64,000 nucleotides of DNA. Origin: a virus (lineage: Duplodnaviria > Caudoviricetes). Positions 1-64,000 of this stretch are shown in pieces (the first letter of the stretch is position 1; each line of letters starts with the position of its first letter). Position numbers and translations under genes: made by a program. Under the pieces are notes generated by a model. It made no database searches and was not told the origin of the DNA. It saw only the letters and a program-made list of their open reading frames with translations. The stretch is taken from positions 1 through 64,000 of IMG/VR virus record IMGVR_UViG_2870282538_000006; one strand, written 5' to 3'.

Positions 1-198
1 CTACTCTGAAAAGATGATTTCTAGCTCACGCATTTTTTGCATAGTGTTTTTATAACTAATCTCTTTCTGACGTAATCGAACTTTTTCATTATCATCAAGG
101 TTCTGTTCTTTTCGCATTTCAGCGAAATGATTAATACTTCTGTTTAGCCAAACTGAAAGCTCATTCCAGCATTCTTTGTGATCAATAGGATTCTTCAT
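1..198 (-). CDS. hypothetical phage-type protein
   Basis: 65-aa ORF with AGGAGA RBS. Confidence 0.6.
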   Translation of the reverse strand: MKNPIDHKECWNELSVWLNRSINHFAEMRKEQNLDDNEKVRLRQKEISYKNTMQKMRELEIIFSE

Positions 199-210
199 TG
201 CTATGTCTCC

Positions 211-396
211 TTATTTGTCCCGTTTGAATACAACTTCTATATAAGATTCTTCATTTTGCATTTTCTTGCTGACATCGAGCACCTTACCAAAATGATTTTC
301 ATTAATTGCAATAAATGTCCCCTTTTCTTTTGCAATAAGCAGCCTTTCAAATACATATTCATTCCATGCATATGTTTCGGTTACATTTTTACTCAT
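211..396 (-). CDS. hypothetical protein (start MSKNV)
   Basis: Shorter start with GGGAG RBS avoids a long overlap with the upstream gene. Confidence 0.55.
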   Translation of the reverse strand: MSKNVTETYAWNEYVFERLLIAKEKGTFIAINENHFGKVLDVSKKMQNEESYIEVVFKRDK

Positions 397-709
397 ACAA
401 GATCTCTCCCAAAAAGTATTCATAATCTTCATCAGGAATCCATTGGGTATTCTTTGATTGAGTGCAGAATTCTTTAAACTTTTCCACGAGAAAACCTGGA
501 TCAATTTCATAAAGATCTTTATGATAAGGTGTCATAATCCCCACTTGTATTTGAACGGCGTTTGCTACAGGAACAATAACCATTCCGGCACGGTAACCTG
601 TTTTAAGCTCTTCTTCAAATTCTGAATATGTGATTTCTTGCGCTTCATCATTTAAAAAGAATATATTTGATGCGGTTTTAATCTTGCTGAATTGAACTGT
701 ATAACTCAT
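389..709 (-). CDS. hypothetical protein
   Basis: 106-aa ORF, AAGGGA RBS. Confidence 0.6.
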   Translation of the reverse strand: MSYTVQFSKIKTASNIFFLNDEAQEITYSEFEEELKTGYRAGMVIVPVANAVQIQVGIMTPYHKDLYEIDPGFLVEKFKEFCTQSKNTQWIPDEDYEYFLGEILYE

Positions 710-749
710 TAATTCCCTTCTTTCAATTTATTTGCTGCAAATCATTTGA

Positions 750-974
750 TTATTGATGAACAATTGATTCCTTTAAAAACTCTCGGACAACTTGATTATT
801 TAAATCCCTTAGCCATCTGACATATGCCATATTCTCAACACCATATGCGCCGCTTCGCTTAGATACGGGTACCTCCTTTTCAAATTGCCTCCATAGTTTT
901 ATGTGCTCTTCAGGATGGGCTTGAGCGAATGTATTAGTAATAAAAATAGCTTTAGCTGATGCTTCCATTGACAT
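750..974 (-). CDS. hypothetical protein
   Basis: 74-aa ORF, AAGGAG RBS. Confidence 0.6.
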   Translation of the reverse strand: MSMEASAKAIFITNTFAQAHPEEHIKLWRQFEKEVPVSKRSGAYGVENMAYVRWLRDLNNQVVREFLKESIVHQ

Positions 975-987
975 TTTAAAAACTCCT

Positions 988-1206
988 TTAGAATAAAGTT
1001 AATTGATCTGGGTGAGGAAGTGGCCAATACTCAATAAGCTTTTGTTCTTGTACAAAAAACTCTTTGTCTTCTGAAATATATATTCCATCTTGTAATGGGA
1101 CACTTGATTGAATAGGTAGTCCATGCAGCTGAGATAAATCAAAATCTTCCCCATTGATGTCCTTTATTAGAGTAGCATTCATTAAATCGTCTCCTATTAT
1201 GGGCAA
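988..1206 (-). CDS. small protein ending in clamp-binding-like motif QLTLF
   Basis: C-terminus DQLTLF; directly downstream of dnaN; true start probably MNATL. Confidence 0.6.
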   Translation of the reverse strand: MPIIGDDLMNATLIKDINGEDFDLSQLHGLPIQSSVPLQDGIYISEDKEFFVQEQKLIEYWPLPHPDQLTLF

Positions 1207-1244
1207 CGCACAACTAGCTCACGTTGCCCTCTATTAATCTTTAT

Positions 1245-2585
1245 TTATTGAATTTCTTTAAATTCTTCTTCAAAAGGATTAAATTCGAATTCAGGGATGC
1301 CCTTGAAATTTTCGATTTCAACATCTTTGTTATAATCAATTTGGTTGGTCCGAACTGGAACAAAAAGTTCTAGGCATTCTTCATTCCCATTGTCTAGCAT
1401 CCCAATAAACGGTCTCATCCCAACAGGCTTTTCAGGTGATGAAGGAGAGAAAATAAATTTCACTTGATCCTCATCCCCATAATGAGCCAAAGCATCTTGG
1501 AGGTATCTTACGTTAACAGCAATGATTACATCCTCCCCTGCCCCATTGACAGTCGAGAGATCTTCTTCAAATGCTCCGACTTCCGCTTCTCGTGTATTGG
1601 CCCGAAGTTGATTCAATCCAGGTTTAATTCTAATAATAATTGGCTGATCAGAATTATATACTGTGGAGTTGTTTAACAGCGTCTTGAACATTCCAGCATT
1701 AATTGCAATGGAACTGCCAGCTTGTTCTGATTTAAAAAGCAGTACATCGGTATTAGGATAATTACCGTCTAGAATTCTTCCGTAAATCTTTGCATCGTCA
1801 AATTCATATACAATTTGATTGCTGTAGAAATGCACCTGTACTTCCATCTCAGTATCAGATAGATGTTTAAGAGCTTCGGTCATAACTGGAGCTGGAACAG
1901 TAACTTTTACATCTGGGTATTCATTGTCCAATTCATATGCAAATTGAGCTAATCTGTGTGAATCTGTTGCGACACATTTAAGCTGCTTTCCATTTAAAAT
2001 ATGGTGGCCCCCTGTAAGAATAGGACGAGTCTCATTAGCAGCACATGCATAGATCGTTCTTGAATACATGACTCGTAGCATATCAGGATGGATAGATATT
2101 GTTGCTTCCTTTTCTTCTAAATTTGGAGTGTTTGGAAACTCCGATCCATCAATGCCATTTAAATTAAACTCGGGCCGGCCAGACTTAATCACGGCAATAT
2201 TAGATTCAATTCGGAATTCTGAATTCTTTGCTTTGAGTCGCTTTACTATTGGAACAAGCTTATCAGCAGGGAAACAGATTGAACCTGGGTTACCGCTTGT
2301 GATTTTGAAATTAGATTGCTCTTCGTTTTGTGAAACCGTTGCCTCAGTTAAGAATTCGTTATTGATTGCTCTAAAAGTGAGCTTGTTTTCTTTGATGTCA
2401 ATAAAAATGAATTTAAAAATATCTTGAACGGCTTTCTTTGAGACCGAGCGTTCGACTTTCCCAATAGCCTTCTTCAATGTTTCTGTTTGAATCGCAATAG
2501 TCACAGTGGTTTTTAATTCATTTTCGACCTCTTCATCAATTTTCTCTACATCAACGTTTTCTATGTCTAAAACCGCGTTGGCCAT
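1245..2585 (-). CDS. dnaN: DNA polymerase III beta sliding clamp
   Basis: ETRPILTG, VATDSHRL and DGNYP motifs. Confidence 0.9.
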   Translation of the reverse strand: MANAVLDIENVDVEKIDEEVENELKTTVTIAIQTETLKKAIGKVERSVSKKAVQDIFKFIFIDIKENKLTFRAINNEFLTEATVSQNEEQSNFKITSGNPGSICFPADKLVPIVKRLKAKNSEFRIESNIAVIKSGRPEFNLNGIDGSEFPNTPNLEEKEATISIHPDMLRVMYSRTIYACAANETRPILTGGHHILNGKQLKCVATDSHRLAQFAYELDNEYPDVKVTVPAPVMTEALKHLSDTEMEVQVHFYSNQIVYEFDDAKIYGRILDGNYPNTDVLLFKSEQAGSSIAINAGMFKTLLNNSTVYNSDQPIIIRIKPGLNQLRANTREAEVGAFEEDLSTVNGAGEDVIIAVNVRYLQDALAHYGDEDQVKFIFSPSSPEKPVGMRPFIGMLDNGNEECLELFVPVRTNQIDYNKDVEIENFKGIPEFEFNPFEEEFKEIQ

Positions 2586-2611
2586 ATAAATGTCCTCCTC
2601 AAATTACCTTT

Positions 2612-3232
2612 TTAGTTATCGAACCAGAATACTAAGCGAATATCGTCTTGTCTAATTTGCAGGTATGGATATTCACTATCTTTTAAGAAACTTTTCAATT
2701 TTTCTATGGTTGTCATAAAAAAATGATTGTGTATCTCCCGAAAAGTCGTTTTATAAGTGACTTTTACTCCTATCCTGCTAGGTTTAATCGAAACAATCTT
2801 ATCTCCATATTCCTCAATGGCAAGCTCTTTAGAATCAGCAAAGTCGACCGCTTCAATCTCCTCATCCCACTTATACTGTAATATCTCTTTAAGAGTTAAG
2901 TAAGAATGAGAATGTCCGTCACTTGCAAAAATGTCGCTCTCATCTTTTATATCCTTGCAAACATCTTCAGGTAGACCTTTTGGTAAGCTTATGGGCTTGA
3001 GTCCTCTATTATTTCGAACGCCAGCTAGTATGGCAAAAAGATCATAATTACGGCCTTTATAAATGGAATCATCGTAATCAACATGAAACCTTTTTTCATA
3101 ATCCTCTGGATATAAAATATGGTCCTCGTTTACAGTCCATTTATCAGCACTAACCCATACACCATTCCTTCTGTTTGTATCTTGATACGGATACCTTTTG
3201 ACTTCTACAAAAGCATGGATATCGCAACCCAC
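2612..3232 (-). CDS. conserved phage protein (MGCDIH...VFWFDN type)
   Basis: Terminal motifs typical of a widespread phage hypothetical family; GGAGG RBS. Confidence 0.7.
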   Translation of the reverse strand: MGCDIHAFVEVKRYPYQDTNRRNGVWVSADKWTVNEDHILYPEDYEKRFHVDYDDSIYKGRNYDLFAILAGVRNNRGLKPISLPKGLPEDVCKDIKDESDIFASDGHSHSYLTLKEILQYKWDEEIEAVDFADSKELAIEEYGDKIVSIKPSRIGVKVTYKTTFREIHNHFFMTTIEKLKSFLKDSEYPYLQIRQDDIRLVFWFDN

Positions 3233-3255
3233 TTTAGATCCCTCCTCTTAATTTT

Positions 3256-3633
3256 TCACTTAACCTCATTCCATTGGTGGCAAAGATATTCCCAACAACT
3301 TTTTAAATACTGTTCGATTTCTGGCATCTCATCTTTTGTTATATTTTCAATCAAGACAGGAATGAACCGTCCTTTTCTTTGGTGCATCATATATAGTTTG
3401 AGATAGAATTTGTTCTTTATTTCCTTGCCATTTTCATCTAATGGATGGGCAATATCATAACGAAAGCAATGATTATAATCGTGGTCGATTTCTCCACTGC
3501 TCATAAACCACTTCTCTTTAAAGTCATTCCAAGTTTCATGTATTGCTCTTCCGAAATTTTCGCCATTCATATTGCTAACATAGAAATTGGAATCCGAACA
3601 ATAATAATGATGATTAGTCTTTTTTAATTCCAA
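3256..3633 (-). CDS. hypothetical phage protein
   Basis: 125 aa, GAGAGG RBS. Confidence 0.65.
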   Translation of the reverse strand: MELKKTNHHYYCSDSNFYVSNMNGENFGRAIHETWNDFKEKWFMSSGEIDHDYNHCFRYDIAHPLDENGKEIKNKFYLKLYMMHQRKGRFIPVLIENITKDEMPEIEQYLKSCWEYLCHQWNEVK

Positions 3634-3746
3634 TATTACCTCTCCTTTGGCTTCAAGATTTTTCGCATTCTACAAGGTCTTTGTACCTTTGATGTATTCT
3701 CCAATATTTAAAATGGAATACCCTACAAAATAACTCTTTCATTTGC

Positions 3747-4031
3747 TCACTTTCCCAACGATGATACAAAGTCTTTTATTTTGTCTTTATTCTGATCAAG
3801 CCATTCGATAGCGCTATTTAGTCCTCTTTTGTCAGCTGCTTTCTCCCACCATTGATCAAGAACCTTTTCTTCTGTTAGATCAAATTCAAGAATAAGGTGC
3901 TCGTAGTGAAACAATAGCAATGTTGGATTGAACCTTGCGCCATTTAAGTATGCTCTCCATTTCTTTCTTAAAGGTTTTTTCTTTTGAACAAACCTTGTTA
4001 AACAGTCGTCTATTTGTTTCATGATAGCCAT
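3747..4031 (-). CDS. hypothetical protein
   Basis: 94 aa, AGGAGG RBS. Confidence 0.65.
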   Translation of the reverse strand: MAIMKQIDDCLTRFVQKKKPLRKKWRAYLNGARFNPTLLLFHYEHLILEFDLTEEKVLDQWWEKAADKRGLNSAIEWLDQNKDKIKDFVSSLGK

Positions 4032-4066
4032 TAACTATCGCCTCCTTAAAGGAGAGGAAAGACCTT

Positions 4067-7000
4067 TTAGACAGCAAAAAGGTCTAATTCCTGTTGTCCT
4101 TCAATAATCTTTTTCTTTTTGGATATCCCTTTGTTATAGGCGTCAACATCTTCAACTGTTTTAATAACTTGATCAAACATATCCATATATTCTGAAACAG
4201 CTTTCTTTGTTTGCTTCACCTGTTCTTTTGTTACCCTTCCAGCTTTCTCTTCTTCTTCCATGTGAGTAATGAGACCTTCGGCAATCTTGCGGACAGTCTC
4301 CATTCCACCCTCAATTGGGTTCATTACATAACCATCATAATCTTGAAATTCAACTGTTTGCATTTCCTCAAAAGACTGATTCTTACGAGCAAACATGTCA
4401 TGAACTGTTTCAAGGTCCTCTAATACTTCATCTTTCATAAGCTGTTTAGCAAGAGCATTCATACCATCGGAGCTATCGGCCATAGCACGGAGCCCCTCTT
4501 CTGAGAACTTACCTTGCATTGCCATAGCAGCATCAATTTTTCTTGCGATATGTTGCAGGGACTTTTCTTGAATTGTGTCACGGTAGACATAAGTGTAAAC
4601 TTTAACGTCATTTGTTTGCTTCAGTCTCCAGGAGCGACGAGAAGCTTGCATGTAGTCATAAGTTGAATAATCGATTTGGAAGAAATGAATATTTGGGAAA
4701 GCAAGTAGGTCCAATCCCACTTTTACTAATCGTGGATTGGTAATCAAGATGTCCCAATCATGTTTTTCCATCATTTTGTTAAGCCATTCTTCACGTTGCC
4801 GTGAATTTCTTGGCATTTTGATGCCATCATGGCTGCCCCCATTACGTAAAATTCCAACTTTATATCCTAATGACTTTAACTTTTCATACAGATAAATATC
4901 GACCTGATTGAACGCCTGTTTCCCAGTGTATTTGACATACACCAAGTTTTTACGGCCATGTTGATAGATTTCTTCATCCAAGGTTCTAATCAGTTGCTCG
5001 ACTTTTTGCGGCGTATATTCATTAATATCATAGTTGTGAGGAATACCAAGTATATGCTCTACTCCACTTTGATCATGAGCAGTTACCTGTGACATATTAA
5101 ATGGCATGTCTGCATATTGGTACATCACATTCATAAAGATTGAAATACTGTTCATTCCGCCAAGCCCAGGAGTTGATCGCATTGTACTCATGATGTCATG
5201 TCCTATCTCTCGGTAATGTTGTGCATGTTCTTCATCCATGTCTACAACTACAGGAATTTCTTGATAAGGAGGTAGAGCATAGCCCATATCATTTAATTCA
5301 AGGAATGCACAATTACCCATTAAATGAAGTGGGAATAAATGTGGAGAGATCCCTGGCTTTTGACTTGAATTTTTTCTCAACACTCCGTTGTTACCACGTG
5401 TGTTATGCTCACTAATTCCATATCTATTGTTAAATACCGATTCATCTTTATATGTGATACCCTCTTTTAATAATGCTTTAGGGTTTAGTCTTGCAAGCAA
5501 ATAGAAAATATCACGAGACATGCCACCCATAAGTGTTCCAGTTAAGAGAATTTGTTTTTCTGTATGATTCACAAGTTGGCCAAAGGCACGACCTGTAGAG
5601 GAATCTCCACTTTTGTATTCATGAACTTCATCTGCAATCAAGTATTTAAAGAACCCTCTAGGCAGCTGTTTGTTAATGTACCATGCAGGTGAAACCTTTC
5701 GATATCCAGAGTCCGGCGGAAGCTTTTCAGGCTGCCATAAAACAAAACCGCATTTTTGTTCAGTTTTAGCCGGTACATAACGGCCAGATGTTTTATCCTT
5801 TTTCCAATCTTGAATTTCTTCTTTTGGAAGATATTTTGTTTCAACTTCATTTGTGCAAATGTAGTTCTCTTGAGAAATTTTCTTCACGAATTTCTTGGAT
5901 GATCTATTATACGTTTCAAAGAAATGCGTTTCAGACATGTCGCCGCCTCGTTTCGTCAGCGGACCTCCGCACTTAGGACAATAATATCCTGTATCGCCGT
6001 TTACATAAAAGGTTTCATATTGTCCACTTCCATAATTCATTCTATTTTGTTCTAGAAGACGGATGCGATGCTCAGGTGCTGGGACTCTATGAAAAGAATT
6101 ACCTCTGCGAACTGTTCTGATCTGACTTTCATCAAGGTTATCTACAGTTTCAAATGAGATATCCTCTTTGTTTGTACGCCAATCTTTGATAGGTTCCAAT
6201 GGAAAAGTAAATTTTGGCGCTTCTGAACTCATAATGTAATACTCCCATTTGTCAGGCTTCCTATACTTTACTTTTCCTTTGTCATCAATATATTGGTACT
6301 TGTCCTGAATCTCTTTAACATCTAACCAATGCGTGATTTGATATGTCTCACAATTTGGGATTCTCTCTTTAATTTCTCTTGCCCATTTTTCAACCATAAT
6401 AGCAGGAGACATAACAATTACACGCTGCGGCTTTGGATTATTGTTAACGTTTTGAAGCATTGCTTCAGTAAGATAAGGGATGCCTGCACCTTGTGGTGTT
6501 TTCCCTGTTCCCATTTCGCCAATTAAGAAGCAGAAGTTATCTTCTTTAAGAGTTTCTGATACCCCCATCATTGTGTTTGCCTGTGGCGGATAATATCCTG
6601 TAATGCCATTGGTGTTTGCTTGAAGGTTAAGATCTCTAAATGCAGGATGGTGCGTATCTTTATCTGGATCAAACCGTAAAGCAATGTTTTCTTGGATGCG
6701 AGCGCCTAATTCGCCGGCAAAGTGAGTTAAATAGTCGTCAATTGTGCGGCACTTTGGTAAAACTGCCTCACTTTCATCACGGCCATCTTCCTCGATCGCA
6801 AAATCTAATTCAAGACCCTCGATCCCTTCTGTAATGATTTCTTCTAGTTGTTCCTCAGTAATTCGAAGTAGACCTGCTTCTAATTGATATTCTCCTCCAA
6901 AGACCATTACATTTAACGGTTCATAATAAGATTGGTCGATTAATGATTCAACAATATAGTCAGCCCATTCTTCAAGCATTGGAGTGTTGTATCTGTCATT

Positions 7001-7483
7001 TAGAACTTCAAAGACTTGTTTCTTATAGTCGCCGTCCCATGCCAATATTAGTTCAGCCAAATGCTCGGGCAGCACTCGCTGAGAAGAGCCTTCTGCAAGA
7101 CGACGATTTTCTGCTGCTTGCCATTCATTACGTGCTTTTAAATCGGGCTTTGCATTCTTTGCAATGATCAGCATTTGGGTCATATCATCAATTTTTATTG
7201 TTTCCTCATCATATGCATTTTTACGAGTGTTGATTGAGTAAACATTTTGAGCAAAGTGTTCATTTTCATAGCGATCCCCTTCAGCTCGATAAATTTCTCC
7301 CGCTTTTCCTTCTTGCATATTCATGGCGAGCAATTTAACTTTCGTATCAGATCCAATCACATTTGCAAGATAAATATTTTTGGAATCATCAAGCACAATG
7401 AGGTCGCAATAAGCTTCAGCTGCACCCGCTCCGCGGTTAAACATTTGCAATGTATAAATTTCATCACTTGTAAAGCTCGGCAT
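4067..7483 (-). CDS. large SF2/SNF2-like helicase with Zn-ribbon insert
   Basis: GEMGTGKT, DEVH, LTGT and QASRRSWR motifs; CPKC insert. Confidence 0.85.
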   Translation of the reverse strand: MPSFTSDEIYTLQMFNRGAGAAEAYCDLIVLDDSKNIYLANVIGSDTKVKLLAMNMQEGKAGEIYRAEGDRYENEHFAQNVYSINTRKNAYDEETIKIDDMTQMLIIAKNAKPDLKARNEWQAAENRRLAEGSSQRVLPEHLAELILAWDGDYKKQVFEVLNDRYNTPMLEEWADYIVESLIDQSYYEPLNVMVFGGEYQLEAGLLRITEEQLEEIITEGIEGLELDFAIEEDGRDESEAVLPKCRTIDDYLTHFAGELGARIQENIALRFDPDKDTHHPAFRDLNLQANTNGITGYYPPQANTMMGVSETLKEDNFCFLIGEMGTGKTPQGAGIPYLTEAMLQNVNNNPKPQRVIVMSPAIMVEKWAREIKERIPNCETYQITHWLDVKEIQDKYQYIDDKGKVKYRKPDKWEYYIMSSEAPKFTFPLEPIKDWRTNKEDISFETVDNLDESQIRTVRRGNSFHRVPAPEHRIRLLEQNRMNYGSGQYETFYVNGDTGYYCPKCGGPLTKRGGDMSETHFFETYNRSSKKFVKKISQENYICTNEVETKYLPKEEIQDWKKDKTSGRYVPAKTEQKCGFVLWQPEKLPPDSGYRKVSPAWYINKQLPRGFFKYLIADEVHEYKSGDSSTGRAFGQLVNHTEKQILLTGTLMGGMSRDIFYLLARLNPKALLKEGITYKDESVFNNRYGISEHNTRGNNGVLRKNSSQKPGISPHLFPLHLMGNCAFLELNDMGYALPPYQEIPVVVDMDEEHAQHYREIGHDIMSTMRSTPGLGGMNSISIFMNVMYQYADMPFNMSQVTAHDQSGVEHILGIPHNYDINEYTPQKVEQLIRTLDEEIYQHGRKNLVYVKYTGKQAFNQVDIYLYEKLKSLGYKVGILRNGGSHDGIKMPRNSRQREEWLNKMMEKHDWDILITNPRLVKVGLDLLAFPNIHFFQIDYSTYDYMQASRRSWRLKQTNDVKVYTYVYRDTIQEKSLQHIARKIDAAMAMQGKFSEEGLRAMADSSDGMNALAKQLMKDEVLEDLETVHDMFARKNQSFEEMQTVEFQDYDGYVMNPIEGGMETVRKIAEGLITHMEEEEKAGRVTKEQVKQTKKAVSEYMDMFDQVIKTVEDVDAYNKGISKKKKIIEGQQELDLFAV

Positions 7484-7512
7484 TTATCCTTTCACCTCTT
7501 TTTTTATATCCC

Positions 7513-8901
7513 TTACATGATCTTTCTAAATTGTCCTTGTCCGTTCAATAGTTTAACTCCGATATTATAATATTCACGCTCAACAACTTTTATATTTCCT
7601 TCATCATCTGTTTCAGAAAACTCACGAACATCTTTAATGGCACTTCCTTTTACCAAGTGCTGATCAGGTCCTGTTCCGATATATCCATTCAAGAAACCTG
7701 ACGTTAAAAGGAGCATAATATGGCCTTTATGAAGAGGTGTAGGAGTTACAGGCTCTTTGTTTGTTAGAACCTGTGAATACTTTTCACGATAGCTGTCAAT
7801 CAACTTTGATTTTTTCATTGTGATCAAAGCTTCACTGCCGGTGATTGGTCCTACACGAAATGAGACAATGCTTTCAGGATCTGATTCTGGCACAATATAG
7901 CTCGGCTCAACTTGAGGCTCGATAACTTCATATATGGCGTCAACCTTAGATAGAAATACTTGCCTATCATATTTTTCGGGTTCATTGTCTTTTGAAGCTG
8001 TTATTTCTCTAATTTTCCCGAAAGATTGATACGGTCGTTCTTTGGTCCGGCCAATTGCTTTCGCCAATTCATATTCATCACGAGTAGGCTTTTTTCTTTT
8101 TTTGGCCAGAATGATGCATTTTCGGGATTGCAAATACTCATCATCTTCAAGACGGATAATTTTGATGTCTTCATATTGGTTAACGAGTTTAAAAGAAATA
8201 GTTTCATCAATTAAATCTTTTAAAGTTACCATCACTAAAATTCCACCAGGGCGAAGATATGTAGTTGCTCTTTGCAATAAGAAGCCATCAAAGCGCATTG
8301 GTTGCATTTTCTTTTGCTGTTCTTTTATTGCCATTCTCCAGGCTTTAACTCTCTTCTTTAGTTCTGAATTAATTTGTTTATTAATTCTTTCTTGCTTTTC
8401 TTCTTTCGACTCTTCAACAGAGTCTTTATTGTTCTCTTCTAATGCACTGAAATCGATCTGCTGCTTCATTTGCTCTTTTAAGCGCTGTCTCTCCTCTTCT
8501 TGCCTTAAAACCATTTCTTCCACTTCTTCTTTAAAGTTCGGCATCTTATAGGGATCTATCGTTTCAAACAATTCATCAGCAATTCGAGAATCAATTTGAG
8601 GATTCACAACCATTAGAGAAAATGCATCATTCGTAATTTTAGCTTCAGACCGATAGCTGGACTCTGATACTTTATGAAACCCTGAGTGGCGCATTCGCTC
8701 ACAATCTCGTTTAGAATCTGAAACACCATACAAAAATGGTTGATCTGCATTTTGTGTTAGAGTTTTTAAAAATAATCCGTTTCCTGCATTCCAATCTAAA
8801 GCTGTTATCTTTTGCTTTTCTGGAAATCCCAAATACATTTTAAGCAGTTTGGTTGTAAACTGACTAAGGGGTTGATTCACAACAATCTCATTTCCGTACA
8901 T
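7513..8901 (-). CDS. class I SAM methyltransferase-like protein (DUF6094-like), degenerate motif IV
   Basis: LDWNAGNG, NPQI and YLRPGGILV; paired with the helicase. Confidence 0.65.
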   Translation of the reverse strand: MYGNEIVVNQPLSQFTTKLLKMYLGFPEKQKITALDWNAGNGLFLKTLTQNADQPFLYGVSDSKRDCERMRHSGFHKVSESSYRSEAKITNDAFSLMVVNPQIDSRIADELFETIDPYKMPNFKEEVEEMVLRQEEERQRLKEQMKQQIDFSALEENNKDSVEESKEEKQERINKQINSELKKRVKAWRMAIKEQQKKMQPMRFDGFLLQRATTYLRPGGILVMVTLKDLIDETISFKLVNQYEDIKIIRLEDDEYLQSRKCIILAKKRKKPTRDEYELAKAIGRTKERPYQSFGKIREITASKDNEPEKYDRQVFLSKVDAIYEVIEPQVEPSYIVPESDPESIVSFRVGPITGSEALITMKKSKLIDSYREKYSQVLTNKEPVTPTPLHKGHIMLLLTSGFLNGYIGTGPDQHLVKGSAIKDVREFSETDDEGNIKVVEREYYNIGVKLLNGQGQFRKIM

Positions 8902-8926
8902 TTGTTTTCTCCTTTCTAATCTAAGC

Positions 8927-9364
8927 TTATTGTATATACTCGATGTGATTCTTTAAATCATTGTATACAATGTCTATAATTTCAGAGGGAACTCCTTCAC
9001 TTAAAAAACCAAGCACACTCCCTAATTTACGGCCATGATATGTCTTTGTATCCTTCCACTTGTCGGAGGTTACACTTTCAATAGGTTCACATTCTGTTAC
9101 AAGAAAAGGAGCAGGTTCACTTAATTTATAATTGTTAAAGGAAGACCCATCAGGTCTCATTATTCTTTTAGATGCTTCAAATCTGATCAATACACGATAC
9201 CATTTATCATTTATTTCAATTCGTTTATTCAGTATTGTGAATTTGGAATTTGTTCGATTATCTCTATACCAACCGTTTCTTTTCAAGTGGTGAAACGATT
9301 TTTCACTGACAAGATTAACATTTACAGGAACTCTATTGTAAAGGTAAGCCGCAGCTAACTCCAT
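8927..9364 (-). CDS. hypothetical protein
   Basis: 145 aa, GAGGAG RBS. Confidence 0.65.
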   Translation of the reverse strand: MELAAAYLYNRVPVNVNLVSEKSFHHLKRNGWYRDNRTNSKFTILNKRIEINDKWYRVLIRFEASKRIMRPDGSSFNNYKLSEPAPFLVTECEPIESVTSDKWKDTKTYHGRKLGSVLGFLSEGVPSEIIDIVYNDLKNHIEYIQ

Positions 9365-9385
9365 TCTCTTTTCTCCTCTCTTGAA

Positions 9386-9399
9386 TGTAATGCATTACA
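9386..9399. promoter_or_regulatory. operator palindrome TGTAATGCATTACA
   Basis: Perfect 14-bp palindrome next to a minus-strand TGnTATAAT; recurs at 6 other upstream sites. Confidence 0.7.
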
Positions 9400-9427
9400 A
9401 TTATAACACATGAAATAGCAAAACAAA

Positions 9428-9457
9428 GAAAAAACTTACGGAAAACTCCGTAAGCTT
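9428..9457 (-). terminator. intrinsic terminator
   Basis: CTTACGGA-N4-TCCGTAAG stem plus U tract. Confidence 0.7.
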
Positions 9458-9943
9458 TTAAATTCCTTTTAATTTCTTTTGTATATCTTCTCTTAAGGCT
9501 TGCTGTGACTCATAACCGATCGGGTTGATTCCTAAATCATAAAAAAGAACTTCCAAAGCCATTTCAGTCACTTGGGACTTGTGAATGGCTACCCCTCCAT
9601 TAAACTGATTTTCAGTTGAGAAGTTTTTAAGCCACTTGAAAATTTCTTTATTGTAGCAATCAAAGTTAGATTTAACTGGCTTTAAACCGTAATGTTCAAA
9701 AGGAACATCGTCACGAGCAATCTGTTTTAATTTTGTTGGAATATCTTTTTTGATTGTTGCAGTAGATGCAGCAGGTGCAGAAGGCTTATTGATAGCCGGT
9801 TTAGGTTCTTGTTCTTGCACTGCTGTTTGAACAGTTGGCTGTGGCTGAGAAGGTTCTTCTCTATGTACTCTTGTTTTAACGGGTGGTGTATATTTTGTTT
9901 GTGCCTGAGAATGCGCTTGTTTCATTTTATCTCTAACACCCAT
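9458..9943 (-). CDS. hypothetical protein, disordered N-terminus, possible C-terminal ribbon-helix-helix-like domain
   Basis: P/Q/A-rich N-terminus; C-terminal KSQVTEMALE helix. Confidence 0.55.
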   Translation of the reverse strand: MGVRDKMKQAHSQAQTKYTPPVKTRVHREEPSQPQPTVQTAVQEQEPKPAINKPSAPAASTATIKKDIPTKLKQIARDDVPFEHYGLKPVKSNFDCYNKEIFKWLKNFSTENQFNGGVAIHKSQVTEMALEVLFYDLGINPIGYESQQALREDIQKKLKGI

Positions 9944-10039
9944 AAAAATTCCCTCCTGCATATTTTGGTAGGTTTAGTATACCAGATTAAATGCATGAAG
10001 GGAATTTTCATATGAAAATACGAAATATTTTTTTCTGAC

Positions 10040-10768
10040 TTAAACGCTTACTGGTGGTGCGGGAGATCCAACTGGCGGCAAATTATTTGGAGGGCTTTGA
10101 GGCGGCTGATGATTATTGTTTGGACCTCCAGCTTTTTTCAGATCACCTAAGAGTTTCTCAAGTTCTTGTATAGATAGTTCGGTTAAATATCTAAATGGCT
10201 GCTTTACAGCTTGACTTATAATTTGCCCTAACTGTTGATCACTAAGTCCTTTGCCTATTAGCTCAGTGTATGTTGAGTTGATATCATTTTCAAGCATGAC
10301 TCTTTGCTTATCAAGATCTAACATATATTGAATTTTTTCCATTTCTTCTTTTGATGCTGAGCCTGAATGATAACCCATGTTATCTAATGCCCTGCCAACC
10401 GCTGATTCTTCAGCATTTTCAACCCATGAAGTTCTGTCGGCTCCCTTGCCTCCCGCAATTGATAAAGAAAAACCGGAACTATCAGCATTCGTTTGAATCG
10501 CAATAGAGGCCATTACTAGTCCAGCATTTTGCGGCGTTACTCCTTCAGCAAGCTTCTGAATATTTTCAAATTGCACTGATTCAAATTGTTTTCTGTCTTT
10601 CCAAATTAACGCACCCATTAAAACATAACTGGTCACATAGTTGAGATCTGATAAAGGAATTGGCAAAATAACGGAGTCTGGGTATTCAAGTCGTAATCGT
10701 GTTTTTCTGCTTTTAACTGTTTCATATTGATTTAGAGACTGATTCTTCTTTTGATCGTTATACCCCAT
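10040..10768 (-). CDS. putative phage single-strand annealing/recombination protein
   Basis: VENAEESAVGRAL motif; Pro-rich tail. Confidence 0.45.
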   Translation of the reverse strand: MGYNDQKKNQSLNQYETVKSRKTRLRLEYPDSVILPIPLSDLNYVTSYVLMGALIWKDRKQFESVQFENIQKLAEGVTPQNAGLVMASIAIQTNADSSGFSLSIAGGKGADRTSWVENAEESAVGRALDNMGYHSGSASKEEMEKIQYMLDLDKQRVMLENDINSTYTELIGKGLSDQQLGQIISQAVKQPFRYLTELSIQELEKLLGDLKKAGGPNNNHQPPQSPPNNLPPVGSPAPPVSV

Positions 10769-10991
10769 GGTTTAATTCATCTCCACTCTCAAGTTCTTCG
10801 CATATTTCACATAATCCAGAAAACGTTTCAAAATCCATAATGCTATCACATTCTTTACAATGTATTTGATTCTGCTCTTCAGATATTCTTTGACATTCAC
10901 GACTTGAACAAACACTGTCCCCATCTTCAGACCAATAAGGTCGACTACAAACTGAACATCTTAACATAATGCCCAAATTAGGCTCTCTCAT
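10758..10991 (-). CDS. small Cys-rich (Zn-finger-like) protein
   Basis: Three CxxC pairs plus CxxxxC. Confidence 0.6.
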   Translation of the reverse strand: MREPNLGIMLRCSVCSRPYWSEDGDSVCSSRECQRISEEQNQIHCKECDSIMDFETFSGLCEICEELESGDELNHGV

Positions 10992-10996
10992 ATTTG

Positions 10997-11212
10997 TTAA
11001 GCATCCTTTCTTGCTTTTTGTTCCTCCAGGTATTCTTCATAATCAAATATAGCTTTCCCTTCAGGTTCTTCCTGCATATCAAAGATTAAAACCTTGTCTT
11101 CATCACTCTTGAAGTTAATGCCTTTCATTTGTTCTAGGATTTCATTCTTAGCTTCAATAGAAGACTTTGCTTTCATCTTGCAACTGAACATCGCCACCGT
11201 AAATGTGAACAC
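10997..11212 (-). CDS. hypothetical protein
   Basis: 71-aa ORF in operon. Confidence 0.5.
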   Translation of the reverse strand: MFTFTVAMFSCKMKAKSSIEAKNEILEQMKGINFKSDEDKVLIFDMQEEPEGKAIFDYEEYLEEQKARKDA

Positions 11213-11230
11213 TATAAAACATGAGTGAGT

Positions 11231-12595
11231 TTAGGCCCCTTTCTTCTTGAAATAATTTACTCTGTCTTTAAGGGATTCATAAGAAACAACAAATAGTTCT
11301 GCATACTGTCTGATAAGAATATCAAGCTGAATGGGATCTGTTTCTTCCGCAAGTAATTCTATAACCTTAGCCATTCGATCACCTTGAATTTGTCCAATCT
11401 GAGAGTAGTGATATAAAATTTCATCTTGCTGCTCTCTATAAATTTTTTCAACTCGCCACTGTGTTAAGGTGCGTGTGCGTTTATTTATATATTTAGACAG
11501 TGAATCATCAAGAATGTCAAAAGTTCGTGCCAGCGTATCTGGATCAAGTCCTTTAGGTAGCGGACAAACTTCAACGATGATATTGTGTTTAGACAATACA
11601 GCTGCATCTTTTTCCATTGCTTTTAATCCGGCCATATCTCCATCTCTCATGAGTAAAACTCTTTGAGCTCCTGCCCTCTTTAATTGTATTACGTGCTGCT
11701 CACTTAAATTGGTTCCCATTGTGGCAACAGCATTACGAATCCCATACTTGTGAAGTTGTATAACATCAGTAAACCCTTCAAGTAATACAGCTCTTTTCCA
11801 CTGAGTAATATAACTTTTTGCTTGTGAAATACCATAGAGATACTGGTTCCGATCAAATTCAGGATAAGGGTGCTTTTGTATGTACTCTTCCGACACATAC
11901 TTGGTGTTAAGAGGCCATCTGTGATCATATTTAGGGGTAATTCTCTTCCCTTCTGCCTTTTGCTTTTCATTAAGTTGTGCAAGTGTATTAGGGCCAAATG
12001 GGACTCTGCCGGTAAAGGAAATGATATCTCCATTGAAATCATGTATAGCAAAAGTTATTTTGCCTTTTGTGTTCATGAAGTCTTGTACTTCTCCGTCTCC
12101 AAAACCAATTCCCCAGCTTAAAATTTCTAAATCCTCAATTCCGCGGTTTCTTAAATATTTATATGCATCTGTATTATTTAGAAGGTTATTCTGAAATCTT
12201 TGATGGCTTTCTTCACATTTGTTGACCCACCATTGATGTTGATTTTGTTTATATTCTTGTTGCGGATCAAGAGCAGGTAGTGGAATATTCATAAATTTTG
12301 CAAGCCACTCTATAGCTTGGCCTAAATTGTAATTATAATATGCCATGATAAAACCATAAACGTCAGAAGATTTGGCTTTACTATGATATTTGCTTCCGGC
12401 GCCACATCCATTACAATACCAGGTATTTGTTTGCGGATTGATCATGAGACTGGGATTGCTGTCGTCATGAAAGGGACAATTCCCGACATAATGAATACCC
12501 GATTGTCTAACGCCTCCATGTATTGAATTAATAACTTCGTGAACTGGCGCAATCGACTTTAAATAATCTTTGAAGTCATCAGGATATTTAGGCAT
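11231..12595 (-). CDS. dnaG: DNA primase
   Basis: CHC2 finger CPFH...CNGC; TOPRIM EGFTD and DGDxAG. Confidence 0.9.
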   Translation of the reverse strand: MPKYPDDFKDYLKSIAPVHEVINSIHGGVRQSGIHYVGNCPFHDDSNPSLMINPQTNTWYCNGCGAGSKYHSKAKSSDVYGFIMAYYNYNLGQAIEWLAKFMNIPLPALDPQQEYKQNQHQWWVNKCEESHQRFQNNLLNNTDAYKYLRNRGIEDLEILSWGIGFGDGEVQDFMNTKGKITFAIHDFNGDIISFTGRVPFGPNTLAQLNEKQKAEGKRITPKYDHRWPLNTKYVSEEYIQKHPYPEFDRNQYLYGISQAKSYITQWKRAVLLEGFTDVIQLHKYGIRNAVATMGTNLSEQHVIQLKRAGAQRVLLMRDGDMAGLKAMEKDAAVLSKHNIIVEVCPLPKGLDPDTLARTFDILDDSLSKYINKRTRTLTQWRVEKIYREQQDEILYHYSQIGQIQGDRMAKVIELLAEETDPIQLDILIRQYAELFVVSYESLKDRVNYFKKKGA

Positions 12596-12627
12596 GTATG
12601 TCCCTCCTTAAAATTATTTAATTAAAA

Positions 12628-12641
12628 GCCCCGGAGGGGGC
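12628..12641. repeat. dispersed hairpin motif copy 1
   Basis: GCCCC-GGAG-GGGGC, intergenic. Confidence 0.8.
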
Positions 12642-12650
12642 TTTGTTTTA

Positions 12651-13613
12651 TTACTTTTCTATTCGTAAGACATAATTAGCAAGATCATTAATCTCTTTAG
12701 TCATTTTGTTTCTAAAATCTTTTCTTCCTAGAGCCAATGATTGGTTTGGCTGATTTAGATAGTCATCAAGTGTTGAGATAGCTACCTGCTGCATGAACCT
12801 TACCCGTTTAGGATCAATTTCATACTGATCCTCTACCTGTTTAGCTTGATTCCTTGCGATTTCAACTTCCTCTTCTAACCGTTTAACTTTCTCTTCTAGC
12901 CGCGTTTTGTCGTCTATAAGAGCCAAGATAAGGTCTTTATTTTGTACAGTGGATAGCTGTTGAGATAAATCTTGCAGATAAAGAATATTTTGTTGAATAG
13001 TTTCATTCATGACAGCAAGTATTTCTTTATCTTCATGCTCCAGTAGCATATGGGCATCAGGAAGTTGATTTGAGGTTTTTAGAAATTGTTCAATTTTTTC
13101 ATCAAGTGTAAGCTCTTTGGTCTCTACTTCTAAAGATAAATCTTCAGTATTTTGTTGCTCTTCTTGATTCATTTCTGAATATCTGTCCACTTCTTGTTGA
13201 ACTTCTTCTTCTGGTTCCTCCTGAACCGAATCTTCTTCATTTATATTGGTGGCATCATCAATTTTGTCTTTAAGGCTTTCCAAAAAGTCACGATAGTTAT
13301 CAAAGCTTTTTGAGCTTTCTGAAGGTACTATCACTTGTGTTGGCTTTTCCTCTTGCTCTATATTGCTTTTTGGCTCACCAGGAAGTTTATATATTTTTCT
13401 ATTATACTTACCTCGTTTTGGTGAGACTTCTAATCTTCCCTCTTCTAAAAGCTTTGATAAGTGATAATCCATTGTTGGGCCTTGAATTCCAAATTTATTT
13501 GCAAGATCAGTAACAGAGATTTCAGCTTCTCTTTTGTCGCTTTCTTCTATCATCTTAACTACTTCTCTATAAACATCGTCCCGATTTATTTTTCTGTGCG
13601 GCATTGCAGACAT
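12651..13613 (-). CDS. winged-HTH plus coiled-coil protein
   Basis: N-terminal SVTDLANKFGIQGPTMDYHL HTH; acidic linker; heptad repeats. Confidence 0.7.
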   Translation of the reverse strand: MSAMPHRKINRDDVYREVVKMIEESDKREAEISVTDLANKFGIQGPTMDYHLSKLLEEGRLEVSPKRGKYNRKIYKLPGEPKSNIEQEEKPTQVIVPSESSKSFDNYRDFLESLKDKIDDATNINEEDSVQEEPEEEVQQEVDRYSEMNQEEQQNTEDLSLEVETKELTLDEKIEQFLKTSNQLPDAHMLLEHEDKEILAVMNETIQQNILYLQDLSQQLSTVQNKDLILALIDDKTRLEEKVKRLEEEVEIARNQAKQVEDQYEIDPKRVRFMQQVAISTLDDYLNQPNQSLALGRKDFRNKMTKEINDLANYVLRIEK

Positions 13614-13717
13614 ACATACATCTCCTTTAAGTGAAAGAATCCTTCTACATATATAATAACCTGAAAAGGCATTAAAAATGCAATAAAAATGATGAAATTC
13701 AAGAAATTAAAGCATTT

Positions 13718-15706
13718 TTAGGCGGTTATCATCTTAGATTCAATAATATCAGAAGGAATTTCTTCTAAAAAACGAGAAGGTTTATGAACTCTGCTTTTCC
13801 CATCTTGCTGGGTTCGTTGTTCAGCGAATGTAATAAACAGTTCTTTTTCGGCACGGGTGATCCCTACATACGCTAGTCTTCTTTCTTCTTCAAGATCTTT
13901 ATCGCTTTGACTTCTCCAAGAAGGAAACACTCCTTCATTCCATCCATTTAAGAAAACTACAGGGAATTCAAGCCCTTTAGATGCGTGAATTGTCATTAAT
14001 TTCACAGAGTCTGTTTTAACTTTATCTGTTGAATCTGTCACTAATGACACTTCTTGTAGGAAGTCTTCTAATGTTTTTTCTGGATTTTCTGTTTCGTATT
14101 TATCAACTAAGATCAAGAATTCCTTCAAGTTATCGATTTTTTCATCTGCTTTTTTGTCTTTTTCATAATGTGTCCATAAACCCGACTGTTCCATTACATA
14201 GCGAACATAAGTTGTAAGCATTAAACCTGAATCCAGTTTCTTTTGAAAATGATCAAGAAGATCAAAGAAAGCTGTAATCTTAGATGCGGATCTCTTATTA
14301 ATTGTATGGATATCGCTAACATTCTTAAGAGCCCGGTATATACTGACTTTATGAGTATTAGCGTATTCTTCGATTTTTTCTTGAGATGTCTTTCCAATCC
14401 CCCTTGTAGGCTTATTTATGACTCTGAGTAAAGCAGTATCATCCTTCCGATTGAATATGGCTCTTAAATAAGCAATTGTATCTTTGATTTCTTCACGATC
14501 ATAAAAAGAGTGGCCACCTACAATTGTATATGGAATAAACTGATTTCTAAAAAAGTCTTCAATGACACGAGACTGTGCATTGCCACGATATAAAATGGCA
14601 AAGTCTTCGTATTTGTAACCCTCTTGAATGACTTTTTTCTTTATGATGGCTGCAATATAGGCTGCCTCTTGATATTCGGTGGCTGTTCCAGTAACCTTAA
14701 TCATCTCACCATCCTGTTTGGTGGTCATAAGCGTTTTTTCTTTTTGATGCTTATTGAATTTAACAATTTCATTTCCAGCGTGTACAACGTTTCCTACAGA
14801 TCGATAATTCTGTTCAAGCTTTATTAAAGTGGCACTCGGAAAATACCTTTCAAAGTTCAATATAATACTGATATCAGAACCTCTGAATCCGTAGATAGCC
14901 TGATAATCATCCCCTACACAAAATAAGTTATAATGCGGAGCTGCCAGTAGGAGAAGCAGTTGAAATTGGGCATAGTTTGCGTCCTGGAACTCATCAGACA
15001 TAACAAAATGGAACTTGTTTTGCCAGTAATTCCGAGCTTCCTCATGATCTCTTAACACTAAAACAGTATTCATAATGAGATCTCCAAAATCCATCGCATT
15101 CATCTGCTGCATTTGGAATTGATATTTAGAATACACTTCTGACATTACTTGATCGCTAGGGCTTTCAGCAACATGATATGAGCAATATTCTGGGTCCCAT
15201 AAATTGTTTTTTGCTGTGTCTATGTAATGCATTGCGTAGCCTGCTTTGTAATTGTCCTGAATATTCATTTGCTTATAGATACGTTCAATAACCTGCAAAA
15301 CATCACCGGTATCATAAATGACGAACTTACATCGTTTAGATGTTTCATCCTGCTCGTATCCTAACAAGTGCCCATGTTTGCGAAGTATGCGTACACATAG
15401 GCTATGGAACGTGCCCATCCAAATATATTTCATTTGCTCTTCTCCAACAGCCTTTGCTAATCTTTCTTTCATTTCTTTGGCGGCTTTATTTGTAAAAGTC
15501 GCACAAAAAATACTTCCAGCATCTATTCCTTGGGACAGCATATTTGCAATCCTTGTTGTTAACGATTTTGTTTTTCCAGATCCAGCGCCAGCCAAAACTA
15601 ATGTTGGTCCATAGATTGTCGTTGCAGCTAATCGCTGTTGCTCATTTAATTCATTTAACATGCTTTCAATAGATGAAGAATTCAGTGGTTGTTGTGATGT
15701 AATCAT
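13718..15706 (-). CDS. pcrA: UvrD/PcrA ATP-dependent DNA helicase
   Basis: AGAGSGKT, DEFQD, GDDYQAIYGFRG, TIHASKGLEF, EERRLAYVGITRA. Confidence 0.92.
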   Translation of the reverse strand: MITSQQPLNSSSIESMLNELNEQQRLAATTIYGPTLVLAGAGSGKTKSLTTRIANMLSQGIDAGSIFCATFTNKAAKEMKERLAKAVGEEQMKYIWMGTFHSLCVRILRKHGHLLGYEQDETSKRCKFVIYDTGDVLQVIERIYKQMNIQDNYKAGYAMHYIDTAKNNLWDPEYCSYHVAESPSDQVMSEVYSKYQFQMQQMNAMDFGDLIMNTVLVLRDHEEARNYWQNKFHFVMSDEFQDANYAQFQLLLLLAAPHYNLFCVGDDYQAIYGFRGSDISIILNFERYFPSATLIKLEQNYRSVGNVVHAGNEIVKFNKHQKEKTLMTTKQDGEMIKVTGTATEYQEAAYIAAIIKKKVIQEGYKYEDFAILYRGNAQSRVIEDFFRNQFIPYTIVGGHSFYDREEIKDTIAYLRAIFNRKDDTALLRVINKPTRGIGKTSQEKIEEYANTHKVSIYRALKNVSDIHTINKRSASKITAFFDLLDHFQKKLDSGLMLTTYVRYVMEQSGLWTHYEKDKKADEKIDNLKEFLILVDKYETENPEKTLEDFLQEVSLVTDSTDKVKTDSVKLMTIHASKGLEFPVVFLNGWNEGVFPSWRSQSDKDLEEERRLAYVGITRAEKELFITFAEQRTQQDGKSRVHKPSRFLEEIPSDIIESKMITA

Positions 15707-15726
15707 CGTTTTATCCCCCTTTTAAT

Positions 15727-15867
15727 TTATTTTCGAAAAAGACGTGAGACGACCTTTCCAATCAATCGATTATAGAGACGATTTAAAATTCGTCCTTTTT
15801 GAATAGCGTTAATATCTCCAAGGATTCGATTTATTTTAAATAAACATGACCGAACTTTATTGATCAT
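15727..15867 (-). CDS. small basic protein (46 aa, not in ORF track)
   Basis: AAGGAG RBS; MINKVRSCLFKINRILGDINAIQKGRILNRLYNRLIGKVVSRLFRK. Confidence 0.6.
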   Translation of the reverse strand: MINKVRSCLFKINRILGDINAIQKGRILNRLYNRLIGKVVSRLFRK

Positions 15868-15885
15868 CTATGTAACTCCTTTCAT

Positions 15886-15922
15886 AACAAAAGCAGACAT
15901 CAAAGAATGCCTGCTTTTGCTG
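15886..15922 (-). terminator. probable intrinsic terminator
   Basis: CAAAAGCAG...CTGCTTTTG stem. Confidence 0.55.
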
Positions 15923-15925
15923 TTC

Positions 15926-16135
15926 TTACGCCTCTGGTGTCGCTTCCTCAGACGCTGCCGCTTCAAAACGCTTCTTGTAACCATCTAGCATTTGTTTACG
16001 TGCTTTCAAGTTTTCAGAGAGATTAACGTTTCGAGCTCCATTTTGCCATTCACGGACCATAGAAGCAGATTCTAAAGCTTTGTGCATTTTGTAGAATTCT
16101 TCTTTCATTTTCTCAATGTTAGCCATTGTATTCAC
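15926..16135 (-). CDS. hypothetical protein
   Basis: 69 aa, GGAGG RBS. Confidence 0.55.
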   Translation of the reverse strand: MNTMANIEKMKEEFYKMHKALESASMVREWQNGARNVNLSENLKARKQMLDGYKKRFEAAASEEATPEA

Positions 16136-16169
16136 CTCCCTTCAAGAGAGGTGATCTATATCCCGATTG

Positions 16170-17867
16170 TTAAGAAGATCTTCTTTTTGCTTTGCCAATA
16201 AGTAGTGGATGCACAGATTTTAACTGCTTATATAATTGTTCAAATGCTTGTCTTATATCCCATTGAGCATCTTCTGATGTTCTGAGATTAATCAAATGAT
16301 AAGCCTCCCATAAACTAAAGCTAGCATAAATTAGACGTTTATGGGCGTTTAGAACAACGTATTCAGCTTCACTTTCAAAACCTTCTTCTAATAGTTTAGT
16401 ATACAGTTCTTCTGATTTTCTTGCAATGCATTTCACGATGTCTTGAAGTCCTGCATTAACGATCCTTGGAGGGATTGTAACTCCATTATCTGGTGATGGA
16501 AGTGTCGCAGTAAAATCAGTCATTCGATTGTGTCTTAATAATTGATGCCAATTAGCTTCTGATACATTGAAATAGGCATTGTACCGAATATGTTTAAATA
16601 CTTCTGGAGCCATGTCATGACTGGATATTTCCATTAATAACTCATTAATGACTTCTTCTTTTGTATCAGTATCAGTATGGTTTTCAACAAGATAAGCGGC
16701 TGATTGGAAGTCCAAATTTGAATACTGCTGTTGTAAACATGCAATCAAAGTATTAATGGCTATTGCTTCAGATTGCACATTTAAAAGCTGAACGTCTGTA
16801 TTTCTAGAAGAATTATTCTTGTTGTGCCGACTAAGGAATAACTTTTCCATCCTTTTTTGTGAATTTCGTTGATATTGTGAAGGTGTTGAGTATTTTAACA
16901 AGACAGGTAACACCTTAGAAATCTCTGTGCGAATGCTATCTGCAACTTCTTGAGATTCCTTATGCCGGGAGTTGCTAAATGTGGCCAAAGAGTCTCTCCA
17001 GGCACGTCCATTAGCTGTCATTCCTAATTGTGTATGCATTGCTAAAGGAAGAACATATCTAGCATCTTCAAAAGCTAATTTCAATAAAGCGTCCAGCTTC
17101 TTATCAACAGCCTTTTGATCGTCTTTGATATCTTCATATTCGGCTGAATCAACATATTGTTTTTTTAGATGAGTGTATACTCCATCAATTAAATTTTCGA
17201 ACGCATCAAAAGCTTCGTGATAAAAATTTTCAACTTCTTTATACAGTTTGCTGCGTTTTTTAATTGGATTGTGCCAACCCCCACGCTTCGGCTTCTGATA
17301 TCGTTGACTATATTCGGTAATAGACAAGAAAGGATTGGATAGCTCCAATTCTGCTGATGCAAGGCGAGAAATTTTTTCAATCCCGACATGGGCCGTAGCA
17401 TGTTCTGCAACGCTAGAATGGCCATAACCAACTGTCCACTTTTCGTGAAATTTTTTAGCTTTTTCATCGAGCTCTTTAAATGACTCAAGAGGAGCTTCAA
17501 TGTTTTTATCCTTTAGTGCTTGTCGCAAATGATCCTTAAACGATTTATTAGACCGAGAAACCCATGCAAAGAGAGTAGCAATAAACTCCTCTGGGAGTCC
17601 AGTAATCGCATAAACATTACCCTCTACATTAGATACAAAAGGAGAAATATCTGTTTTTAGTGAGCCTTTTTTTGAGACAGGATCAAGAAGTTCTATTTGT
17701 TCATCCGCCGGTCGAACCCTTTTGCTATCTTTAGGTTTTTTCGCACTTGCTTCATTGCGATTTTGCTTCCGATTCCCAGTCTTTTTGGCGCCTTTCTCAT
17801 TTGTTTTCTTGATATTTGATGCATGATTGTCATCCTTTATGTCTTCTTTTGAAGTGTTGTCTGCCAT
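16170..17867 (-). CDS. thyX: FAD-dependent thymidylate synthase, tandem ThyX domains
   Basis: GHSSVAEH, EYSQRY, EDARYVLP; second repeat with LLRH and LRTSEDAQWDIR. Confidence 0.85.
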   Translation of the reverse strand: MADNTSKEDIKDDNHASNIKKTNEKGAKKTGNRKQNRNEASAKKPKDSKRVRPADEQIELLDPVSKKGSLKTDISPFVSNVEGNVYAITGLPEEFIATLFAWVSRSNKSFKDHLRQALKDKNIEAPLESFKELDEKAKKFHEKWTVGYGHSSVAEHATAHVGIEKISRLASAELELSNPFLSITEYSQRYQKPKRGGWHNPIKKRSKLYKEVENFYHEAFDAFENLIDGVYTHLKKQYVDSAEYEDIKDDQKAVDKKLDALLKLAFEDARYVLPLAMHTQLGMTANGRAWRDSLATFSNSRHKESQEVADSIRTEISKVLPVLLKYSTPSQYQRNSQKRMEKLFLSRHNKNNSSRNTDVQLLNVQSEAIAINTLIACLQQQYSNLDFQSAAYLVENHTDTDTKEEVINELLMEISSHDMAPEVFKHIRYNAYFNVSEANWHQLLRHNRMTDFTATLPSPDNGVTIPPRIVNAGLQDIVKCIARKSEELYTKLLEEGFESEAEYVVLNAHKRLIYASFSLWEAYHLINLRTSEDAQWDIRQAFEQLYKQLKSVHPLLIGKAKRRSS

Positions 17868-17899
17868 ATAATATCCTCCTCAAATGTTGTGTGTAAAAG

Positions 17900-17978
17900 C
17901 CACTGTGTGGAACCGATGAAACACTTGTTGAGGGGTGTTTCACCTTCTTTCAAATAAATATTCAGTTCCACACAGTGG
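17900..17978 (-). ncRNA. structured leader upstream of thyX
   Basis: 17-bp stem with a U-G pair on the minus strand plus an internal 8-bp hairpin. Confidence 0.45.
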
Positions 17979-18106
17979 ATAACGATTAATATAAAATTAA
18001 TCGTTATTATGTAATCTCAATATTAGGTTTTTTACGAGATTATTGGAACAATGCTGTTACAATCAAAAGTAAACACTTTGCTTTCTGTTATTCAAATAAA
18101 TATTAA

Positions 18107-18751
18107 TCATCTATCTTTCAAATAGTCTTCAATTGATTTAGATTCACCTACTAATTGAAATGTGTTTAATATAAACTTGTCTAACTCTTCACTTGAAATG
18201 TCGCTATACTCTTTTTTATTTAAATACATAATCTCATCAAACGCTTTGCCATACTTGCCATACTTCTGTCGCAAGATGAGTCCTACAGTTTGCCAATGCT
18301 GTGCAAAATCGCAATTATAAAAAGTCTTGTCTGTATTATCTGCAACACCCAAACCGCTATAACCTTTCTTTTGATACATGAATACAAGATCCTTATACCT
18401 TTTGTTTTGCATGATATAATGCGTGATTCCTTCGCAATCTTTATCATCTAAAGTTATATATTCAATCTTATCTTTAGAGACATACTCAGACAAAACATCT
18501 TCCAGCTCTTGATCTTCTAAAGACCTCATAAATTCAAATAAAGCGAATCTGACACTTTTAGAATAGTCCTCATTTCCATGATATTTATTTTCTAAATATA
18601 TCTGAAGCATTAACCTAGTTAAACTCAGTGGTTCATATGTGAAGTGAAGTTGTTCTGTCTCAACATCTTCGTCACAAGTGCACATCTCGCTAGACCTCCC
18701 ACAATGGTCGCATTTATAATCTTCTAATAAATGTTCTAGCATATCTAACAA
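18107..18751 (-). CDS. hypothetical SPbeta-like protein with N-terminal CxxC
   Basis: 214-aa ORF. Confidence 0.65.
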   Translation of the reverse strand: MLDMLEHLLEDYKCDHCGRSSEMCTCDEDVETEQLHFTYEPLSLTRLMLQIYLENKYHGNEDYSKSVRFALFEFMRSLEDQELEDVLSEYVSKDKIEYITLDDKDCEGITHYIMQNKRYKDLVFMYQKKGYSGLGVADNTDKTFYNCDFAQHWQTVGLILRQKYGKYGKAFDEIMYLNKKEYSDISSEELDKFILNTFQLVGESKSIEDYLKDR

Positions 18752-18771
18752 CTTAATGGCCCCCTTGATTA

Positions 18772-19248
18772 CTAATCCAATTTATAAATCGTCACATTGT
18801 AACCACTAAAGATACTATCAATAAGCTCAGACATTATGCTCCAATCGCCGCCGGCTAAGCCACACCCAATACCATATGGAATAGCAATTGATTTATTTAG
18901 CTGTTTGGACAACTCTTTCACTTCTTTTAATCCTTTTGTTAAAGCTTCTGTCTGTGTATACACAGTTTTATCATAGCGATTTTTCTTGATATTAACCTGG
19001 GCGAATACATTAGCAATGACTTTGCCATCAGTGACTCGAACATAATTGACCAATCCTAATAATTCTTTTTCAGCTAATCCTTTGTTTAAATTGAAGTTTC
19101 TAAAAGACTGATATTCTTTTTTTACGTTAGGATACTTGTTGAGAATAGCTTTTGCTAATCCTGCACCCATAACCCCTTTACAATTTACTTGCTGCACAAT
19201 TATATCTTCAGACGCATCTAGAATATTGCCTTTTACGATATTGATCAT
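18772..19248 (-). CDS. macro domain ADP-ribose-binding/hydrolase protein
   Basis: IVKGNI, QQVNCKGVMGAGLA, IPYGIGCGLAGGDW. Confidence 0.88.
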   Translation of the reverse strand: MINIVKGNILDASEDIIVQQVNCKGVMGAGLAKAILNKYPNVKKEYQSFRNFNLNKGLAEKELLGLVNYVRVTDGKVIANVFAQVNIKKNRYDKTVYTQTEALTKGLKEVKELSKQLNKSIAIPYGIGCGLAGGDWSIMSELIDSIFSGYNVTIYKLD

Positions 19249-19280
19249 ATATCTGTTCCTTTCTCATTAAAAAGCCGTTT

Positions 19281-19715
19281 TTATTTAACCCTTAAATGTT
19301 TAACTTCATTTTCCAGCCATTCAACATATGAGATTTCTTGAGTGTTTTTTGCATATTCATTTAATAAAGAGTCCTCTTCTATAAAATCAAACACATTTTC
19401 AGTTATTCCATTAATAGGTAAGTAAATAGCTTCAATTCCGTTTTTTGGATAGAAAGGAGTATCAAACCATGTTAAAACAGATTTCCCTTCGTCATCTTTC
19501 CAATCATGATGCGCAACGCTTCGATTGTATGCTTCAAAATGATTCAAATCTATTAAAAATCTAATGCTATCCTCATATTCTATTGAAGCACCAACTATTT
19601 TTCCCATCATCATGGCATCGACTGATTCTTCAATCCAGTCGTAAACATTATCATTAAATTTAATAATCGGTTTTTTGCCTTCTAATACAAGTTCATATAA
19701 TTTAATAGCCTTCAT
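19281..19715 (-). CDS. hypothetical protein (start MKAIK)
   Basis: GGAGG RBS; ATGA coupling to the upstream ORF. Confidence 0.65.
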   Translation of the reverse strand: MKAIKLYELVLEGKKPIIKFNDNVYDWIEESVDAMMMGKIVGASIEYEDSIRFLIDLNHFEAYNRSVAHHDWKDDEGKSVLTWFDTPFYPKNGIEAIYLPINGITENVFDFIEEDSLLNEYAKNTQEISYVEWLENEVKHLRVK

Positions 19716-19882
19716 TGAAACAATCCTCCCCAAATCACTCCTGCTGCAATTGCAACAATAAATACTGAAACAAATTTAATTACACCAATATATACTGCAA
19801 ATTTAATGTCCCCTTGGGAATCCATTCTTGCTAACAACACAATCCCAAATGCAACTAACAAAATCCATGCTGAAACAACCAT
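19712..19882 (-). CDS. small two-TM membrane protein (56 aa, not in track)
   Basis: AAGGGG RBS; MVVSAWILLVAFGIVLL...; ATGA overlap. Confidence 0.6.
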   Translation of the reverse strand: MVVSAWILLVAFGIVLLARMDSQGDIKFAVYIGVIKFVSVFIVAIAAGVIWGGLFQ

Positions 19883-19921
19883 CTACTTAGAACCCCTTTC
19901 TAAATGAAATCAACATTTTAT

Positions 19922-20113
19922 CTACTTCCAATTGTAGTTCTCCTTTTCTATCTCTGAATCTCCTATATGCGAAAGAATCCAATTATGATAACCCTCTTCT
20001 CCACAATTAGGGCAATCCATTTCTGATATAATATTTAATTTGTTTATCGTAGGATTTTTAGCAAACAAGTGATGGTTGCATTTTCTACAAAAAAATACAA
20101 CTTCATTTTCCAT
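19922..20113 (-). CDS. Zn-ribbon protein, SPbeta YotC-like
   Basis: CRKC...CPNC; SPbeta-like gene order. Confidence 0.6.
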   Translation of the reverse strand: MENEVVFFCRKCNHHLFAKNPTINKLNIISEMDCPNCGEEGYHNWILSHIGDSEIEKENYNWK

Positions 20114-20151
20114 GTCTCCCCTTCCCTTCTGTATAAAATTGGAGTTTCATT

Positions 20152-20979
20152 TCAAATCTTAAAGGTTTTAATCTCAAACGTTTTATAGGTATCTACTTCA
20201 TTACCTGGTATCTCGTTTACACTCGGATACTTATCGTAGTCGTATGGATACCCAATACAGTTCATGTGAAAGCTTGTCCCCTCATGATTAAACTCAGTTT
20301 GCAAATGTTCATGCCCACAAATCCAATGTTTAGCGTTAATGAATGGCACATCGACCATATAACAGCTATTAGGTTCAAATGGAGAAAAAGGATTATGAAC
20401 AGGAGGGACGTGAGAAACAAACACATCGATGTGAGTTTTTTCGAGCGTTTCATACCAATCCATCGAACCTTTCCACATTGCTCTTACTCCATCTTCCTTA
20501 CTGTAACCATTAATGCTAATGTAATTTGAGTCATTAGAGACTCCTTTGAAGAAATCCCATCCTTCAATTCCTTTTGGCAAATACCACATAGCATCTCCTG
20601 CAAAGACTTTACCTTTGTATGTATCCGTTGACTTGACTAACGGAGTCACATTCTTCATGTCAGCAGCCTTTTTGATTAGATCATTCACCCTGCCTAATGA
20701 ATCAGAGTATTTTCTTTTTTGACTTTTACTGAGTAAATAAAGATCATGATTTCCATATGTGAAGTAAACCCTCTCGTACTGTTTTGCTACTTCATCTAAA
20801 ACCCAAATGGCTTGTTGATTCCATTCAGTAAAATCACCAGCAATGACCAATACCTCCCCATTACCGTTTGAGATCAACCTATTTACGATTTCCCTTGTTC
20901 GCTTCTCCCACTTGATCTGATTTACATTCCAAGGAATCCAATGATTGATATGGAGATCTGATACATAATCAATTTTCAT
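20152..20979 (-). CDS. calcineurin-like metallophosphoesterase (SPbeta YotB-like)
   Basis: SDLH, AGD, GNHD and GHEH motifs. Confidence 0.88.
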
Positions 20980-21023
20980 TTGTCCCCCACCTTTCTTAAT
21001 GAAAAAATTTATTTCTTTGGCGT

Positions 21024-21052
21024 GTATAAATTAAAATAATCTCTCCATAATA
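21024..21052 (+). promoter_or_regulatory. sigma-G-type promoter of sspC
   Basis: GTATA-17-CATAATA. Confidence 0.6.
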
Positions 21053-21098
21053 TGATTCAAACAAGCTTGTTTTCATTAAACTTTAGGAGATGAATAAG

Positions 21099-21317
21099 AT
21101 GGCTCAACAAAGTAGATCAAGATCAAACAACAATAACGAGTTATTAATTCCTCAAGCAGCTTCAGCTATTGAACAAATGAAACTTGAAATAGCTTCTGAG
21201 TTTGGTGTTCAATTAGGGCCTGAGACTACTTCTCGTGCAAATGGATCAGTTGGTGGAGAAATCACTAAACGCCTTGTCCAACTGGCTCAACAACAAATGG
21301 GCGGTCAGTTTCATTAA
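21099..21317 (+). CDS. sspC: alpha/beta-type small acid-soluble spore protein
   Basis: [28 protein letters not shown]; [14 protein letters not shown]-terminus as in SPbeta SspC. Confidence 0.92.
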
Positions 21318-21321
21318 TTTC

Positions 21322-21351
21322 AGGAGTGGCTTTAGCCGCTCCTTTTTATTT
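21322..21351 (+). terminator. sspC terminator
   Basis: AGGAGTGGC/GCCGCTCCT stem plus T tract. Confidence 0.7.
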
Positions 21352-21675
21352 CAAATAAAATTCCTTTTGCTCTTCCTTAGTCAGTACGTTATAGTCATCA
21401 TTCTCAAGAAAAAACATTGCTCCAAAACACTCCTGGTGAATGTCTACATCCATTGGAACCCATGTAGGAAAAGCAGTGACCTCATCCTCTTTGGTTCTTT
21501 CGGGGTAAAAAGCTTCTATAAACTCTTCTTCGTAATCACCACTACTGATTTTTTCTCTAATGGGAGACATATCGATAATGTTGTGAACTCTAAGAATACT
21601 TCCTGCCGGAAAATCTTCGCTTACATAGTTTAATAGTTGGATTAAATCACCCACATTTGCTTTCGCTTTTGTCAT
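21346..21675 (-). CDS. hypothetical protein
   Basis: 109 aa, GAGGTG RBS. Confidence 0.6.
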   Translation of the reverse strand: MTKAKANVGDLIQLLNYVSEDFPAGSILRVHNIIDMSPIREKISSGDYEEEFIEAFYPERTKEDEVTAFPTWVPMDVDIHQECFGAMFFLENDDYNVLTKEEQKEFYLK

Positions 21676-21716
21676 TCGTCCACCTCACTTGTTCCTTCAT
21701 ACTTGCCGGCTTCAGT

Positions 21717-22094
21717 TTAAAAGTCCCCTTCTTTTATGATGCTGTAGAACACCACATTAAGCATTAATGAAATTGACAAAATAGACCCAATAAAGGTATG
21801 AAATGCATTTGGCTGAGGGGCTCCAAAGACAAGTACTTCATGGTACCGCCAAATCAAGGCAATCACTAAATAGAAAAGATTATACAGCAGCAAACCTTTG
21901 AAAATATTGGACATTTTAAAAGGTCTCATTTTAATTTTCCTTACAGGATGATGACTTCCATTGGTTGAGTTATTTAATTTAATGATCAACGTAATGGGCA
22001 AAAAAGTAATTCTAAGCAGCTTCCCTTCATTCATTAAATAAGCTTCAAATCCAATATTCCAATTGAGTGGTGCAAATCCAAAGTATAAACGCAA
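21717..22094 (-). CDS. hypothetical membrane protein
   Basis: TTG start, AAGGGGG RBS, two C-terminal hydrophobic segments. Confidence 0.55.
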   Translation of the reverse strand: MRLYFGFAPLNWNIGFEAYLMNEGKLLRITFLPITLIIKLNNSTNGSHHPVRKIKMRPFKMSNIFKGLLLYNLFYLVIALIWRYHEVLVFGAPQPNAFHTFIGSILSISLMLNVVFYSIIKEGDF

Positions 22095-22114
22095 TTCTTT
22101 ACGCCCCCTTTGCC

Positions 22115-22369
22115 TTATTCTTGATTAAAAAATATCTCATTCATAAATTGATTGTTTTCTGCGTCTCTATTCTTAACTTGTGTTGATATACTCATCACAG
22201 CATCAGCTAATACAGCCGTATTAAAGTTTAATTGTTGCAATTTCATTTCAACATCATCAGGGATCTCTAATAAAAATGCTGCTGTTTTTAAAATATCCTT
22301 ATCTGAAATAGTGATTAATTTCTCTGAAATAATTCCTAATAAATCAGCTCTAATACTTTGAATATCTAT
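22115..22369 (-). CDS. 84-aa ORF with ATA at the start position
   Basis: GGAGGGG RBS 7 nt before ATA; open frame fills the gap. Confidence 0.45.
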   Translation of the reverse strand: MDIQSIRADLLGIISEKLITISDKDILKTAAFLLEIPDDVEMKLQQLNFNTAVLADAVMSISTQVKNRDAENNQFMNEIFFNQE

Positions 22370-22416
22370 TTTAATTCCCCTCCATTTTGCTACATAACCT
22401 GTTTCAGCCTATGCTT

Positions 22417-22653
22417 TTATTGTTGATCATCATATTCTTTATTTGTAATGGGTTCAATAAGTGCGGCCTCTACACCTAAATGTTTGGCCAATCCTTCCCT
22501 ATACTCCAAATGTATTCTTTCATACTGTTCATTATTTATATCTTGTTCAGGTTCAAGCTTTATTTCACAATAACAACATTCGTTGTTTCCTTGTTTATCC
22601 TGAGCCATTCCAACTCCCTCAGTGATGCGAAAACAAAACCTTGTTTTATTCAT
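22417..22653 (-). CDS. hypothetical protein
   Basis: 78 aa, AGGAGG RBS. Confidence 0.6.
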   Translation of the reverse strand: MNKTRFCFRITEGVGMAQDKQGNNECCYCEIKLEPEQDINNEQYERIHLEYREGLAKHLGVEAALIEPITNKEYDDQQ

Positions 22654-22683
22654 CTTTTTTCCTCCTGTTTTCTATGTTTAGAA

Positions 22684-22759
22684 AATGGCAGTCAGGTTGA
22701 ATCGGGTATAAACTACTTTTCCCTCCGCCAACTGCTCTAGCCAATTGAGCTACTGCCAT
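22684..22759 (-). ncRNA. tRNA-like element or degenerate tRNA
   Basis: Acceptor-like stem, U8A9 and canonical D-arm GCTC-AATTGGCTA-GAGC; no normal anticodon or T stem. Confidence 0.45.
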
Positions 22760-22843
22760 TATTGTTTTTTGTAGCAGTTTGCATCTGCAATCCTTTCCTA
22801 ACGATTTACAGGGTTCGTTTCAAAGGACGAAAGTCAACATATC

Positions 22844-22921
22844 CCTGACCAACAGGAGAGGAAAAAAGGAGGTATAAGTGTGACAAATTGGACATTGAAA
22901 AAACCTCTCCTGCTGGTCAGG
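22844..22921 (-). ncRNA. 18-bp stem with 42-nt anti-Shine-Dalgarno loop
   Basis: G-U pair on the minus strand; loop contains ACCUCCUUUUUU. Confidence 0.45.
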
Positions 22922-22985
22922 AAGCACGATCTAAATAGAATCGTGCAACACCTGAGTCGCATTTGTGTAAAACGGATAAAATAGA

Positions 22986-23201
22986 TTATTCTCCGCCGGT
23001 TAAGTCATTAAACACAGTTGTGTTTCCACCACTATAGTATTCAGGTTTCTTGCCTTCATCAGTTTGCTTTGAGCCGGCATTAGCAAGAGATACTTCTAGT
23101 TCATGTGTTACATCAACGCAGCTCTCCCCTGTTCCATTAACAACCTCCATTTTAGTTTCTCCACCAGGCTTTACTGTGAATTTGACTTCTGTTCTTTCCA
23201 T
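22986..23201 (-). CDS. DUF2997-like protein
   Basis: G.T.MEV..G.GESC...T..LE..L and KPEYY pattern. Confidence 0.75.
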   Translation of the reverse strand: MERTEVKFTVKPGGETKMEVVNGTGESCVDVTHELEVSLANAGSKQTDEGKKPEYYSGGNTTVFNDLTGGE

Positions 23202-23214
23202 GTTGCATTCCTCC

Positions 23215-23490
23215 TTATTTCACTTTTTTTGCGTCTAATTTTTTACTTTCGAAATATAGCCAAGCACTAAAAATTATACTTGAAGCAAGGTTAGCTAAGC
23301 CTGCCAATGAAGACTGAAATCCAAAAAGATGCACAAACAGCCAACTAACTGCCAATCCGTAAAATAAACTAATTCCCCACCCTAAATAGGGAATTTTAAA
23401 AAGTTTAGCGAGTGCTTTGCGAATTTTGTAAACTGGTCCGATAGTGGCCGCACTAGCAATACCTGTGTACATTGAAAATTCAAAAACCAT
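23215..23490 (-). CDS. small membrane protein
   Basis: 2-3 hydrophobic helices. Confidence 0.65.
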   Translation of the reverse strand: MVFEFSMYTGIASAATIGPVYKIRKALAKLFKIPYLGWGISLFYGLAVSWLFVHLFGFQSSLAGLANLASSIIFSAWLYFESKKLDAKKVK

Positions 23491-23550
23491 ATTAATGACA
23501 TCTCCTTTTAAGTATGTAGAGGATTCAAGAGAATCCTCATTTTCTAATCA

Positions 23551-23931
23551 TTAGAAAGAAGTCGCAAAAATCTCGATTTCTCCTTTTTCATTGACTGTGA
23601 TTTCATCTTCGTTTACATTCCAACGATTTTCTTCACAGACATCTAAAATCTGATATTTTGAATGCAGCTGAGAAATTTTTTCAGTAAACTCTAGTTCAGA
23701 GAAAGGAACTTTAAACCAATCGGCCTGCAAATTAAGTTCTTCATTTTCCCTTACCCATCCAAGTGGAAGGACTCTTCCGTCTCGAACAACGGCGAGCTCT
23801 GCCTGGCGCTTTTGGCCATAGTAATCTACAATTTGAGTATTTTCTGTGTAATCAAGGCCCATTTCATGAAGCCCCTTTTTTACATACTCCATATTGGAGA
23901 CATTGCAAGAATAAACTTTAAAGTGTGACAT
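23551..23931 (-). CDS. DUF1257/Ycf35-like protein
   Basis: MSHF start, DYYGQ, ADW; adjacent to AAA ATPase and DUF2997. Confidence 0.75.
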   Translation of the reverse strand: MSHFKVYSCNVSNMEYVKKGLHEMGLDYTENTQIVDYYGQKRQAELAVVRDGRVLPLGWVRENEELNLQADWFKVPFSELEFTEKISQLHSKYQILDVCEENRWNVNEDEITVNEKGEIEIFATSF

Positions 23932-23999
23932 GTTTTCATCTTTCCTTTCAAAAAAGATATTTATAATAAAAGAGAAGTCATCCCTTTATTATTGAAGTT

Positions 24000-24395
24000 T
24001 TATTCTGATGTAGGTGGTGTAACAATATACACTTGTGCTACTTTTCTCAAGAGATCCATTCTTTTTTCCTGAGCTAACCTAAGTTGATTAAATGTCTCCT
24101 TGGGCATAGCTTGTATTTCTTCATCAGAGTAATTTTTCTCAATCAGATGCTTCAGATCTTTCAAGGAGTTATCAGTGTATTTTCTGAATGGATCTTTAAT
24201 CATTTCCTGATAAACTTGAAGATGGCTCACTCTCGAGAGAAACCTATTTAATTCTTCCTGGAACTCATCAACCTCGCCTAAAGCAAAGGAAATGGCTCTT
24301 GCAAAGTTTTGTTTTTTGGTGAAGTGATTTTCTTGTTGTGAGCTTTGCTTTATCCATGAAAGCACTTTTTGCTTCTCTTCAGCTTTGTTGTACAT
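24000..24395 (-). CDS. hypothetical protein
   Basis: 131 aa, abuts the AAA gene. Confidence 0.65.
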   Translation of the reverse strand: MYNKAEEKQKVLSWIKQSSQQENHFTKKQNFARAISFALGEVDEFQEELNRFLSRVSHLQVYQEMIKDPFRKYTDNSLKDLKHLIEKNYSDEEIQAMPKETFNQLRLAQEKRMDLLRKVAQVYIVTPPTSE

Positions 24396-26069
24396 TTATT
24401 CACCTCTTGTTTCATTAAAATCTAACTGATCAAAAGGGTTACTTGGCGTATCTATGGTAAACAATGAAGAATCAGTATCCTGCTTTCCATGAATAAGTTG
24501 ATGCTCCTCGTTTGAAGCACATTTAGCAGAATGTTTTGCCCAATCACGAAGCTCTTGCAATAATGCAGGATTTCTTTTTGATAATGGAACAATTCTTTCA
24601 ATTTGTTTTAAGATGTGTTCTTCTGTCATGTAATGCGTTTCACGATTGCCTTTTCGAAAATCAGCATATGCTCGTCTTCCGGCTTCTGCAATTACTTGTT
24701 CAATTTCAGCGCCTGTAAAGTCCTTAGATTTACTGGCCAAACGTGAAATCTGTTCTTCTGTAAATTCGTTAGACTTTCGGTCCATGTCATCAGAGATATT
24801 GTATCCTCTTTTTAATAAATGAATTTTGAAGATATCTTCTCTTTCTGATTGCGCTGGTAATGAAACAAAAAAGATCTCATCAAATCGCCCAGCACGAGTC
24901 AATTCAGCAGGTAGCTTTGTAATGTCGTTTGCAGTTGCAATAACAAATACTGGAGCATCTTTATCAGATAACCAGGTTAATAGCGACTGAATAACACGTG
25001 AAGTTGTACCACCGTCTGATCGGTCCGATGAACTCATGCCTGATAGCGCCTTTTCGAACTCATCGATCCAAAGCACACAAGGAGAAACATCTTCAGCTAG
25101 CTTTAATGCTCGATCGATATTCTTTTCAGACTGTCCAACTTTAGAATCCATAATATCACTCATATTCATTTTCAGTAACGGGAGGTTCCACATATGAGCT
25201 ACAGATTTTGCAACAAGTGATTTACCCGTTCCAGGAAATCCGGCAGCCACACATCCACGGACAGGATCTACACCATAGGTTTTTGCTTCATGATCAAATG
25301 CATATCTTGCGTCATTAAACCAATCTTTTAAGATATCCATTCCACCAACATGATCCATATTGCCAAGCTTGGTGACATATTCAAGCAACCCTGTTTTTTT
25401 AATTACTTGCTCTTTCTCTGCGATAATTTCCTCTAAAACAATTTTTCGATGTTTGGTAGCTGATTTTTTCAAGACGTTTTGGATCTCATTGCTAGTCATC
25501 CCAATTAAAGCATTAATAATTGCAACTCGTTCACGGCCATCTGGAACTTCGAGCCCCTTATTTTTAAGAGTATTTTCAATTGCTTTTAAATTTTCCTCGA
25601 CTTGATCTCGACTCGGCAGCTCGTATGTAACAACAGTGATGAGCTTTTCGAGTTCCATTGGAATATTAAGTTGAGGTGTTACCAATATAATTGGCTTATA
25701 TGAGTTGGTTTTCTTTTCAAGTAGATCCCGCAGCCGCCTTTTGGCTTGGAACTGATTCCACATATCATGAAAATCTTTGAGGACAAAAACAGCCTTTACA
25801 TACTCTTCGTCTTTCCTATATTTCTCAATGAAGTCTAGCAGTTTAACCGGATCATAAATATTTTGAACCTTCTCGCCAGTTTTCATATCAGTTAGTCCAT
25901 CTGTAATTGACCATACAAAGCCTTCCATACTTTTTTCATCGAGTATATTCCGTAAATCCTCTTGGAACCGCTCTTCTTCATATGTGTTAATTAGTATAGA
26001 TTTTCTTCTAGAATTCATTAGGGTTAAAACTTCATCCATTCCGGTCATGTTTTTTTCCAGTGTAGACAC
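24396..26069 (-). CDS. Ycf46-family AAA+ ATPase
   Basis: TYEEER, LKDFH, GFPGTGKS, LWIDE, ATAN, RAGRFDE. Confidence 0.88.
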   Translation of the reverse strand: MSTLEKNMTGMDEVLTLMNSRRKSILINTYEEERFQEDLRNILDEKSMEGFVWSITDGLTDMKTGEKVQNIYDPVKLLDFIEKYRKDEEYVKAVFVLKDFHDMWNQFQAKRRLRDLLEKKTNSYKPIILVTPQLNIPMELEKLITVVTYELPSRDQVEENLKAIENTLKNKGLEVPDGRERVAIINALIGMTSNEIQNVLKKSATKHRKIVLEEIIAEKEQVIKKTGLLEYVTKLGNMDHVGGMDILKDWFNDARYAFDHEAKTYGVDPVRGCVAAGFPGTGKSLVAKSVAHMWNLPLLKMNMSDIMDSKVGQSEKNIDRALKLAEDVSPCVLWIDEFEKALSGMSSSDRSDGGTTSRVIQSLLTWLSDKDAPVFVIATANDITKLPAELTRAGRFDEIFFVSLPAQSEREDIFKIHLLKRGYNISDDMDRKSNEFTEEQISRLASKSKDFTGAEIEQVIAEAGRRAYADFRKGNRETHYMTEEHILKQIERIVPLSKRNPALLQELRDWAKHSAKCASNEEHQLIHGKQDTDSSLFTIDTPSNPFDQLDFNETRGE

Positions 26070-26193
26070 AATTATGCCCTCCTTAGTTCATTTAGAAGTT
26101 TCTCAGATTATGTGATTAAAGCTAGACAATTTCTAGCTGTTCTTCGTAATACTGATTTGTCTCATTCTCTTCAAACTCAATAGTAAAGGACAA

Positions 26194-26553
26194 CTAAGCT
26201 CTAAGCACTTTATAAGCAGCACCTAATGCATCGCCCATTGCATAAGTCTCAGGGATTAGATATTTAAATTTATCGTGCAGTTCTCTGTCCGCATAATATA
26301 AAGATCTCCAAATGTCCTCTCTTCCTGACAGGTGCTCCCCCATTAAATTTTTACTATAGTCAGCTTGAAATTCTTTATATGCAGGGTTTCTGAACATCCC
26401 CCATATCTTTGTAATGTGTCTCCTATGATGCCAGGCAGTATAAGTTTCAACAATTAACATCGCTAGTGCCTTGTTTTCACTGCACTTCGCAATTAAATCT
26501 TTTTTAAATGCAAGTCTGACCTTTTTGTATTTTCGTTTGATTATTTTACTCAT
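26194..26553 (-). CDS. hypothetical phage protein
   Basis: 119-aa ORF. Confidence 0.6.
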   Translation of the reverse strand: MSKIIKRKYKKVRLAFKKDLIAKCSENKALAMLIVETYTAWHHRRHITKIWGMFRNPAYKEFQADYSKNLMGEHLSGREDIWRSLYYADRELHDKFKYLIPETYAMGDALGAAYKVLRA

Positions 26554-26571
26554 CCGCTCATTCTTCCCTTA

Positions 26572-27324
26572 TCAAGAATATGAAAGCTCTGGCATTGCTT
26601 CTGGTGTCACTACATCTTCACCGAATTTATCATCTAGGATTATTTTTGTGAAATTTTGTCTAATCTTCATTAGCAAAATATCGAACTCATTTAAATGACG
26701 TAATGAATTAATATTATAAATGGGATGATCATAGGTAATAGTCCATGCTTCTCCATCAACATCCTTAGATCTAATAATTCTAAATTCTGCATTCACTTTT
26801 TCATCATGCTCACATTCGAACACAACCGTAGCATGGTCTATTGAACTCCATGATGGACTTTCATTTATGATAACCTCAAAGCTGACTTCCACGTTTTCAT
26901 ATGTAGGCTCGTCGCTGTCGTAATCAATATCAAGGTCATCAGTTTCGATCTCTTTTGCAACTTGTTTTTTCCATGACTCAAAAATATTAGAAAGTTTTAT
27001 TGTCTTATCAGCTTCTTCTTCGATCATAAGTTCTTTAAAGTTCTCAAGCAGTCGCTTGTTTTCCAACGCTGAGCTTTTCAGTATCTCAACCAATACAGAG
27101 TCTAACTTAATGATGTACTCACTGTAGTCATATTTCTCTAGATAAGGAATCATTACTGATTTAACTTTTTCCTCAATAATTTTTGTGAGATCGCCGTATG
27201 AACGGAATAGATTTCCTACTGCATTTGTTACACCGTTCACCAATTCTTTTTCTACTATTTCTTCAACAGTTCCATCCTGCATTTTTTTGCTGATAACATC
27301 TTTAATGCTGTTTTCAAGATTCAT
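26572..27324 (-). CDS. conserved Firmicutes phage protein
   Basis: 250 aa; ATGA coupling. Confidence 0.7.
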   Translation of the reverse strand: MNLENSIKDVISKKMQDGTVEEIVEKELVNGVTNAVGNLFRSYGDLTKIIEEKVKSVMIPYLEKYDYSEYIIKLDSVLVEILKSSALENKRLLENFKELMIEEEADKTIKLSNIFESWKKQVAKEIETDDLDIDYDSDEPTYENVEVSFEVIINESPSWSSIDHATVVFECEHDEKVNAEFRIIRSKDVDGEAWTITYDHPIYNINSLRHLNEFDILLMKIRQNFTKIILDDKFGEDVVTPEAMPELSYS

Positions 27325-27578
27325 TGTTTTCTCTCCTTTGTTAGCTTAATTTCTTTTAATCGCAAAATCTGTAGTTCATGCTCTAAAATATATGCAGCCA
27401 AATCAGAAAGAAATAAGCATTCACTTTCACTTCTTGATTCTGTGAACTTTGCAACAAAAGACAGCGTCATTACTTTTTTTCTGTGCTTTTTAGACATATC
27501 TCTTGCTCTTCTTAGCTTTCTAAGCTTCTTATACCTATTGATTCTCTTTTTTAAAAAGAACTTATCTACACTATTCAT
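27321..27578 (-). CDS. basic hypothetical protein
   Basis: ATGA-coupled ORF. Confidence 0.55.
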   Translation of the reverse strand: MNSVDKFFLKKRINRYKKLRKLRRARDMSKKHRKKVMTLSFVAKFTESRSESECLFLSDLAAYILEHELQILRLKEIKLTKERKQ

Positions 27579-27829
27579 ACAAATCTCTCTTTGCTCATTG
27601 TGCTTCTATGAAAGCGAGCATACCATTCATAATCCTCTTCTGTAGCTTCCAGTAAACTAATTTCTTCTTTAAGACGTTTAACTTGCCCGCTTTGAGTCCA
27701 TCCTTCTTGCTCCATTTCGGCTACATGATAATCTCTTGCTGTTTTACTATGGTAAATGAACTCTTGTACTTCATATCCGTTGACTTGTCTCATGTTTTTC
27801 ACCTTCAATTCGTTTGGGTTCTGGACCAA
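27575..27829 (-). CDS. hypothetical protein
   Basis: ORF in operon; start may be MRQVN. Confidence 0.55.
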   Translation of the reverse strand: MVQNPNELKVKNMRQVNGYEVQEFIYHSKTARDYHVAEMEQEGWTQSGQVKRLKEEISLLEATEEDYEWYARFHRSTMSKERFV

Positions 27830-28043
27830 TCCTTAATGCAATCCTATACATAAATAGACCTTCTTTGCTAATCCATATAGGAATGCGTCTTTTCTTCCCT
27901 TTTTGACACCAATTTGAACTACCTAAAGCGATTAGCAAACGAAATTTCAATATTCCAATATAGAGACACTTTATTATTCCACCGGATGTGTCTTTATCAT
28001 GCCGAATAATGTACAAAAGTTCATCTCCTTTTTTTATCATCAA
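27771..28043 (-). CDS. hypothetical protein
   Basis: ORF in operon; start uncertain. Confidence 0.45.
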   Translation of the reverse strand: MMIKKGDELLYIIRHDKDTSGGIIKCLYIGILKFRLLIALGSSNWCQKGKKRRIPIWISKEGLFMYRIALRIGPEPKRIEGEKHETSQRI

Positions 28044-28046
28044 AAA

Positions 28047-28934
28047 TTAAAAATCAAACTCGATGTCAGAGAATTGCTTTTCAAGTTGTTCCTGCTTTTG
28101 CTTAGCTTTACTGGCTTCTAAAATCGCTAGCCGGCTTGCTCTAAATTTATCAGATTCTAATTCGCTCAGAATATCACCTGATTCGTTATTTGCACCAAGT
28201 TTTAGCTTCTGTTCCTGTGCTTCTTTTACAGTCTCATAATAAGAATGAGTTACATCAAAAGCCTCCGTAACAAGCTGAAACTTATTTATACTGAGATTAT
28301 TATTTGTAATCTCGATCTTAGATTGATCTGTATTCATAAAAGAATAAATATATTGACGGTCTAGTGAGTAATAAGAAAATTCATAGCGATCTAATTGCTG
28401 TAGATCCTCCATGGATCTTCCGTAAAGAATAACATCTTTTACGGTTAAAAGGTTTGAATAAGCGTTTCCTGGATACAAGTAAGAAACAGATTCAAATGTC
28501 CCTACTTCTTGGTTTGTTTTTGTGTCACGAATTATGCCAATGCCATTATTGATCGCATAATCAGGACCTTCCATAGCATAATGTCGATCCTCTTTAAAGG
28601 CTTTCTCTATATAACCATTAATCAGCTGTTGAATACTTGCTCTGAACTCACTTTCATCTTCAAGCCTGTGACTTTTCACATTATTAAGCGCATTGAAAAG
28701 CATCTCCTCAAATCGCTGAAGTATAAATCTCATGCAAATATCCATTCCAATATCGGCACTTTTAGCGTGCAGAAGAACCTCTTCGGAATCTTTATCAGCA
28801 CTGAGGGATAATTCAACTTTAATTATCTTGTCTGTTAACATGTCCGTAAGAAATTGAGGATCAATTGAAATTCTATCTACAAGATTTAAGTCAACATGAT
28901 CATTTTCATTGGTCTTTGGATTTAATACCGGCAT
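28047..28934 (-). CDS. hypothetical protein
   Basis: 295 aa, GGAGG RBS. Confidence 0.7.
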   Translation of the reverse strand: MPVLNPKTNENDHVDLNLVDRISIDPQFLTDMLTDKIIKVELSLSADKDSEEVLLHAKSADIGMDICMRFILQRFEEMLFNALNNVKSHRLEDESEFRASIQQLINGYIEKAFKEDRHYAMEGPDYAINNGIGIIRDTKTNQEVGTFESVSYLYPGNAYSNLLTVKDVILYGRSMEDLQQLDRYEFSYYSLDRQYIYSFMNTDQSKIEITNNNLSINKFQLVTEAFDVTHSYYETVKEAQEQKLKLGANNESGDILSELESDKFRASRLAILEASKAKQKQEQLEKQFSDIEFDF

Positions 28935-28961
28935 CTATTTAACCTCCCAGTATGTGCTTTT

Positions 28962-29777
28962 TTATTCTTTAGTTTTGCTCATAAATTTCTCTCTATTTTT
29001 ATATCGCAGAGAACACAACCTCCCACAGTAATCCTGATTATCAATTGTTTTGCCGCAGCATTTGCAATGACTCCCATCAGCACGTTGTTTATTGTATTCA
29101 TCTGCTGCAATGTACTTAAACGTCCCGCTTTTAATTGATTCAGGTCCAAAAATCACTCTTTGATTTGCTGAGCCAATGAACCATCCATCATGCATATATT
29201 GATCACTTGTAAGCCGTTTGTCTTGCTGATAATCTCCATCAACAATCATATCAATATGTTTCATGAGTTCAGTAACCTCTTCGGGAGTTAGAAGTGTAAA
29301 TATCACTTTTGAGGGATTATGATTCTCATCATATTCTAAAGTTAGTGAGTCACTAGCATAATCAATCAAATGATGATACATGGCGTCTCCATGTTTTTTT
29401 CGAATCCAAGTAAAATAAAGACCGTATTTCATCAGAGTATCTAACTTATATGCTGTATACATTACAAAATGAAAAGTGTGATCAATTTCTTTCAATTGCC
29501 TTGCCACTTGAGATAATGCTTTTGCTTGAAGTATCGGTTCACCTCCACAAAAAGTGACCTGTCGATTCCAGGCATCCCTATCACATATTTCAATCACTTC
29601 TTCAATAGTTAGATTGCGAGACAAACCTTCAAACGTCCATGTAGACTCATTAAAACAACCAAAACAAGGTGCAACTACTCCTCTAATGCAGCCTTTAGTA
29701 AAGAATTCTAGGCGTTTACCAGGACCAGCTGTAGTAGTATCTTTATTAACACCCATAAATCGAATTAAATTGGTCAT
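28962..29777 (-). CDS. radical SAM / NrdG-like 4Fe-4S protein
   Basis: GPGKR, C-x7-CxxC, GGEP, VDGDY, GSANQR. Confidence 0.8.
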   Translation of the reverse strand: MTNLIRFMGVNKDTTTAGPGKRLEFFTKGCIRGVVAPCFGCFNESTWTFEGLSRNLTIEEVIEICDRDAWNRQVTFCGGEPILQAKALSQVARQLKEIDHTFHFVMYTAYKLDTLMKYGLYFTWIRKKHGDAMYHHLIDYASDSLTLEYDENHNPSKVIFTLLTPEEVTELMKHIDMIVDGDYQQDKRLTSDQYMHDGWFIGSANQRVIFGPESIKSGTFKYIAADEYNKQRADGSHCKCCGKTIDNQDYCGRLCSLRYKNREKFMSKTKE

Positions 29778-29923
29778 GATACGAAAATTCCCCTTGATCG
29801 CAAGAGATACTGAATACCTTTTAATGCTTCATTAATGCACTCTTCATTAGGATTGTCGCTATGTAAGTATTCATTCAATTTATTATAAACTTCTTGCAAT
29901 TTTAAAATCTCTGTTCCTGTCAT
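29774..29923 (-). CDS. 49-aa protein (not in track)
   Basis: GAGGAG RBS; stop overlaps the next ATG. Confidence 0.55.
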   Translation of the reverse strand: MTGTEILKLQEVYNKLNEYLHSDNPNEECINEALKGIQYLLRSRGIFVS

Positions 29924-29943
29924 ATTAATCTCCTCTCAATGCA

Positions 29944-29957
29944 TGTAATGCATTTCA
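29944..29957. promoter_or_regulatory. operator palindrome variant TGTAATGCATTTCA
   Basis: One mismatch to consensus; upstream of operon. Confidence 0.55.
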
Positions 29958-30069
29958 ATATGTTTAGTATAAATGAAAACTTGGGGAAAAACAATAGAAA
30001 AACCACGAATAACATAGAAAAATGAAATTCGTGGCATTAAAACAAAGATAAAAAGAGGTATTTTAAAGA

Positions 30070-30270
30070 TTAATGCATTTCATGAAGACTCTTGTCTCTT
30101 GTTGTTTTTATTTCAATTTCATTGCTAATATCGAGAGAAAATTTTATTTGGCCGTACGCATATTGAATTTTGTTACTTCTTAGACCGTATTCAGCACGAG
30201 ATAAGCAATCTTCTAGCAACATCAAGAGCTGTTCTACTGGTAAAGCCTTTAAACTTTTGTCCATAAGCAC
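30070..30270 (-). CDS. hypothetical protein
   Basis: 66-aa ORF. Confidence 0.5.
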   Translation of the reverse strand: MLMDKSLKALPVEQLLMLLEDCLSRAEYGLRSNKIQYAYGQIKFSLDISNEIEIKTTRDKSLHEMH

Positions 30271-30281
30271 CCCTGACTACT

Positions 30282-30959
30282 CTACTTCATTGTTATAGAA
30301 AGAGTTTTCTTTTCTGGCTTGTATTGCATAAAATCAGGCAGTTCGCTGAAGAATTTTTCAGCCCATTCAGTTTCAACTTCAAGTTCAATTTCTTTTTTTC
30401 GTTTTTTTGAAAGAGGACCTTTACTTTTCTCCTCAATGATGATCCGTCTTTCAGCTTCTTTAGCAACAAGATTTTTAAAATCATTAGAATAAGCGTTTTG
30501 AAGTAACGTTGAATCAAGTGCAGGTTTTTTTAAATACTTTTCCAATTGATTGTGCTGCTTTAAGAAATCACGAGCTTTCTCTTCATCGATCACCACTGCT
30601 TTGGGCCCGGTTCTTTTCAGTGAAACGGTAGCCACATCTAATGAAAGTTTTTTACCGTTGTTTGCATCTTTAATATACTTTTCAATCAAGCCGTTAAGTC
30701 CGTCAATTTCTTCTTTTTTCTTTTGAATTTTTTGATCCCATTCGGCTTTAATCGCATCACGTAGCATTGTCAGCCTATCGATTTCTCTTTCAATGTATTT
30801 TCTGGCTAACACCATTTTCCGAACTTTTAGTTCATCGGTTGGCGTTGGAATGTATCCTTTCTCCCGTGTAAAGCTCTCCAACATTTCATTCATTAAATCT
30901 TCTATATTGATATCTTTTGCCTCTTCTTCTAGAGCTTCATAAAGTTTAGGATTAGTCAC
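30282..30959 (-). CDS. Gam/Gp157-like host-nuclease inhibitor candidate
   Basis: Helical coiled coil followed by KKLSLDVATVSLKR...IDEE. Confidence 0.55.
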   Translation of the reverse strand: MTNPKLYEALEEEAKDINIEDLMNEMLESFTREKGYIPTPTDELKVRKMVLARKYIEREIDRLTMLRDAIKAEWDQKIQKKKEEIDGLNGLIEKYIKDANNGKKLSLDVATVSLKRTGPKAVVIDEEKARDFLKQHNQLEKYLKKPALDSTLLQNAYSNDFKNLVAKEAERRIIIEEKSKGPLSKKRKKEIELEVETEWAEKFFSELPDFMQYKPEKKTLSITMK

Positions 30960-30984
30960 ATCAATTCCTCCTTAATCATTTAAT

Positions 30985-30998
30985 CCCCCCGGAGGGGG
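30985..30998. repeat. dispersed hairpin motif copy 2
   Basis: CCCCCC-GGAG-GGGG. Confidence 0.75.
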
Positions 30999-31006
30999 TA
31001 GAATTA

Positions 31007-31405
31007 TTACCCTTTTTTTGCACCTGTAACTACTGGAATCACTTGCTTCTCTTTTTTATCTAAGAGCATTTGAGTACGTTCCTTTGATAGCTCTGGAAAA
31101 TCTGATTCTAGGAATGATCTTACTTGTTCTAAAGTCATATTGTCTTCCGGAACAGGATGTCTATGTCCTGCGTAATACACTACATATCCAGTACCTACTA
31201 TGTCTTCAGGAGTTGCTTTCTGTCTTTTTGTTGCAGGCTTTTTAGTCGCTTTAGGCTTTTCTTGTTTAGGTGTATCAAATAATGCTAGCTGCACTTCTTC
31301 ATGCGTATCTGGTTGTTTTGGTTCCTCTTGTTCCAATCGTGTGCCAAATTCCTGTTTTTGCTCTTGAGTCTGTTCATTGTCAAATTCTAATGCCATTATT
31401 AACAA
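31007..31405 (-). CDS. prokaryotic ubiquitin-like protein (PRTRC protein C-like) with N-terminal extension
   Basis: MTLEQVRSFL...FPEL; C-terminal GAKKG; next to E2 and E1. Confidence 0.7.
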   Translation of the reverse strand: MLIMALEFDNEQTQEQKQEFGTRLEQEEPKQPDTHEEVQLALFDTPKQEKPKATKKPATKRQKATPEDIVGTGYVVYYAGHRHPVPEDNMTLEQVRSFLESDFPELSKERTQMLLDKKEKQVIPVVTGAKKG

Positions 31406-31410
31406 CTCCC

Positions 31411-32088
31411 TTAATTCAATATTTTATTTGTCCAGTCAGCAAAAGTCATGCCCATAGGTCGCAACATATCATAGTTAAACTTTTGCGACTGTGATTTTTC
31501 AAAAAGCTCTCTTAATGGTTGATTCAATAAGTTGTTTTCACCTTGTTTAAATAAGTGATCGTTGAAGGGTTGCTTAGCCCAGTTATAAGGAAAACTCTGT
31601 AGCTGCACAAGATCATGAATGACACTATTGTCGTGATAGCACATATTTCCCTCACTAAATACATTAGAAAAAGGGAATCTAAATAACTGGGTTTCTTCTC
31701 TTAAGAACCTGTCCTTATATGCCATTAGCATAGAAGCTGAAAGTCTATTATTCTTAACCTTAAAGCAGAATACCAAGTTAGGAAATGGAACATCCGTAAA
31801 AACCGTATTGTGATATGTAACATCATTTCTTGATTCAGGATAAATCATGAATAACAGATCCGTGTCATCACTGAGTTTGGCGTATTTAACGGTATTTAGA
31901 GGTAAGCTTGGAGATGCAAGTATGACTTCAGGTTCTGGAGGTCTATCCTCAATATCCTCTACTTTTACAGATGACACAATATGATTTACGAGATCTTGCA
32001 TATTCAGATATATGGTTCTTCTTGCGCCAGCCTTTTCAATCTCTACCTTTGCAGGAAGAGTGTCTTCTAATGTTATTACTGCCTTCAT
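31411..32088 (-). CDS. prokaryotic E2 family D-like protein (PRTRC protein B-like)
   Basis: VPFPNLVF and LFRFPFSNVFSEGNMC (Cys at the E2 site). Confidence 0.75.
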   Translation of the reverse strand: MKAVITLEDTLPAKVEIEKAGARRTIYLNMQDLVNHIVSSVKVEDIEDRPPEPEVILASPSLPLNTVKYAKLSDDTDLLFMIYPESRNDVTYHNTVFTDVPFPNLVFCFKVKNNRLSASMLMAYKDRFLREETQLFRFPFSNVFSEGNMCYHDNSVIHDLVQLQSFPYNWAKQPFNDHLFKQGENNLLNQPLRELFEKSQSQKFNYDMLRPMGMTFADWTNKILN

Positions 32089-32543
32089 TTGATTGAGTTC
32101 ACCTCGATTTTCCTCATTTCCTTAAAAATCGTTAAAATGTCTTCTAATAACACACTATATTTAACATGATCATTACAAGAAAAGTGAAACTCATTACATC
32201 TCCAATCTGATTCCACTTCAACAACATATGAATCCATATAATCTAATGAATTATTAATTGTCTTCTTTATTGCTTTGTAATATTTCTTTAATGCCCTGGG
32301 TAAAGAAAGACTAAAAATAAACAGATAGTTATAATCTTTTGATTGACGAATTTTAAAATATGGATATTTGCCTTGCAGCTTTGACATGCTTAATTTGAAA
32401 CAACCGGAACTTGGAAGTTGGAAATAAGCTATGTCTTCTAAAGGCAATCCCTCATCAAACATAATTTTTGACATAGTGAAGCAATCCAAAGCCTCTAATA
32501 ATTCAATTCGTTCATTTTCAGCCATAAGAGGTACCACACTCAA
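32085..32543 (-). CDS. hypothetical protein in Ubl cassette
   Basis: 152 aa, coupled to the E2 gene. Confidence 0.6.
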   Translation of the reverse strand: MSVVPLMAENERIELLEALDCFTMSKIMFDEGLPLEDIAYFQLPSSGCFKLSMSKLQGKYPYFKIRQSKDYNYLFIFSLSLPRALKKYYKAIKKTINNSLDYMDSYVVEVESDWRCNEFHFSCNDHVKYSVLLEDILTIFKEMRKIEVNSIK

Positions 32544-32599
32544 ATAAACAACTCCTTTCGCTTCTGAGACTTTAATTCACTAAAAGACTGCACCAAGTA

Positions 32600-32875
32600 T
32601 CATATTTGCTCTTGTTGAACTCCATAATGGTCCAAGTCTGCTGGATCAAATTCTGTCTCCACTGAAGGCCAATATAAGATCAAATCATTTACCCATTCTA
32701 ACTCTTGCAATGTGAAAGATGACAAAACTTGAGGAGTTGCCTTCTCATTTTCAATAAATAGATTTAACACTTCAAGAGTTCTCTCGTGTGAGTCAACAAT
32801 ATCATTTGATAGAGAATTAGCTTTTAACGCTCTATCAACAAAGACAGACAGATCAAATAAATCACTCATATTCAA
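32600..32875 (-). CDS. hypothetical protein in Ubl cassette
   Basis: 91 aa, overlaps the E1 stop. Confidence 0.6.
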   Translation of the reverse strand: MNMSDLFDLSVFVDRALKANSLSNDIVDSHERTLEVLNLFIENEKATPQVLSSFTLQELEWVNDLILYWPSVETEFDPADLDHYGVQQEQI

Positions 32876-33689
32876 GCTGCTCCTTTGCTATATAAGTGGG
32901 TTTTATCAACATTGTCCTTGCATTAAAATTTGTGTAATGCGATACAATTTCTTTATCATGAAGCAGAGTATTTAGATACCCCATCATGACTAGAGCTGCT
33001 ACTTCATTTGTTTGCATTCTTTGAGGAAAATAGACAACTTGTTCACCGCATGCTTGAGTAGGCAACCTGGTATCTTTATCTTTAAGAATGTTTGGATAAA
33101 TTGATCCAACCGGCGATAAATACTCTTTCCCTTTTATTTTCACACCACATACCACTTGGCCAGAGTATCCGCTCTCTTTACTCCCCTCTTCATCGACAGA
33201 ATCAATTCCACTATCAATGTAGATGATGGTGGATGTGTTTTGAAATACTTCATGCATGATCTGACGAGTTGCATTATTATCAACACATCCTAAAAGAATA
33301 GGAATATTCCATCGCATATGGTGCCTATTGTTGCGCATAATCTTTTCAATATCTTCACTTGATTCTATGTAATCGTCTTTATAGAGAATTGGGATTTCAT
33401 ATGCATTATCATATCTTTCAGCTAATATTTGTGACTTCGGTTGATTTAGATCTTGCTCGATAAAAGGCTGCCGAAATAGATTAGTTTTTTCAACTCGATC
33501 TCCATCAACAATTTGATAATTAAAATAAAATTTGTCATTTTGGCTAGACAAGCTATAAAGGAGCTTAGATAGCCTTTGAACTAAATATCCTCCATTTCCG
33601 CCGGCTCCAATTTGCACAATATTAAAAGAGAAATCGGGCACTATGCAATTATGCAAGGCATCCGACAATTTAAATACAGGATGAAACAT
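32862..33689 (-). CDS. ThiF/E1-family adenylyltransferase
   Basis: IGAGGNG, DGDRVEKTNLFRQ, GCVDN, ACG. Confidence 0.88.
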   Translation of the reverse strand: MFHPVFKLSDALHNCIVPDFSFNIVQIGAGGNGGYLVQRLSKLLYSLSSQNDKFYFNYQIVDGDRVEKTNLFRQPFIEQDLNQPKSQILAERYDNAYEIPILYKDDYIESSEDIEKIMRNNRHHMRWNIPILLGCVDNNATRQIMHEVFQNTSTIIYIDSGIDSVDEEGSKESGYSGQVVCGVKIKGKEYLSPVGSIYPNILKDKDTRLPTQACGEQVVYFPQRMQTNEVAALVMMGYLNTLLHDKEIVSHYTNFNARTMLIKPTYIAKEQLEYE

Positions 33690-33709
33690 CAGTTATCTCC
33701 TTCTCATGC

Positions 33710-34255
33710 TTATTTTTGAAAATCTTCAATTTGTTTAGCAAGCAAACGATTATGCTCAAGAAGTGCCTGGATCGTTTGCACATAAGAGAGCAATATCTCA
33801 TAGTCAAGGGCAACATAGTCTTTGTCACTCCCCTTAAAGGTAAAGGGCAAAAAATAATAAGAACGTCTCATTTGTTTAGCTTCTTCTTCTAACTTATCAA
33901 GCCATTCTTTTTTAATTGTTATTTGCTTGTGCCCTTTCGCATCCTTACTACCACGTTCTTTGAATTCTGCAAGTGCAGCTGTCAGCTCTTCTTCAGTAAT
34001 CATGTCGCCCAATGCGAAATGAAGAGCGCCTGACGCAACTTGACGGCGAGCTACATCCCTTGCTTTATAAACATTTTGATTATAGCGGCGTGTACCTCGA
34101 TTTTCGAAATCCATTCCTTCTTTTTTCTCTTTGCGAGTAGAGGATCTGGCATTAAGTCCTTTTTTCTCCTTAATCGGCTTATATAGATTATAATTAAAAC
34201 ATTTAAAGCATGATTTTTCGTGGTTTGAACATTCATCTTGATACGTACAATCCAT
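33710..34255 (-). CDS. PD-(D/E)XK nuclease / Holliday junction resolvase-like
   Basis: GMDFE, ASGA...GD, AEFK; N-terminal Cys cluster. Confidence 0.6.
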   Translation of the reverse strand: MDCTYQDECSNHEKSCFKCFNYNLYKPIKEKKGLNARSSTRKEKKEGMDFENRGTRRYNQNVYKARDVARRQVASGALHFALGDMITEEELTAALAEFKERGSKDAKGHKQITIKKEWLDKLEEEAKQMRRSYYFLPFTFKGSDKDYVALDYEILLSYVQTIQALLEHNRLLAKQIEDFQK

Positions 34256-34300
34256 TTTATTTCATCCCTTTCACATAAAAAAGAGGGAGTATAATCTCCC

Positions 34301-34771
34301 TCAATTTGTCGTGATTGTGTTTTCGATCTTGAGCAAGGAGTTATTAGTAACTTTCGCATCAGCTTTTGCTTGTAGTGATTTCACCGTAGCTTCAAGCGAA
34401 TAGTAATAACCAACAAAGAGATCTTCTAAATCAAACAAGTTGACAGTTTCTTCATGCCAAAATTCAGGGGCGGGGAATTCCCTTGCATATTGAATACCCC
34501 CTGCTTTTCTTGCCTGTTCATTTTTGCCTTCATACAGATCTTCTAATACACTTTTTAGAAGACGTTGAATTGCATCCTTATTCCGACGTGCACGACCAAA
34601 GTCATAAAGGGCTTTGGTGTATTCTTCTTCAACACGGACATTAAAAAAGTGGATGGCTGTTTCATTGATCTCCGGCACTTTTAAAGATCGGTTTGTTCGT
34701 TCATATTCATCTATGAGATTATCCCACATTTTGAAATCCTCACTCAATAAGCGATCCAATACATTATTCAT
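34301..34771 (-). CDS. helical protein, possible UvsY-like recombination mediator
   Basis: All-helical 156 aa, GKNEQARKA; near recA. Confidence 0.45.
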   Translation of the reverse strand: MNNVLDRLLSEDFKMWDNLIDEYERTNRSLKVPEINETAIHFFNVRVEEEYTKALYDFGRARRNKDAIQRLLKSVLEDLYEGKNEQARKAGGIQYAREFPAPEFWHEETVNLFDLEDLFVGYYYSLEATVKSLQAKADAKVTNNSLLKIENTITTN

Positions 34772-34798
34772 TCACACTCTCTCCTCGCAAGTGTGGAA

Positions 34799-35038
34799 CT
34801 AACCTCGCTCATAACGATCACAAAGCCGATTAAGCCTAGCTGCATACAGATTCATTATTTCATGGGAAACTGATGAAGAGAGAGCAGGAGTTTTTTCTAT
34901 CTCTTTGTATAACTCCTGTGTAATCTGATTACCTTCATCTTTTGTAGGACACTCTTCATTCTCCATAAAATCCATAAGTTTCTGAACAATGATATCTGTT
35001 TTTGTTACAACGCTTGCAGAAGACGACAATAATGACAA
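34799..35038 (-). CDS. hypothetical protein
   Basis: 79 aa, GAGGG RBS. Confidence 0.55.
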   Translation of the reverse strand: MSLLSSSASVVTKTDIIVQKLMDFMENEECPTKDEGNQITQELYKEIEKTPALSSSVSHEIMNLYAARLNRLCDRYERG

Positions 35039-35046
35039 CCCCTCTT

Positions 35047-35568
35047 TTATTTTTTCACAATATACACGATTGTTCCATCCTTTAGGGGTTGAGTTTGAAT
35101 TATTTTTGTTGTATCAATTCCAGCTTGTGCCGCGGGAGCTTTATTTAGTTCCGCTTGTAATTGGTTAATACGCTCATTAAGTTCCTTGTTCTCGTTTTGA
35201 AGCCTTTTGTTTTCCTCGGTTAAATTTTGAAGAATAGCTTCAAAGCGCTTAACGCCTGAGCTTAATGAACCAACCATTTTGAAAATATCGCCTACCTGTT
35301 CTTCAGGTTCTGGAATGCCATAAAAAACAATTTCATTAGACTCTGTTTTTTCCCTTGAAGGAACAATCTGAATAACTCCATTAGTACGAAGTTTTTGTAC
35401 AGCACGGTGTACAGTTGCTTCACTAATGCCAAGCTGCCCAGAAATTTTTCTCATTGATTCTTTCAACGTCTTGTTGGCATTACTTTCAGCCTTAGCCTTA
35501 ATGTAGTCATAAACTTTCACTTCATTTTCACTCAATGAAGCAAGCACCTTTTCTTCAGTAAACATCAT
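35047..35568 (-). CDS. HTH plus coiled-coil DNA-binding protein
   Basis: SMRKISGQLGISEATVHRAVQKL HTH; AAGGAG RBS supports MMFTEE start. Confidence 0.75.
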   Translation of the reverse strand: MMFTEEKVLASLSENEVKVYDYIKAKAESNANKTLKESMRKISGQLGISEATVHRAVQKLRTNGVIQIVPSREKTESNEIVFYGIPEPEEQVGDIFKMVGSLSSGVKRFEAILQNLTEENKRLQNENKELNERINQLQAELNKAPAAQAGIDTTKIIQTQPLKDGTIVYIVKK

Positions 35569-35598
35569 CCTTGAAACATCTCCTTTTTTCAACCCATC

Positions 35599-35673
35599 GT
35601 AATGCATTACAATTTATTACAATCTTTCTTTAGTATACATCTATCATAACTTATTTAAACATAATGCATTACA
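35599..35673. promoter_or_regulatory. two operator palindromes upstream of the HTH gene
   Basis: GTAATGCATTAC at 35599-35610; TAATGCATTACA at 35662-35673. Confidence 0.65.
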
Positions 35674-35771
35674 AAATTTCAAGGATTATTGATGCGTTCG
35701 TCAAAAATAGTCAAAATTCTTCAAAATTCTTCACTTTTCATCAGATTTTGGTGCTTTATTTTATATAATTG

Positions 35772-35801
35772 AGTATATAGTCTTAGTCCTTTGGTTGTCA
35801 A
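35772..35801 (-). promoter_or_regulatory. sigma-A promoter
   Basis: TTGACA-18-TATACT. Confidence 0.6.
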
Positions 35802-35866
35802 TTGATTTATAGACTAAAACTTTAGACTTCTTTCGACTCAATTCGACATTCAAATGCATTTCATCA

Positions 35867-36139
35867 TCATGAAAATATCTCAAGTTTTCTCCTGCGTTCT
35901 CTTTCAAGTTGCTTTTTCTGTCTGTCTCTCTCCACAGCTTCTTCGTCTACTGCTCCTATGCCACGTAGTTCAGCAATTTTCATGATTTCGTCAATGTTGT
36001 ATACACGATAATTGTTTTTTGGGTTTCTTCTTGCAGGTGGAATTAATCCATTTTCCTCCCAATACATGATAGTATCCCGATGAACATCTAGCATAAGGGC
36101 AGCTTGATGCATAGTATAATCTTTTTTTCGTTCTGTCAT
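35867..36139 (-). CDS. MerR-type HTH protein
   Basis: YTMHQAALMLDVHRDTIMYWEENGLI...NYRVY. Confidence 0.85.
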   Translation of the reverse strand: MTERKKDYTMHQAALMLDVHRDTIMYWEENGLIPPARRNPKNNYRVYNIDEIMKIAELRGIGAVDEEAVERDRQKKQLERERRRKLEIFS

Positions 36140-36142
36140 TAA

Positions 36143-36766
36143 TCATGGACTCCTTTGCAATTTGTTGTCCACCTTTTGCTTTGCAAGCATTATATGATTG
36201 CAATACTCTTCATACAAGTTCTTATCTGTCATGGCATAAATGGTCCGATACGTTGTAATCATTTCGAACTTATCAAGAAGATTGGTTGTGTATCCGGCCA
36301 TATTTATATTTGGATCAAAGAATTTACCTACGTCATAACCTAAAGAAATAATTACAGATGGCTTCACACATAAAATTTCTGATAACAAGTGTGTGTAACA
36401 CATTTCAGGTGTACTTGTTGTTTCACACTTAGACAGCGAGGTGAAATAAATATCTTCAAGTGAATAATTGGCCCAAGTTAATGTATTTACAAGAAGCTGA
36501 CCTTCCTGAGTCTGAAAATCAACATCGCTTGGAGTTTCTCCAATTACCATAACGGGAGCATCAAAATTGCCGAGTTCTAATGGCTTGATGAATTTCTTGT
36601 TATTACAAGCAAAGCAATTGTGGATGCTTGTTTTAATTTCAAAAGGCACTACTTGCTTTTCAAAAAGTTCCTGAGTCAAAATCTGATCATAGAAACCTGG
36701 TTCAAATTTATGTTTAGACTCTTCTTTAACTTCAAAAGGTAGGGTGTTATTTTCCGATATAGTCAA
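36143..36766 (-). CDS. uracil-DNA glycosylase family 4-like protein, degenerate
   Basis: CxxC, VMVIGETPS, KC...C, VKPSVIISLG. Confidence 0.65.
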   Translation of the reverse strand: MTISENNTLPFEVKEESKHKFEPGFYDQILTQELFEKQVVPFEIKTSIHNCFACNNKKFIKPLELGNFDAPVMVIGETPSDVDFQTQEGQLLVNTLTWANYSLEDIYFTSLSKCETTSTPEMCYTHLLSEILCVKPSVIISLGYDVGKFFDPNINMAGYTTNLLDKFEMITTYRTIYAMTDKNLYEEYCNHIMLAKQKVDNKLQRSP

Positions 36767-36799
36767 TTCCTTTTCTCCTCTCCTTCAAAAGAGAATAGA

Positions 36800-37975
36800 T
36801 TAATCTATAATCCCTTCGGACTCCATCAGCATGTCATCTTTTTCTTGCTCATCCTCTGAATTATCCTCTTGAATCATTTGAGCGTCTTTAGGTATACGGC
36901 CTTGAACAATGCTATTTGTATATTCAAATAAGGCGGGACTTTGTTTTAGAGCTGCTTCGACTGTTTCTTTCCCTCTCCATTTCAGTTCATTCCCAGCTCC
37001 ATCCTTATAAGGCTCATCATGACTTTCACCATAATAGTAATAAGCTCCAGCACGCTTTATGATATCCATATCCATAGCAACATTCATGATGTCTTTAATT
37101 ACATCTACACCAGTATCCCAGTAGTAATCAAATTCTGTCTTAGTAAATGGTCGGGATACTTTATTTTTCTTTACAGTGACTTTCATTGTTTGACCAAGAA
37201 ACACATCACCTTTTTTTATTTCACTACGACGCACATCCAGACGCACAGAGGAATAAAATTTTAATGCACGGCCACCAGGAGTATGCTCAGGATTTCCGTA
37301 CATTACTCCTACTTTTTCACGGAGCTGGTTAATCATAATGACCAAACAATTCATTTTTGATGCGTGTTTGGCAATTACAGGGAGCATTTGTGAGTTCAGC
37401 CTAGCTTGCAGGCCAACATGATTATCTTCAGCCGAGCCATCTATAATTTTTTTGGGAACAAATGATGGCAAAGAATCTCCAATAATTAATCCAACTTGCC
37501 CAGACAATATTAAAGTAGTCATCAGATCATATGCCTGTTCTCCACATTCAGGCTGTGAAATTAACATACCTGTTTCTTCACTAATGTCTACTCCTAGGCT
37601 TTGAGCATGAAATGGATCAAGAGCATTTTCAGCATCAATAAAGACAGCTTTTTTTCCATAGAAAACATGAGACTTTAAACGTGCATGTTTTTGAAATTCG
37701 GCTACAACTTTAAGAGCAAGTGTTGTTTTACCAGATGATTCGGGTCCATAAATTTCCACCAACCTATTATATGGCAGTCCGCCAATACCTAGAGCAAAGT
37801 CTAAGCTTGGAATACCTGTACTAACAGGTTGAATCTTTACTGTCTGCTCACCTTCAAAAGCATAGATTGATCCTTCGCCCATTCGAGTATTAATCATTTT
37901 CATTATATCTTTATTAGACATTTGTTCTTTTGATATTTCAATATCATTATTTTTCTTAGTCTTTGTTTTTGCCAT
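36800..37975 (-). CDS. recA: recombinase RecA
   Basis: GPESSGKTT, FIDAENALDP, INQLREKVGVMYGNPE, GGRALKFY. Confidence 0.95.
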   Translation of the reverse strand: MAKTKTKKNNDIEISKEQMSNKDIMKMINTRMGEGSIYAFEGEQTVKIQPVSTGIPSLDFALGIGGLPYNRLVEIYGPESSGKTTLALKVVAEFQKHARLKSHVFYGKKAVFIDAENALDPFHAQSLGVDISEETGMLISQPECGEQAYDLMTTLILSGQVGLIIGDSLPSFVPKKIIDGSAEDNHVGLQARLNSQMLPVIAKHASKMNCLVIMINQLREKVGVMYGNPEHTPGGRALKFYSSVRLDVRRSEIKKGDVFLGQTMKVTVKKNKVSRPFTKTEFDYYWDTGVDVIKDIMNVAMDMDIIKRAGAYYYYGESHDEPYKDGAGNELKWRGKETVEAALKQSPALFEYTNSIVQGRIPKDAQMIQEDNSEDEQEKDDMLMESEGIID

Positions 37976-38354
37976 TTATGTCACTCCACCCATTGTATGT
38001 CTCAATAAATGATTGCGATTCGTCCTGAAGTTGTTTTATTTGTCTCAAGACATTTAACTTATCATCATTGATTTCATTTTCAGGAAGATCTTTAATCTCT
38101 TTTGTAATTTGTGCTCCACGATTATTTAAAGCTTTTGATAAGCATTGCGTAAAGACTATAAGCATTTGATCTGGAATTTCTTTTTCTGTTTTGAGTAGTT
38201 TTAAGCATTCTTCAAGAGTGTCTTTAAACATCTTAATTTTTGCTGTATTTTGAGGCATTCCTCGGTTTATGTAATAGTCATAAATACCAATCATAAACCT
38301 TGATAATGAATCAGCAGGGCTAGGTTTTCTTCGACTCATACAATATACCACCAT
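37956..38354 (-). CDS. hypothetical protein
   Basis: Helical ORF between ssb and recA; likely start MSRRK. Confidence 0.6.
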   Translation of the reverse strand: MVVYCMSRRKPSPADSLSRFMIGIYDYYINRGMPQNTAKIKMFKDTLEECLKLLKTEKEIPDQMLIVFTQCLSKALNNRGAQITKEIKDLPENEINDDKLNVLRQIKQLQDESQSFIETYNGWSDINGKNKD

Positions 38355-38396
38355 TCTGTATCCATAAAATCAGCAAAGGGGAAATCCCCCTTTGCC

Positions 38397-39104
38397 TTAT
38401 TGTTGTGGAAAGTTTCCAGGAAAACCTCCATTTGGTGCTCCAACTCCCGCCGGCGCTCCAAATCCTCCTGGCGGGTTTGGTGGAAATCCGTTTTGTGGAG
38501 TTCCATTTTGTGGCGGAGCTGGTGTGAATCCTTGCGGCTGCCCCTGAGGTTGCCCTTGAGGCGGTTGTGGTGGGAAACCACCTTGCGGCTGTCCTTGAGG
38601 TGGTTGTTGATATCCACCATTATTAAACTGGCCAGTAGGCTGCTGATGCCCTCCGCCTTGGCTTTGTTGTTGATTAGATCCACCATCAAGACCCACTATC
38701 TTTGATACTTTGATCGTTGGGTAATAACTGTAGCTGCCATCCTTTTTTGTTTGCCGTAATTCGGGAACACCTTCAATAAACACTTTACGACCTTTTCCGC
38801 AGTGGTTTACCAAATAGTTATGTTTACTGTCTTGTCCTTCATTTCCCCAAACTTCAATAAACCAAAAATCAGTTTTATCGCTAGTGTGATTTACTGCAAT
38901 TGAAGAAGAAGCAACTTTAGAATTGTTGATTACTTTTGACTCTGGATCTTTCGTAATACGTCCAATAAGCTGAATTTTCACGTGATTATCGTATCCTGAA
39001 TTATTATAACCATTTTGATTGCCTTGGTTGTTATTTGGTTGAAATCCACCTTGAGGTTGTTGTTGAAATCCACCTTGATTTGCGTATGGGTTATTCATAG
39101 CCAT
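38397..39104 (-). CDS. ssb: single-stranded DNA-binding protein with Q/P/G-rich tails
   Basis: LIGRITKDPE, TDFW, KGRKVFIEG OB fold. Confidence 0.85.
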   Translation of the reverse strand: MAMNNPYANQGGFQQQPQGGFQPNNNQGNQNGYNNSGYDNHVKIQLIGRITKDPESKVINNSKVASSSIAVNHTSDKTDFWFIEVWGNEGQDSKHNYLVNHCGKGRKVFIEGVPELRQTKKDGSYSYYPTIKVSKIVGLDGGSNQQQSQGGGHQQPTGQFNNGGYQQPPQGQPQGGFPPQPPQGQPQGQPQGFTPAPPQNGTPQNGFPPNPPGGFGAPAGVGAPNGGFPGNFPQQ

Positions 39105-39147
39105 ATTTGTTTCCTCCTAGTTTTGTAAATGTGCTTTCTTTCAAAGT

Positions 39148-39161
39148 GCCCCGGATGGGGC
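39148..39161. repeat. dispersed hairpin motif copy 3
   Basis: GCCCC-GGAT-GGGGC. Confidence 0.8.
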
Positions 39162-39167
39162 GGGCCT

Positions 39168-39365
39168 TTAAGCATAATCTAACAGATAAAAAATAGCTTT
39201 TTCTGCTCTTTGAATCTCTTTCACTTTTAAAATATGAATATTTTCATTACCTGAAAGGTGAACTTGAAGGCACTCGCCTTCTTTTATTTCTCGATTGGTA
39301 GGATACAAAAAGTCATGCTCACTTCCGTCTGGGAAGACTAAAACATTTCTCATTGATCTCCACAC
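39168..39365 (-). CDS. hypothetical protein
   Basis: ORF in operon; likely start MRNVL. Confidence 0.55.
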   Translation of the reverse strand: MWRSMRNVLVFPDGSEHDFLYPTNREIKEGECLQVHLSGNENIHILKVKEIQRAEKAIFYLLDYA

Positions 39366-39709
39366 TCGTCATTTGGAATACATTTCAAAGAATATGCGAA
39401 CACTGAAACATCTTTCTTTACTTCGCCTTTGATCGACCTTGAAACGATATTAACAAACCCTTCAAAAAACACATAATTGCCTTGTACAACAAGATCTTTG
39501 AACTCTGTCATAAAAGCTTCAGATACAAGAACATTCAGTGTTCCAATTGAATCATCTATCGTTACAATATAAGTTGAATTCTCTTTATTGAATGGAGGTG
39601 TAATATTAATTATTTTCCCACCAACAGTGACATGCTCTTCATGAGCTGCATTTAACCGCACTTCTTCTGATAAGTGAGTAGTGTGTTTCTTGATGTCAGC
39701 CAGTTCCAT
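39350..39709 (-). CDS. stand-alone OB-fold protein (DnaE C-terminal OB-like)
   Basis: VTVGGKI, VTIDDSIGTLNVLV, VFFEG. Confidence 0.6.
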   Translation of the reverse strand: MELADIKKHTTHLSEEVRLNAAHEEHVTVGGKIINITPPFNKENSTYIVTIDDSIGTLNVLVSEAFMTEFKDLVVQGNYVFFEGFVNIVSRSIKGEVKKDVSVFAYSLKCIPNDECGDQ

Positions 39710-39983
39710 TTCCTTTGCTTCCCTTCATCTTCAAATAATCATTATGCAGTTCTTTTACAAGATCGTTAACTTCACCAGAATGTATAATGCCTTTTGTGAT
39801 TAATATTTTAAGCAAAGCATTGACCAGAAGATATGAAGTTTTGACTTCATTTTCGATACTTAAACTGACGTTTGAAGTATCAGGTGGTGTTTGGCTGTTG
39901 GTATGAGGTTTCTCTCCCCCGACAATAAATTCTGAGAAATCAAAGCGATCGTCACTTCCTTCAGCAATGGCCACTAGACTCAT
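39696..39983 (-). CDS. hypothetical protein
   Basis: ALLKILITKGII helical motif. Confidence 0.55.
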   Translation of the reverse strand: MSLVAIAEGSDDRFDFSEFIVGGEKPHTNSQTPPDTSNVSLSIENEVKTSYLLVNALLKILITKGIIHSGEVNDLVKELHNDYLKMKGSKGNGTG

Positions 39984-39986
39984 CTC

Positions 39987-40714
39987 CTATTCGTTTAATA
40001 TCTTGGCTTGTACAGTTTTAACTCCCATAGCAAGTGTCGCCTTTGGCACATAGTAATCAATATCATGCCCTTTAATAGCTGAGCCAGTATCATCAGCTCT
40101 TCGCTTTTCTGTGGAGCCGTCAGGCCACTTAATAAGCACCCACGTACCTAATGGAATCACATTGGGATCAACAGCAATTGTGACGCCGGCTTGGGTAGGT
40201 CTTCCACTTGCTGTAATACCATACCCAGGATCTCCAGGATTCTTGCCAGTAGATTGCTCGTTATTATCATAATAAGTCAATCTAAATTCTGACCAACCCG
40301 AGTTTGTTCCCTTACTTTTGGTTACGGGGTGCTTTTTTGCTTTTTTTCAAGATCTTTAACCTTTTCTTTCTGATGATCGACTTGCTTACGGAGTTTAGTA
40401 GTCTCCTCATTCAGTTTCTCGATTTCCATTTTAGATTGCTCTAATAGTCCTGATGACTTCTTCGCTTCATCTTTCAAGACAGTATTCTTGTCTCTTAATT
40501 TGATGATAGTGCCACGAAGTTCTCCATTTTCTACAAGCACGTCTTTGTACTTTGCGTTCAACTTAATGTGAGACTCTTTATAGTCCTCTGAAAGTGAATT
40601 AAAATGAAGAGCTAGAGCAATGGAAGAAACAGTTGCAATACCTAGCCCAATGCTAGTAATCTTTCTGGTTTTCTTCTTCATGCTTTTACTCCTTTGTAGT
40701 ATCCCCTGTATCAC
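39987..40714 (-). CDS. TM/coiled-coil plus 3D-domain cell-wall protein joined by a -1 frameshift
   Basis: In-phase A_AAA_AAG at 40340-40346; -1 frame open into GITASG/IAVDP/DTGSAIKG/ID 3D domain. Confidence 0.7.
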
Positions 40715-40749
40715 TTTCTCCCCAAGTTTATCATGAATCTAAGTGACTT

Positions 40750-40763
40750 TGCAATGCATTACA
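40750..40763. promoter_or_regulatory. operator palindrome variant TGCAATGCATTACA
   Basis: One mismatch; intergenic. Confidence 0.55.
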
Positions 40764-40789
40764 TTTAATAATGTCCTTTTCTTATTTTC

Positions 40790-41980
40790 TTAGATGACAA
40801 GAATGAGCCTCTCACTTGATCTAGTAATAGCTGTATATAGCCATCTATGATGCATTTCAGGGTCTAAAACTTCACTAATGACCACAACCTTTTCCCACTG
40901 TGATCCTTGTGATTTGTGGCAAGTAATTGCATATCCAAAGTCAAATTGACTATAAATATTGTACTCGTGAGGAAGCAAATTATATTTTTTGCCCTCAAAA
41001 TGGTCATTAACTAAGAACAACTTATCAAAAGTCTCTTCTGTGAAGTCCGGCTGAAAATCAATTGACATTGCACTACGTTTGATTTCTTCATCATTAGGGA
41101 TATCATATGAAATACATTTCACATAACCTGTCATTCCATTGACCAAATTAATATCTCTAATATTCTTGCTCCAGTTATTTCTCGTACAAATAAGCTTATC
41201 TCCCACTTGGGGGAGCTTATTTGTATGGCCAATATATTTGCGAATGTCTTTATTCAGAGATGTTCTGGTTTTATTATATCCACATATAATTTGATCAGCA
41301 GAAGTATAGCAGTTTTGTTTAATTGTCTCCCATTGGGTTCGACTAATAACTAGAGCTTCTTTATTTTCGCCATACCATCCATATGAAATTGGCTTTTTCG
41401 TTCTAGCCAACATTGAAAGATGAATAATTGGATTCCCTTCTGCCTGTCTATGGATCTCGGTTAAAACAAAGTCTGGGTTATTGAACATCTCAAGAAATTC
41501 TTCATTTCCATTATTAGATACCGGCGGCAGCTGTCCTTGATCCCCGATAAAAAGAATCTTTTTATCAAAAGACTTTAGGTCCCGCATGATATTTCCATCA
41601 ACCATTGAAGCTTCATCAACCACAATTAATTTGATATCTTTTAACTCATCTGGATCTTTTAGAACAAACTGCATTTTTCCTTTTGAATCAAAGTCTAACT
41701 TGTAAATTAACCTGTGAAGCGTTACAGCTTTATACTTCCCTTTTGCTTTCTGAGTCAAAACAAGCGCTGCTTTCCCTGTGTAGCATGCAAATGCAACACT
41801 AGATTTCTTTATTCCCAATGTATTGATTACATAGTCAACTAAGGTTGACTTACCTGTACCGGCATACCCAGCCAAAAAATAAGTCTGTTTCTTTCCTGAC
41901 TTGTACCAGTCTTGAATAGACTTAACCGCGTCCATTTGCACCGGTGTTAAGTCTATTCTTTTTGCAGCAATAGTCGCCAT
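40790..41980 (-). CDS. RecD/Dda-like SF1B helicase
   Basis: GYAGTGKS, DEASM, GDQGQLPPV, YAITCHKSQGS, YTAITR. Confidence 0.88.
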   Translation of the reverse strand: MATIAAKRIDLTPVQMDAVKSIQDWYKSGKKQTYFLAGYAGTGKSTLVDYVINTLGIKKSSVAFACYTGKAALVLTQKAKGKYKAVTLHRLIYKLDFDSKGKMQFVLKDPDELKDIKLIVVDEASMVDGNIMRDLKSFDKKILFIGDQGQLPPVSNNGNEEFLEMFNNPDFVLTEIHRQAEGNPIIHLSMLARTKKPISYGWYGENKEALVISRTQWETIKQNCYTSADQIICGYNKTRTSLNKDIRKYIGHTNKLPQVGDKLICTRNNWSKNIRDINLVNGMTGYVKCISYDIPNDEEIKRSAMSIDFQPDFTEETFDKLFLVNDHFEGKKYNLLPHEYNIYSQFDFGYAITCHKSQGSQWEKVVVISEVLDPEMHHRWLYTAITRSSERLILVI

Positions 41981-42017
41981 TTTATCCTCCTATCAACAAT
42001 CTGATCCCTTGCTTGTT

Positions 42018-42434
42018 TTATTCAATAATATAAAAGTCTCCATAGAGCAACTCATCCATAGTGATAGCTTCAATAAGGCCAATAGATGATAAGAGATTGG
42101 GTAAAAAGGCTTCACTCTTTTCAAATTGATTTGTATTGAATGGATGTTCTGATCCTTGATAAACCACTTTTACCTTTTTCCCTGCCTTGTATGCCTCTAA
42201 AAAATCATTGAGAGATACTTTCTTCTGTGTTTCTTGAAGTTTAACTCTAGTCTTGAATAGTAGGTCATGTGATACTGATAATGGCTCCCCACTACGTTTA
42301 TTAATAAGATGTCCATCTTTGACTTTTAAAGTCATTCCATAATAATTATTGTCAGTTACTACGTTAAATTCTTTCCCCTCATAGTCTTTTTCGAATAGAT
42401 TGATTACTGGAATAAGTTCTTTATTGTTAGTCAT
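42018..42434 (-). CDS. hypothetical protein
   Basis: 138-aa ORF. Confidence 0.6.
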   Translation of the reverse strand: MTNNKELIPVINLFEKDYEGKEFNVVTDNNYYGMTLKVKDGHLINKRSGEPLSVSHDLLFKTRVKLQETQKKVSLNDFLEAYKAGKKVKVVYQGSEHPFNTNQFEKSEAFLPNLLSSIGLIEAITMDELLYGDFYIIE

Positions 42435-42477
42435 TTTATTTATGTCTCCCTTATTAATAAATTGAAATCACTATAAC

Positions 42478-42491
42478 GCCCCGGATGGGGC
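42478..42491. repeat. dispersed hairpin motif copy 4
   Basis: GCCCC-GGAT-GGGGC. Confidence 0.8.
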
Positions 42492-42504
42492 TTACATGTA
42501 AAAG

Positions 42505-42714
42505 TTAATCGTATTGACGAACACGTTTCATAAGCTCTAGCTCAGAGTAATATTTACCTTGCTGAAAATAAAGTTCTTTCAATTCCTTCTGAGCAACAGC
42601 TGCATTATCTTCTTTACTTTTAATTTTATTGCTGACTTCTTCAAGCTTTCTTTCTAGCCACTCAATCTGGCTAAGAGCTGCCTTTTCTTTCTTATTCTTT
42701 TTCACTTGGTTCAT
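42505..42714 (-). CDS. small coiled-coil protein
   Basis: 69 aa, GAGGG RBS. Confidence 0.55.
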   Translation of the reverse strand: MNQVKKNKKEKAALSQIEWLERKLEEVSNKIKSKEDNAAVAQKELKELYFQQGKYYSELELMKRVRQYD

Positions 42715-42779
42715 TCTGAAAAGATCCCCTCAAGCTTTGCGTTCTATGTTTTTATGACAAGAAAGTTGTTGGTCTTCTA

Positions 42780-43004
42780 TTATTCCTCCTCCAATGCTTT
42801 CCTTGCTGTTTGCCCCTCGTCAAATTCAATAGGAGAAACTTTCTCATCTTTGAACTCCGGGTAATAGTTTGATTTATCCGCATAAAACTCAAGCGCATTT
42901 TTGTACTGTTCATCCTTTTTTCTTAACTGCCTGTTTTCTTGTTTCAATCGTTGGACCTCATCGAATAGACCACGATTGATTTCCTCTTGTGTCATTTTTC
43001 CCAT
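42780..43004 (-). CDS. phage hypothetical protein (ALEFYA motif)
   Basis: Coupled ORF. Confidence 0.6.
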   Translation of the reverse strand: MGKMTQEEINRGLFDEVQRLKQENRQLRKKDEQYKNALEFYADKSNYYPEFKDEKVSPIEFDEGQTARKALEEE

Positions 43005-43210
43005 TATTCCACTCCCTCCTTGTAATCATCATGGGTAGGCAAAAACAGTTTGATTTCAAAAATAGCCGGTTCTGATGGTTTATACGATTTTCGTTCTTCC
43101 ATCAATTGCTTTAGTTCGAAAACAAATCCCAATGACCTTGCTTCCTCTATTTTTCTCATAGCATCATCAAAATAATGCGTGAATACTGTTTTCACAAATC
43201 GTTTTTTCAT
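43004..43210 (-). CDS. hypothetical protein (start MKKRF)
   Basis: GGAGG RBS, ATGA coupling. Confidence 0.55.
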   Translation of the reverse strand: MKKRFVKTVFTHYFDDAMRKIEEARSLGFVFELKQLMEERKSYKPSEPAIFEIKLFLPTHDDYKEGVE

Positions 43211-43395
43211 TTCGCTGCCTCCACTTCGCATTTGGCACCTTTGAAAACAGGTTCGTAATGTTCGTTTGTATAATGTCCTCTCAATTCCCGGCCGACTTCA
43301 AGTTTGACCTTGCCGACATTATCAAACTTCTTTTCTAAATGGTTTTTGACTATTTGTTTCACCTCTTCAGGTGATAAAATCACTTGCATTTTCAT
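43207..43395 (-). CDS. hypothetical protein
   Basis: GGAGG RBS, ATGA coupling. Confidence 0.6.
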   Translation of the reverse strand: MKMQVILSPEEVKQIVKNHLEKKFDNVGKVKLEVGRELRGHYTNEHYEPVFKGAKCEVEAAK

Positions 43396-43586
43396 TGATC
43401 TGTCGCCTCCTTATTGATCCGATTACTCCTTCTATCCGCAAACATCATTACTTGATATTCCCGCAACTGCTTTTCAACAGTTTCCACAGGAACTAAAGGA
43501 AAAGCAGTCTTTTCCCACAAAATAAAGTCGCACTGCTTATCATTTGCATCAGGAAAATACTTTCTCACTAAGTCAATCCACGTCAT
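43392..43586 (-). CDS. hypothetical protein
   Basis: GGAGG RBS. Confidence 0.55.
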   Translation of the reverse strand: MTWIDLVRKYFPDANDKQCDFILWEKTAFPLVPVETVEKQLREYQVMMFADRRSNRINKEATDQ

Positions 43587-43706
43587 TCCGCCGCCTCCAA
43601 TGATCAGGATTTCATTTTGTCTTTATCCCATAAACGTATACACATACCACACTAAATTTTAATGACCTTTTCTCCTTATCTCTCTCGCTGTTTTGGCAAG
43701 GCTACA

Positions 43707-43907
43707 TTACTTGTATTCAAAAATAAATCCCTCTTCTTCTTTTGGAATTTGTGAGCATTCGTTTGTTTTCGGTTTAGAATTGACATATATGAACTCTTTA
43801 TCCTCGCTTAAGATTTCATATTCCTTACCCTTTTTAAAAATGGGGTTACTATGTTCATTCTCAAAGAAAACATCTCTTTTAAAGACAACTAAATCCATTC
43901 TTTTCAC
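43707..43907 (-). CDS. hypothetical phage protein
   Basis: FKKGKEYEI motif. Confidence 0.55.
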   Translation of the reverse strand: MKRMDLVVFKRDVFFENEHSNPIFKKGKEYEILSEDKEFIYVNSKPKTNECSQIPKEEEGFIFEYK

Positions 43908-43997
43908 CCTTTCATTTTCGCTTTATTATTTAACAGCTAACAGCGCCATCACTTTCCGATTTACGTCAGCTTTTTTATTCATTATCCCGCCGCTCCC

Positions 43998-44207
43998 TTA
44001 TGCGTATCCTTTTGTATGTCTGTGCTTTTTCCATTCACCTTCAGGCCCGACATATCGGTAAATATAACCGTTTAAAGCGAGTTCAATCCATACATCAATG
44101 ATAATTGTTTTACCGTAAATTTTGGTTATCTGCTCTGCAATATCTCCCAAGGTCAGAAACGGCATTCCCTCATGATATTTAACCTCTAAATTATCTGGAG
44201 GATCCAT
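43998..44207 (-). CDS. hypothetical phage protein
   Basis: C-terminal TKGYA. Confidence 0.5.
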   Translation of the reverse strand: MDPPDNLEVKYHEGMPFLTLGDIAEQITKIYGKTIIIDVWIELALNGYIYRYVGPEGEWKKHRHTKGYA

Positions 44208-44216
44208 TTTGTTTGC

Positions 44217-44687
44217 TCATTCCCCCACCTTTAATAGTTCAGGATTTCGGTATACGTCGCCGATGACTTCCATCGAATAAAATTCATTGCTTTTGTATAA
44301 TTCTTGAAGAGTTCCTTTGTGATCGGTTTGTATGCCGCGTTTGATACGAAGAACTCCATTATTTTTTTCAAGCCAGTAGTTGCGATAGATCTCTTTCATT
44401 TTAAAACCACTACCTTCAAAAACAATATGCATGAATCGTATATTTTCCCCCTCATCATAAAAGGAAAACTTAGCAACATCCCTCTCATAAATCTCCCAGC
44501 CATCTTTGTCTTTTTCTCCGGCTCCCCACATGAGTGCAGCGTCTTTGTCATCGTTTGATACAACACACCCGCCGCCAAATTCGTGCCATAAAAACCAACT
44601 TCCATCGTTTTTGATGGTTAGACTTATACCTTCATCATGCCAATAGTGCATCTGCTCTCCGTCCCATACTCTGTATGCTGTGTTCAT
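44217..44687 (-). CDS. YopX-family protein
   Basis: YRVWD, DKDG.EIYE.D, EVIGDVYRNPELL. Confidence 0.8.
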   Translation of the reverse strand: MNTAYRVWDGEQMHYWHDEGISLTIKNDGSWFLWHEFGGGCVVSNDDKDAALMWGAGEKDKDGWEIYERDVAKFSFYDEGENIRFMHIVFEGSGFKMKEIYRNYWLEKNNGVLRIKRGIQTDHKGTLQELYKSNEFYSMEVIGDVYRNPELLKVGE

Positions 44688-44902
44688 TCCTGCACCTCTA
44701 CATATAAAGCGACGTTTTGGTATTTCTCTTCGTGGATTACCCAATGACACACGTCGATAACTTTACAAATTGTTCGATCTCTATTGCCGCCGTCAATCCA
44801 TAGCGTCTCACCGATTCGCGGAATTTTTTTTGTTAAAATTCCAGTTGTGAATGTTTCCTCATCCTTTGTCATGACCGAACAATATATAAAATCTGTGTTC
44901 AT
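44684..44902 (-). CDS. hypothetical protein (start MNTDF)
   Basis: IPRIGE motif; ATGA coupling. Confidence 0.55.
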   Translation of the reverse strand: MNTDFIYCSVMTKDEETFTTGILTKKIPRIGETLWIDGGNRDRTICKVIDVCHWVIHEEKYQNVALYVEVQE

Positions 44903-45164
44903 TTGTTCTCTTCCTCCCATCTGTCGATATAAGCGAATCCATCATGCGTTAACACACATCCGAAATACGGAAGCCTTTCCTCTCCTGTCAGCTCTCTAAC
45001 CATCGGATCGTATTTTCCCATATCGTCCAAATCCCAAATGAAATGTAAGAAGAAAGATCGAAATTCAATATTTTCCCCGCAATTTTCGCATCTTCATAAC
45101 TCCAAACCGTAGTTCCACCCGAACAGTCGTTCATAAAGTCAATATGTTTTTGCTCTAATCTCAT
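44899..45164 (-). pseudogene. probable single-frameshift pseudogene
   Basis: ATGA-coupled at both ends; 266 nt, one base short of an 89-codon ORF. Confidence 0.5.
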
Positions 45165-45415
45165 TTTTGAACATCCCTTTTTAACTCTGTAATCGTTTTG
45201 CTTGATTGAACGATTGATTCTTCACCATATTCAACTGTATTTAGATGAATTTTCGTTTTATCATAATCTCCCTCATAAAGATGACCGATGAAAGCACAAT
45301 TATCTACGCCTCTTCTAACCAACTCTTCTGCAATAACATCAAAAGCTTCTTGCAATGTGATTTCTTGTTTGAACCCTTTTTTCTTTTTGATCCTTACTGT
45401 TTTTGGTTTTCTCAC
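45161..45415 (-). CDS. hypothetical protein
   Basis: GGAGG RBS. Confidence 0.55.
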   Translation of the reverse strand: MRKPKTVRIKKKKGFKQEITLQEAFDVIAEELVRRGVDNCAFIGHLYEGDYDKTKIHLNTVEYGEESIVQSSKTITELKRDVQK

Positions 45416-45495
45416 TTCAGGTCCTCCAATAGCTCGGGATTTCGATAAATGTCTCCGTTTTTTGTATGTAAAACTTCTTCACTCCAGATTAATCG

Positions 45496-45687
45496 CTAAA
45501 GTTCTCCACCCATATCGTGTACATACCAATATAAAAAGGCTTTTGCAGTCTCACCGTATTTAGCCCCTGTGTTTAAGTATGTAACCATATAAGATGTTAT
45601 CTCTTCTATTTTATCTTCTGGTAAACCACTCTCTTGTACAGCTTGCTTAATTGCTTCAGTTATAAATCCAGATTCCTGTTCCTTCAC
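45496..45687 (-). CDS. hypothetical protein (GTG start MKEQE)
   Basis: AGGAGG RBS, GTGA coupling. Confidence 0.55.
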   Translation of the reverse strand: MKEQESGFITEAIKQAVQESGLPEDKIEEITSYMVTYLNTGAKYGETAKAFLYWYVHDMGGEL

Positions 45688-46079
45688 AGGATATCGCCTC
45701 CTAAACCTCTTATTTTCATCTCGTAACGCATAATCATGTAGACCCTTGCTGTTTCCCATAATGTCCGGTATTGTCGAAGTCGAAGTGATAGACTCTCTTC
45801 CTTTTTATTTTGCTTTATTGGTTTAATGCCCTTTAAAATTAGCTGATCAGCATTACATTTATCATAAATAGAACTTAGAAATGGACTATTACGATGCAGC
45901 ATCGCCACAGTATTTAGAAGATGTCTATCGTCCATATTTTTAGGGTAAATAAGCTCCCCTTCTTGTGTAATCCAGAAATCATTTTTACGACGGTTTCTGG
46001 GGTTTAAATATTCAGGAAAGGGTAAAGGTTCAGAAACCCCAATAGTGCTCCGATATAAATATTCCCCAACTAATTCCAT
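45684..46079 (-). CDS. hypothetical phage protein
   Basis: W.T..G...MDDRHLLN motif. Confidence 0.65.
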   Translation of the reverse strand: MELVGEYLYRSTIGVSEPLPFPEYLNPRNRRKNDFWITQEGELIYPKNMDDRHLLNTVAMLHRNSPFLSSIYDKCNADQLILKGIKPIKQNKKEESLSLRLRQYRTLWETARVYMIMRYEMKIRGLGGDIL

Positions 46080-46111
46080 TGCGAACCTCCTATATAGTGT
46101 TCAACTCAAAA

Positions 46112-46164
46112 TGTAATGCATTTCGTAACATCTGATCATTTATAAGAATACGTAATGCATTACA
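46112..46164. promoter_or_regulatory. two operator palindromes
   Basis: TGTAATGCATTTCG at 46112; GTAATGCATTACA at 46152. Confidence 0.65.
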
Positions 46165-46240
46165 ATAAATCAAGAGAAAAATAAAAAAAGCTTCTAGTTC
46201 CTCAAAAATCCTTGAGATTTTAACTAAAAGCTTTTAATGA

Positions 46241-46996
46241 TTAAATTTCTTTTATGTCAATAATGTCCTCAGGAAAAGCAATAACTTCTTGCTCCTTATT
46301 ATTGATGAATGCTTTTATTTTATCTTTGTGTATCCTTCCTTGATATACGATACCATTTGAACTGAAGCGGCCGGCAAAAAAATCTGCTATATCTTTAGAT
46401 AGAGTCCAAGAAAAAGCTTCGTTAACAGGAGTTGACTCAGGTGTTGCCCCTCTGTAGATAACATAGTAGCCATCTTTAGGCTTCTGTGGTGCGTTAGAAA
46501 TGTCATAAGATTCATCTTTGGAACCATCGATAACCTCTCTAACTAGAGCAGCGTCATAACCGCTCTCGCTTTTCACATAGATCTCCAAAAAAGTGTTAGC
46601 TCTTTCTTCCTCTGGAATCATTGAACTTATCTTTTTATAAACATGGAAGAGAACCTTTTTATCTGTGTACCTTAAGACATCCTCCCACTTTTCAGATTCG
46701 TAAGCAGCTTGTACGAATGACAGCCGTACCTTAAAGCGATCCGCCTCAGAAAAGTCTCCCAATTTAGTTTCTAGAAAGGTTGTATCCAAGCTCATAAAAG
46801 GTTGATAGAACAAACCATCCCAATAGCAATAGCGATTAATAAGCCCTTCAGGATCATAAAATAAATGTTTTGGGCTTATTTCTAGAATCTCACAGATTGA
46901 TACATACTTCGATTCCGTCTCTGCCTCCTCAATAGGGATTAATTTATTCTCATCAAGAGCAAAGTGTTCACCTTTAAAAATCTCAGAAATGTTCAT
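46241..46996 (-). CDS. putative R-S-E clade ADP-ribosyltransferase-fold protein
   Basis: IYRG...FSWT...EQEVI. Confidence 0.55.
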   Translation of the reverse strand: MNISEIFKGEHFALDENKLIPIEEAETESKYVSICEILEISPKHLFYDPEGLINRYCYWDGLFYQPFMSLDTTFLETKLGDFSEADRFKVRLSFVQAAYESEKWEDVLRYTDKKVLFHVYKKISSMIPEEERANTFLEIYVKSESGYDAALVREVIDGSKDESYDISNAPQKPKDGYYVIYRGATPESTPVNEAFSWTLSKDIADFFAGRFSSNGIVYQGRIHKDKIKAFINNKEQEVIAFPEDIIDIKEI

Positions 46997-47247
46997 TACA
47001 CCCTTCCTTTCTGGATAAAGCTCCTTATATATAAATACTCTCCTGGTATTCGATTTATTAAAACTTAATGGTCAATTGATCGTCAAAATATCCGTGTCCG
47101 TTGTTCCCCTTCTTTACCGATACTTCTTGAATCAGTATGAATATTATAAACTAATCCAGGTGTAGTACGGGCTATATTGTTATTCATAATCGGAATAATG
47201 TTTCTACCTCTCATAGACAATCGTCTCCTATATAATGCGTTAGAGTT

Positions 47248-47478
47248 TTACCATTCCAATGCCTTAAGTTGTTTAAAAGATAAAGATAAAATATGGCCAG
47301 TTCGTTCATTCCTTATAACATAGGATTCTTCTGCTGATTCAATGAGTCTATCTTGGCCAATATTGTTTGGTGACTTCTTGATTTTTAACACTATTATCTT
47401 ATCTCCTTGTCTAATCGCTCCTTTTGTGTGCATGTCTGCAACAGGATTTTTAGCTATAAAACAATAACCTTGTTTCAT
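47248..47478 (-). CDS. hypothetical protein
   Basis: GGAGG RBS. Confidence 0.55.
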   Translation of the reverse strand: MKQGYCFIAKNPVADMHTKGAIRQGDKIIVLKIKKSPNNIGQDRLIESAEESYVIRNERTGHILSLSFKQLKALEW

Positions 47479-47481
47479 GTA

Positions 47482-47763
47482 TTACCCTCCAAATTTTATA
47501 GTCAACAAGTCATTGAGTTGATCTCTCGTTTTCCTAAAAAGTTTAATTTCCTCTCCTGTAGCTTCACGTTGAATTGAATCTGCGACCCAATCGGTCAAAT
47601 ACAGTTCTTGTACTTCCTCATTGTTGATCCGTAGTGTTTGTGTTCTAACTATTGAATCGGTCATATATGGGCTATTTGGTATCACCTTAATAATGTGCTT
47701 TTCTATGCCTCTATCTTTATTGGTGTATTCATGTGCATAATATTGTCCTACTTCGATTCTCAT
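47482..47763 (-). CDS. hypothetical protein
   Basis: AAGGAG RBS; REAT.EEI motif. Confidence 0.6.
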   Translation of the reverse strand: MRIEVGQYYAHEYTNKDRGIEKHIIKVIPNSPYMTDSIVRTQTLRINNEEVQELYLTDWVADSIQREATGEEIKLFRKTRDQLNDLLTIKFGG

Positions 47764-47883
47764 TGTTTATCATCTCCTTTCTCACTCTCTCCATTCTTTT
47801 ATGTTATTGCAACCTCCCCTAGAAGGGAAACGCTCTGGGCTTAATGCCTGTTTATAGTCGCCCAGACGACTAATGAAACATCA

Positions 47884-47915
47884 AAAAGGAGTATCAAGTC
47901 CTTTAATACTCCTTT
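47884..47915 (-). terminator. intrinsic terminator
   Basis: AAAGGAGTAT/ATACTCCTTT stem plus U tract. Confidence 0.65.
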
Positions 47916-47929
47916 CGTATAGAGAGTGT

Positions 47930-48469
47930 TTATAGAGTGTTCCAGTTAAATTTCTTCAAGACATCCTTAATCGGAAATTCCTTTTTCTTGTTTCCGGTTC
48001 GTATAATCTCAATTGAATGATTCCTGATATGAAAATCTCCCTTATATGTAAAAGAAGTTGATGGCAATTTCATGTAACGTTTAACATCCACACCTAATTG
48101 TAAGTCTCTATTAATAGAGGCACTATGAAACAAATCAAAAGACTCTTGTACGGTTAGATTTTCATAAGACCTACTGGTGTCTAGTTGCAGATTGATGTTG
48201 GGATTGGTTTCGTCCCAATCAGGATGCAGCTCACTTTCACTAATATCTATTTCGAAAACATAATAATATGGGGATTCTTTATCTTCCACGATAGTTGTGA
48301 GGTTGCCAAAATAAGCAGCAACTGAAAACATATTTGATACATATGTATAACCATCTGTCGTTTTCATTTCCTCTATCAGATGATGAACTCTGTCAATTTC
48401 GTGCTTAATCGTTTTGTCTTCAAGTATTTTTTTGGCCCTGTGTTCTGATGTTCCATGATAGACTATCAT
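47930..48469 (-). CDS. putative H-Y clade ADP-ribosyltransferase-fold protein
   Basis: VYHGTS...YTYVS...AAYF. Confidence 0.5.
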   Translation of the reverse strand: MIVYHGTSEHRAKKILEDKTIKHEIDRVHHLIEEMKTTDGYTYVSNMFSVAAYFGNLTTIVEDKESPYYYVFEIDISESELHPDWDETNPNINLQLDTSRSYENLTVQESFDLFHSASINRDLQLGVDVKRYMKLPSTSFTYKGDFHIRNHSIEIIRTGNKKKEFPIKDVLKKFNWNTL

Positions 48470-48482
48470 TGTTCGTCTCCTT

Positions 48483-49004
48483 TTACTCGCTTGGTACTTC
48501 CTGAAGATCTTTTTTTAATTCAATGGCTGATGAATTAAGAGATTGCAAAGATGATGTTATATCGTCCCGAGCGCTTGATTTTGATTTATCAAATGCCTCT
48601 GGTAACTTATCATATATGTTTTGAAAGTCAGAAACCATCGAATCATAATCATTACAAACTTCCGTAAATCGATCAGAAGGACACGTCAAAGTTTCACTTG
48701 TTTTAATAATAGCGAAAATTGTAATAACAGTATCCTGCTTTGTTTTTTCGATCTCTTCACTACTACCTTTGGGATCATCTAAAATAACTAAGCCATCCAG
48801 GGCAGTTCCCATACTTTCAGTTAGTTGTTTGATACTTTCTCTGTAAACCTTTTCTTCTTTGTTTAAAGCCTGTTGTGTGTTTTCTTCTGTGCTTTCAATT
48901 TCTTGATCATCTGACGATTGACTGTCTTTACTTGTTTGGCTACATGCTGCTAAAGTGAGTAGACATGTTAATAGAATAAGGCAACTAAAGTGATGTCTTT
49001 TCAA
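48483..49004 (-). CDS. lipoprotein
   Basis: Signal peptide with LAAC lipobox. Confidence 0.75.
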   Translation of the reverse strand: MKRHHFSCLILLTCLLTLAACSQTSKDSQSSDDQEIESTEENTQQALNKEEKVYRESIKQLTESMGTALDGLVILDDPKGSSEEIEKTKQDTVITIFAIIKTSETLTCPSDRFTEVCNDYDSMVSDFQNIYDKLPEAFDKSKSSARDDITSSLQSLNSSAIELKKDLQEVPSE

Positions 49005-49027
49005 GTTTGTTCTCCTCTTCCAGTTTG

Positions 49028-49249
49028 TTATTTGACTGGAAACAGATAGCTAACATATATATCAATATCGCCGTCTTTATATACAGCAATCTTTTCATTA
49101 TCCTGTTCAATCTTTTGGATAAGATCTTTAGCATCTTTGTTCTTCCTTGGTGTGTTTGCTGCTACAATCCAAGTCCAGTCATTCCATTTATCGACACAAT
49201 CTCTGATCTTTTTAGGGATTTCATGGCCGGTCGTATACACTCTGATCAT
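49028..49249 (-). CDS. hypothetical protein
   Basis: ORF in operon. Confidence 0.5.
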   Translation of the reverse strand: MIRVYTTGHEIPKKIRDCVDKWNDWTWIVAANTPRKNKDAKDLIQKIEQDNEKIAVYKDGDIDIYVSYLFPVK

Positions 49250-49297
49250 CTGTTATTCACCATCCTTCAATGTGTGATATGAAAGAGCAATACGGTT

Positions 49298-49495
49298 CTA
49301 ACTTTTAAGTTTAGCCAAGTTGCTATAAACTTCCTCAATCTCATTATCATACAACTGAAGTTCTTTAGTCACTTTGCCTTCGACTTCAACTTTAAAGTCA
49401 ATTTTGATCTCGTTATTTTCATCAGGGGTATTTATCCTGTAGTATATGGATGCACCATCATCATGGTTGAACTTAATCCACCTATTCTCGTTCAT
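49298..49495 (-). CDS. hypothetical protein
   Basis: AGGAG RBS. Confidence 0.55.
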   Translation of the reverse strand: MNENRWIKFNHDDGASIYYRINTPDENNEIKIDFKVEVEGKVTKELQLYDNEIEEVYSNLAKLKS

Positions 49496-49781
49496 GACTG
49501 CCGTCTCCTTCCTCTTTTAATGCGTGTTCAATTTGATCAGCACTAAAAATCCTGAAGCTATGATCGGCTTCACCTCTAGATAACTTTCCATTGTTTAATA
49601 CTCTTCTACACCAATATAAATCTGAATTTTTATGTCTGTTTTCTATTTCCCATGTTCCGATATTAACTTTAGGCAGCCCCTTATATATTGAAAACTGTTG
49701 GCCAACACTATAAGTAGCTGTTGTCTTTTGCACATTCAATGTTGTATACCCAATAGATCGATAATATTCTTTTGAAGCCAA
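49482..49781 (-). CDS. hypothetical protein
   Basis: GGAGG RBS, TTG start. Confidence 0.55.
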   Translation of the reverse strand: MASKEYYRSIGYTTLNVQKTTATYSVGQQFSIYKGLPKVNIGTWEIENRHKNSDLYWCRRVLNNGKLSRGEADHSFRIFSADQIEHALKEEGDGSHERE

Positions 49782-49933
49782 ATGACACGACCTCCGTATG
49801 TAGCTATATTCCCTGGATTCATATCTGACTTAAAATTAAATGATATCCTTAATCTCATCAGCAGATAAGAAAATAAATCCTTCATCTCCTCTTTTGAGTA
49901 TCGATCCGTCTAGCATTTTTGCAAATATTGGTT

Positions 49934-50752
49934 TCATTTACTTTGCTCCTTCTTTTTAAAATAACCTGCTTTCAGCAATAAAGCGAATTCATTCTCGATA
50001 ATCGATCTATATTTTTGGTCGGTTCTCTTTATATACAGCAAAACAATACTTCTCAAAAAAACAGGAAGTGAACTATATAAATCAATTAATTTTTCAAGGT
50101 TATTAAGAAAATGAAAAGTCTTATCTATATCCCCTTCATAGAACCTGTATTCGCTTGGAATCTCACAAAACCAAATGTGTTGGGCTTTAAAATAAATATT
50201 GATTTCATCAATGTTATATTTGTTGTCCCAATTATACAAAAAGCCAAGCTGTTCAATTTTTTTCTTCAGCCTTTCTCTCTTCCAGTTAAACACGGATTTT
50301 GAGTTTGCACGCTCTTTACTATACTTGTGGTAGCAAACTTTGGCTCTTATTGTCTTCATTCCAATCATTTTGGCTACGGTAATTCTATGGTTCCCGCCAC
50401 TTATTACAAAATAGGAATCCAAATTGTCCAAATACCCTAACTCGATTGGGTCTGGGTCTGTTGTTTCATTTGTTTGAAATGACTGGACATATTGCTGCAA
50501 TCCGTCTTTTTCTATACTGTCTAATAAAAGGTCTATTTTTTCATTCATGATGAGAAAGTTTCCGAGCCATGAATGAGTGGCATCTATGCGAGGTCCACCC
50601 TTTACTTTGTCTAATGACACTACCACTTGTTCACTTTCAAGTCCATCGTAAAGTGACAAATCAGGCAATGACAGAGGATATGTATGTTCCATTAAATTGA
50701 CTTGTTCTTGTTTAACACCTGAATTCAATATTCGTTGGATTCTTTCAGACAA
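49934..50752 (-). CDS. ParB/Srx-like domain protein
   Basis: PIEL...YFVISGGNHRITVAKMIG. Confidence 0.6.
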   Translation of the reverse strand: MSERIQRILNSGVKQEQVNLMEHTYPLSLPDLSLYDGLESEQVVVSLDKVKGGPRIDATHSWLGNFLIMNEKIDLLLDSIEKDGLQQYVQSFQTNETTDPDPIELGYLDNLDSYFVISGGNHRITVAKMIGMKTIRAKVCYHKYSKERANSKSVFNWKRERLKKKIEQLGFLYNWDNKYNIDEINIYFKAQHIWFCEIPSEYRFYEGDIDKTFHFLNNLEKLIDLYSSLPVFLRSIVLLYIKRTDQKYRSIIENEFALLLKAGYFKKKEQSK

Positions 50753-50800
50753 ATTAGAACTTCCTTTTGTGGTCCAATAGTTAAATGTAAATAACAGAAC

Positions 50801-51097
50801 TTAATCTAAATAATCCTTCATATTGTTATTTCTGCTTTTCAATTTTTTGATGCCTTCTTGTAAAACATTATTTAGATTGATTGCCTCATCTTCAGAAATT
50901 AGACTCGAGTTTTCTAAAAGTTTGTTTGTATCCATAATCATATGACCCATCATTTCTATACACTCTTCATTGAACTGCAAAAGTTCGTGCCATTCTTCTT
51001 TTGAGATGTCTCCACCTACATATTTGGACATTAGCTCTTGCAGCTTGTGAAGATGAGTATGAAAAATTAATTCTTTTACCGACGATTCATTCTTCAT
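50801..51097 (-). CDS. hypothetical protein
   Basis: 98 aa. Confidence 0.6.
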   Translation of the reverse strand: MKNESSVKELIFHTHLHKLQELMSKYVGGDISKEEWHELLQFNEECIEMMGHMIMDTNKLLENSSLISEDEAINLNNVLQEGIKKLKSRNNNMKDYLD

Positions 51098-51103
51098 TGT
51101 CTA

Positions 51104-51481
51104 TCACCCTTCAACTCTTTCTGTAGATGTGAAATCCGGAAACATAAGTCGCTGTGATGTCATGAGCTCATTTGCTTTTTTCCTGAATTCTTCAGACCTA
51201 TATTTCCAGTTAAAGTTTAATATTCCTCCGTAAAATTTACTTAAGCCAATAAAACCACCAGTTTCAACTTCTGTCCTGAAGGGGTTTTCATCAAAATTTG
51301 CAAGATTCCCTGCTCTTTTCTGTTCAATAACTTCCCGTGTACTTTTTTCGATTGCATCAAAATTATATTTCTTTGCAATGCAATTAGCTTCCCACAATCT
51401 TGGGATAATTTCATCGAATGGATTAAAACTGACATCCATCAGCAGTGCAGTCATCAACAAGATCTTCTCTTGTTTGTCCAT
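51104..51481 (-). CDS. hypothetical protein
   Basis: AAGGAG RBS. Confidence 0.6.
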   Translation of the reverse strand: MDKQEKILLMTALLMDVSFNPFDEIIPRLWEANCIAKKYNFDAIEKSTREVIEQKRAGNLANFDENPFRTEVETGGFIGLSKFYGGILNFNWKYRSEEFRKKANELMTSQRLMFPDFTSTERVEG

Positions 51482-51561
51482 TGTTTTCTCTCCTTTTTAA
51501 TTCCGTTTCACTTTATTTAGAACCTTCTATCTTCCCAATAGGCTCAACTCAAAGCAATAAA

Positions 51562-51957
51562 TTATTCTTCATCTGATTGATCATTTTCATAGTACAATTT
51601 ATAATTTTTTATGGTTTTTGTTTCAATGTCACCCGAAAAATTACCGTCATTATACTCTTGCTGTAAATACACTTCTTCATCATCCTTCAAGACGCTTTCT
51701 GCCTCCTCAATATCAGAGATCGCATCAGTCCCTATTCCGTCGTTTGTGGAAAATACGAGGCATCTATTCAAAAGCGTCCCATCATTAAGACTTATATCAG
51801 CTAAAACAAATCCATTTGGCCTTAGTTCGTCAATTTTTGAATTTCTGTCCCAAATCGCTTCTTGCAATACACTTCTAACAGCATTAGTTTTTGCTTCATG
51901 TAAAGCCTCTTCTAATTCAACGATCTCTTCTTTAAGATCCATTATTAGTGACCGCAT
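51562..51957 (-). CDS. hypothetical acidic protein
   Basis: GGAGG RBS. Confidence 0.6.
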   Translation of the reverse strand: MRSLIMDLKEEIVELEEALHEAKTNAVRSVLQEAIWDRNSKIDELRPNGFVLADISLNDGTLLNRCLVFSTNDGIGTDAISDIEEAESVLKDDEEVYLQQEYNDGNFSGDIETKTIKNYKLYYENDQSDEE

Positions 51958-51959
51958 TG

Positions 51960-52178
51960 TTATTCCTCCTTTTCTTTCTTTATTTCTTCAAGATCATGAA
52001 GAAATTCTTCTATCAATCTCTTTTCAGCTTCCAACATCAAGACTTTGTACTCCTCTTTTACTGTTAATTCTATTTCCTTGCGCTTTGTATAAAGTTTTTC
52101 AAGCATTACTTTTCGTCGTTGTAGTCGATTTTTGTAGTCCTGTAAAGCATCCTCCAAAGCGCTATATGGCTTCACCAT
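51960..52178 (-). CDS. small coiled-coil protein
   Basis: 72 aa. Confidence 0.55.
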   Translation of the reverse strand: MVKPYSALEDALQDYKNRLQRRKVMLEKLYTKRKEIELTVKEEYKVLMLEAEKRLIEEFLHDLEEIKKEKEE

Positions 52179-52213
52179 TCGATCAACTCTCTTCTGTTAG
52201 TCCGATTTCTTGT

Positions 52214-52417
52214 TTACATTTTCCCCGCGATCTCATAAATTAAAGCCTTTAAATCCTGTTCATTGCTTGATTCTCTATCTATTAGATCAACAATATCAAA
52301 TAGCTCTTTTCCCATTTCATCTGTAAGGCTTGCATTGTGTTTTTGATAAAATGCTGTTATTGCTTCTTTAATTTTTCCGTAATTCACTTTTTGAATTTGA
52401 TCGATTGATTTTGCCAT
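52214..52417 (-). CDS. hypothetical protein (start MAKSI)
   Basis: GAGGAG RBS. Confidence 0.55.
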   Translation of the reverse strand: MAKSIDQIQKVNYGKIKEAITAFYQKHNASLTDEMGKELFDIVDLIDRESSNEQDLKALIYEIAGKM

Positions 52418-52463
52418 TTCTCTTCTCCTCTTTCCACCATTGTATTTATTAAAATGTTTTCTT

Positions 52464-52516
52464 AACTTCATCTGCACCATATTTAATCCATTTTTAAATA
52501 TGGTGCAGATGAAGTT
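52464..52516. repeat. perfect 23-bp inverted repeat, 7-nt loop
   Basis: AACTTCATCTGCACCATATTTAA and its exact reverse complement. Confidence 0.85.
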
Positions 52517-52684
52517 GTAAAATCATTAAACTCCTCGAGTAAGACTTTATAATAACCGATATTTTCACTATCTTTGCTTACTATGTATCCAATGTAATTT
52601 CCATCTATTAATTTAACTTTCTCTGCGAACTTAAACAAATCAATTCTCTCCCCTTATATCGGATTAATTGTAAATATTTTTAAG

Positions 52685-52712
52685 AAAAGCCGTAGAGAAA
52701 CTCTACGGCTTG
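52685..52712 (-). terminator. intrinsic terminator after the SNF2 gene
   Basis: AAGCCGTAGAG/CTCTACGGCTT stem plus U tract. Confidence 0.7.
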
Positions 52713-54584
52713 TTAAGCAGGCTGTAATGATTTTAAACGTTTCTTAGCAAGCTTTTCAAAAGCAATTTTGGAGAAATCTTGAGACCTGTTTGAAATCTTT
52801 TCAGATTGGCCAGTTAAAATGGTATTTGCAAGCAAACTCTTCTTATGAAGCATTTCAATTAAATGCTCTTCAAAGGAACCTGACATAACATAATAATACA
52901 TCGTTATGTTATTAAATTTGTTCCCTGTGCGATCAATCCTGCCATTCCGCTGCTCGATTTCTGTAGCAGTATAAGGCAGATCGAAATGAATCATATAGTT
53001 TGCTACCTGAAGATTTAAACCGGTGCTCCCCGCCCTAGTGCTTATGAATATTTTAGTGTTTGGATCTTCTCTAAAACGCTGGACTGCATTTTCCTTCTCT
53101 CGATCAGAAATTTGTCCCGTATACAAGACAGCATGTGGCAGCTGATTATAAATCATCCGAGCCATGCGCTCATATTCGGTAAATATCACTATCTTAGAGG
53201 AAGGTTCGTCATTCATTATTTGCTTTGCAAAGTCCTTGAGTTGATCAAGTTTTGGAGATTTCTTTATATCCTTTTCTGAAAGGCCCAGTTCACTAATAAT
53301 GCTTTTAGACATATTAGATGCTTCTTCATGCGATAAAAGCTCTGGTGTATCACATGTTTCAACCAAGAAAGTTTGAAGCCCCTGGATCACAGAATCATAG
53401 TATTCCCTAAGTTGCTCTGGCGAGAGTAATTGACCATTCACCACTTTAGAACCGCTTATCTTTCTGGATTCACCTTTCAAGTCTTCTATCTTGTTGAGTA
53501 AGCTTTCTTGAAGTTTTTCTTGAGCTTCAGTCATTTCTAAGAAAACATGAGAATGCGTCACAGCTGGCAGCTGTTGTTGAATTTCAGGCATTTCTTTTGT
53601 TCTTCTAATAAAATGCGGGGCTATCCTGTAATACAATTCACCTAAGTTTTGGGAACCTGTTATTCCATAGCGAGGATGGTACTTACAGAATCTTTCTCTA
53701 AAGATTTCCCAACTGCCTAAGATGTTAGGATCTACAAAGTTAAATAAACTCCATATCTCTTCCGCTTTAGATTGGACCGGTGTTGCTGTGGCAATAAAAC
53801 GATAAGGGATATAATCCAATTCATAGCAAGCTGCGGCGTTTTGAGAAGGCTTAATGCCCAGGTATTTATCTGAAACCCCAGATTTTATTTTCTGAGCTTC
53901 GTCCAAAGCTACAACTTGAAAAGAAATTTTCTTTATTTCATCCATGTATTGCTTATTTCTTAAAGTTTCATAATTAACCACAAGATAGCGCACATCCCGC
54001 CTGGATGCAAAACCTTTGATTAACTTCTTACGTTTTGCCGGAGGGCCATACACTGCTATTGCTGGTTCTCCAGAGAATTTTTCAATTTCTTTCGCCCATT
54101 GTCGCTTCAGGGAGTTTAATGTGACAATTAATACTCTCTCTGCTTTCCCTCGATTTATAAGGATTTGAGCTGCACCTATAATCTGGCAGGTTTTACCCAA
54201 GCCTACTCCATCAAAAATAGCAGCACGGCCTCGGTCAGCTAAGAAGTGTGCACCAACTTTCTGATAAGGATAGGGCTTTAAATTCCATGATTTAAAATCA
54301 TCATCATTTTCCCATGATAAATGTTTCTTAACGAGATCATCTTCAACTTCGCAGCCCTTTAATATCTCTTTTAACGGTTGATTCCATATAATCTGATTAT
54401 TAAAATGGCGTAGTAAATCGCCAATAGATTCTTTTCCAAACATCCACTCTCCAGTTAACTGATTAAAGGAGCGGCCATCTATATATCGAATCTTTTCCAG
54501 GGTATGTTCAAATGTTTCTTGAGTATCAAGGATTCTTACATACAAATTACCGTATTGTTCACGGACCTGAATCATGAATATCAC
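52713..54584 (-). CDS. SNF2-family helicase
   Basis: GLGKT, DEAQ, TATP, GLNLQ, QRNGRIDR. Confidence 0.9.
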   Translation of the reverse strand: MIFMIQVREQYGNLYVRILDTQETFEHTLEKIRYIDGRSFNQLTGEWMFGKESIGDLLRHFNNQIIWNQPLKEILKGCEVEDDLVKKHLSWENDDDFKSWNLKPYPYQKVGAHFLADRGRAAIFDGVGLGKTCQIIGAAQILINRGKAERVLIVTLNSLKRQWAKEIEKFSGEPAIAVYGPPAKRKKLIKGFASRRDVRYLVVNYETLRNKQYMDEIKKISFQVVALDEAQKIKSGVSDKYLGIKPSQNAAACYELDYIPYRFIATATPVQSKAEEIWSLFNFVDPNILGSWEIFRERFCKYHPRYGITGSQNLGELYYRIAPHFIRRTKEMPEIQQQLPAVTHSHVFLEMTEAQEKLQESLLNKIEDLKGESRKISGSKVVNGQLLSPEQLREYYDSVIQGLQTFLVETCDTPELLSHEEASNMSKSIISELGLSEKDIKKSPKLDQLKDFAKQIMNDEPSSKIVIFTEYERMARMIYNQLPHAVLYTGQISDREKENAVQRFREDPNTKIFISTRAGSTGLNLQVANYMIHFDLPYTATEIEQRNGRIDRTGNKFNNITMYYYVMSGSFEEHLIEMLHKKSLLANTILTGQSEKISNRSQDFSKIAFEKLAKKRLKSLQPA

Positions 54585-54759
54585 TCCTCTCTATTTATAG
54601 CAATCAGTTTCGAGCGATTATTCATTAATTATACTATATTTCTCGCACGTAAAACAATAAAGCTATCTTATTCTTGAATTTTTTCAAAATGAAGGATAAT
54701 TTTTAGGGGCGTTATTAAGTAGGGATTTCATTTAAAATAAAGAACATCTACATCAATAT

Positions 54760-54788
54760 TTGTCACGCAGCTTTTTTTCGTCTATAAT
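54760..54788 (+). promoter_or_regulatory. sigma-A promoter for ORF-less transcript
   Basis: TTGTCA-17-TATAAT. Confidence 0.75.
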
Positions 54789-54794
54789 GTCGTT

Positions 54795-55131
54795 AGAAAG
54801 CAACAGTTGAATATACTAATAAAGGGAATGTTGAGGTGGGAAAGGTGCCCCACACGCTACATCTTGATGTAGTTACCAGAGATCCTGGGTACGCCGACCA
54901 GGCAACATTCCGGCTAAAGAGAAGTTCCTGACAATGTTAGGAGCTTTTTTAACTGTTGTAGCAGTCGAGTTAGAAGTACGAAGTGACTCTCAAGGGGCTG
55001 ACTCAAAGCAAATAAGGTTTTCCCTTTGAACTTTTGAAGGGTTCAAGAATAGAGCACGGCAATTGCCTCGAGGGTATTTTATTTTTTAATTAAGATGGCT
55101 GTCATTCTTAGACAGCCATCTTAATTATTTT
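54795..55131 (+). ncRNA. unidentified structured non-coding RNA
   Basis: Promoter, nested stems with G-U pairs on the plus strand, terminator, no RBS-led ORF. Confidence 0.6.
55087..55131. terminator. bidirectional terminator
   Basis: 17-bp stem TAATTAAGATGGCTGTC/GACAGCCATCTTAATTA between convergent units. Confidence 0.75.
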
Positions 55132-56113
55132 ATGTCCATGGTAAAGTGACATTACTTCCTGCTGTTATTGGAGGTTGCTCATGTGAAAGTGGAATTGTTG
55201 ATTCTTCGTTTTCACTAATTTGCCTAGAATCTTTAAGACTAAATGCCGGCACAAATCCACTTTGTTTTCCAAATGGAGATCCTTGAAAATCATCAAACGA
55301 AATTTGATTTGATTCATGACTAGGTAATCCTTGTTCAATAGCTTTTTTAAACGCAACTTCCATAATTGCTTGCTCATAAATATAAGCAAGAGCTTTATAT
55401 TCATTTGTAATTACTTGAATCCATTCCGGAGGTGCAGCTTCTACATCAACTGCAAATGAACCATTAGGATGAATCATAAATTGTCCATTGTTACTTGCGA
55501 TTTTTGCATTCAGGATTGGCGGTTGATTTGTGTTTTGATGAACACGATAAAAGCGTGCCTTCCCTGGTGCGAAGCTTGCATTAGACTCTGTAAACATATC
55601 AACGGTTCGATCCCACCGATCCTCACTACCAATGATGTAATAATTTCCGCTATTATCATTAGAAAGCACCACATTAAAAGGAATGCTCAACATATAAAAT
55701 GGTGACTCTTCATCAATTACGGTAAGTACAACAAGTACAGAGTTAGCTTGAGACGTAACAGTCAATCGAACGTTATTATTATGCTCATAAATAGCTCTTC
55801 TGCGACCACCTTTCATCACTTCAACATTTTGGTTTTCTAGAAAGTAATGATTTGCTGTCAAGATTAAGTTATGAATTTTAGAAAACTTATAAATTGAAAG
55901 AGTTGAAAAAGTTTGAGCCCCATCATATAGACGCTGGCCATTATTCTGCGCTGTTGGAAAATACTTAATAGACCAGCAAGAAGTAAATGAGTCGCCCATA
56001 TCTGTTACTACTACAGGGTATTTTTTCTTCCCGCTTCTGGTTACAGGATCTTGAACATCCACACGGATTGATGATGAAACGATTTGTTTAATATTGTTTA
56101 AAATTGATGACAT
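55130..56113 (-). CDS. hypothetical protein (327 aa)
   Basis: AAGGGGA RBS; beta-rich core, disordered tail. Confidence 0.75.
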   Translation of the reverse strand: MSSILNNIKQIVSSSIRVDVQDPVTRSGKKKYPVVVTDMGDSFTSCWSIKYFPTAQNNGQRLYDGAQTFSTLSIYKFSKIHNLILTANHYFLENQNVEVMKGGRRRAIYEHNNNVRLTVTSQANSVLVVLTVIDEESPFYMLSIPFNVVLSNDNSGNYYIIGSEDRWDRTVDMFTESNASFAPGKARFYRVHQNTNQPPILNAKIASNNGQFMIHPNGSFAVDVEAAPPEWIQVITNEYKALAYIYEQAIMEVAFKKAIEQGLPSHESNQISFDDFQGSPFGKQSGFVPAFSLKDSRQISENEESTIPLSHEQPPITAGSNVTLPWT

Positions 56114-56268
56114 TGTATATGTCCCCTTTCTTGGTTATCTTTTTTCTTTTGTTTTGAAATACCTTTCTAACATCTCTCTTAAAGCTAATACGACAAGGAG
56201 TAAAGGAATAAAATAAAGTTGTCCTGATAAACAAAAGATAATAAACATAAATGCACAAATGTTATAAG

Positions 56269-56523
56269 TCATGAAAGAACAACTGCTTGTTTAAGGATTA
56301 ACCTTTCTACGACATGATTTTCATCTTCAAGCATGATTACTTGAGACATTTTAAACAAAGCTTTATCTGTCTTGTCTTCTTTAATATCAGTAACAATTTC
56401 TTTGTTTAAAGCATCAATTGCATTCAATAAGTAAATATGTTGAAGTTCTATTTTTATCCCTTCTAACACACTACGAACCTCTTCTCTTGATGTAGCTGAT
56501 TTTATTTGGTTAACGGTTTTCAT
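56269..56523 (-). CDS. hypothetical protein (start MKTVN)
   Basis: GGAGG RBS. Confidence 0.6.
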   Translation of the reverse strand: MKTVNQIKSATSREEVRSVLEGIKIELQHIYLLNAIDALNKEIVTDIKEDKTDKALFKMSQVIMLEDENHVVERLILKQAVVLS

Positions 56524-56572
56524 ATTAATTCCCTCCTGGATTTTCTTTAACAATGCAATTTGTCATCTAAAT

Positions 56573-56586
56573 GCCCCGGATGGGGC
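56573..56586. repeat. dispersed hairpin motif copy 5
   Basis: GCCCC-GGAT-GGGGC. Confidence 0.8.
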
Positions 56587-56695
56587 TGGAACATTTCATA
56601 TTTATATAAAAAATAAATCATATTTAAATACGAAATATGATTTATTAAATATTTAATATTTCATTCTTTTTTATGAAATACGAAATATTGAATAT

Positions 56696-56726
56696 AAAAA
56701 AATAAAAAAGGCACCATTTGGTGCCC
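56696..56726 (-). terminator. intrinsic terminator
   Basis: GGCACC-AAAT-GGTGCC plus long U tract. Confidence 0.75.
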
Positions 56727-56832
56727 CCTACCCAAAATCAAAGGAGTGGATTGCTAATCAGACAACCCGGACTGCTACAGAATACGGGTTCTATAGCAGA
56801 TATGCGTCTGATCATGGTCCATCTGTGATGCA

Positions 56833-56919
56833 TCATAATGCAAATATTGCACAGATACTAAATACAGTGACCACAATTGCAGCAATCATTCCTACAGTAT
56901 CTCTCCACGTTCGCTTCAT
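56833..56919 (-). CDS. 28-aa hydrophobic peptide (not in track)
   Basis: AAGGAAGG RBS; MKRTWRDTVGMIAAIVVTVFSICAIFAL. Confidence 0.55.
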   Translation of the reverse strand: MKRTWRDTVGMIAAIVVTVFSICAIFAL

Positions 56920-56938
56920 ATCGTTATACCTTCCTTTA

Positions 56939-57157
56939 TTAGTGAGTCACTACTTGCAGTTGTGATAAGACATCTACTTGTAATGCTTCATCATCTTCTA
57001 TATAAAGTGTAAATGTCTCCTGAAGATCTTCAGGATTATCTCTTGAATTCAAAATCACATCTTTTATATGATGCAATTGATCTTGAAGCTTAGCCACAAT
57101 AGCATATGAGTCATCAATTTGCTTTTTAATAGCGAGATCAACTACTTTCATAGTCAC
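56939..57157 (-). CDS. hypothetical protein
   Basis: GTGA-coupled. Confidence 0.55.
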   Translation of the reverse strand: MTMKVVDLAIKKQIDDSYAIVAKLQDQLHHIKDVILNSRDNPEDLQETFTLYIEDDEALQVDVLSQLQVVTH

Positions 57158-57492
57158 TGTCCTTTCTTTTGTGCAACTGGAATCAAAAGAATATCACCTG
57201 GTTGAATTAACATTGGATTGGTGATTTGATTTTTCTCCATAGCTAGCTCGACAAAATCACGGGAATCCCATCCCCAAGGTGTATAATCATTCTTTTGCTG
57301 CACAATTTCCATTAACGAGTCATCTTTCTGCACTTCATATTCAACATATTGAATTTCATAATTGCGAATATTCAATGCCCAAAACAATAAAGCAGCTACT
57401 ACAGCTGCTATCACCAATACAGTTATTAGATTCTCCCAGTGTATCCTTTTCCACAGCGCTTTTTTCTTTAATGCAATAACTATTTCAGTCAT
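57154..57492 (-). CDS. yneA: YneA-like TM-LysM cell division inhibitor
   Basis: TM then QYVEYEVQKDDSL...DFVE...KNQI...IQPGD, resembling B. subtilis YneA. Confidence 0.65.
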   Translation of the reverse strand: MTEIVIALKKKALWKRIHWENLITVLVIAAVVAALLFWALNIRNYEIQYVEYEVQKDDSLMEIVQQKNDYTPWGWDSRDFVELAMEKNQITNPMLIQPGDILLIPVAQKKGQ

Positions 57493-57508
57493 CTTAATCC
57501 CACCTTTT

Positions 57509-58021
57509 CTAAACTAATGCAACTTCATATAACTTCTTTTTGCCTTTTAATAAGTATTCAGCTGATGTGTGTACAGCCACTAAGCGATGCGGCTGATCTG
57601 AATTCAATTGATTTTGCAAATGGACTTTGTACCCTATTACTTGAGTTTTGTTAGTGAGTATTTCATAAATCTGTTTCCATAAATCTAAGTGTTTAGGTTG
57701 CTGATTCTTTTGTGTTAGCCAATCCCTATCCTTCCACTGATACATATTTCTATTGATTCCTGAGCTTATATTGGATACAGACGTATAGATATGAACAATT
57801 ACCGGCTTGTTTTTCTTTAGTGCTTGCAAACCATGCAAGATTGCTTGTAATGTCATTCGTGTTGGCGTCGTCTCCTTTCCAAATCCACCAAGTGTTTTAG
57901 TGTAATGTTTTCCTCCAATGCAGCAATGTAAATATGCACACCACCCCCCATCTCCTTCTTTATCTGTTGTGCCTGAAACCCATAAGTTAACTTTCAATTT
58001 ATCGAATTGTGCTTTTGACAT
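57509..58021 (-). CDS. RNase HI-fold protein lacking catalytic acidic residues
   Basis: GGW, TT..RM.L.A, W..RDW, HLDLWKQ present; WVSG/RMTL/YTSV in place of YTDG/RMEL/YTDS. Confidence 0.7.
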   Translation of the reverse strand: MSKAQFDKLKVNLWVSGTTDKEGDGGWCAYLHCCIGGKHYTKTLGGFGKETTPTRMTLQAILHGLQALKKNKPVIVHIYTSVSNISSGINRNMYQWKDRDWLTQKNQQPKHLDLWKQIYEILTNKTQVIGYKVHLQNQLNSDQPHRLVAVHTSAEYLLKGKKKLYEVALV

Positions 58022-58039
58022 AATAAAACCCTCCTAATA

Positions 58040-58053
58040 AGAATATTTGTTCG
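58040..58053. promoter_or_regulatory. candidate LexA (SOS) box
   Basis: CGAACAAATATTCT on the minus strand vs GAAC-N4-GTTC; heads the yneA-like operon. Confidence 0.55.
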
Positions 58054-58062
58054 ATTTATGTA

Positions 58063-58436
58063 GATCACTGATGATGTGTAGACCACATGTGATCGAGAAA
58101 ATGTGGAATAACGGTGATATGTGAATCACCTGTGAAAGACAAAGTGTTAATCACCAGTGATATATAGAGCACTAATGATGCACTGATAGTTAATCACTTA
58201 ATTATGATGAGGAACTTTAGTTAAGGAGATGTGAGCAACCAGTGACCTGTAGATCATTAATGAAACACCAGTGATTCACTATATATGTACAAGTGATGCA
58301 TCACCGGTGTGGCAATATAGAGATATATTGATACAAACTGATCTCTTTGTTCTTGAAATATAAAATTGTTGAAAGTATCATTGATTTATAGCAAATCACA
58401 AATGAGACACCGGTGATTCATCAACCACATGTGAAT
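58063..58436. repeat. array of about 15 degenerate palindromes (A)TCAC-NN-GTGA(T)
   Basis: e.g. ATCACCAGTGAT, ATCACCTGTGAA, ACACCAGTGAT, ACACCGGTGAT, CCACATGTGA twice. Confidence 0.75.
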
Positions 58437-58457
58437 GAGAAATGAGGTGATATAAAC

Positions 58458-59168
58458 ATGCCGGAAGAAAAATTTTGGAAGATAACAGATTTCGCCCAGA
58501 AAATATCTAAAGACATGCAGCTTAAGCTGAATGATTCCAAAGGAGTTCATTACAACACGGTTGATAAATGGTTTAAAAAACTCGAAAGTTCAGGAATTCA
58601 CTATGTGAATAGAGTTGCCGGAGAAAAAGTATATGATGAGCTAGACTTGAAAATAGGGCACATCATATTTGAAAGACGACGTGCTAATTGGAGTTTAGAT
58701 GCTATATTTGAAGCTCTTCCTCAAGTTGTTGAATTACGTCCAATGAATCACGAGGAGACAAGTGATTCATCACAAGTGATGGATGAGACACAAATGATGG
58801 AGAAATTCAGAAGAGAATTCGGAGCTGAATTTATTAAGCTGAGAGAAAACATTCTGGAAGAGGCGAGAACATTTATTGAAAATGAAACCCAAAAAATTAA
58901 AAATCAATTGCCACCTCCAGAAAACAAAGAAGAGAAGAAAAGGGCAAAGAGAGATGATTTTGTCACTAATATGAGGCTGAGTATGCAACTTGATAAAGAA
59001 GCTGCTGAGGCTTGGAGTAAGCAGCCAGAATCAGTCAGAATGAAAAAAGTAGGCTGGTTCAGAAAAGAAGAAGATTTAGTTGCCAGAGAACAGTTTATTC
59101 GTGACTACAAAATATCTAATATGTCTCGTATTGCAAAAGAGGCTTACGAAGACGACAACAACTCGTGA
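58458..59168 (+). CDS. MerR-like HTH plus coiled-coil protein (RacA/TubY-like architecture)
   Basis: N-terminal KITDFA...YNTVDKWFKKLE...KVYDELDL; C-terminal coil ending KVGWF. Confidence 0.7.
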   Translation: MPEEKFWKITDFAQKISKDMQLKLNDSKGVHYNTVDKWFKKLESSGIHYVNRVAGEKVYDELDLKIGHIIFERRRANWSLDAIFEALPQVVELRPMNHEETSDSSQVMDETQMMEKFRREFGAEFIKLRENILEEARTFIENETQKIKNQLPPPENKEEKKRAKRDDFVTNMRLSMQLDKEAAEAWSKQPESVRMKKVGWFRKEEDLVAREQFIRDYKISNMSRIAKEAYEDDNNS

Positions 59169-59182
59169 TTCGTACATAAGTC

Positions 59183-59212
59183 AAAAAAGCTCGCAGAAAT
59201 GTGGGCTTTTTT
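59183..59212. terminator. intrinsic terminator
   Basis: AAAAAAGCTCGCA-GAAA-TGTGGGCTTTTTT. Confidence 0.75.
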
Positions 59213-59237
59213 GATGCTTAAAAACAGGTCTATTTAA

Positions 59238-59255
59238 AACCCCCGGATGGGGGTT
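59238..59255. repeat. dispersed hairpin motif copy 6
   Basis: AACCCCC-GGAT-GGGGGTT (compensatory stem change). Confidence 0.8.
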
Positions 59256-59333
59256 CATTAACGAGCAATTTTGTGTTTCAAATTAATGCTTCGAAAATCA
59301 GCACATTTTGTGCGTCAAAATTGGCCATTTTTA

Positions 59334-59362
59334 TTGACCTAGGAGAGAAAGTTTTTTATGAT
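59334..59362 (+). promoter_or_regulatory. sigma-A promoter of TA pair
   Basis: TTGACC-17-TATGAT. Confidence 0.6.
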
Positions 59363-59442
59363 TGATCTAACAACATGTATACGGAACAGAGGAAATGCCA
59401 TATGCTATACCATCTAAGTGTTTTTAAGGTGGTGATAGCATC

Positions 59443-59619
59443 ATGTCTGAAAGGGAAAAGGGGAATGAGAACATGAATGCTCCAGTTCTTGAATCATCCA
59501 AAGAACGAATTCAACGTCTACTTGCCACAGGAGCTGTTCGGGGATTTAGAAGTGATGATGACGGCAAAATTTTAATTAATCCTAACGATCCAAAAGAAAA
59601 AGAATGGATGGAAGATTAA
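59443..59619 (+). CDS. putative antitoxin (58 aa, or 48 aa from 59473; not in track)
   Basis: RBS present; stop 1 nt before the toxin start; acidic C-terminus. Confidence 0.6.
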   Translation: MSEREKGNENMNAPVLESSKERIQRLLATGAVRGFRSDDDGKILINPNDPKEKEWMED

Positions 59620-59620
59620 T

Positions 59621-59965
59621 TTGCCGCCAAAACCAGGAGAAATCTACGAAGCGTTTTTTCAATATGATGACGGGACCGGTGGAAAATACCGGCCCGTTCT
59701 TGTTGTGGAAACAGATAGCGGACTTTTTGTTGCCGTCGCTATAAAAGTCACTACATCTGAACCAAAAAAAGGTTATACACATCACATACATACAAGCAGA
59801 ATTGAGATAAAAGATTGGAAAGCAGCAGGCTTAAGAGATCCATCTTGGGCTCAATGCAGTACATTCGAAGTATTCAAATTCGTGCAATTGAAAAAATACA
59901 TAGGCAGACTTACTTCTGATGATTTTCAAAACATATATGAAGAATATCTGAAGTATACTTCTTAA
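59621..59965 (+). CDS. PemK/MazF-family toxin
   Basis: GEIY, KYRPVLVV, VTT, GLRDPSW, IGRL. Confidence 0.82.
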   Translation: MPPKPGEIYEAFFQYDDGTGGKYRPVLVVETDSGLFVAVAIKVTTSEPKKGYTHHIHTSRIEIKDWKAAGLRDPSWAQCSTFEVFKFVQLKKYIGRLTSDDFQNIYEEYLKYTS

Positions 59966-60339
59966 AGAGTAGCCGAAGGCTGCTTTTAATTTTGCTTAGA
60001 CAATAACATAACAACAAGGTGAGTAATTGGTTTTCTGGCAATGTTCATAAGCTTCCAGTTTAGTATATTCATTATGATGTTAAAGAACTTATTTACTTGG
60101 ATATTCGTTGGACTGATTATTTGGAATAAGAAGATATTCATGGTATCTAGGATTAAAAGAGGCTACAAGCCTCTTTTTTTGCGAAAAAATGACATTTATG
60201 TTGAATGATGTATTTTTATGTGTTAATTTGAATAAGAAAGGAGGGTTGGAAGATAAATACTTTTGATTCTATCTAAAATTCGGATCATTTGCATCAAGAC
60301 AAGTCACCCAGTTTAAAACAAACTTGAAAGGGTGTAAAT

Positions 60340-61074
60340 ATGAAAAAAATAGTTTTGTCATTGATCGCATCTGGTTTTTTGGTGTCTGGAATTCTTCCTT
60401 CGAGCTTAGAGAGCGCTAGAGCGGAGTCAAAGATTGATCAGCAAAATGTCGACTCTGATATCAAAGACGTTGTCTTTATTGAACAAAGCGATGGAAAGCT
60501 TGAATACACATACACCAAAGGGAATGAGAAATTTAAGAATGTTGAATACTTCAACGAGGACCAGACTGGTTTGAGAAGTCACATCTATAAGTTAGATAAG
60601 AATACTGGCGAATATCAAAAAATTGATGAGCTGGTAAGTCAGTTGTCTTTTGATAAAAAAGAAGTCTCTATTGAGTCGCTAGTGACGAAGGAGAAAGATG
60701 TAATGGTAATACAATCAAACCAGAACACTGCGTCACTCGACGAGCTTGAGTTTTCAATTCAAGCAAAGGATAAATGGACATACCACGGAACTGTTTACGG
60801 AGACAATAAGCCTAAAAAGTGGACCATCGGCGTTATCGGAATTTCAGTTGCAGGGATTACAAAATTGCCCGCAGTAGCAAAGATTGTTATCAATATAGCA
60901 AACATGACTTATCAATTGGCAACCGACGTATTTTATTATAAACAGGTGTTGTATAAAAAAGGGCCAAAATTAAGACCTTCATTTAAATATGTGACGACAT
61001 TCTATTCTGATAAGGCAAGAAAGAAAGTCATCAAAAAGAACGTTGTCAGCTACGCCAACTCAGGCTATCGTTAA
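60340..61074 (+). CDS. secreted protein, possible bacteriocin/toxin precursor
   Basis: Sec signal peptide; acidic pro-region; cationic C-terminal domain with hydrophobic helix. Confidence 0.6.
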   Translation: MKKIVLSLIASGFLVSGILPSSLESARAESKIDQQNVDSDIKDVVFIEQSDGKLEYTYTKGNEKFKNVEYFNEDQTGLRSHIYKLDKNTGEYQKIDELVSQLSFDKKEVSIESLVTKEKDVMVIQSNQNTASLDELEFSIQAKDKWTYHGTVYGDNKPKKWTIGVIGISVAGITKLPAVAKIVINIANMTYQLATDVFYYKQVLYKKGPKLRPSFKYVTTFYSDKARKKVIKKNVVSYANSGYR

Positions 61075-61075
61075 G

Positions 61076-61107
61076 AAAAAAGGGAACAGTGAGAGCTGTT
61101 CCCTTTT
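61076..61107. terminator. bidirectional terminator
   Basis: AAAAGGGAACAG/CTGTTCCCTTTT. Confidence 0.75.
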
Positions 61108-61330
61108 AGTATTTCTGGACAAGAATGTACAGAGAGTATAGGACTGCAAGGAGAAGAATTATCCAAAGGTACATGATACGTGAATGTCTGTTTTTGAAAA
61201 TAAAATAGCATACGGTCAAAAACAAAAGGAGTATCCATGCGAGGTAAGGGAAAAATGTGCCCTGAAAGACGATAGCAATGACTCCAACAATTGACAGCAA
61301 AGCGAACAGGATATTCTCAAAAAGTTTCAA
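61106..61330 (-). CDS. small three-TM membrane protein
   Basis: GGAGG RBS; hydrophobic. Confidence 0.65.
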   Translation of the reverse strand: MKLFENILFALLSIVGVIAIVFQGTFFPYLAWILLLFLTVCYFIFKNRHSRIMYLWIILLLAVLYSLYILVQKY

Positions 61331-61580
61331 ACAGCACCCTCCAACTTTGTTAATGTTTATTCGTATACTATATCATGATTTTCTGCATTGATGAATAAGA
61401 TTAGGGTTTTCTTATTCATGTTTCGTATATCGCTCACTGTCCAATCTTATCAGCACCATTAGCTTCATCAGAGAAATAATGACCACTTGTGATGCATCAT
61501 AATTTTGTAACATGTGATCACACTATTGGCAAAGTAGATCGAGTCGCTTTTAACCCATATAAATGATCCTTTCAAAATGA

Positions 61581-61907
61581 TTAATCATGTGGGTCAAAAA
61601 AATATTGAACTTCCTTCATAACATCCTTGTAAAATTGCTCACGAGTTTTGTCAGCAACCTCAAGTGAATTGGTAATTAGTCTTTGAGCTCCAGATGGCAA
61701 GTAAGAAGTTTCAGGTCTTAGATCTTCAACAGTATCAACTAATGATGCGAAATATGAGATCAACAACCAATATGGCTCTCTAATTCCAAAGCATTCATGG
61801 CAGTAGGGGAGTGACACAGAAGTAATAGGAGAAATGAATATGCCTGCCATTACTTTTTTTCTGCATACACTACATAAAATGTCTACTTTCTCTATATGAG
61901 CTGTCAT
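61581..61907 (-). CDS. hypothetical Zn-binding protein
   Basis: CSVC...CHEC. Confidence 0.6.
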   Translation of the reverse strand: MTAHIEKVDILCSVCRKKVMAGIFISPITSVSLPYCHECFGIREPYWLLISYFASLVDTVEDLRPETSYLPSGAQRLITNSLEVADKTREQFYKDVMKEVQYFFDPHD

Positions 61908-62075
61908 ACATTACACATCCTTTTTTATGCTGAGTCTTAAAGTGAAAATATTCATCCAAATGTGATTGATCCTAGCAGTCATCAACAATGAGATAGATCC
62001 TCCTAATATTAAGAAATAAATAATGTAACGCCATTCATTACATATCCTATCGTCAATGGTTGATCTTTTTTTTAA

Positions 62076-62097
62076 TAAAAAAACCCCAGCTGGGGCT
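62076..62097 (-). terminator. terminator originally downstream of the GNAT gene
   Basis: GCCCCAGCTGGGGT plus U tract; now separated from its gene by the IS. Confidence 0.6.
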
Positions 62098-62135
62098 GTG
62101 AACTGACCCGTTAAAATGAGACTTAGAAAAAACAC

Positions 62136-62996
62136 CTATGCTGCCTGTCCCCTGTATTCCAGTGGGGACAGGTAGTTTAATTTTGCCTGAATTCGTACAT
62201 GATTATATCGATACATGTATTGATTTACAATTTGTACTACTTTAGAATTGGATATAGATGCTCTACTTTGAGCGTTAAATCCTTCCGACTTTAGCGAGGA
62301 GTGAAAGGATTCAATGACGGCATTATCATGGCAGTTTCCTTTTCGAGACATGCTTGTGGTAATGCCTTTTTCTTTGGCCAAATTCTGATATGCATGTGAA
62401 GTATAGACAGATCCCTGGTCGCTATGAAGAAGTAACCCTACTGGTTTACGTAATTCTACAGCTTCCCTCAATGTGTCTAATACTAGGTTAATATCTTGGC
62501 TCGTACCTATTTTGTAAGCCACTATTTCGTTGTTATATAAGTCCATAATCGTTGATAAATATAACATAGTCGAGCCATAAGGTAAGTAGGTAATGTCGGT
62601 TACCCATTTTTCATTTAATCGGCTTGCTTTAAAATTACGATTGAGAGTGTTCGGCACAATAATATTACTCTCACCACAAATGTACTTTTGTCGCTTCTTC
62701 TTAACTTGACACTGAATCTCAAACTTTTGCATAATTTTTTGTACAGTTTTGCGGTTTACATTTATCCCATACTTTCTGTTTAAGATGGATTTAATTTTAC
62801 GATGACCATAGTGATAGAAGTTTTTCTTACACAGCTTGATTACTAGCTCTTCTAATGAAGTTAGCTCAACTTTTTTATACTTCTTTTTCCAACGGTAATA
62901 TGTTGACTTAGGTATGCCTAATACTCCAAGAATATCAATTATTTTAAAAGTGGCTGAGAGTTCTTCTACAACTTGGACAATGACTCGTGGCTCCAA
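62136..62996 (-). CDS. IS3 transposase OrfB (DDE)
   Basis: WVTDITY, HSDQGS, DNAVIESF; fused to OrfA via A_AAA_AAG at 63017-63023. Confidence 0.92.
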   Translation of the reverse strand: MEPRVIVQVVEELSATFKIIDILGVLGIPKSTYYRWKKKYKKVELTSLEELVIKLCKKNFYHYGHRKIKSILNRKYGINVNRKTVQKIMQKFEIQCQVKKKRQKYICGESNIIVPNTLNRNFKASRLNEKWVTDITYLPYGSTMLYLSTIMDLYNNEIVAYKIGTSQDINLVLDTLREAVELRKPVGLLLHSDQGSVYTSHAYQNLAKEKGITTSMSRKGNCHDNAVIESFHSSLKSEGFNAQSRASISNSKVVQIVNQYMYRYNHVRIQAKLNYLSPLEYRGQAA

Positions 62997-63298
62997 CTCC
63001 TTTCGATCTCCTGGTACTTTTTTATAATTGCCAATTGAGCCTCTAGCTGTTTATTCTTTAGTTTTAATTCTTCTAGCTCACTCATTTCCTCCGATTCTTT
63101 ACCGTAGGAATATTGTTTTCCAACTTGTTGCGAAAATCGATAGGTTTGGCCTGTTTTGTACCATCGCATCCATGTTTTAATTTGAGTCTTATTTTTTATC
63201 CCCAGTTGTTCCATTATTTCTTTGTTTGTCATTCCAGCTTGTTTCATTTTAATTACTTCCCATTTTACTTCTTCTGCGTAATGTACTCTTGTGCCCAT
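62966..63298 (-). CDS. IS3 transposase OrfA (HTH)
   Basis: HTH plus leucine zipper. Confidence 0.88.
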   Translation of the reverse strand: MGTRVHYAEEVKWEVIKMKQAGMTNKEIMEQLGIKNKTQIKTWMRWYKTGQTYRFSQQVGKQYSYGKESEEMSELEELKLKNKQLEAQLAIIKKYQEIERSWSHESLSKL

Positions 63299-63387
63299 AG
63301 AAAAACACCCTCCTAAGAATCATATTGTATTAATACGATTCAGGGGGTGTTTTTTCCTTGTCTCATTTATTTGGGTCTCTCCAGCTG

Positions 63388-63798
63388 TTATTTCTGCGCT
63401 TTTAAGTTTGAGATAAGATCACCGAAATATTCAGGAAGGTTAATTCCATTGATAGCTGGATTAGGAACTTTCTCAAACCCATTCTTAATAGCAAAAGAAT
63501 AAGCTTCTTCAGTCTGAACGCTCTCAATCATAATGGCTTCATAGCCATTCTTTTCAGCATAATCCTTCAAGTAGGAGAGAAGCTTAGTACCGTAGCCTTT
63601 TCTTTTGTTTTTAAATTCAATCCTGGCAATCACTAATTTCTTCTCAAAAGTATTGAGTCTCAACATCAACTCATTGTGGGCTCCTTCAATAAAAAGCCTA
63701 TTCATACTTATGTATGATGAAACTTCTTCACCGGAATCCTCTTTAAATAGATCGATGATCTCTTTGAACTCCTCTATATCCACTTTTGTACTAGTCAT
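63388..63798 (-). CDS. GNAT N-acetyltransferase
   Basis: KRKGYGT, FAIKNGF; GGAGG RBS. Confidence 0.75.
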   Translation of the reverse strand: MTSTKVDIEEFKEIIDLFKEDSGEEVSSYISMNRLFIEGAHNELMLRLNTFEKKLVIARIEFKNKRKGYGTKLLSYLKDYAEKNGYEAIMIESVQTEEAYSFAIKNGFEKVPNPAINGINLPEYFGDLISNLKAQK

Positions 63799-63834
63799 GA
63801 TATGTCCTCCAATCATAAATTGACTCACGAAAAC

Positions 63835-63848
63835 GCCCCGGATGGGGC
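63835..63848. repeat. dispersed hairpin motif copy 7
   Basis: GCCCC-GGAT-GGGGC. Confidence 0.8.
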
Positions 63849-64000
63849 TACACTACTATGTAGTGTAATAATATCATATACAGTCAACATTGTTCTGGTC
63901 TGAATAAAATAAATACGAACAAAATATGTCTAATTTGTGACACTTTTGTCCGAAGGTAGAAATTCCCCAGGTTTTGGCGGTATATAAAGATAGTGAACTA

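Follow-up and report, generated by a model that had tools for sequence, protein, structure and literature searches.

The virion RNA polymerase of phage N4 is described, in the part of the source drawn on here, as reading a hairpin in the template strand that contains a sheared G:A pair, with transcription starting 8 nt past the stem (PMC4496689). DNA loops of the G-N-(N)-A class closed by a C:G pair are reported to form unusually stable mini-hairpins (PMC13037366, excerpt). For YonO of SPbeta, which transcribes late structural genes, the available section of the report explicitly calls the promoter unknown and gives one mapped start, downstream of yonO in the same orientation and before a non-coding RNA (PMC5467207). 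[quoted passage not shown]

The window analysed here, 64 kb of a 93-kb record, is the replication module of a ~205-212-kb phage-plasmid of the Bacillus licheniformis group. Immediately upstream of the module, and in the same orientation, is a gene for a YonO-like single-chain RNA polymerase (1281 aa, with a PF05183 two-barrel polymerase domain; record positions 64595-68440, minus strand), which heads a co-directional array of 52 kb. In the window's family a GC-rich non-coding stretch comes right after the polymerase gene. The replication proteins encoded by the element include a DnaG-like primase, an SSB and several helicases. Sigma-70 region 2 was not found in three records, the window lineage included. 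The other dispersed motif, a 14-bp palindrome with 62 matches at up to 2 mismatches, stands behind ordinary TG-extended -10 boxes and therefore belongs to host-type promoters; together, these two results leave a hairpin with its downstream box as the only orphan signal for the element's polymerase.

The hairpin motif, CCCCGGAKGGGG, occurs in seven exact copies in the window, at 12629, 30987, 39149, 42479, 56574, 59241 and 63836, against a chance expectation of 0 (no match in 100 dinucleotide-preserving shuffles). The strand count over the 64 kb is seven on the plus strand and none on the minus strand, and no copy falls inside an open reading frame of at least 70 aa on either strand. The original prediction, which was made from the window alone and had missed the YonO-like polymerase gene nearby, the downstream box and the relatives, was therefore right in calling seven intergenic copies in one orientation; its coordinates took in a flanking base and lay 1-2 nt too far to the left. 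The remaining 29 kb of the record contained no exact copy, and a single copy with one mismatch at record position 64352. Nearly all C4-N3-6-G4 matches in the 93-kb record are the hairpin motif; an unrelated palindromic C4-N4-G4 was seen once, at window position 62084. A complete 212-kb sister plasmid contained no further full copies beyond a 52-kb stretch, where all copies sit in one gene array, and the polarity switch that had been envisaged was not seen in it. The genes flanking six of the seven copies are on the minus strand, so that the loop in the mRNA sense reads A/C-U-C-C. We considered a CsrA/Rsm binding hairpin because the sister plasmid encodes CsrA, with its gene adjoining that for flagellin. 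This candidate was rejected, as GGA is present on the plus strand only, antisense to six of the seven neighbouring genes, and the mRNA loop is UCC.

The compensatory outer pairs that had been noted were recovered: five copies have G-C as the fifth pair, and copy 6 has C-G there. In copy 2 this pair is mismatched in the common register, but a 5-bp stem forms in a shifted register, and the stem extends to 8 bp in copy 1 and to 7 bp in copy 6. Folded as RNA, the window copies give values from -10.6 to -13.5 kcal/mol. On the template strand the loop is GGAT in five copies and GGAG in two, and GGAG can slip to a GGA triloop.

Copy 1 (12625-12644, read on the minus strand like the six others) has an 8-bp stem and the mRNA loop CUCC, GGAG on the plus strand, with a fold of -12.8 kcal/mol. 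It begins 6-10 nt past the stop codon of a 320-aa HTH/replication-initiator-like gene and about 30 nt ahead of the primase start at 12595. The TGA box that accompanies most other copies is missing from it and present in its B. halotolerans orthologue, and the B. thuringiensis plasmid also has a hairpin at the orthologous place before the primase gene. Copy 2 (30976-30998), with a C4/G4 stem and loop CUCC or, in the other register, C5-UCC-G5 (-11.6 kcal/mol), begins 8 nt past the stop of a 132-aa gene; its TGA lies 8 nt past the stem, with an SD sequence 3-4 nt further on, ahead of a 225-aa gene. Copy 3 (39141-39161) pairs GCCCC with GGGGC in a 5-bp stem round the loop AUCC, and its TGA is just 4 nt past the stem. 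It is found within a 245-nt gap ahead of an SSB-like gene (38397-39104; SSB family match), about 15 nt after a conserved TG-extended -10-like site; the upstream stretch is kept in the B. halotolerans plasmid, and the B. thuringiensis plasmid, too, has a hairpin ahead of its SSB orthologue.

The loop AUCC is shared by the four remaining copies, and copies 4, 5 and 7 each have a 5-bp stem with TGA 7 nt past it. Copy 4 (42468-42491) begins 14 nt past the stop of a 69-aa ORF (42505-42714) and precedes a 138-aa gene and a Pif1-like helicase. The orthologous 69-aa ORF of the B. thuringiensis plasmid is also directly followed by a hairpin and box, and the B. paralicheniformis plasmid shows one unpaired stem change in this copy. 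Copy 5 (56563-56586) follows a canonical long-stem terminator (56706-56729) at a distance of about 120 nt and lies ahead of genes of 94 and 327 aa; in P. rhizovicinus the orthologue of the 94-aa gene has a hairpin and box 27 nt upstream. Copy 6 (59238-59255) has a 7-bp stem, followed by a short T run and TAGA in place of TGA, and the most stable fold (-13.5 kcal/mol). It had been singled out as lying outside any obvious transcript, and it does sit amid plus-strand genes, about 30 nt before a bidirectional terminator and with no minus-strand gene behind it; its flanks are conserved in the B. halotolerans plasmid. Copy 7 (63825-63848) comes after a TG-extended -10-like site and a palindrome of 8 bp (63849-63867), and a GNAT-like gene follows it.

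The window motif is one lineage's form of a two-part signal that stands before the replication genes of large Bacillus phage-plasmids throughout the family. Its layout is a hairpin of 4-8 bp closed by C-G, a lineage-specific loop of 3-4 nt, a T-rich spacer of 7-10 nt and a TGA box. The box was found 5-12 nt past the stem in 31 of 46 family hairpins; for the other hairpins of these genomes the corresponding count is 629 of 4404 (Fisher p = 6e-16). An SD sequence and start codon follow within 150 nt at 42 of 45 family sites (median 38 nt), and many sites begin 0-10 nt past a stop codon. Hairpins with the lineage loop favour the strand of the polymerase gene in all six genomes, with sense/antisense counts of 7/0, 7/1, 13/1, 9/1, 5/3 and 5/0. 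They begin just after the polymerase gene and span about 50 kb in the window lineage, the B. thuringiensis plasmid and the P. rhizovicinus record, and are more scattered round the genome in two metagenomic records.

Across these relatives the stems covary while the loop and closing C-G stay fixed. All 55 cells were paired in the B. thuringiensis plasmid, with 15 double changes, as were 162 of 165 in the set with 4-nt loops, with 53 double changes; the fifth pair, on which no selection was made, is formed at 41 of 44 sites. The loop, which the original prediction took to be conserved, is conserved within each lineage and differs between lineages. On the template strand the relatives carry GGA, GACA, GATA, GAAA, GTTA and GTAA, all of the form G-N-(N)-A and closed by C:G. 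In the B. thuringiensis box two letters, G and T, never vary, and another four columns reach at least 90% conservation; between lineages the box sequences diverge strongly. One B. thuringiensis copy begins 8 nt after a canonical terminator, and in some relatives a host-type -10 box with the palindrome lies 1-7 nt upstream of the hairpin. Stems in the relatives can be weak (5 bp with only three G-C pairs), and the T run begins several nt past the stem.

We hypothesise that the hairpin and box form a template-strand hairpin promoter read by the element's own YonO-like RNA polymerase, a plausible reading that we favour over the others but put forward tentatively. The template strand, which is the plus strand of the window, would extrude a compact GC hairpin in negatively supercoiled or locally single-stranded DNA. 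The polymerase, by itself or assisted by a factor such as the element's SSB, would recognise the loop, G-G-A(-T/G) here and G-N-(N)-A in relatives, together with the closing C:G pair. The T-rich spacer would then serve as a ruler, placing the RNA start at the purine of the T-G-A box, so that about 5-40 nt of leader would come ahead of the ribosome-binding sites of the primase, SSB, helicase and other replication genes. Support for this comes from the B. thuringiensis copy, copy 5 and copy 6, which an upstream transcript would hardly reach, and from the coupling of the TGA box at a fixed distance to lineage loops on the polymerase-gene strand. The G-N-(N)-A loops of the template strand strengthen a reading at the DNA level; the U-N-N-C loops of the sense strand belong, to our knowledge, to no known stable RNA class.

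Other features speak against a promoter. The signal is confined to the replication module and absent from structural genes, whereas the SPbeta enzyme transcribes late structural genes, and the GGAT loop ends in T, breaking the G...A rule in five of the seven window copies. With -10-like sites before copies 3 and 7 and in relatives, the hairpins could simply be part of the 5' leaders of transcripts made by the host polymerase. The box behind the stem is similar to the rrn boxA-like element of Bacillus, the sites 0-10 nt past stop codons would also suit intercistronic RNA elements, and the window hairpins are fairly stable as RNA.

The main rival of the promoter is an RNA site for processive antitermination of the nut or rrn type, which we consider somewhat unlikely. 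The hairpin would be a boxB-like handle bound by an element-encoded N-like protein, explaining the lineage-specific loops, and the box a boxA-like site for host NusB/S10, so that the modified host RNA polymerase would read through terminators scattered in the 50-kb array. The order of a small hairpin and a U-rich box ending in UGAA matches the B. subtilis rrn leaders, and the B. thuringiensis box agrees in part with the rrn boxA-like consensus, as judged by eye and with a one-base difference in length (PMC13753749, in part). The sites keep strictly to the mRNA sense, several of them stand a short way past host-type -10 boxes, and canonical terminators are present in the array. The lambda and rrn operons have one or two antitermination sites each, whereas here there are 7-13 in an array of 50 kb, many abutting the previous stop and standing directly before single genes. 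The site 8 nt after a terminator would give no help in passing that terminator, and copy 6, among genes of the opposite strand, has no minus-strand gene upstream. A NusG paralogue (PF02357) was not found in five genomes by a search whose controls worked, and no N-like protein was identified among proteins other than small basic ones. The boxes vary between lineages, and a U-rich box is easy to find in AT-rich DNA. The boxB/nut-like site of the original prediction survives in this modified form, helped by the likeness of the downstream box to the rrn element. We judge it unlikely that the signal is instead an intercistronic RNA element for processing, stability or translation, which as a cleavage mark or a protection of 5' or 3' ends would set the ratios of the replication proteins. 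The position between cistrons and the stable RNA hairpins are consistent with this, and the conserved loop and box would suit a sequence-specific RNA-binding protein or nuclease. The only RNA runs found gave low-depth assembled contigs; one of these crosses copy 3 unbroken and therefore represents read-through RNA or contaminating DNA there. No candidate nuclease or RNA-binding protein was found, however, and stems of 4-6 bp are too short for RNase III. An intercistronic element would also leave unexplained why the opposite strand shows the G...A regularity and why the sites keep to the array that follows the polymerase gene, and it would not account for copy 6.

We rank ordinary terminators, priming sites and a repressor operator below a promoter or an antitermination site. 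Weak intrinsic terminators or attenuators partitioning the array appear improbable. In their favour, every copy combines a GC hairpin with a T-rich stretch behind it, often right after a stop codon, and copies 1 and 6, with stems of 7-8 bp and a T run, look terminator-like. A terminator scan nevertheless picked up only copy 1, and on the opposite, plus strand. To that extent the statement that most copies lack a U tract stands; on visual reading, a T run of at least 3 nt lies within 8 nt of the stem in five of the seven. Terminators need neither a conserved loop nor a fixed TGA, the relatives combine weak stems with displaced T runs, and canonical long-stem terminators serve elsewhere in the genome, three times beside hairpins of the signal. 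The lineage loops, covarying stems, fixed-distance box and separate terminators bear out the original view of a sequence-specific recognition hairpin. That prediction had also offered a single-stranded DNA hairpin for priming or loading. A template-strand hairpin with a trinucleotide at a fixed distance is the logic of primase recognition sites too, and the element encodes a primase, an SSB and several helicases; we nonetheless find it quite improbable that the copies are initiation sites used by the DnaG-like primase or by a helicase loader, as in G4-type origins. A role at the DNA level survives in modified form and gains from the G-N-(N)-A loops, whereas general priming or loading is weakened because the copies occupy only 52 of 212 kb without a polarity switch and, in all lineages, stand tightly before ribosome-binding sites and starts. 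With the plus strand as lagging-strand template, replication would moreover run head-on through the whole array. An operator bound as double-stranded DNA by a master repressor, as SPBRE is by MrpR in SPbeta, has its precedent in the ten or so dispersed 15-bp copies (PMC10516654, in part) and is very improbable here. Covarying stems are incompatible with a duplex binder that reads bases, the k-mers shared upstream of the ten MrpR-bound SPbeta genes are AT-rich and do not resemble the hairpin, and the one C4-N3-6-G4 present in SPbeta stands in other surroundings. A far better operator candidate is the 14-bp palindrome that follows -10 boxes.

Set beside the known systems, the signal is, like SPBRE, an intergenic repeat scattered through the early region of a large temperate Bacillus element (PMC10516654). 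SPBRE is, however, an AT-rich duplex site without hairpin logic, and a conserved 15-bp duplex site at early promoters is not what the hairpin motif presents; the SPBRE analogue here is likely the palindrome. With the rrn leader hairpin and boxA-like element, and with lambda nut, it shares a hairpin followed by a U-rich box with a UGAA-like end, in the mRNA sense of long transcription units (PMC13753749, in part). It differs in having far more copies, placed gene by gene and sometimes behind terminators, and in a box whose length and letters vary by lineage. Like the YonO promoter of SPbeta, which stands ahead of a non-coding stretch (PMC5467207), the array lies downstream of the polymerase gene and in the same orientation, and in this family too a non-coding stretch follows that gene; the SPbeta case is a single mapped start, for the late structural operon. 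In SPBc2, positions 60540-60563 hold a 5-bp hairpin with loop TTCC and a TGA nearby, and any link of it to the YonO start would be tentative.

The early promoters of N4 offer a functional parallel. They too are short GC-rich inverted repeats in which loop and closing bases are conserved and outer stem bases are free, with stems of 5-7 bp and loops of 3 nt in N4 against 4-8 bp and 3-4 nt here. A spacer that is T-rich on the non-template strand leads to a purine about 8-10 nt past the stem (PMC4496689, in part), the start in N4 and the predicted start here. The N4 template loop is G-purine-A closed by C:G. Here the loop G-(A/G)-A is exact in the B. thuringiensis relative, as a GGA triloop, and takes the form G-N-N-A in three other lineages; the window loop has 4 nt and ends in T or G. 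N4 has three copies, and the polymerase that uses them is a T7-like enzyme that is injected from the virion and works with host SSB and gyrase. This family has 7-13 copies, and the one polymerase found in it belongs to the unrelated two-barrel YonO type. T7-like polymerase (PF00940) gave no match in three records, in a search to which the control genomes were silent too. The likeness would thus be functional only, and we describe the hairpin and box as possibly working like N4 promoters, not as members of the N4 family. It is conceivable, if still more doubtful than the promoter reading itself, that they represent the first recognisable promoter class of YonO-type single-chain two-barrel RNA polymerases, made of extruded template-strand DNA mini-hairpins with a G-N-(N)-A loop and a purine start at a fixed distance. 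In a widespread family of Bacillales phage-plasmids of ~200 kb, the replication module would be driven from such promoters, and the solution would be convergent with that of the unrelated N4 virion polymerase.

Genes in the window code for a DnaG-like primase, helicases (UvrD-like and Pif1-like), RecA and a pol III beta clamp, together with an SSB-like protein, an HTH/replication-initiator-like protein, RNase H, ThyX, an AAA ATPase and two ATPases of the SNF2 type; the window also has a PemK/MazF pair and an IS3 element. Just past the window, on the minus strand (record positions 64595-68440), lies the gene for a 1281-aa polymerase with a PF05183 two-barrel 'RdRP' domain. Relatives of this protein carry the database label 'RNA dependent RNA polymerase', and the enzyme is of the YonO type (PMC7824862 and the available text of PMC5467207). 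Beyond the polymerase gene the plus strand carries genes for an Alp7A/ParM-like actin, a terminase and a capsid protein. Homologues of the polymerase on circular plasmids of 200-212 kb from Bacillus licheniformis, B. paralicheniformis and B. halotolerans match it at 94.7-99.9% identity; the figure is 34% for the homologue on a B. thuringiensis plasmid of 260 kb and 29-30% for those on Paenibacillus plasmids. Relatives at 60-71% identity were recovered as protein sequences only. The presence of these homologues on large plasmids, together with the terminase, capsid and actin genes, identifies the element as a large phage-plasmid, of which the window is the replication module.

Several other features of this region were observed. 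A plus-strand block at 58458-61074 encodes a 236-aa protein, a 244-aa protein that looks secreted, and a PemK/MazF toxin paired with a 58-aa partner; this block and an IS3-family element at 62136-63298 (minus strand) break the otherwise one-directional gene array, and the GC skew flips there. A Pistol self-cleaving ribozyme lies at 47808-47871 on the minus strand (75.4 bits against a gathering score of 34.5) and a Skipping-rope RNA motif at 54826-54910 on the plus strand (67.4 bits against 36.7), opposite to the gene array and adjoining a 17-bp bidirectional terminator at 55087-55127. On the plasmid NZ_CP035189, just to the left of the window, a CsrA (carbon storage regulator) gene is directly followed by a flagellin (hag) gene (117700-118872, plus strand); an LXG toxin/immunity pair and a protein with a DnaA N-terminal domain are encoded nearby.

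The original prediction of seven hairpins in one orientation, with compensatory outer pairs, was borne out. All seven matches to CCCCGGAKGGGG in the window, at 12629, 30987, 39149, 42479, 56574, 59241 and 63836 (copies 1 to 7), lie on the plus strand, and the motif was matched in 0 of 100 dinucleotide-preserving shuffles. The window makes up the initial 64 kb of an IMG/VR 'provirus' record of 93 kb, the remainder of which has no further exact copies; position 64352 of the record holds a single copy with one mismatch, and a palindromic C4-N4-G4 at 62084 is unrelated. Genes on the minus strand surround six of the seven copies, so that in the sense of the mRNA the motif reads (G)CCCC-(A/C)UCC-GGGG(C). 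In five copies the fifth stem pair is G-C and in copy 6 it is C-G; in copy 2 it is mismatched in the standard register and pairs in a shifted one; the stem reaches 8 bp in copy 1 and 7 bp in copy 6. Calculated folding energies range from -10.6 to -13.5 kcal/mol for the copies as RNA and from -5.5 to -9.0 kcal/mol as template-strand DNA. A TGA follows at 7-8 nt in copies 2, 4, 5 and 7 and 4 nt from the stem in copy 3; TAGA takes its place in copy 6, and copy 1 lacks the TGA that its B. halotolerans orthologue has. No Rfam family was found at the hairpin sites. In the B. paralicheniformis plasmid NZ_AP025341 (151498-151509) the stem of copy 4 carries one pair-breaking change and no compensating change.

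The 212-kb sister plasmid, whose polymerase is 99.9% identical, carries seven copies and a degenerate eighth, all on one strand, within 52 kb and on the side towards which the polymerase gene is transcribed; the distribution is the same in the plasmids of B. paralicheniformis and B. halotolerans. We also searched for relatives more widely. A peptide scan with the Pif1-like helicase found no close relatives in viral contigs, and a genome-contig match at 22% identity was rejected as unrelated. Exact 14-mer scanning of viral contigs gave 118 matches, mostly single and unrelated, none of them like the record by blastn. The phage collection returned only a 212-bp match to the YopX region in a DNA search, matches of at most 29% identity to the primase and no match to the polymerase. 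Phage 0305phi8-36 is said to carry a YonO-like enzyme (PMC7824862) and gave no match to the polymerase profile built here, and a metagenome scan with the polymerase alignment recovered, short local matches aside, only relatives of at most 29% identity.

Within the family the hairpin is one form of a two-part signal, the hairpin-box, in which a hairpin with a C-G closing pair is followed by a T-rich spacer, a TGA box and then an SD and start codon. A rule-based scan required a stem of at least 4 bp, the closing C-G and the lineage's own loop, and demanded nothing downstream. It gave 7 sense and 0 antisense hairpins in the B. licheniformis plasmid, 7 and 1 in B. halotolerans, 13 and 1 in B. thuringiensis, 9 and 1 in the Paenibacillus rhizovicinus record, and 5 and 3 and 5 and 0 in the metagenomic records G003 and G002, respectively. 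Every B. thuringiensis copy has a UCC loop on a stem that varies between copies, and the Paenibacillus-type records have UGUC/UAUC, UAUC/UUUC or UAAC/UUAC loops on 5-6-bp stems of unrelated sequence. The loop is conserved within each lineage and the stems covary in the relatives, which supports the core of the original prediction. In the B. thuringiensis set 55 of 55 cells are paired, with 15 double changes, and in the 4-nt-loop set 162 of 165, with 53; the inner four pairs are forced by the selection rule and among them only the variety of the stems is independent evidence. The fifth pair, which the scan did not demand, is formed in 41 of 44 sites.

A TGA lies 5-12 nt past the stem in 31 of 46 family hairpins, not all of them independent given the common ancestry of the window lineage and the B. 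halotolerans plasmid, against 629 of 4404 other hairpins in the same genomes (Fisher p = 6e-16). The B. thuringiensis box is an 11-nt, nearly invariant sequence of the T-G-T-n-T-n-T-G-A-A-T type; other lineages have a different sequence and keep the T-rich run followed by TGA. An SD-like motif and start codon lie within 150 nt in 42 of 45 sites, the median distance from the stem being 38 nt, and many sites start 0-10 nt past the stop codon of the preceding gene. The window lineage and B. thuringiensis share sites ahead of the genes for primase, SSB and the Pif1 helicase and behind a 69-aa ORF, and the window lineage and P. rhizovicinus share one before a 94-aa gene. Intergenic flanks of these positionally orthologous sites cannot be aligned. 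Such positional orthology across lineages indicates that the signal is old and under selection. It is a real and conserved feature, specific to this family of phage-plasmids. We found no published description of it: full-text searching on YonO promoters and hairpins gave only the 2017 characterisation paper, in which the promoter is left open, and a jumbo-phage review.

The element also carries a 14-bp palindrome of the TGTAATGCATTACA type, which has 62 matches in the 212-kb sister plasmid NZ_CP035189 when up to 2 mismatches are allowed; window positions include 9386, 29944, 35598, 35660, 40750, 46112 and 46151. In most cases a TG-extended -10 box precedes it by 3-10 nt and the SD follows directly, in the structural as well as the replication module, and the palindrome occurs too in B. 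thuringiensis and P. rhizovicinus, which are distant relatives. By analogy with SPBRE, the operator of the SPbeta repressor MrpR (available text of PMC10516654), this palindrome, and not the hairpin, looks like the master-repressor operator. A separate, perfect 8-bp palindrome with a 3-nt centre at 63849-63867, directly 5' of copy 7 and just past a TG-extended -10-like site, keeps its arms in three plasmids while the centre varies, and is probably a separate operator.

What, then, does the hairpin-box do? A duplex operator seems very improbable, as the stems covary, the TGTAATGCATTACA palindrome is a far better operator candidate, and the k-mers common upstream of ten MrpR-bound SPbeta genes are AT-rich, unlike the hairpin motif; identity with SPBRE itself was ruled out, the two being unrelated. 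The original prediction had looked to a polarity switch at the origin, but all copies on the sister plasmid lie on one strand and its other 160 kb has neither copies nor a switch, which counts against a general replication-fork or packaging signal; we give little credence to the hairpins being priming sites. A role as weak terminators is improbable too. A terminator scan flagged only copy 1, on the opposite strand, the relatives' stems are weak with displaced T runs, and canonical terminators with long stems occur separately in the genome at 38372-38396, 56706-56729 and 55087-55127. Three hairpins adjoin such terminators: copy 5, copy 6 and one in B. thuringiensis, the last of which starts 8 nt after its terminator. 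The hairpins are probably not ordinary terminators. Two protein-site ideas were also rejected. The GGA loop is on the non-coding strand, the wrong one for a CsrA site, even though the sister plasmid encodes CsrA. MspI cuts CCGG, which the window motif contains and the relatives' hairpins do not; a sub-threshold MspI match in the 225-aa protein after copy 2 (30282-30959, minus strand; E = 0.0033, 17.4 against a cut-off of 25.6 bits) is probably a coincidence.

An RNA-level site for nut/boxA- or rrn-like antitermination is one of two serious readings, although we consider it unlikely. According to the available text of a 2026 study (PMC13753749), B. subtilis rrn leaders start with a small hairpin and, directly after it, a boxA-like NusB-binding sequence, and by eye the B. 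thuringiensis box matches this consensus bar one base of length; some hairpins also lie just behind host-type -10 boxes and the 14-bp palindrome. Against this stand the high number of sites and their placement gene by gene, the position of some behind terminators, copy 6, and our failure to find a NusG paralogue in five genomes. If the sites are nut-like, a multi-copy antitermination system of the Nus type would be described for the first time in a mobile element of Bacillus. Some other intercistronic RNA role is slightly less likely. Three RNA runs, as assembled contigs, have low, flat depth over 29501-49500 and are uninformative on starts and stops; one contig spans copy 3. Under either the promoter or the antitermination reading the signal can be used to annotate the early/replication regulon of these large phage-plasmids.

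Our tentative preference, held at somewhat less than even confidence, is that the hairpin-box is a template-strand hairpin promoter for the element's YonO-like polymerase. YonO-type enzymes are minimal relatives of cellular RNA polymerases, and two-barrel polymerases favour a pyrimidine at -1 and a purine at +1, with which the T preceding G or A in the box agrees. No sigma factor was found in the element, though the polymerase is present, and its other promoters look host-type. The hairpin-box array starts directly behind the polymerase gene; in SPbeta the sole mapped YonO start (position 2225998 of NC_000964) is likewise downstream of yonO, before a non-coding RNA (available text of PMC5467207). 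SPbeta (NC_001884) has no C4-N4-G4 hairpins; within the non-coding interval of the mapped start, about 270 nt past yonN, is a 5-bp hairpin with a TTCC loop and a TGA after 4 nt (60540-60563, minus strand). In our record a GC-rich non-coding stretch between the polymerase stop and copy 7 (63850-64595) contains the degenerate eighth copy, and relatives have small ACCC-UUC-GGGU-type hairpins in the same place; by analogy with the unannotated non-coding RNA after yonO/yonN in SPbeta, it may be a structured RNA. How YonO-type polymerases locate genes is an open question in the available text of the 2017 characterisation paper, which left the promoter sequence and any need for a helper factor to be determined (PMC5467207). 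Each genome of the family supplies 5-13 aligned candidates, whose stems covary naturally, whose loops are particular to the lineage and whose downstream box is fixed, and the question thereby becomes directly testable.

On the template strand the loops of the relatives read GGA, GACA, GATA, GAAA, GTTA and GTAA, closed by C:G, with the end letters fixed and the middle free; in the window five copies read GGAT and two GGAG. The promoters of the N4 virion polymerase are template-strand hairpins whose loop consists of G, G/A and A and contains a sheared G:A pair; that polymerase reads the loop and closing bases, and an A-rich template spacer acts as a ruler to a start 8 nt past the stem (available text of PMC4496689). 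DNA mini-hairpins of this loop geometry are described as unusually stable in the available text of PMC13037366. The relatives' loops have this geometry on the same strand, and the sites may work like N4 promoters, but we do not count them in the N4 promoter family, as the polymerase here is of another type, being YonO-like. If they are promoters, recognition of DNA-hairpin promoters would have arisen twice, in unrelated polymerase families.
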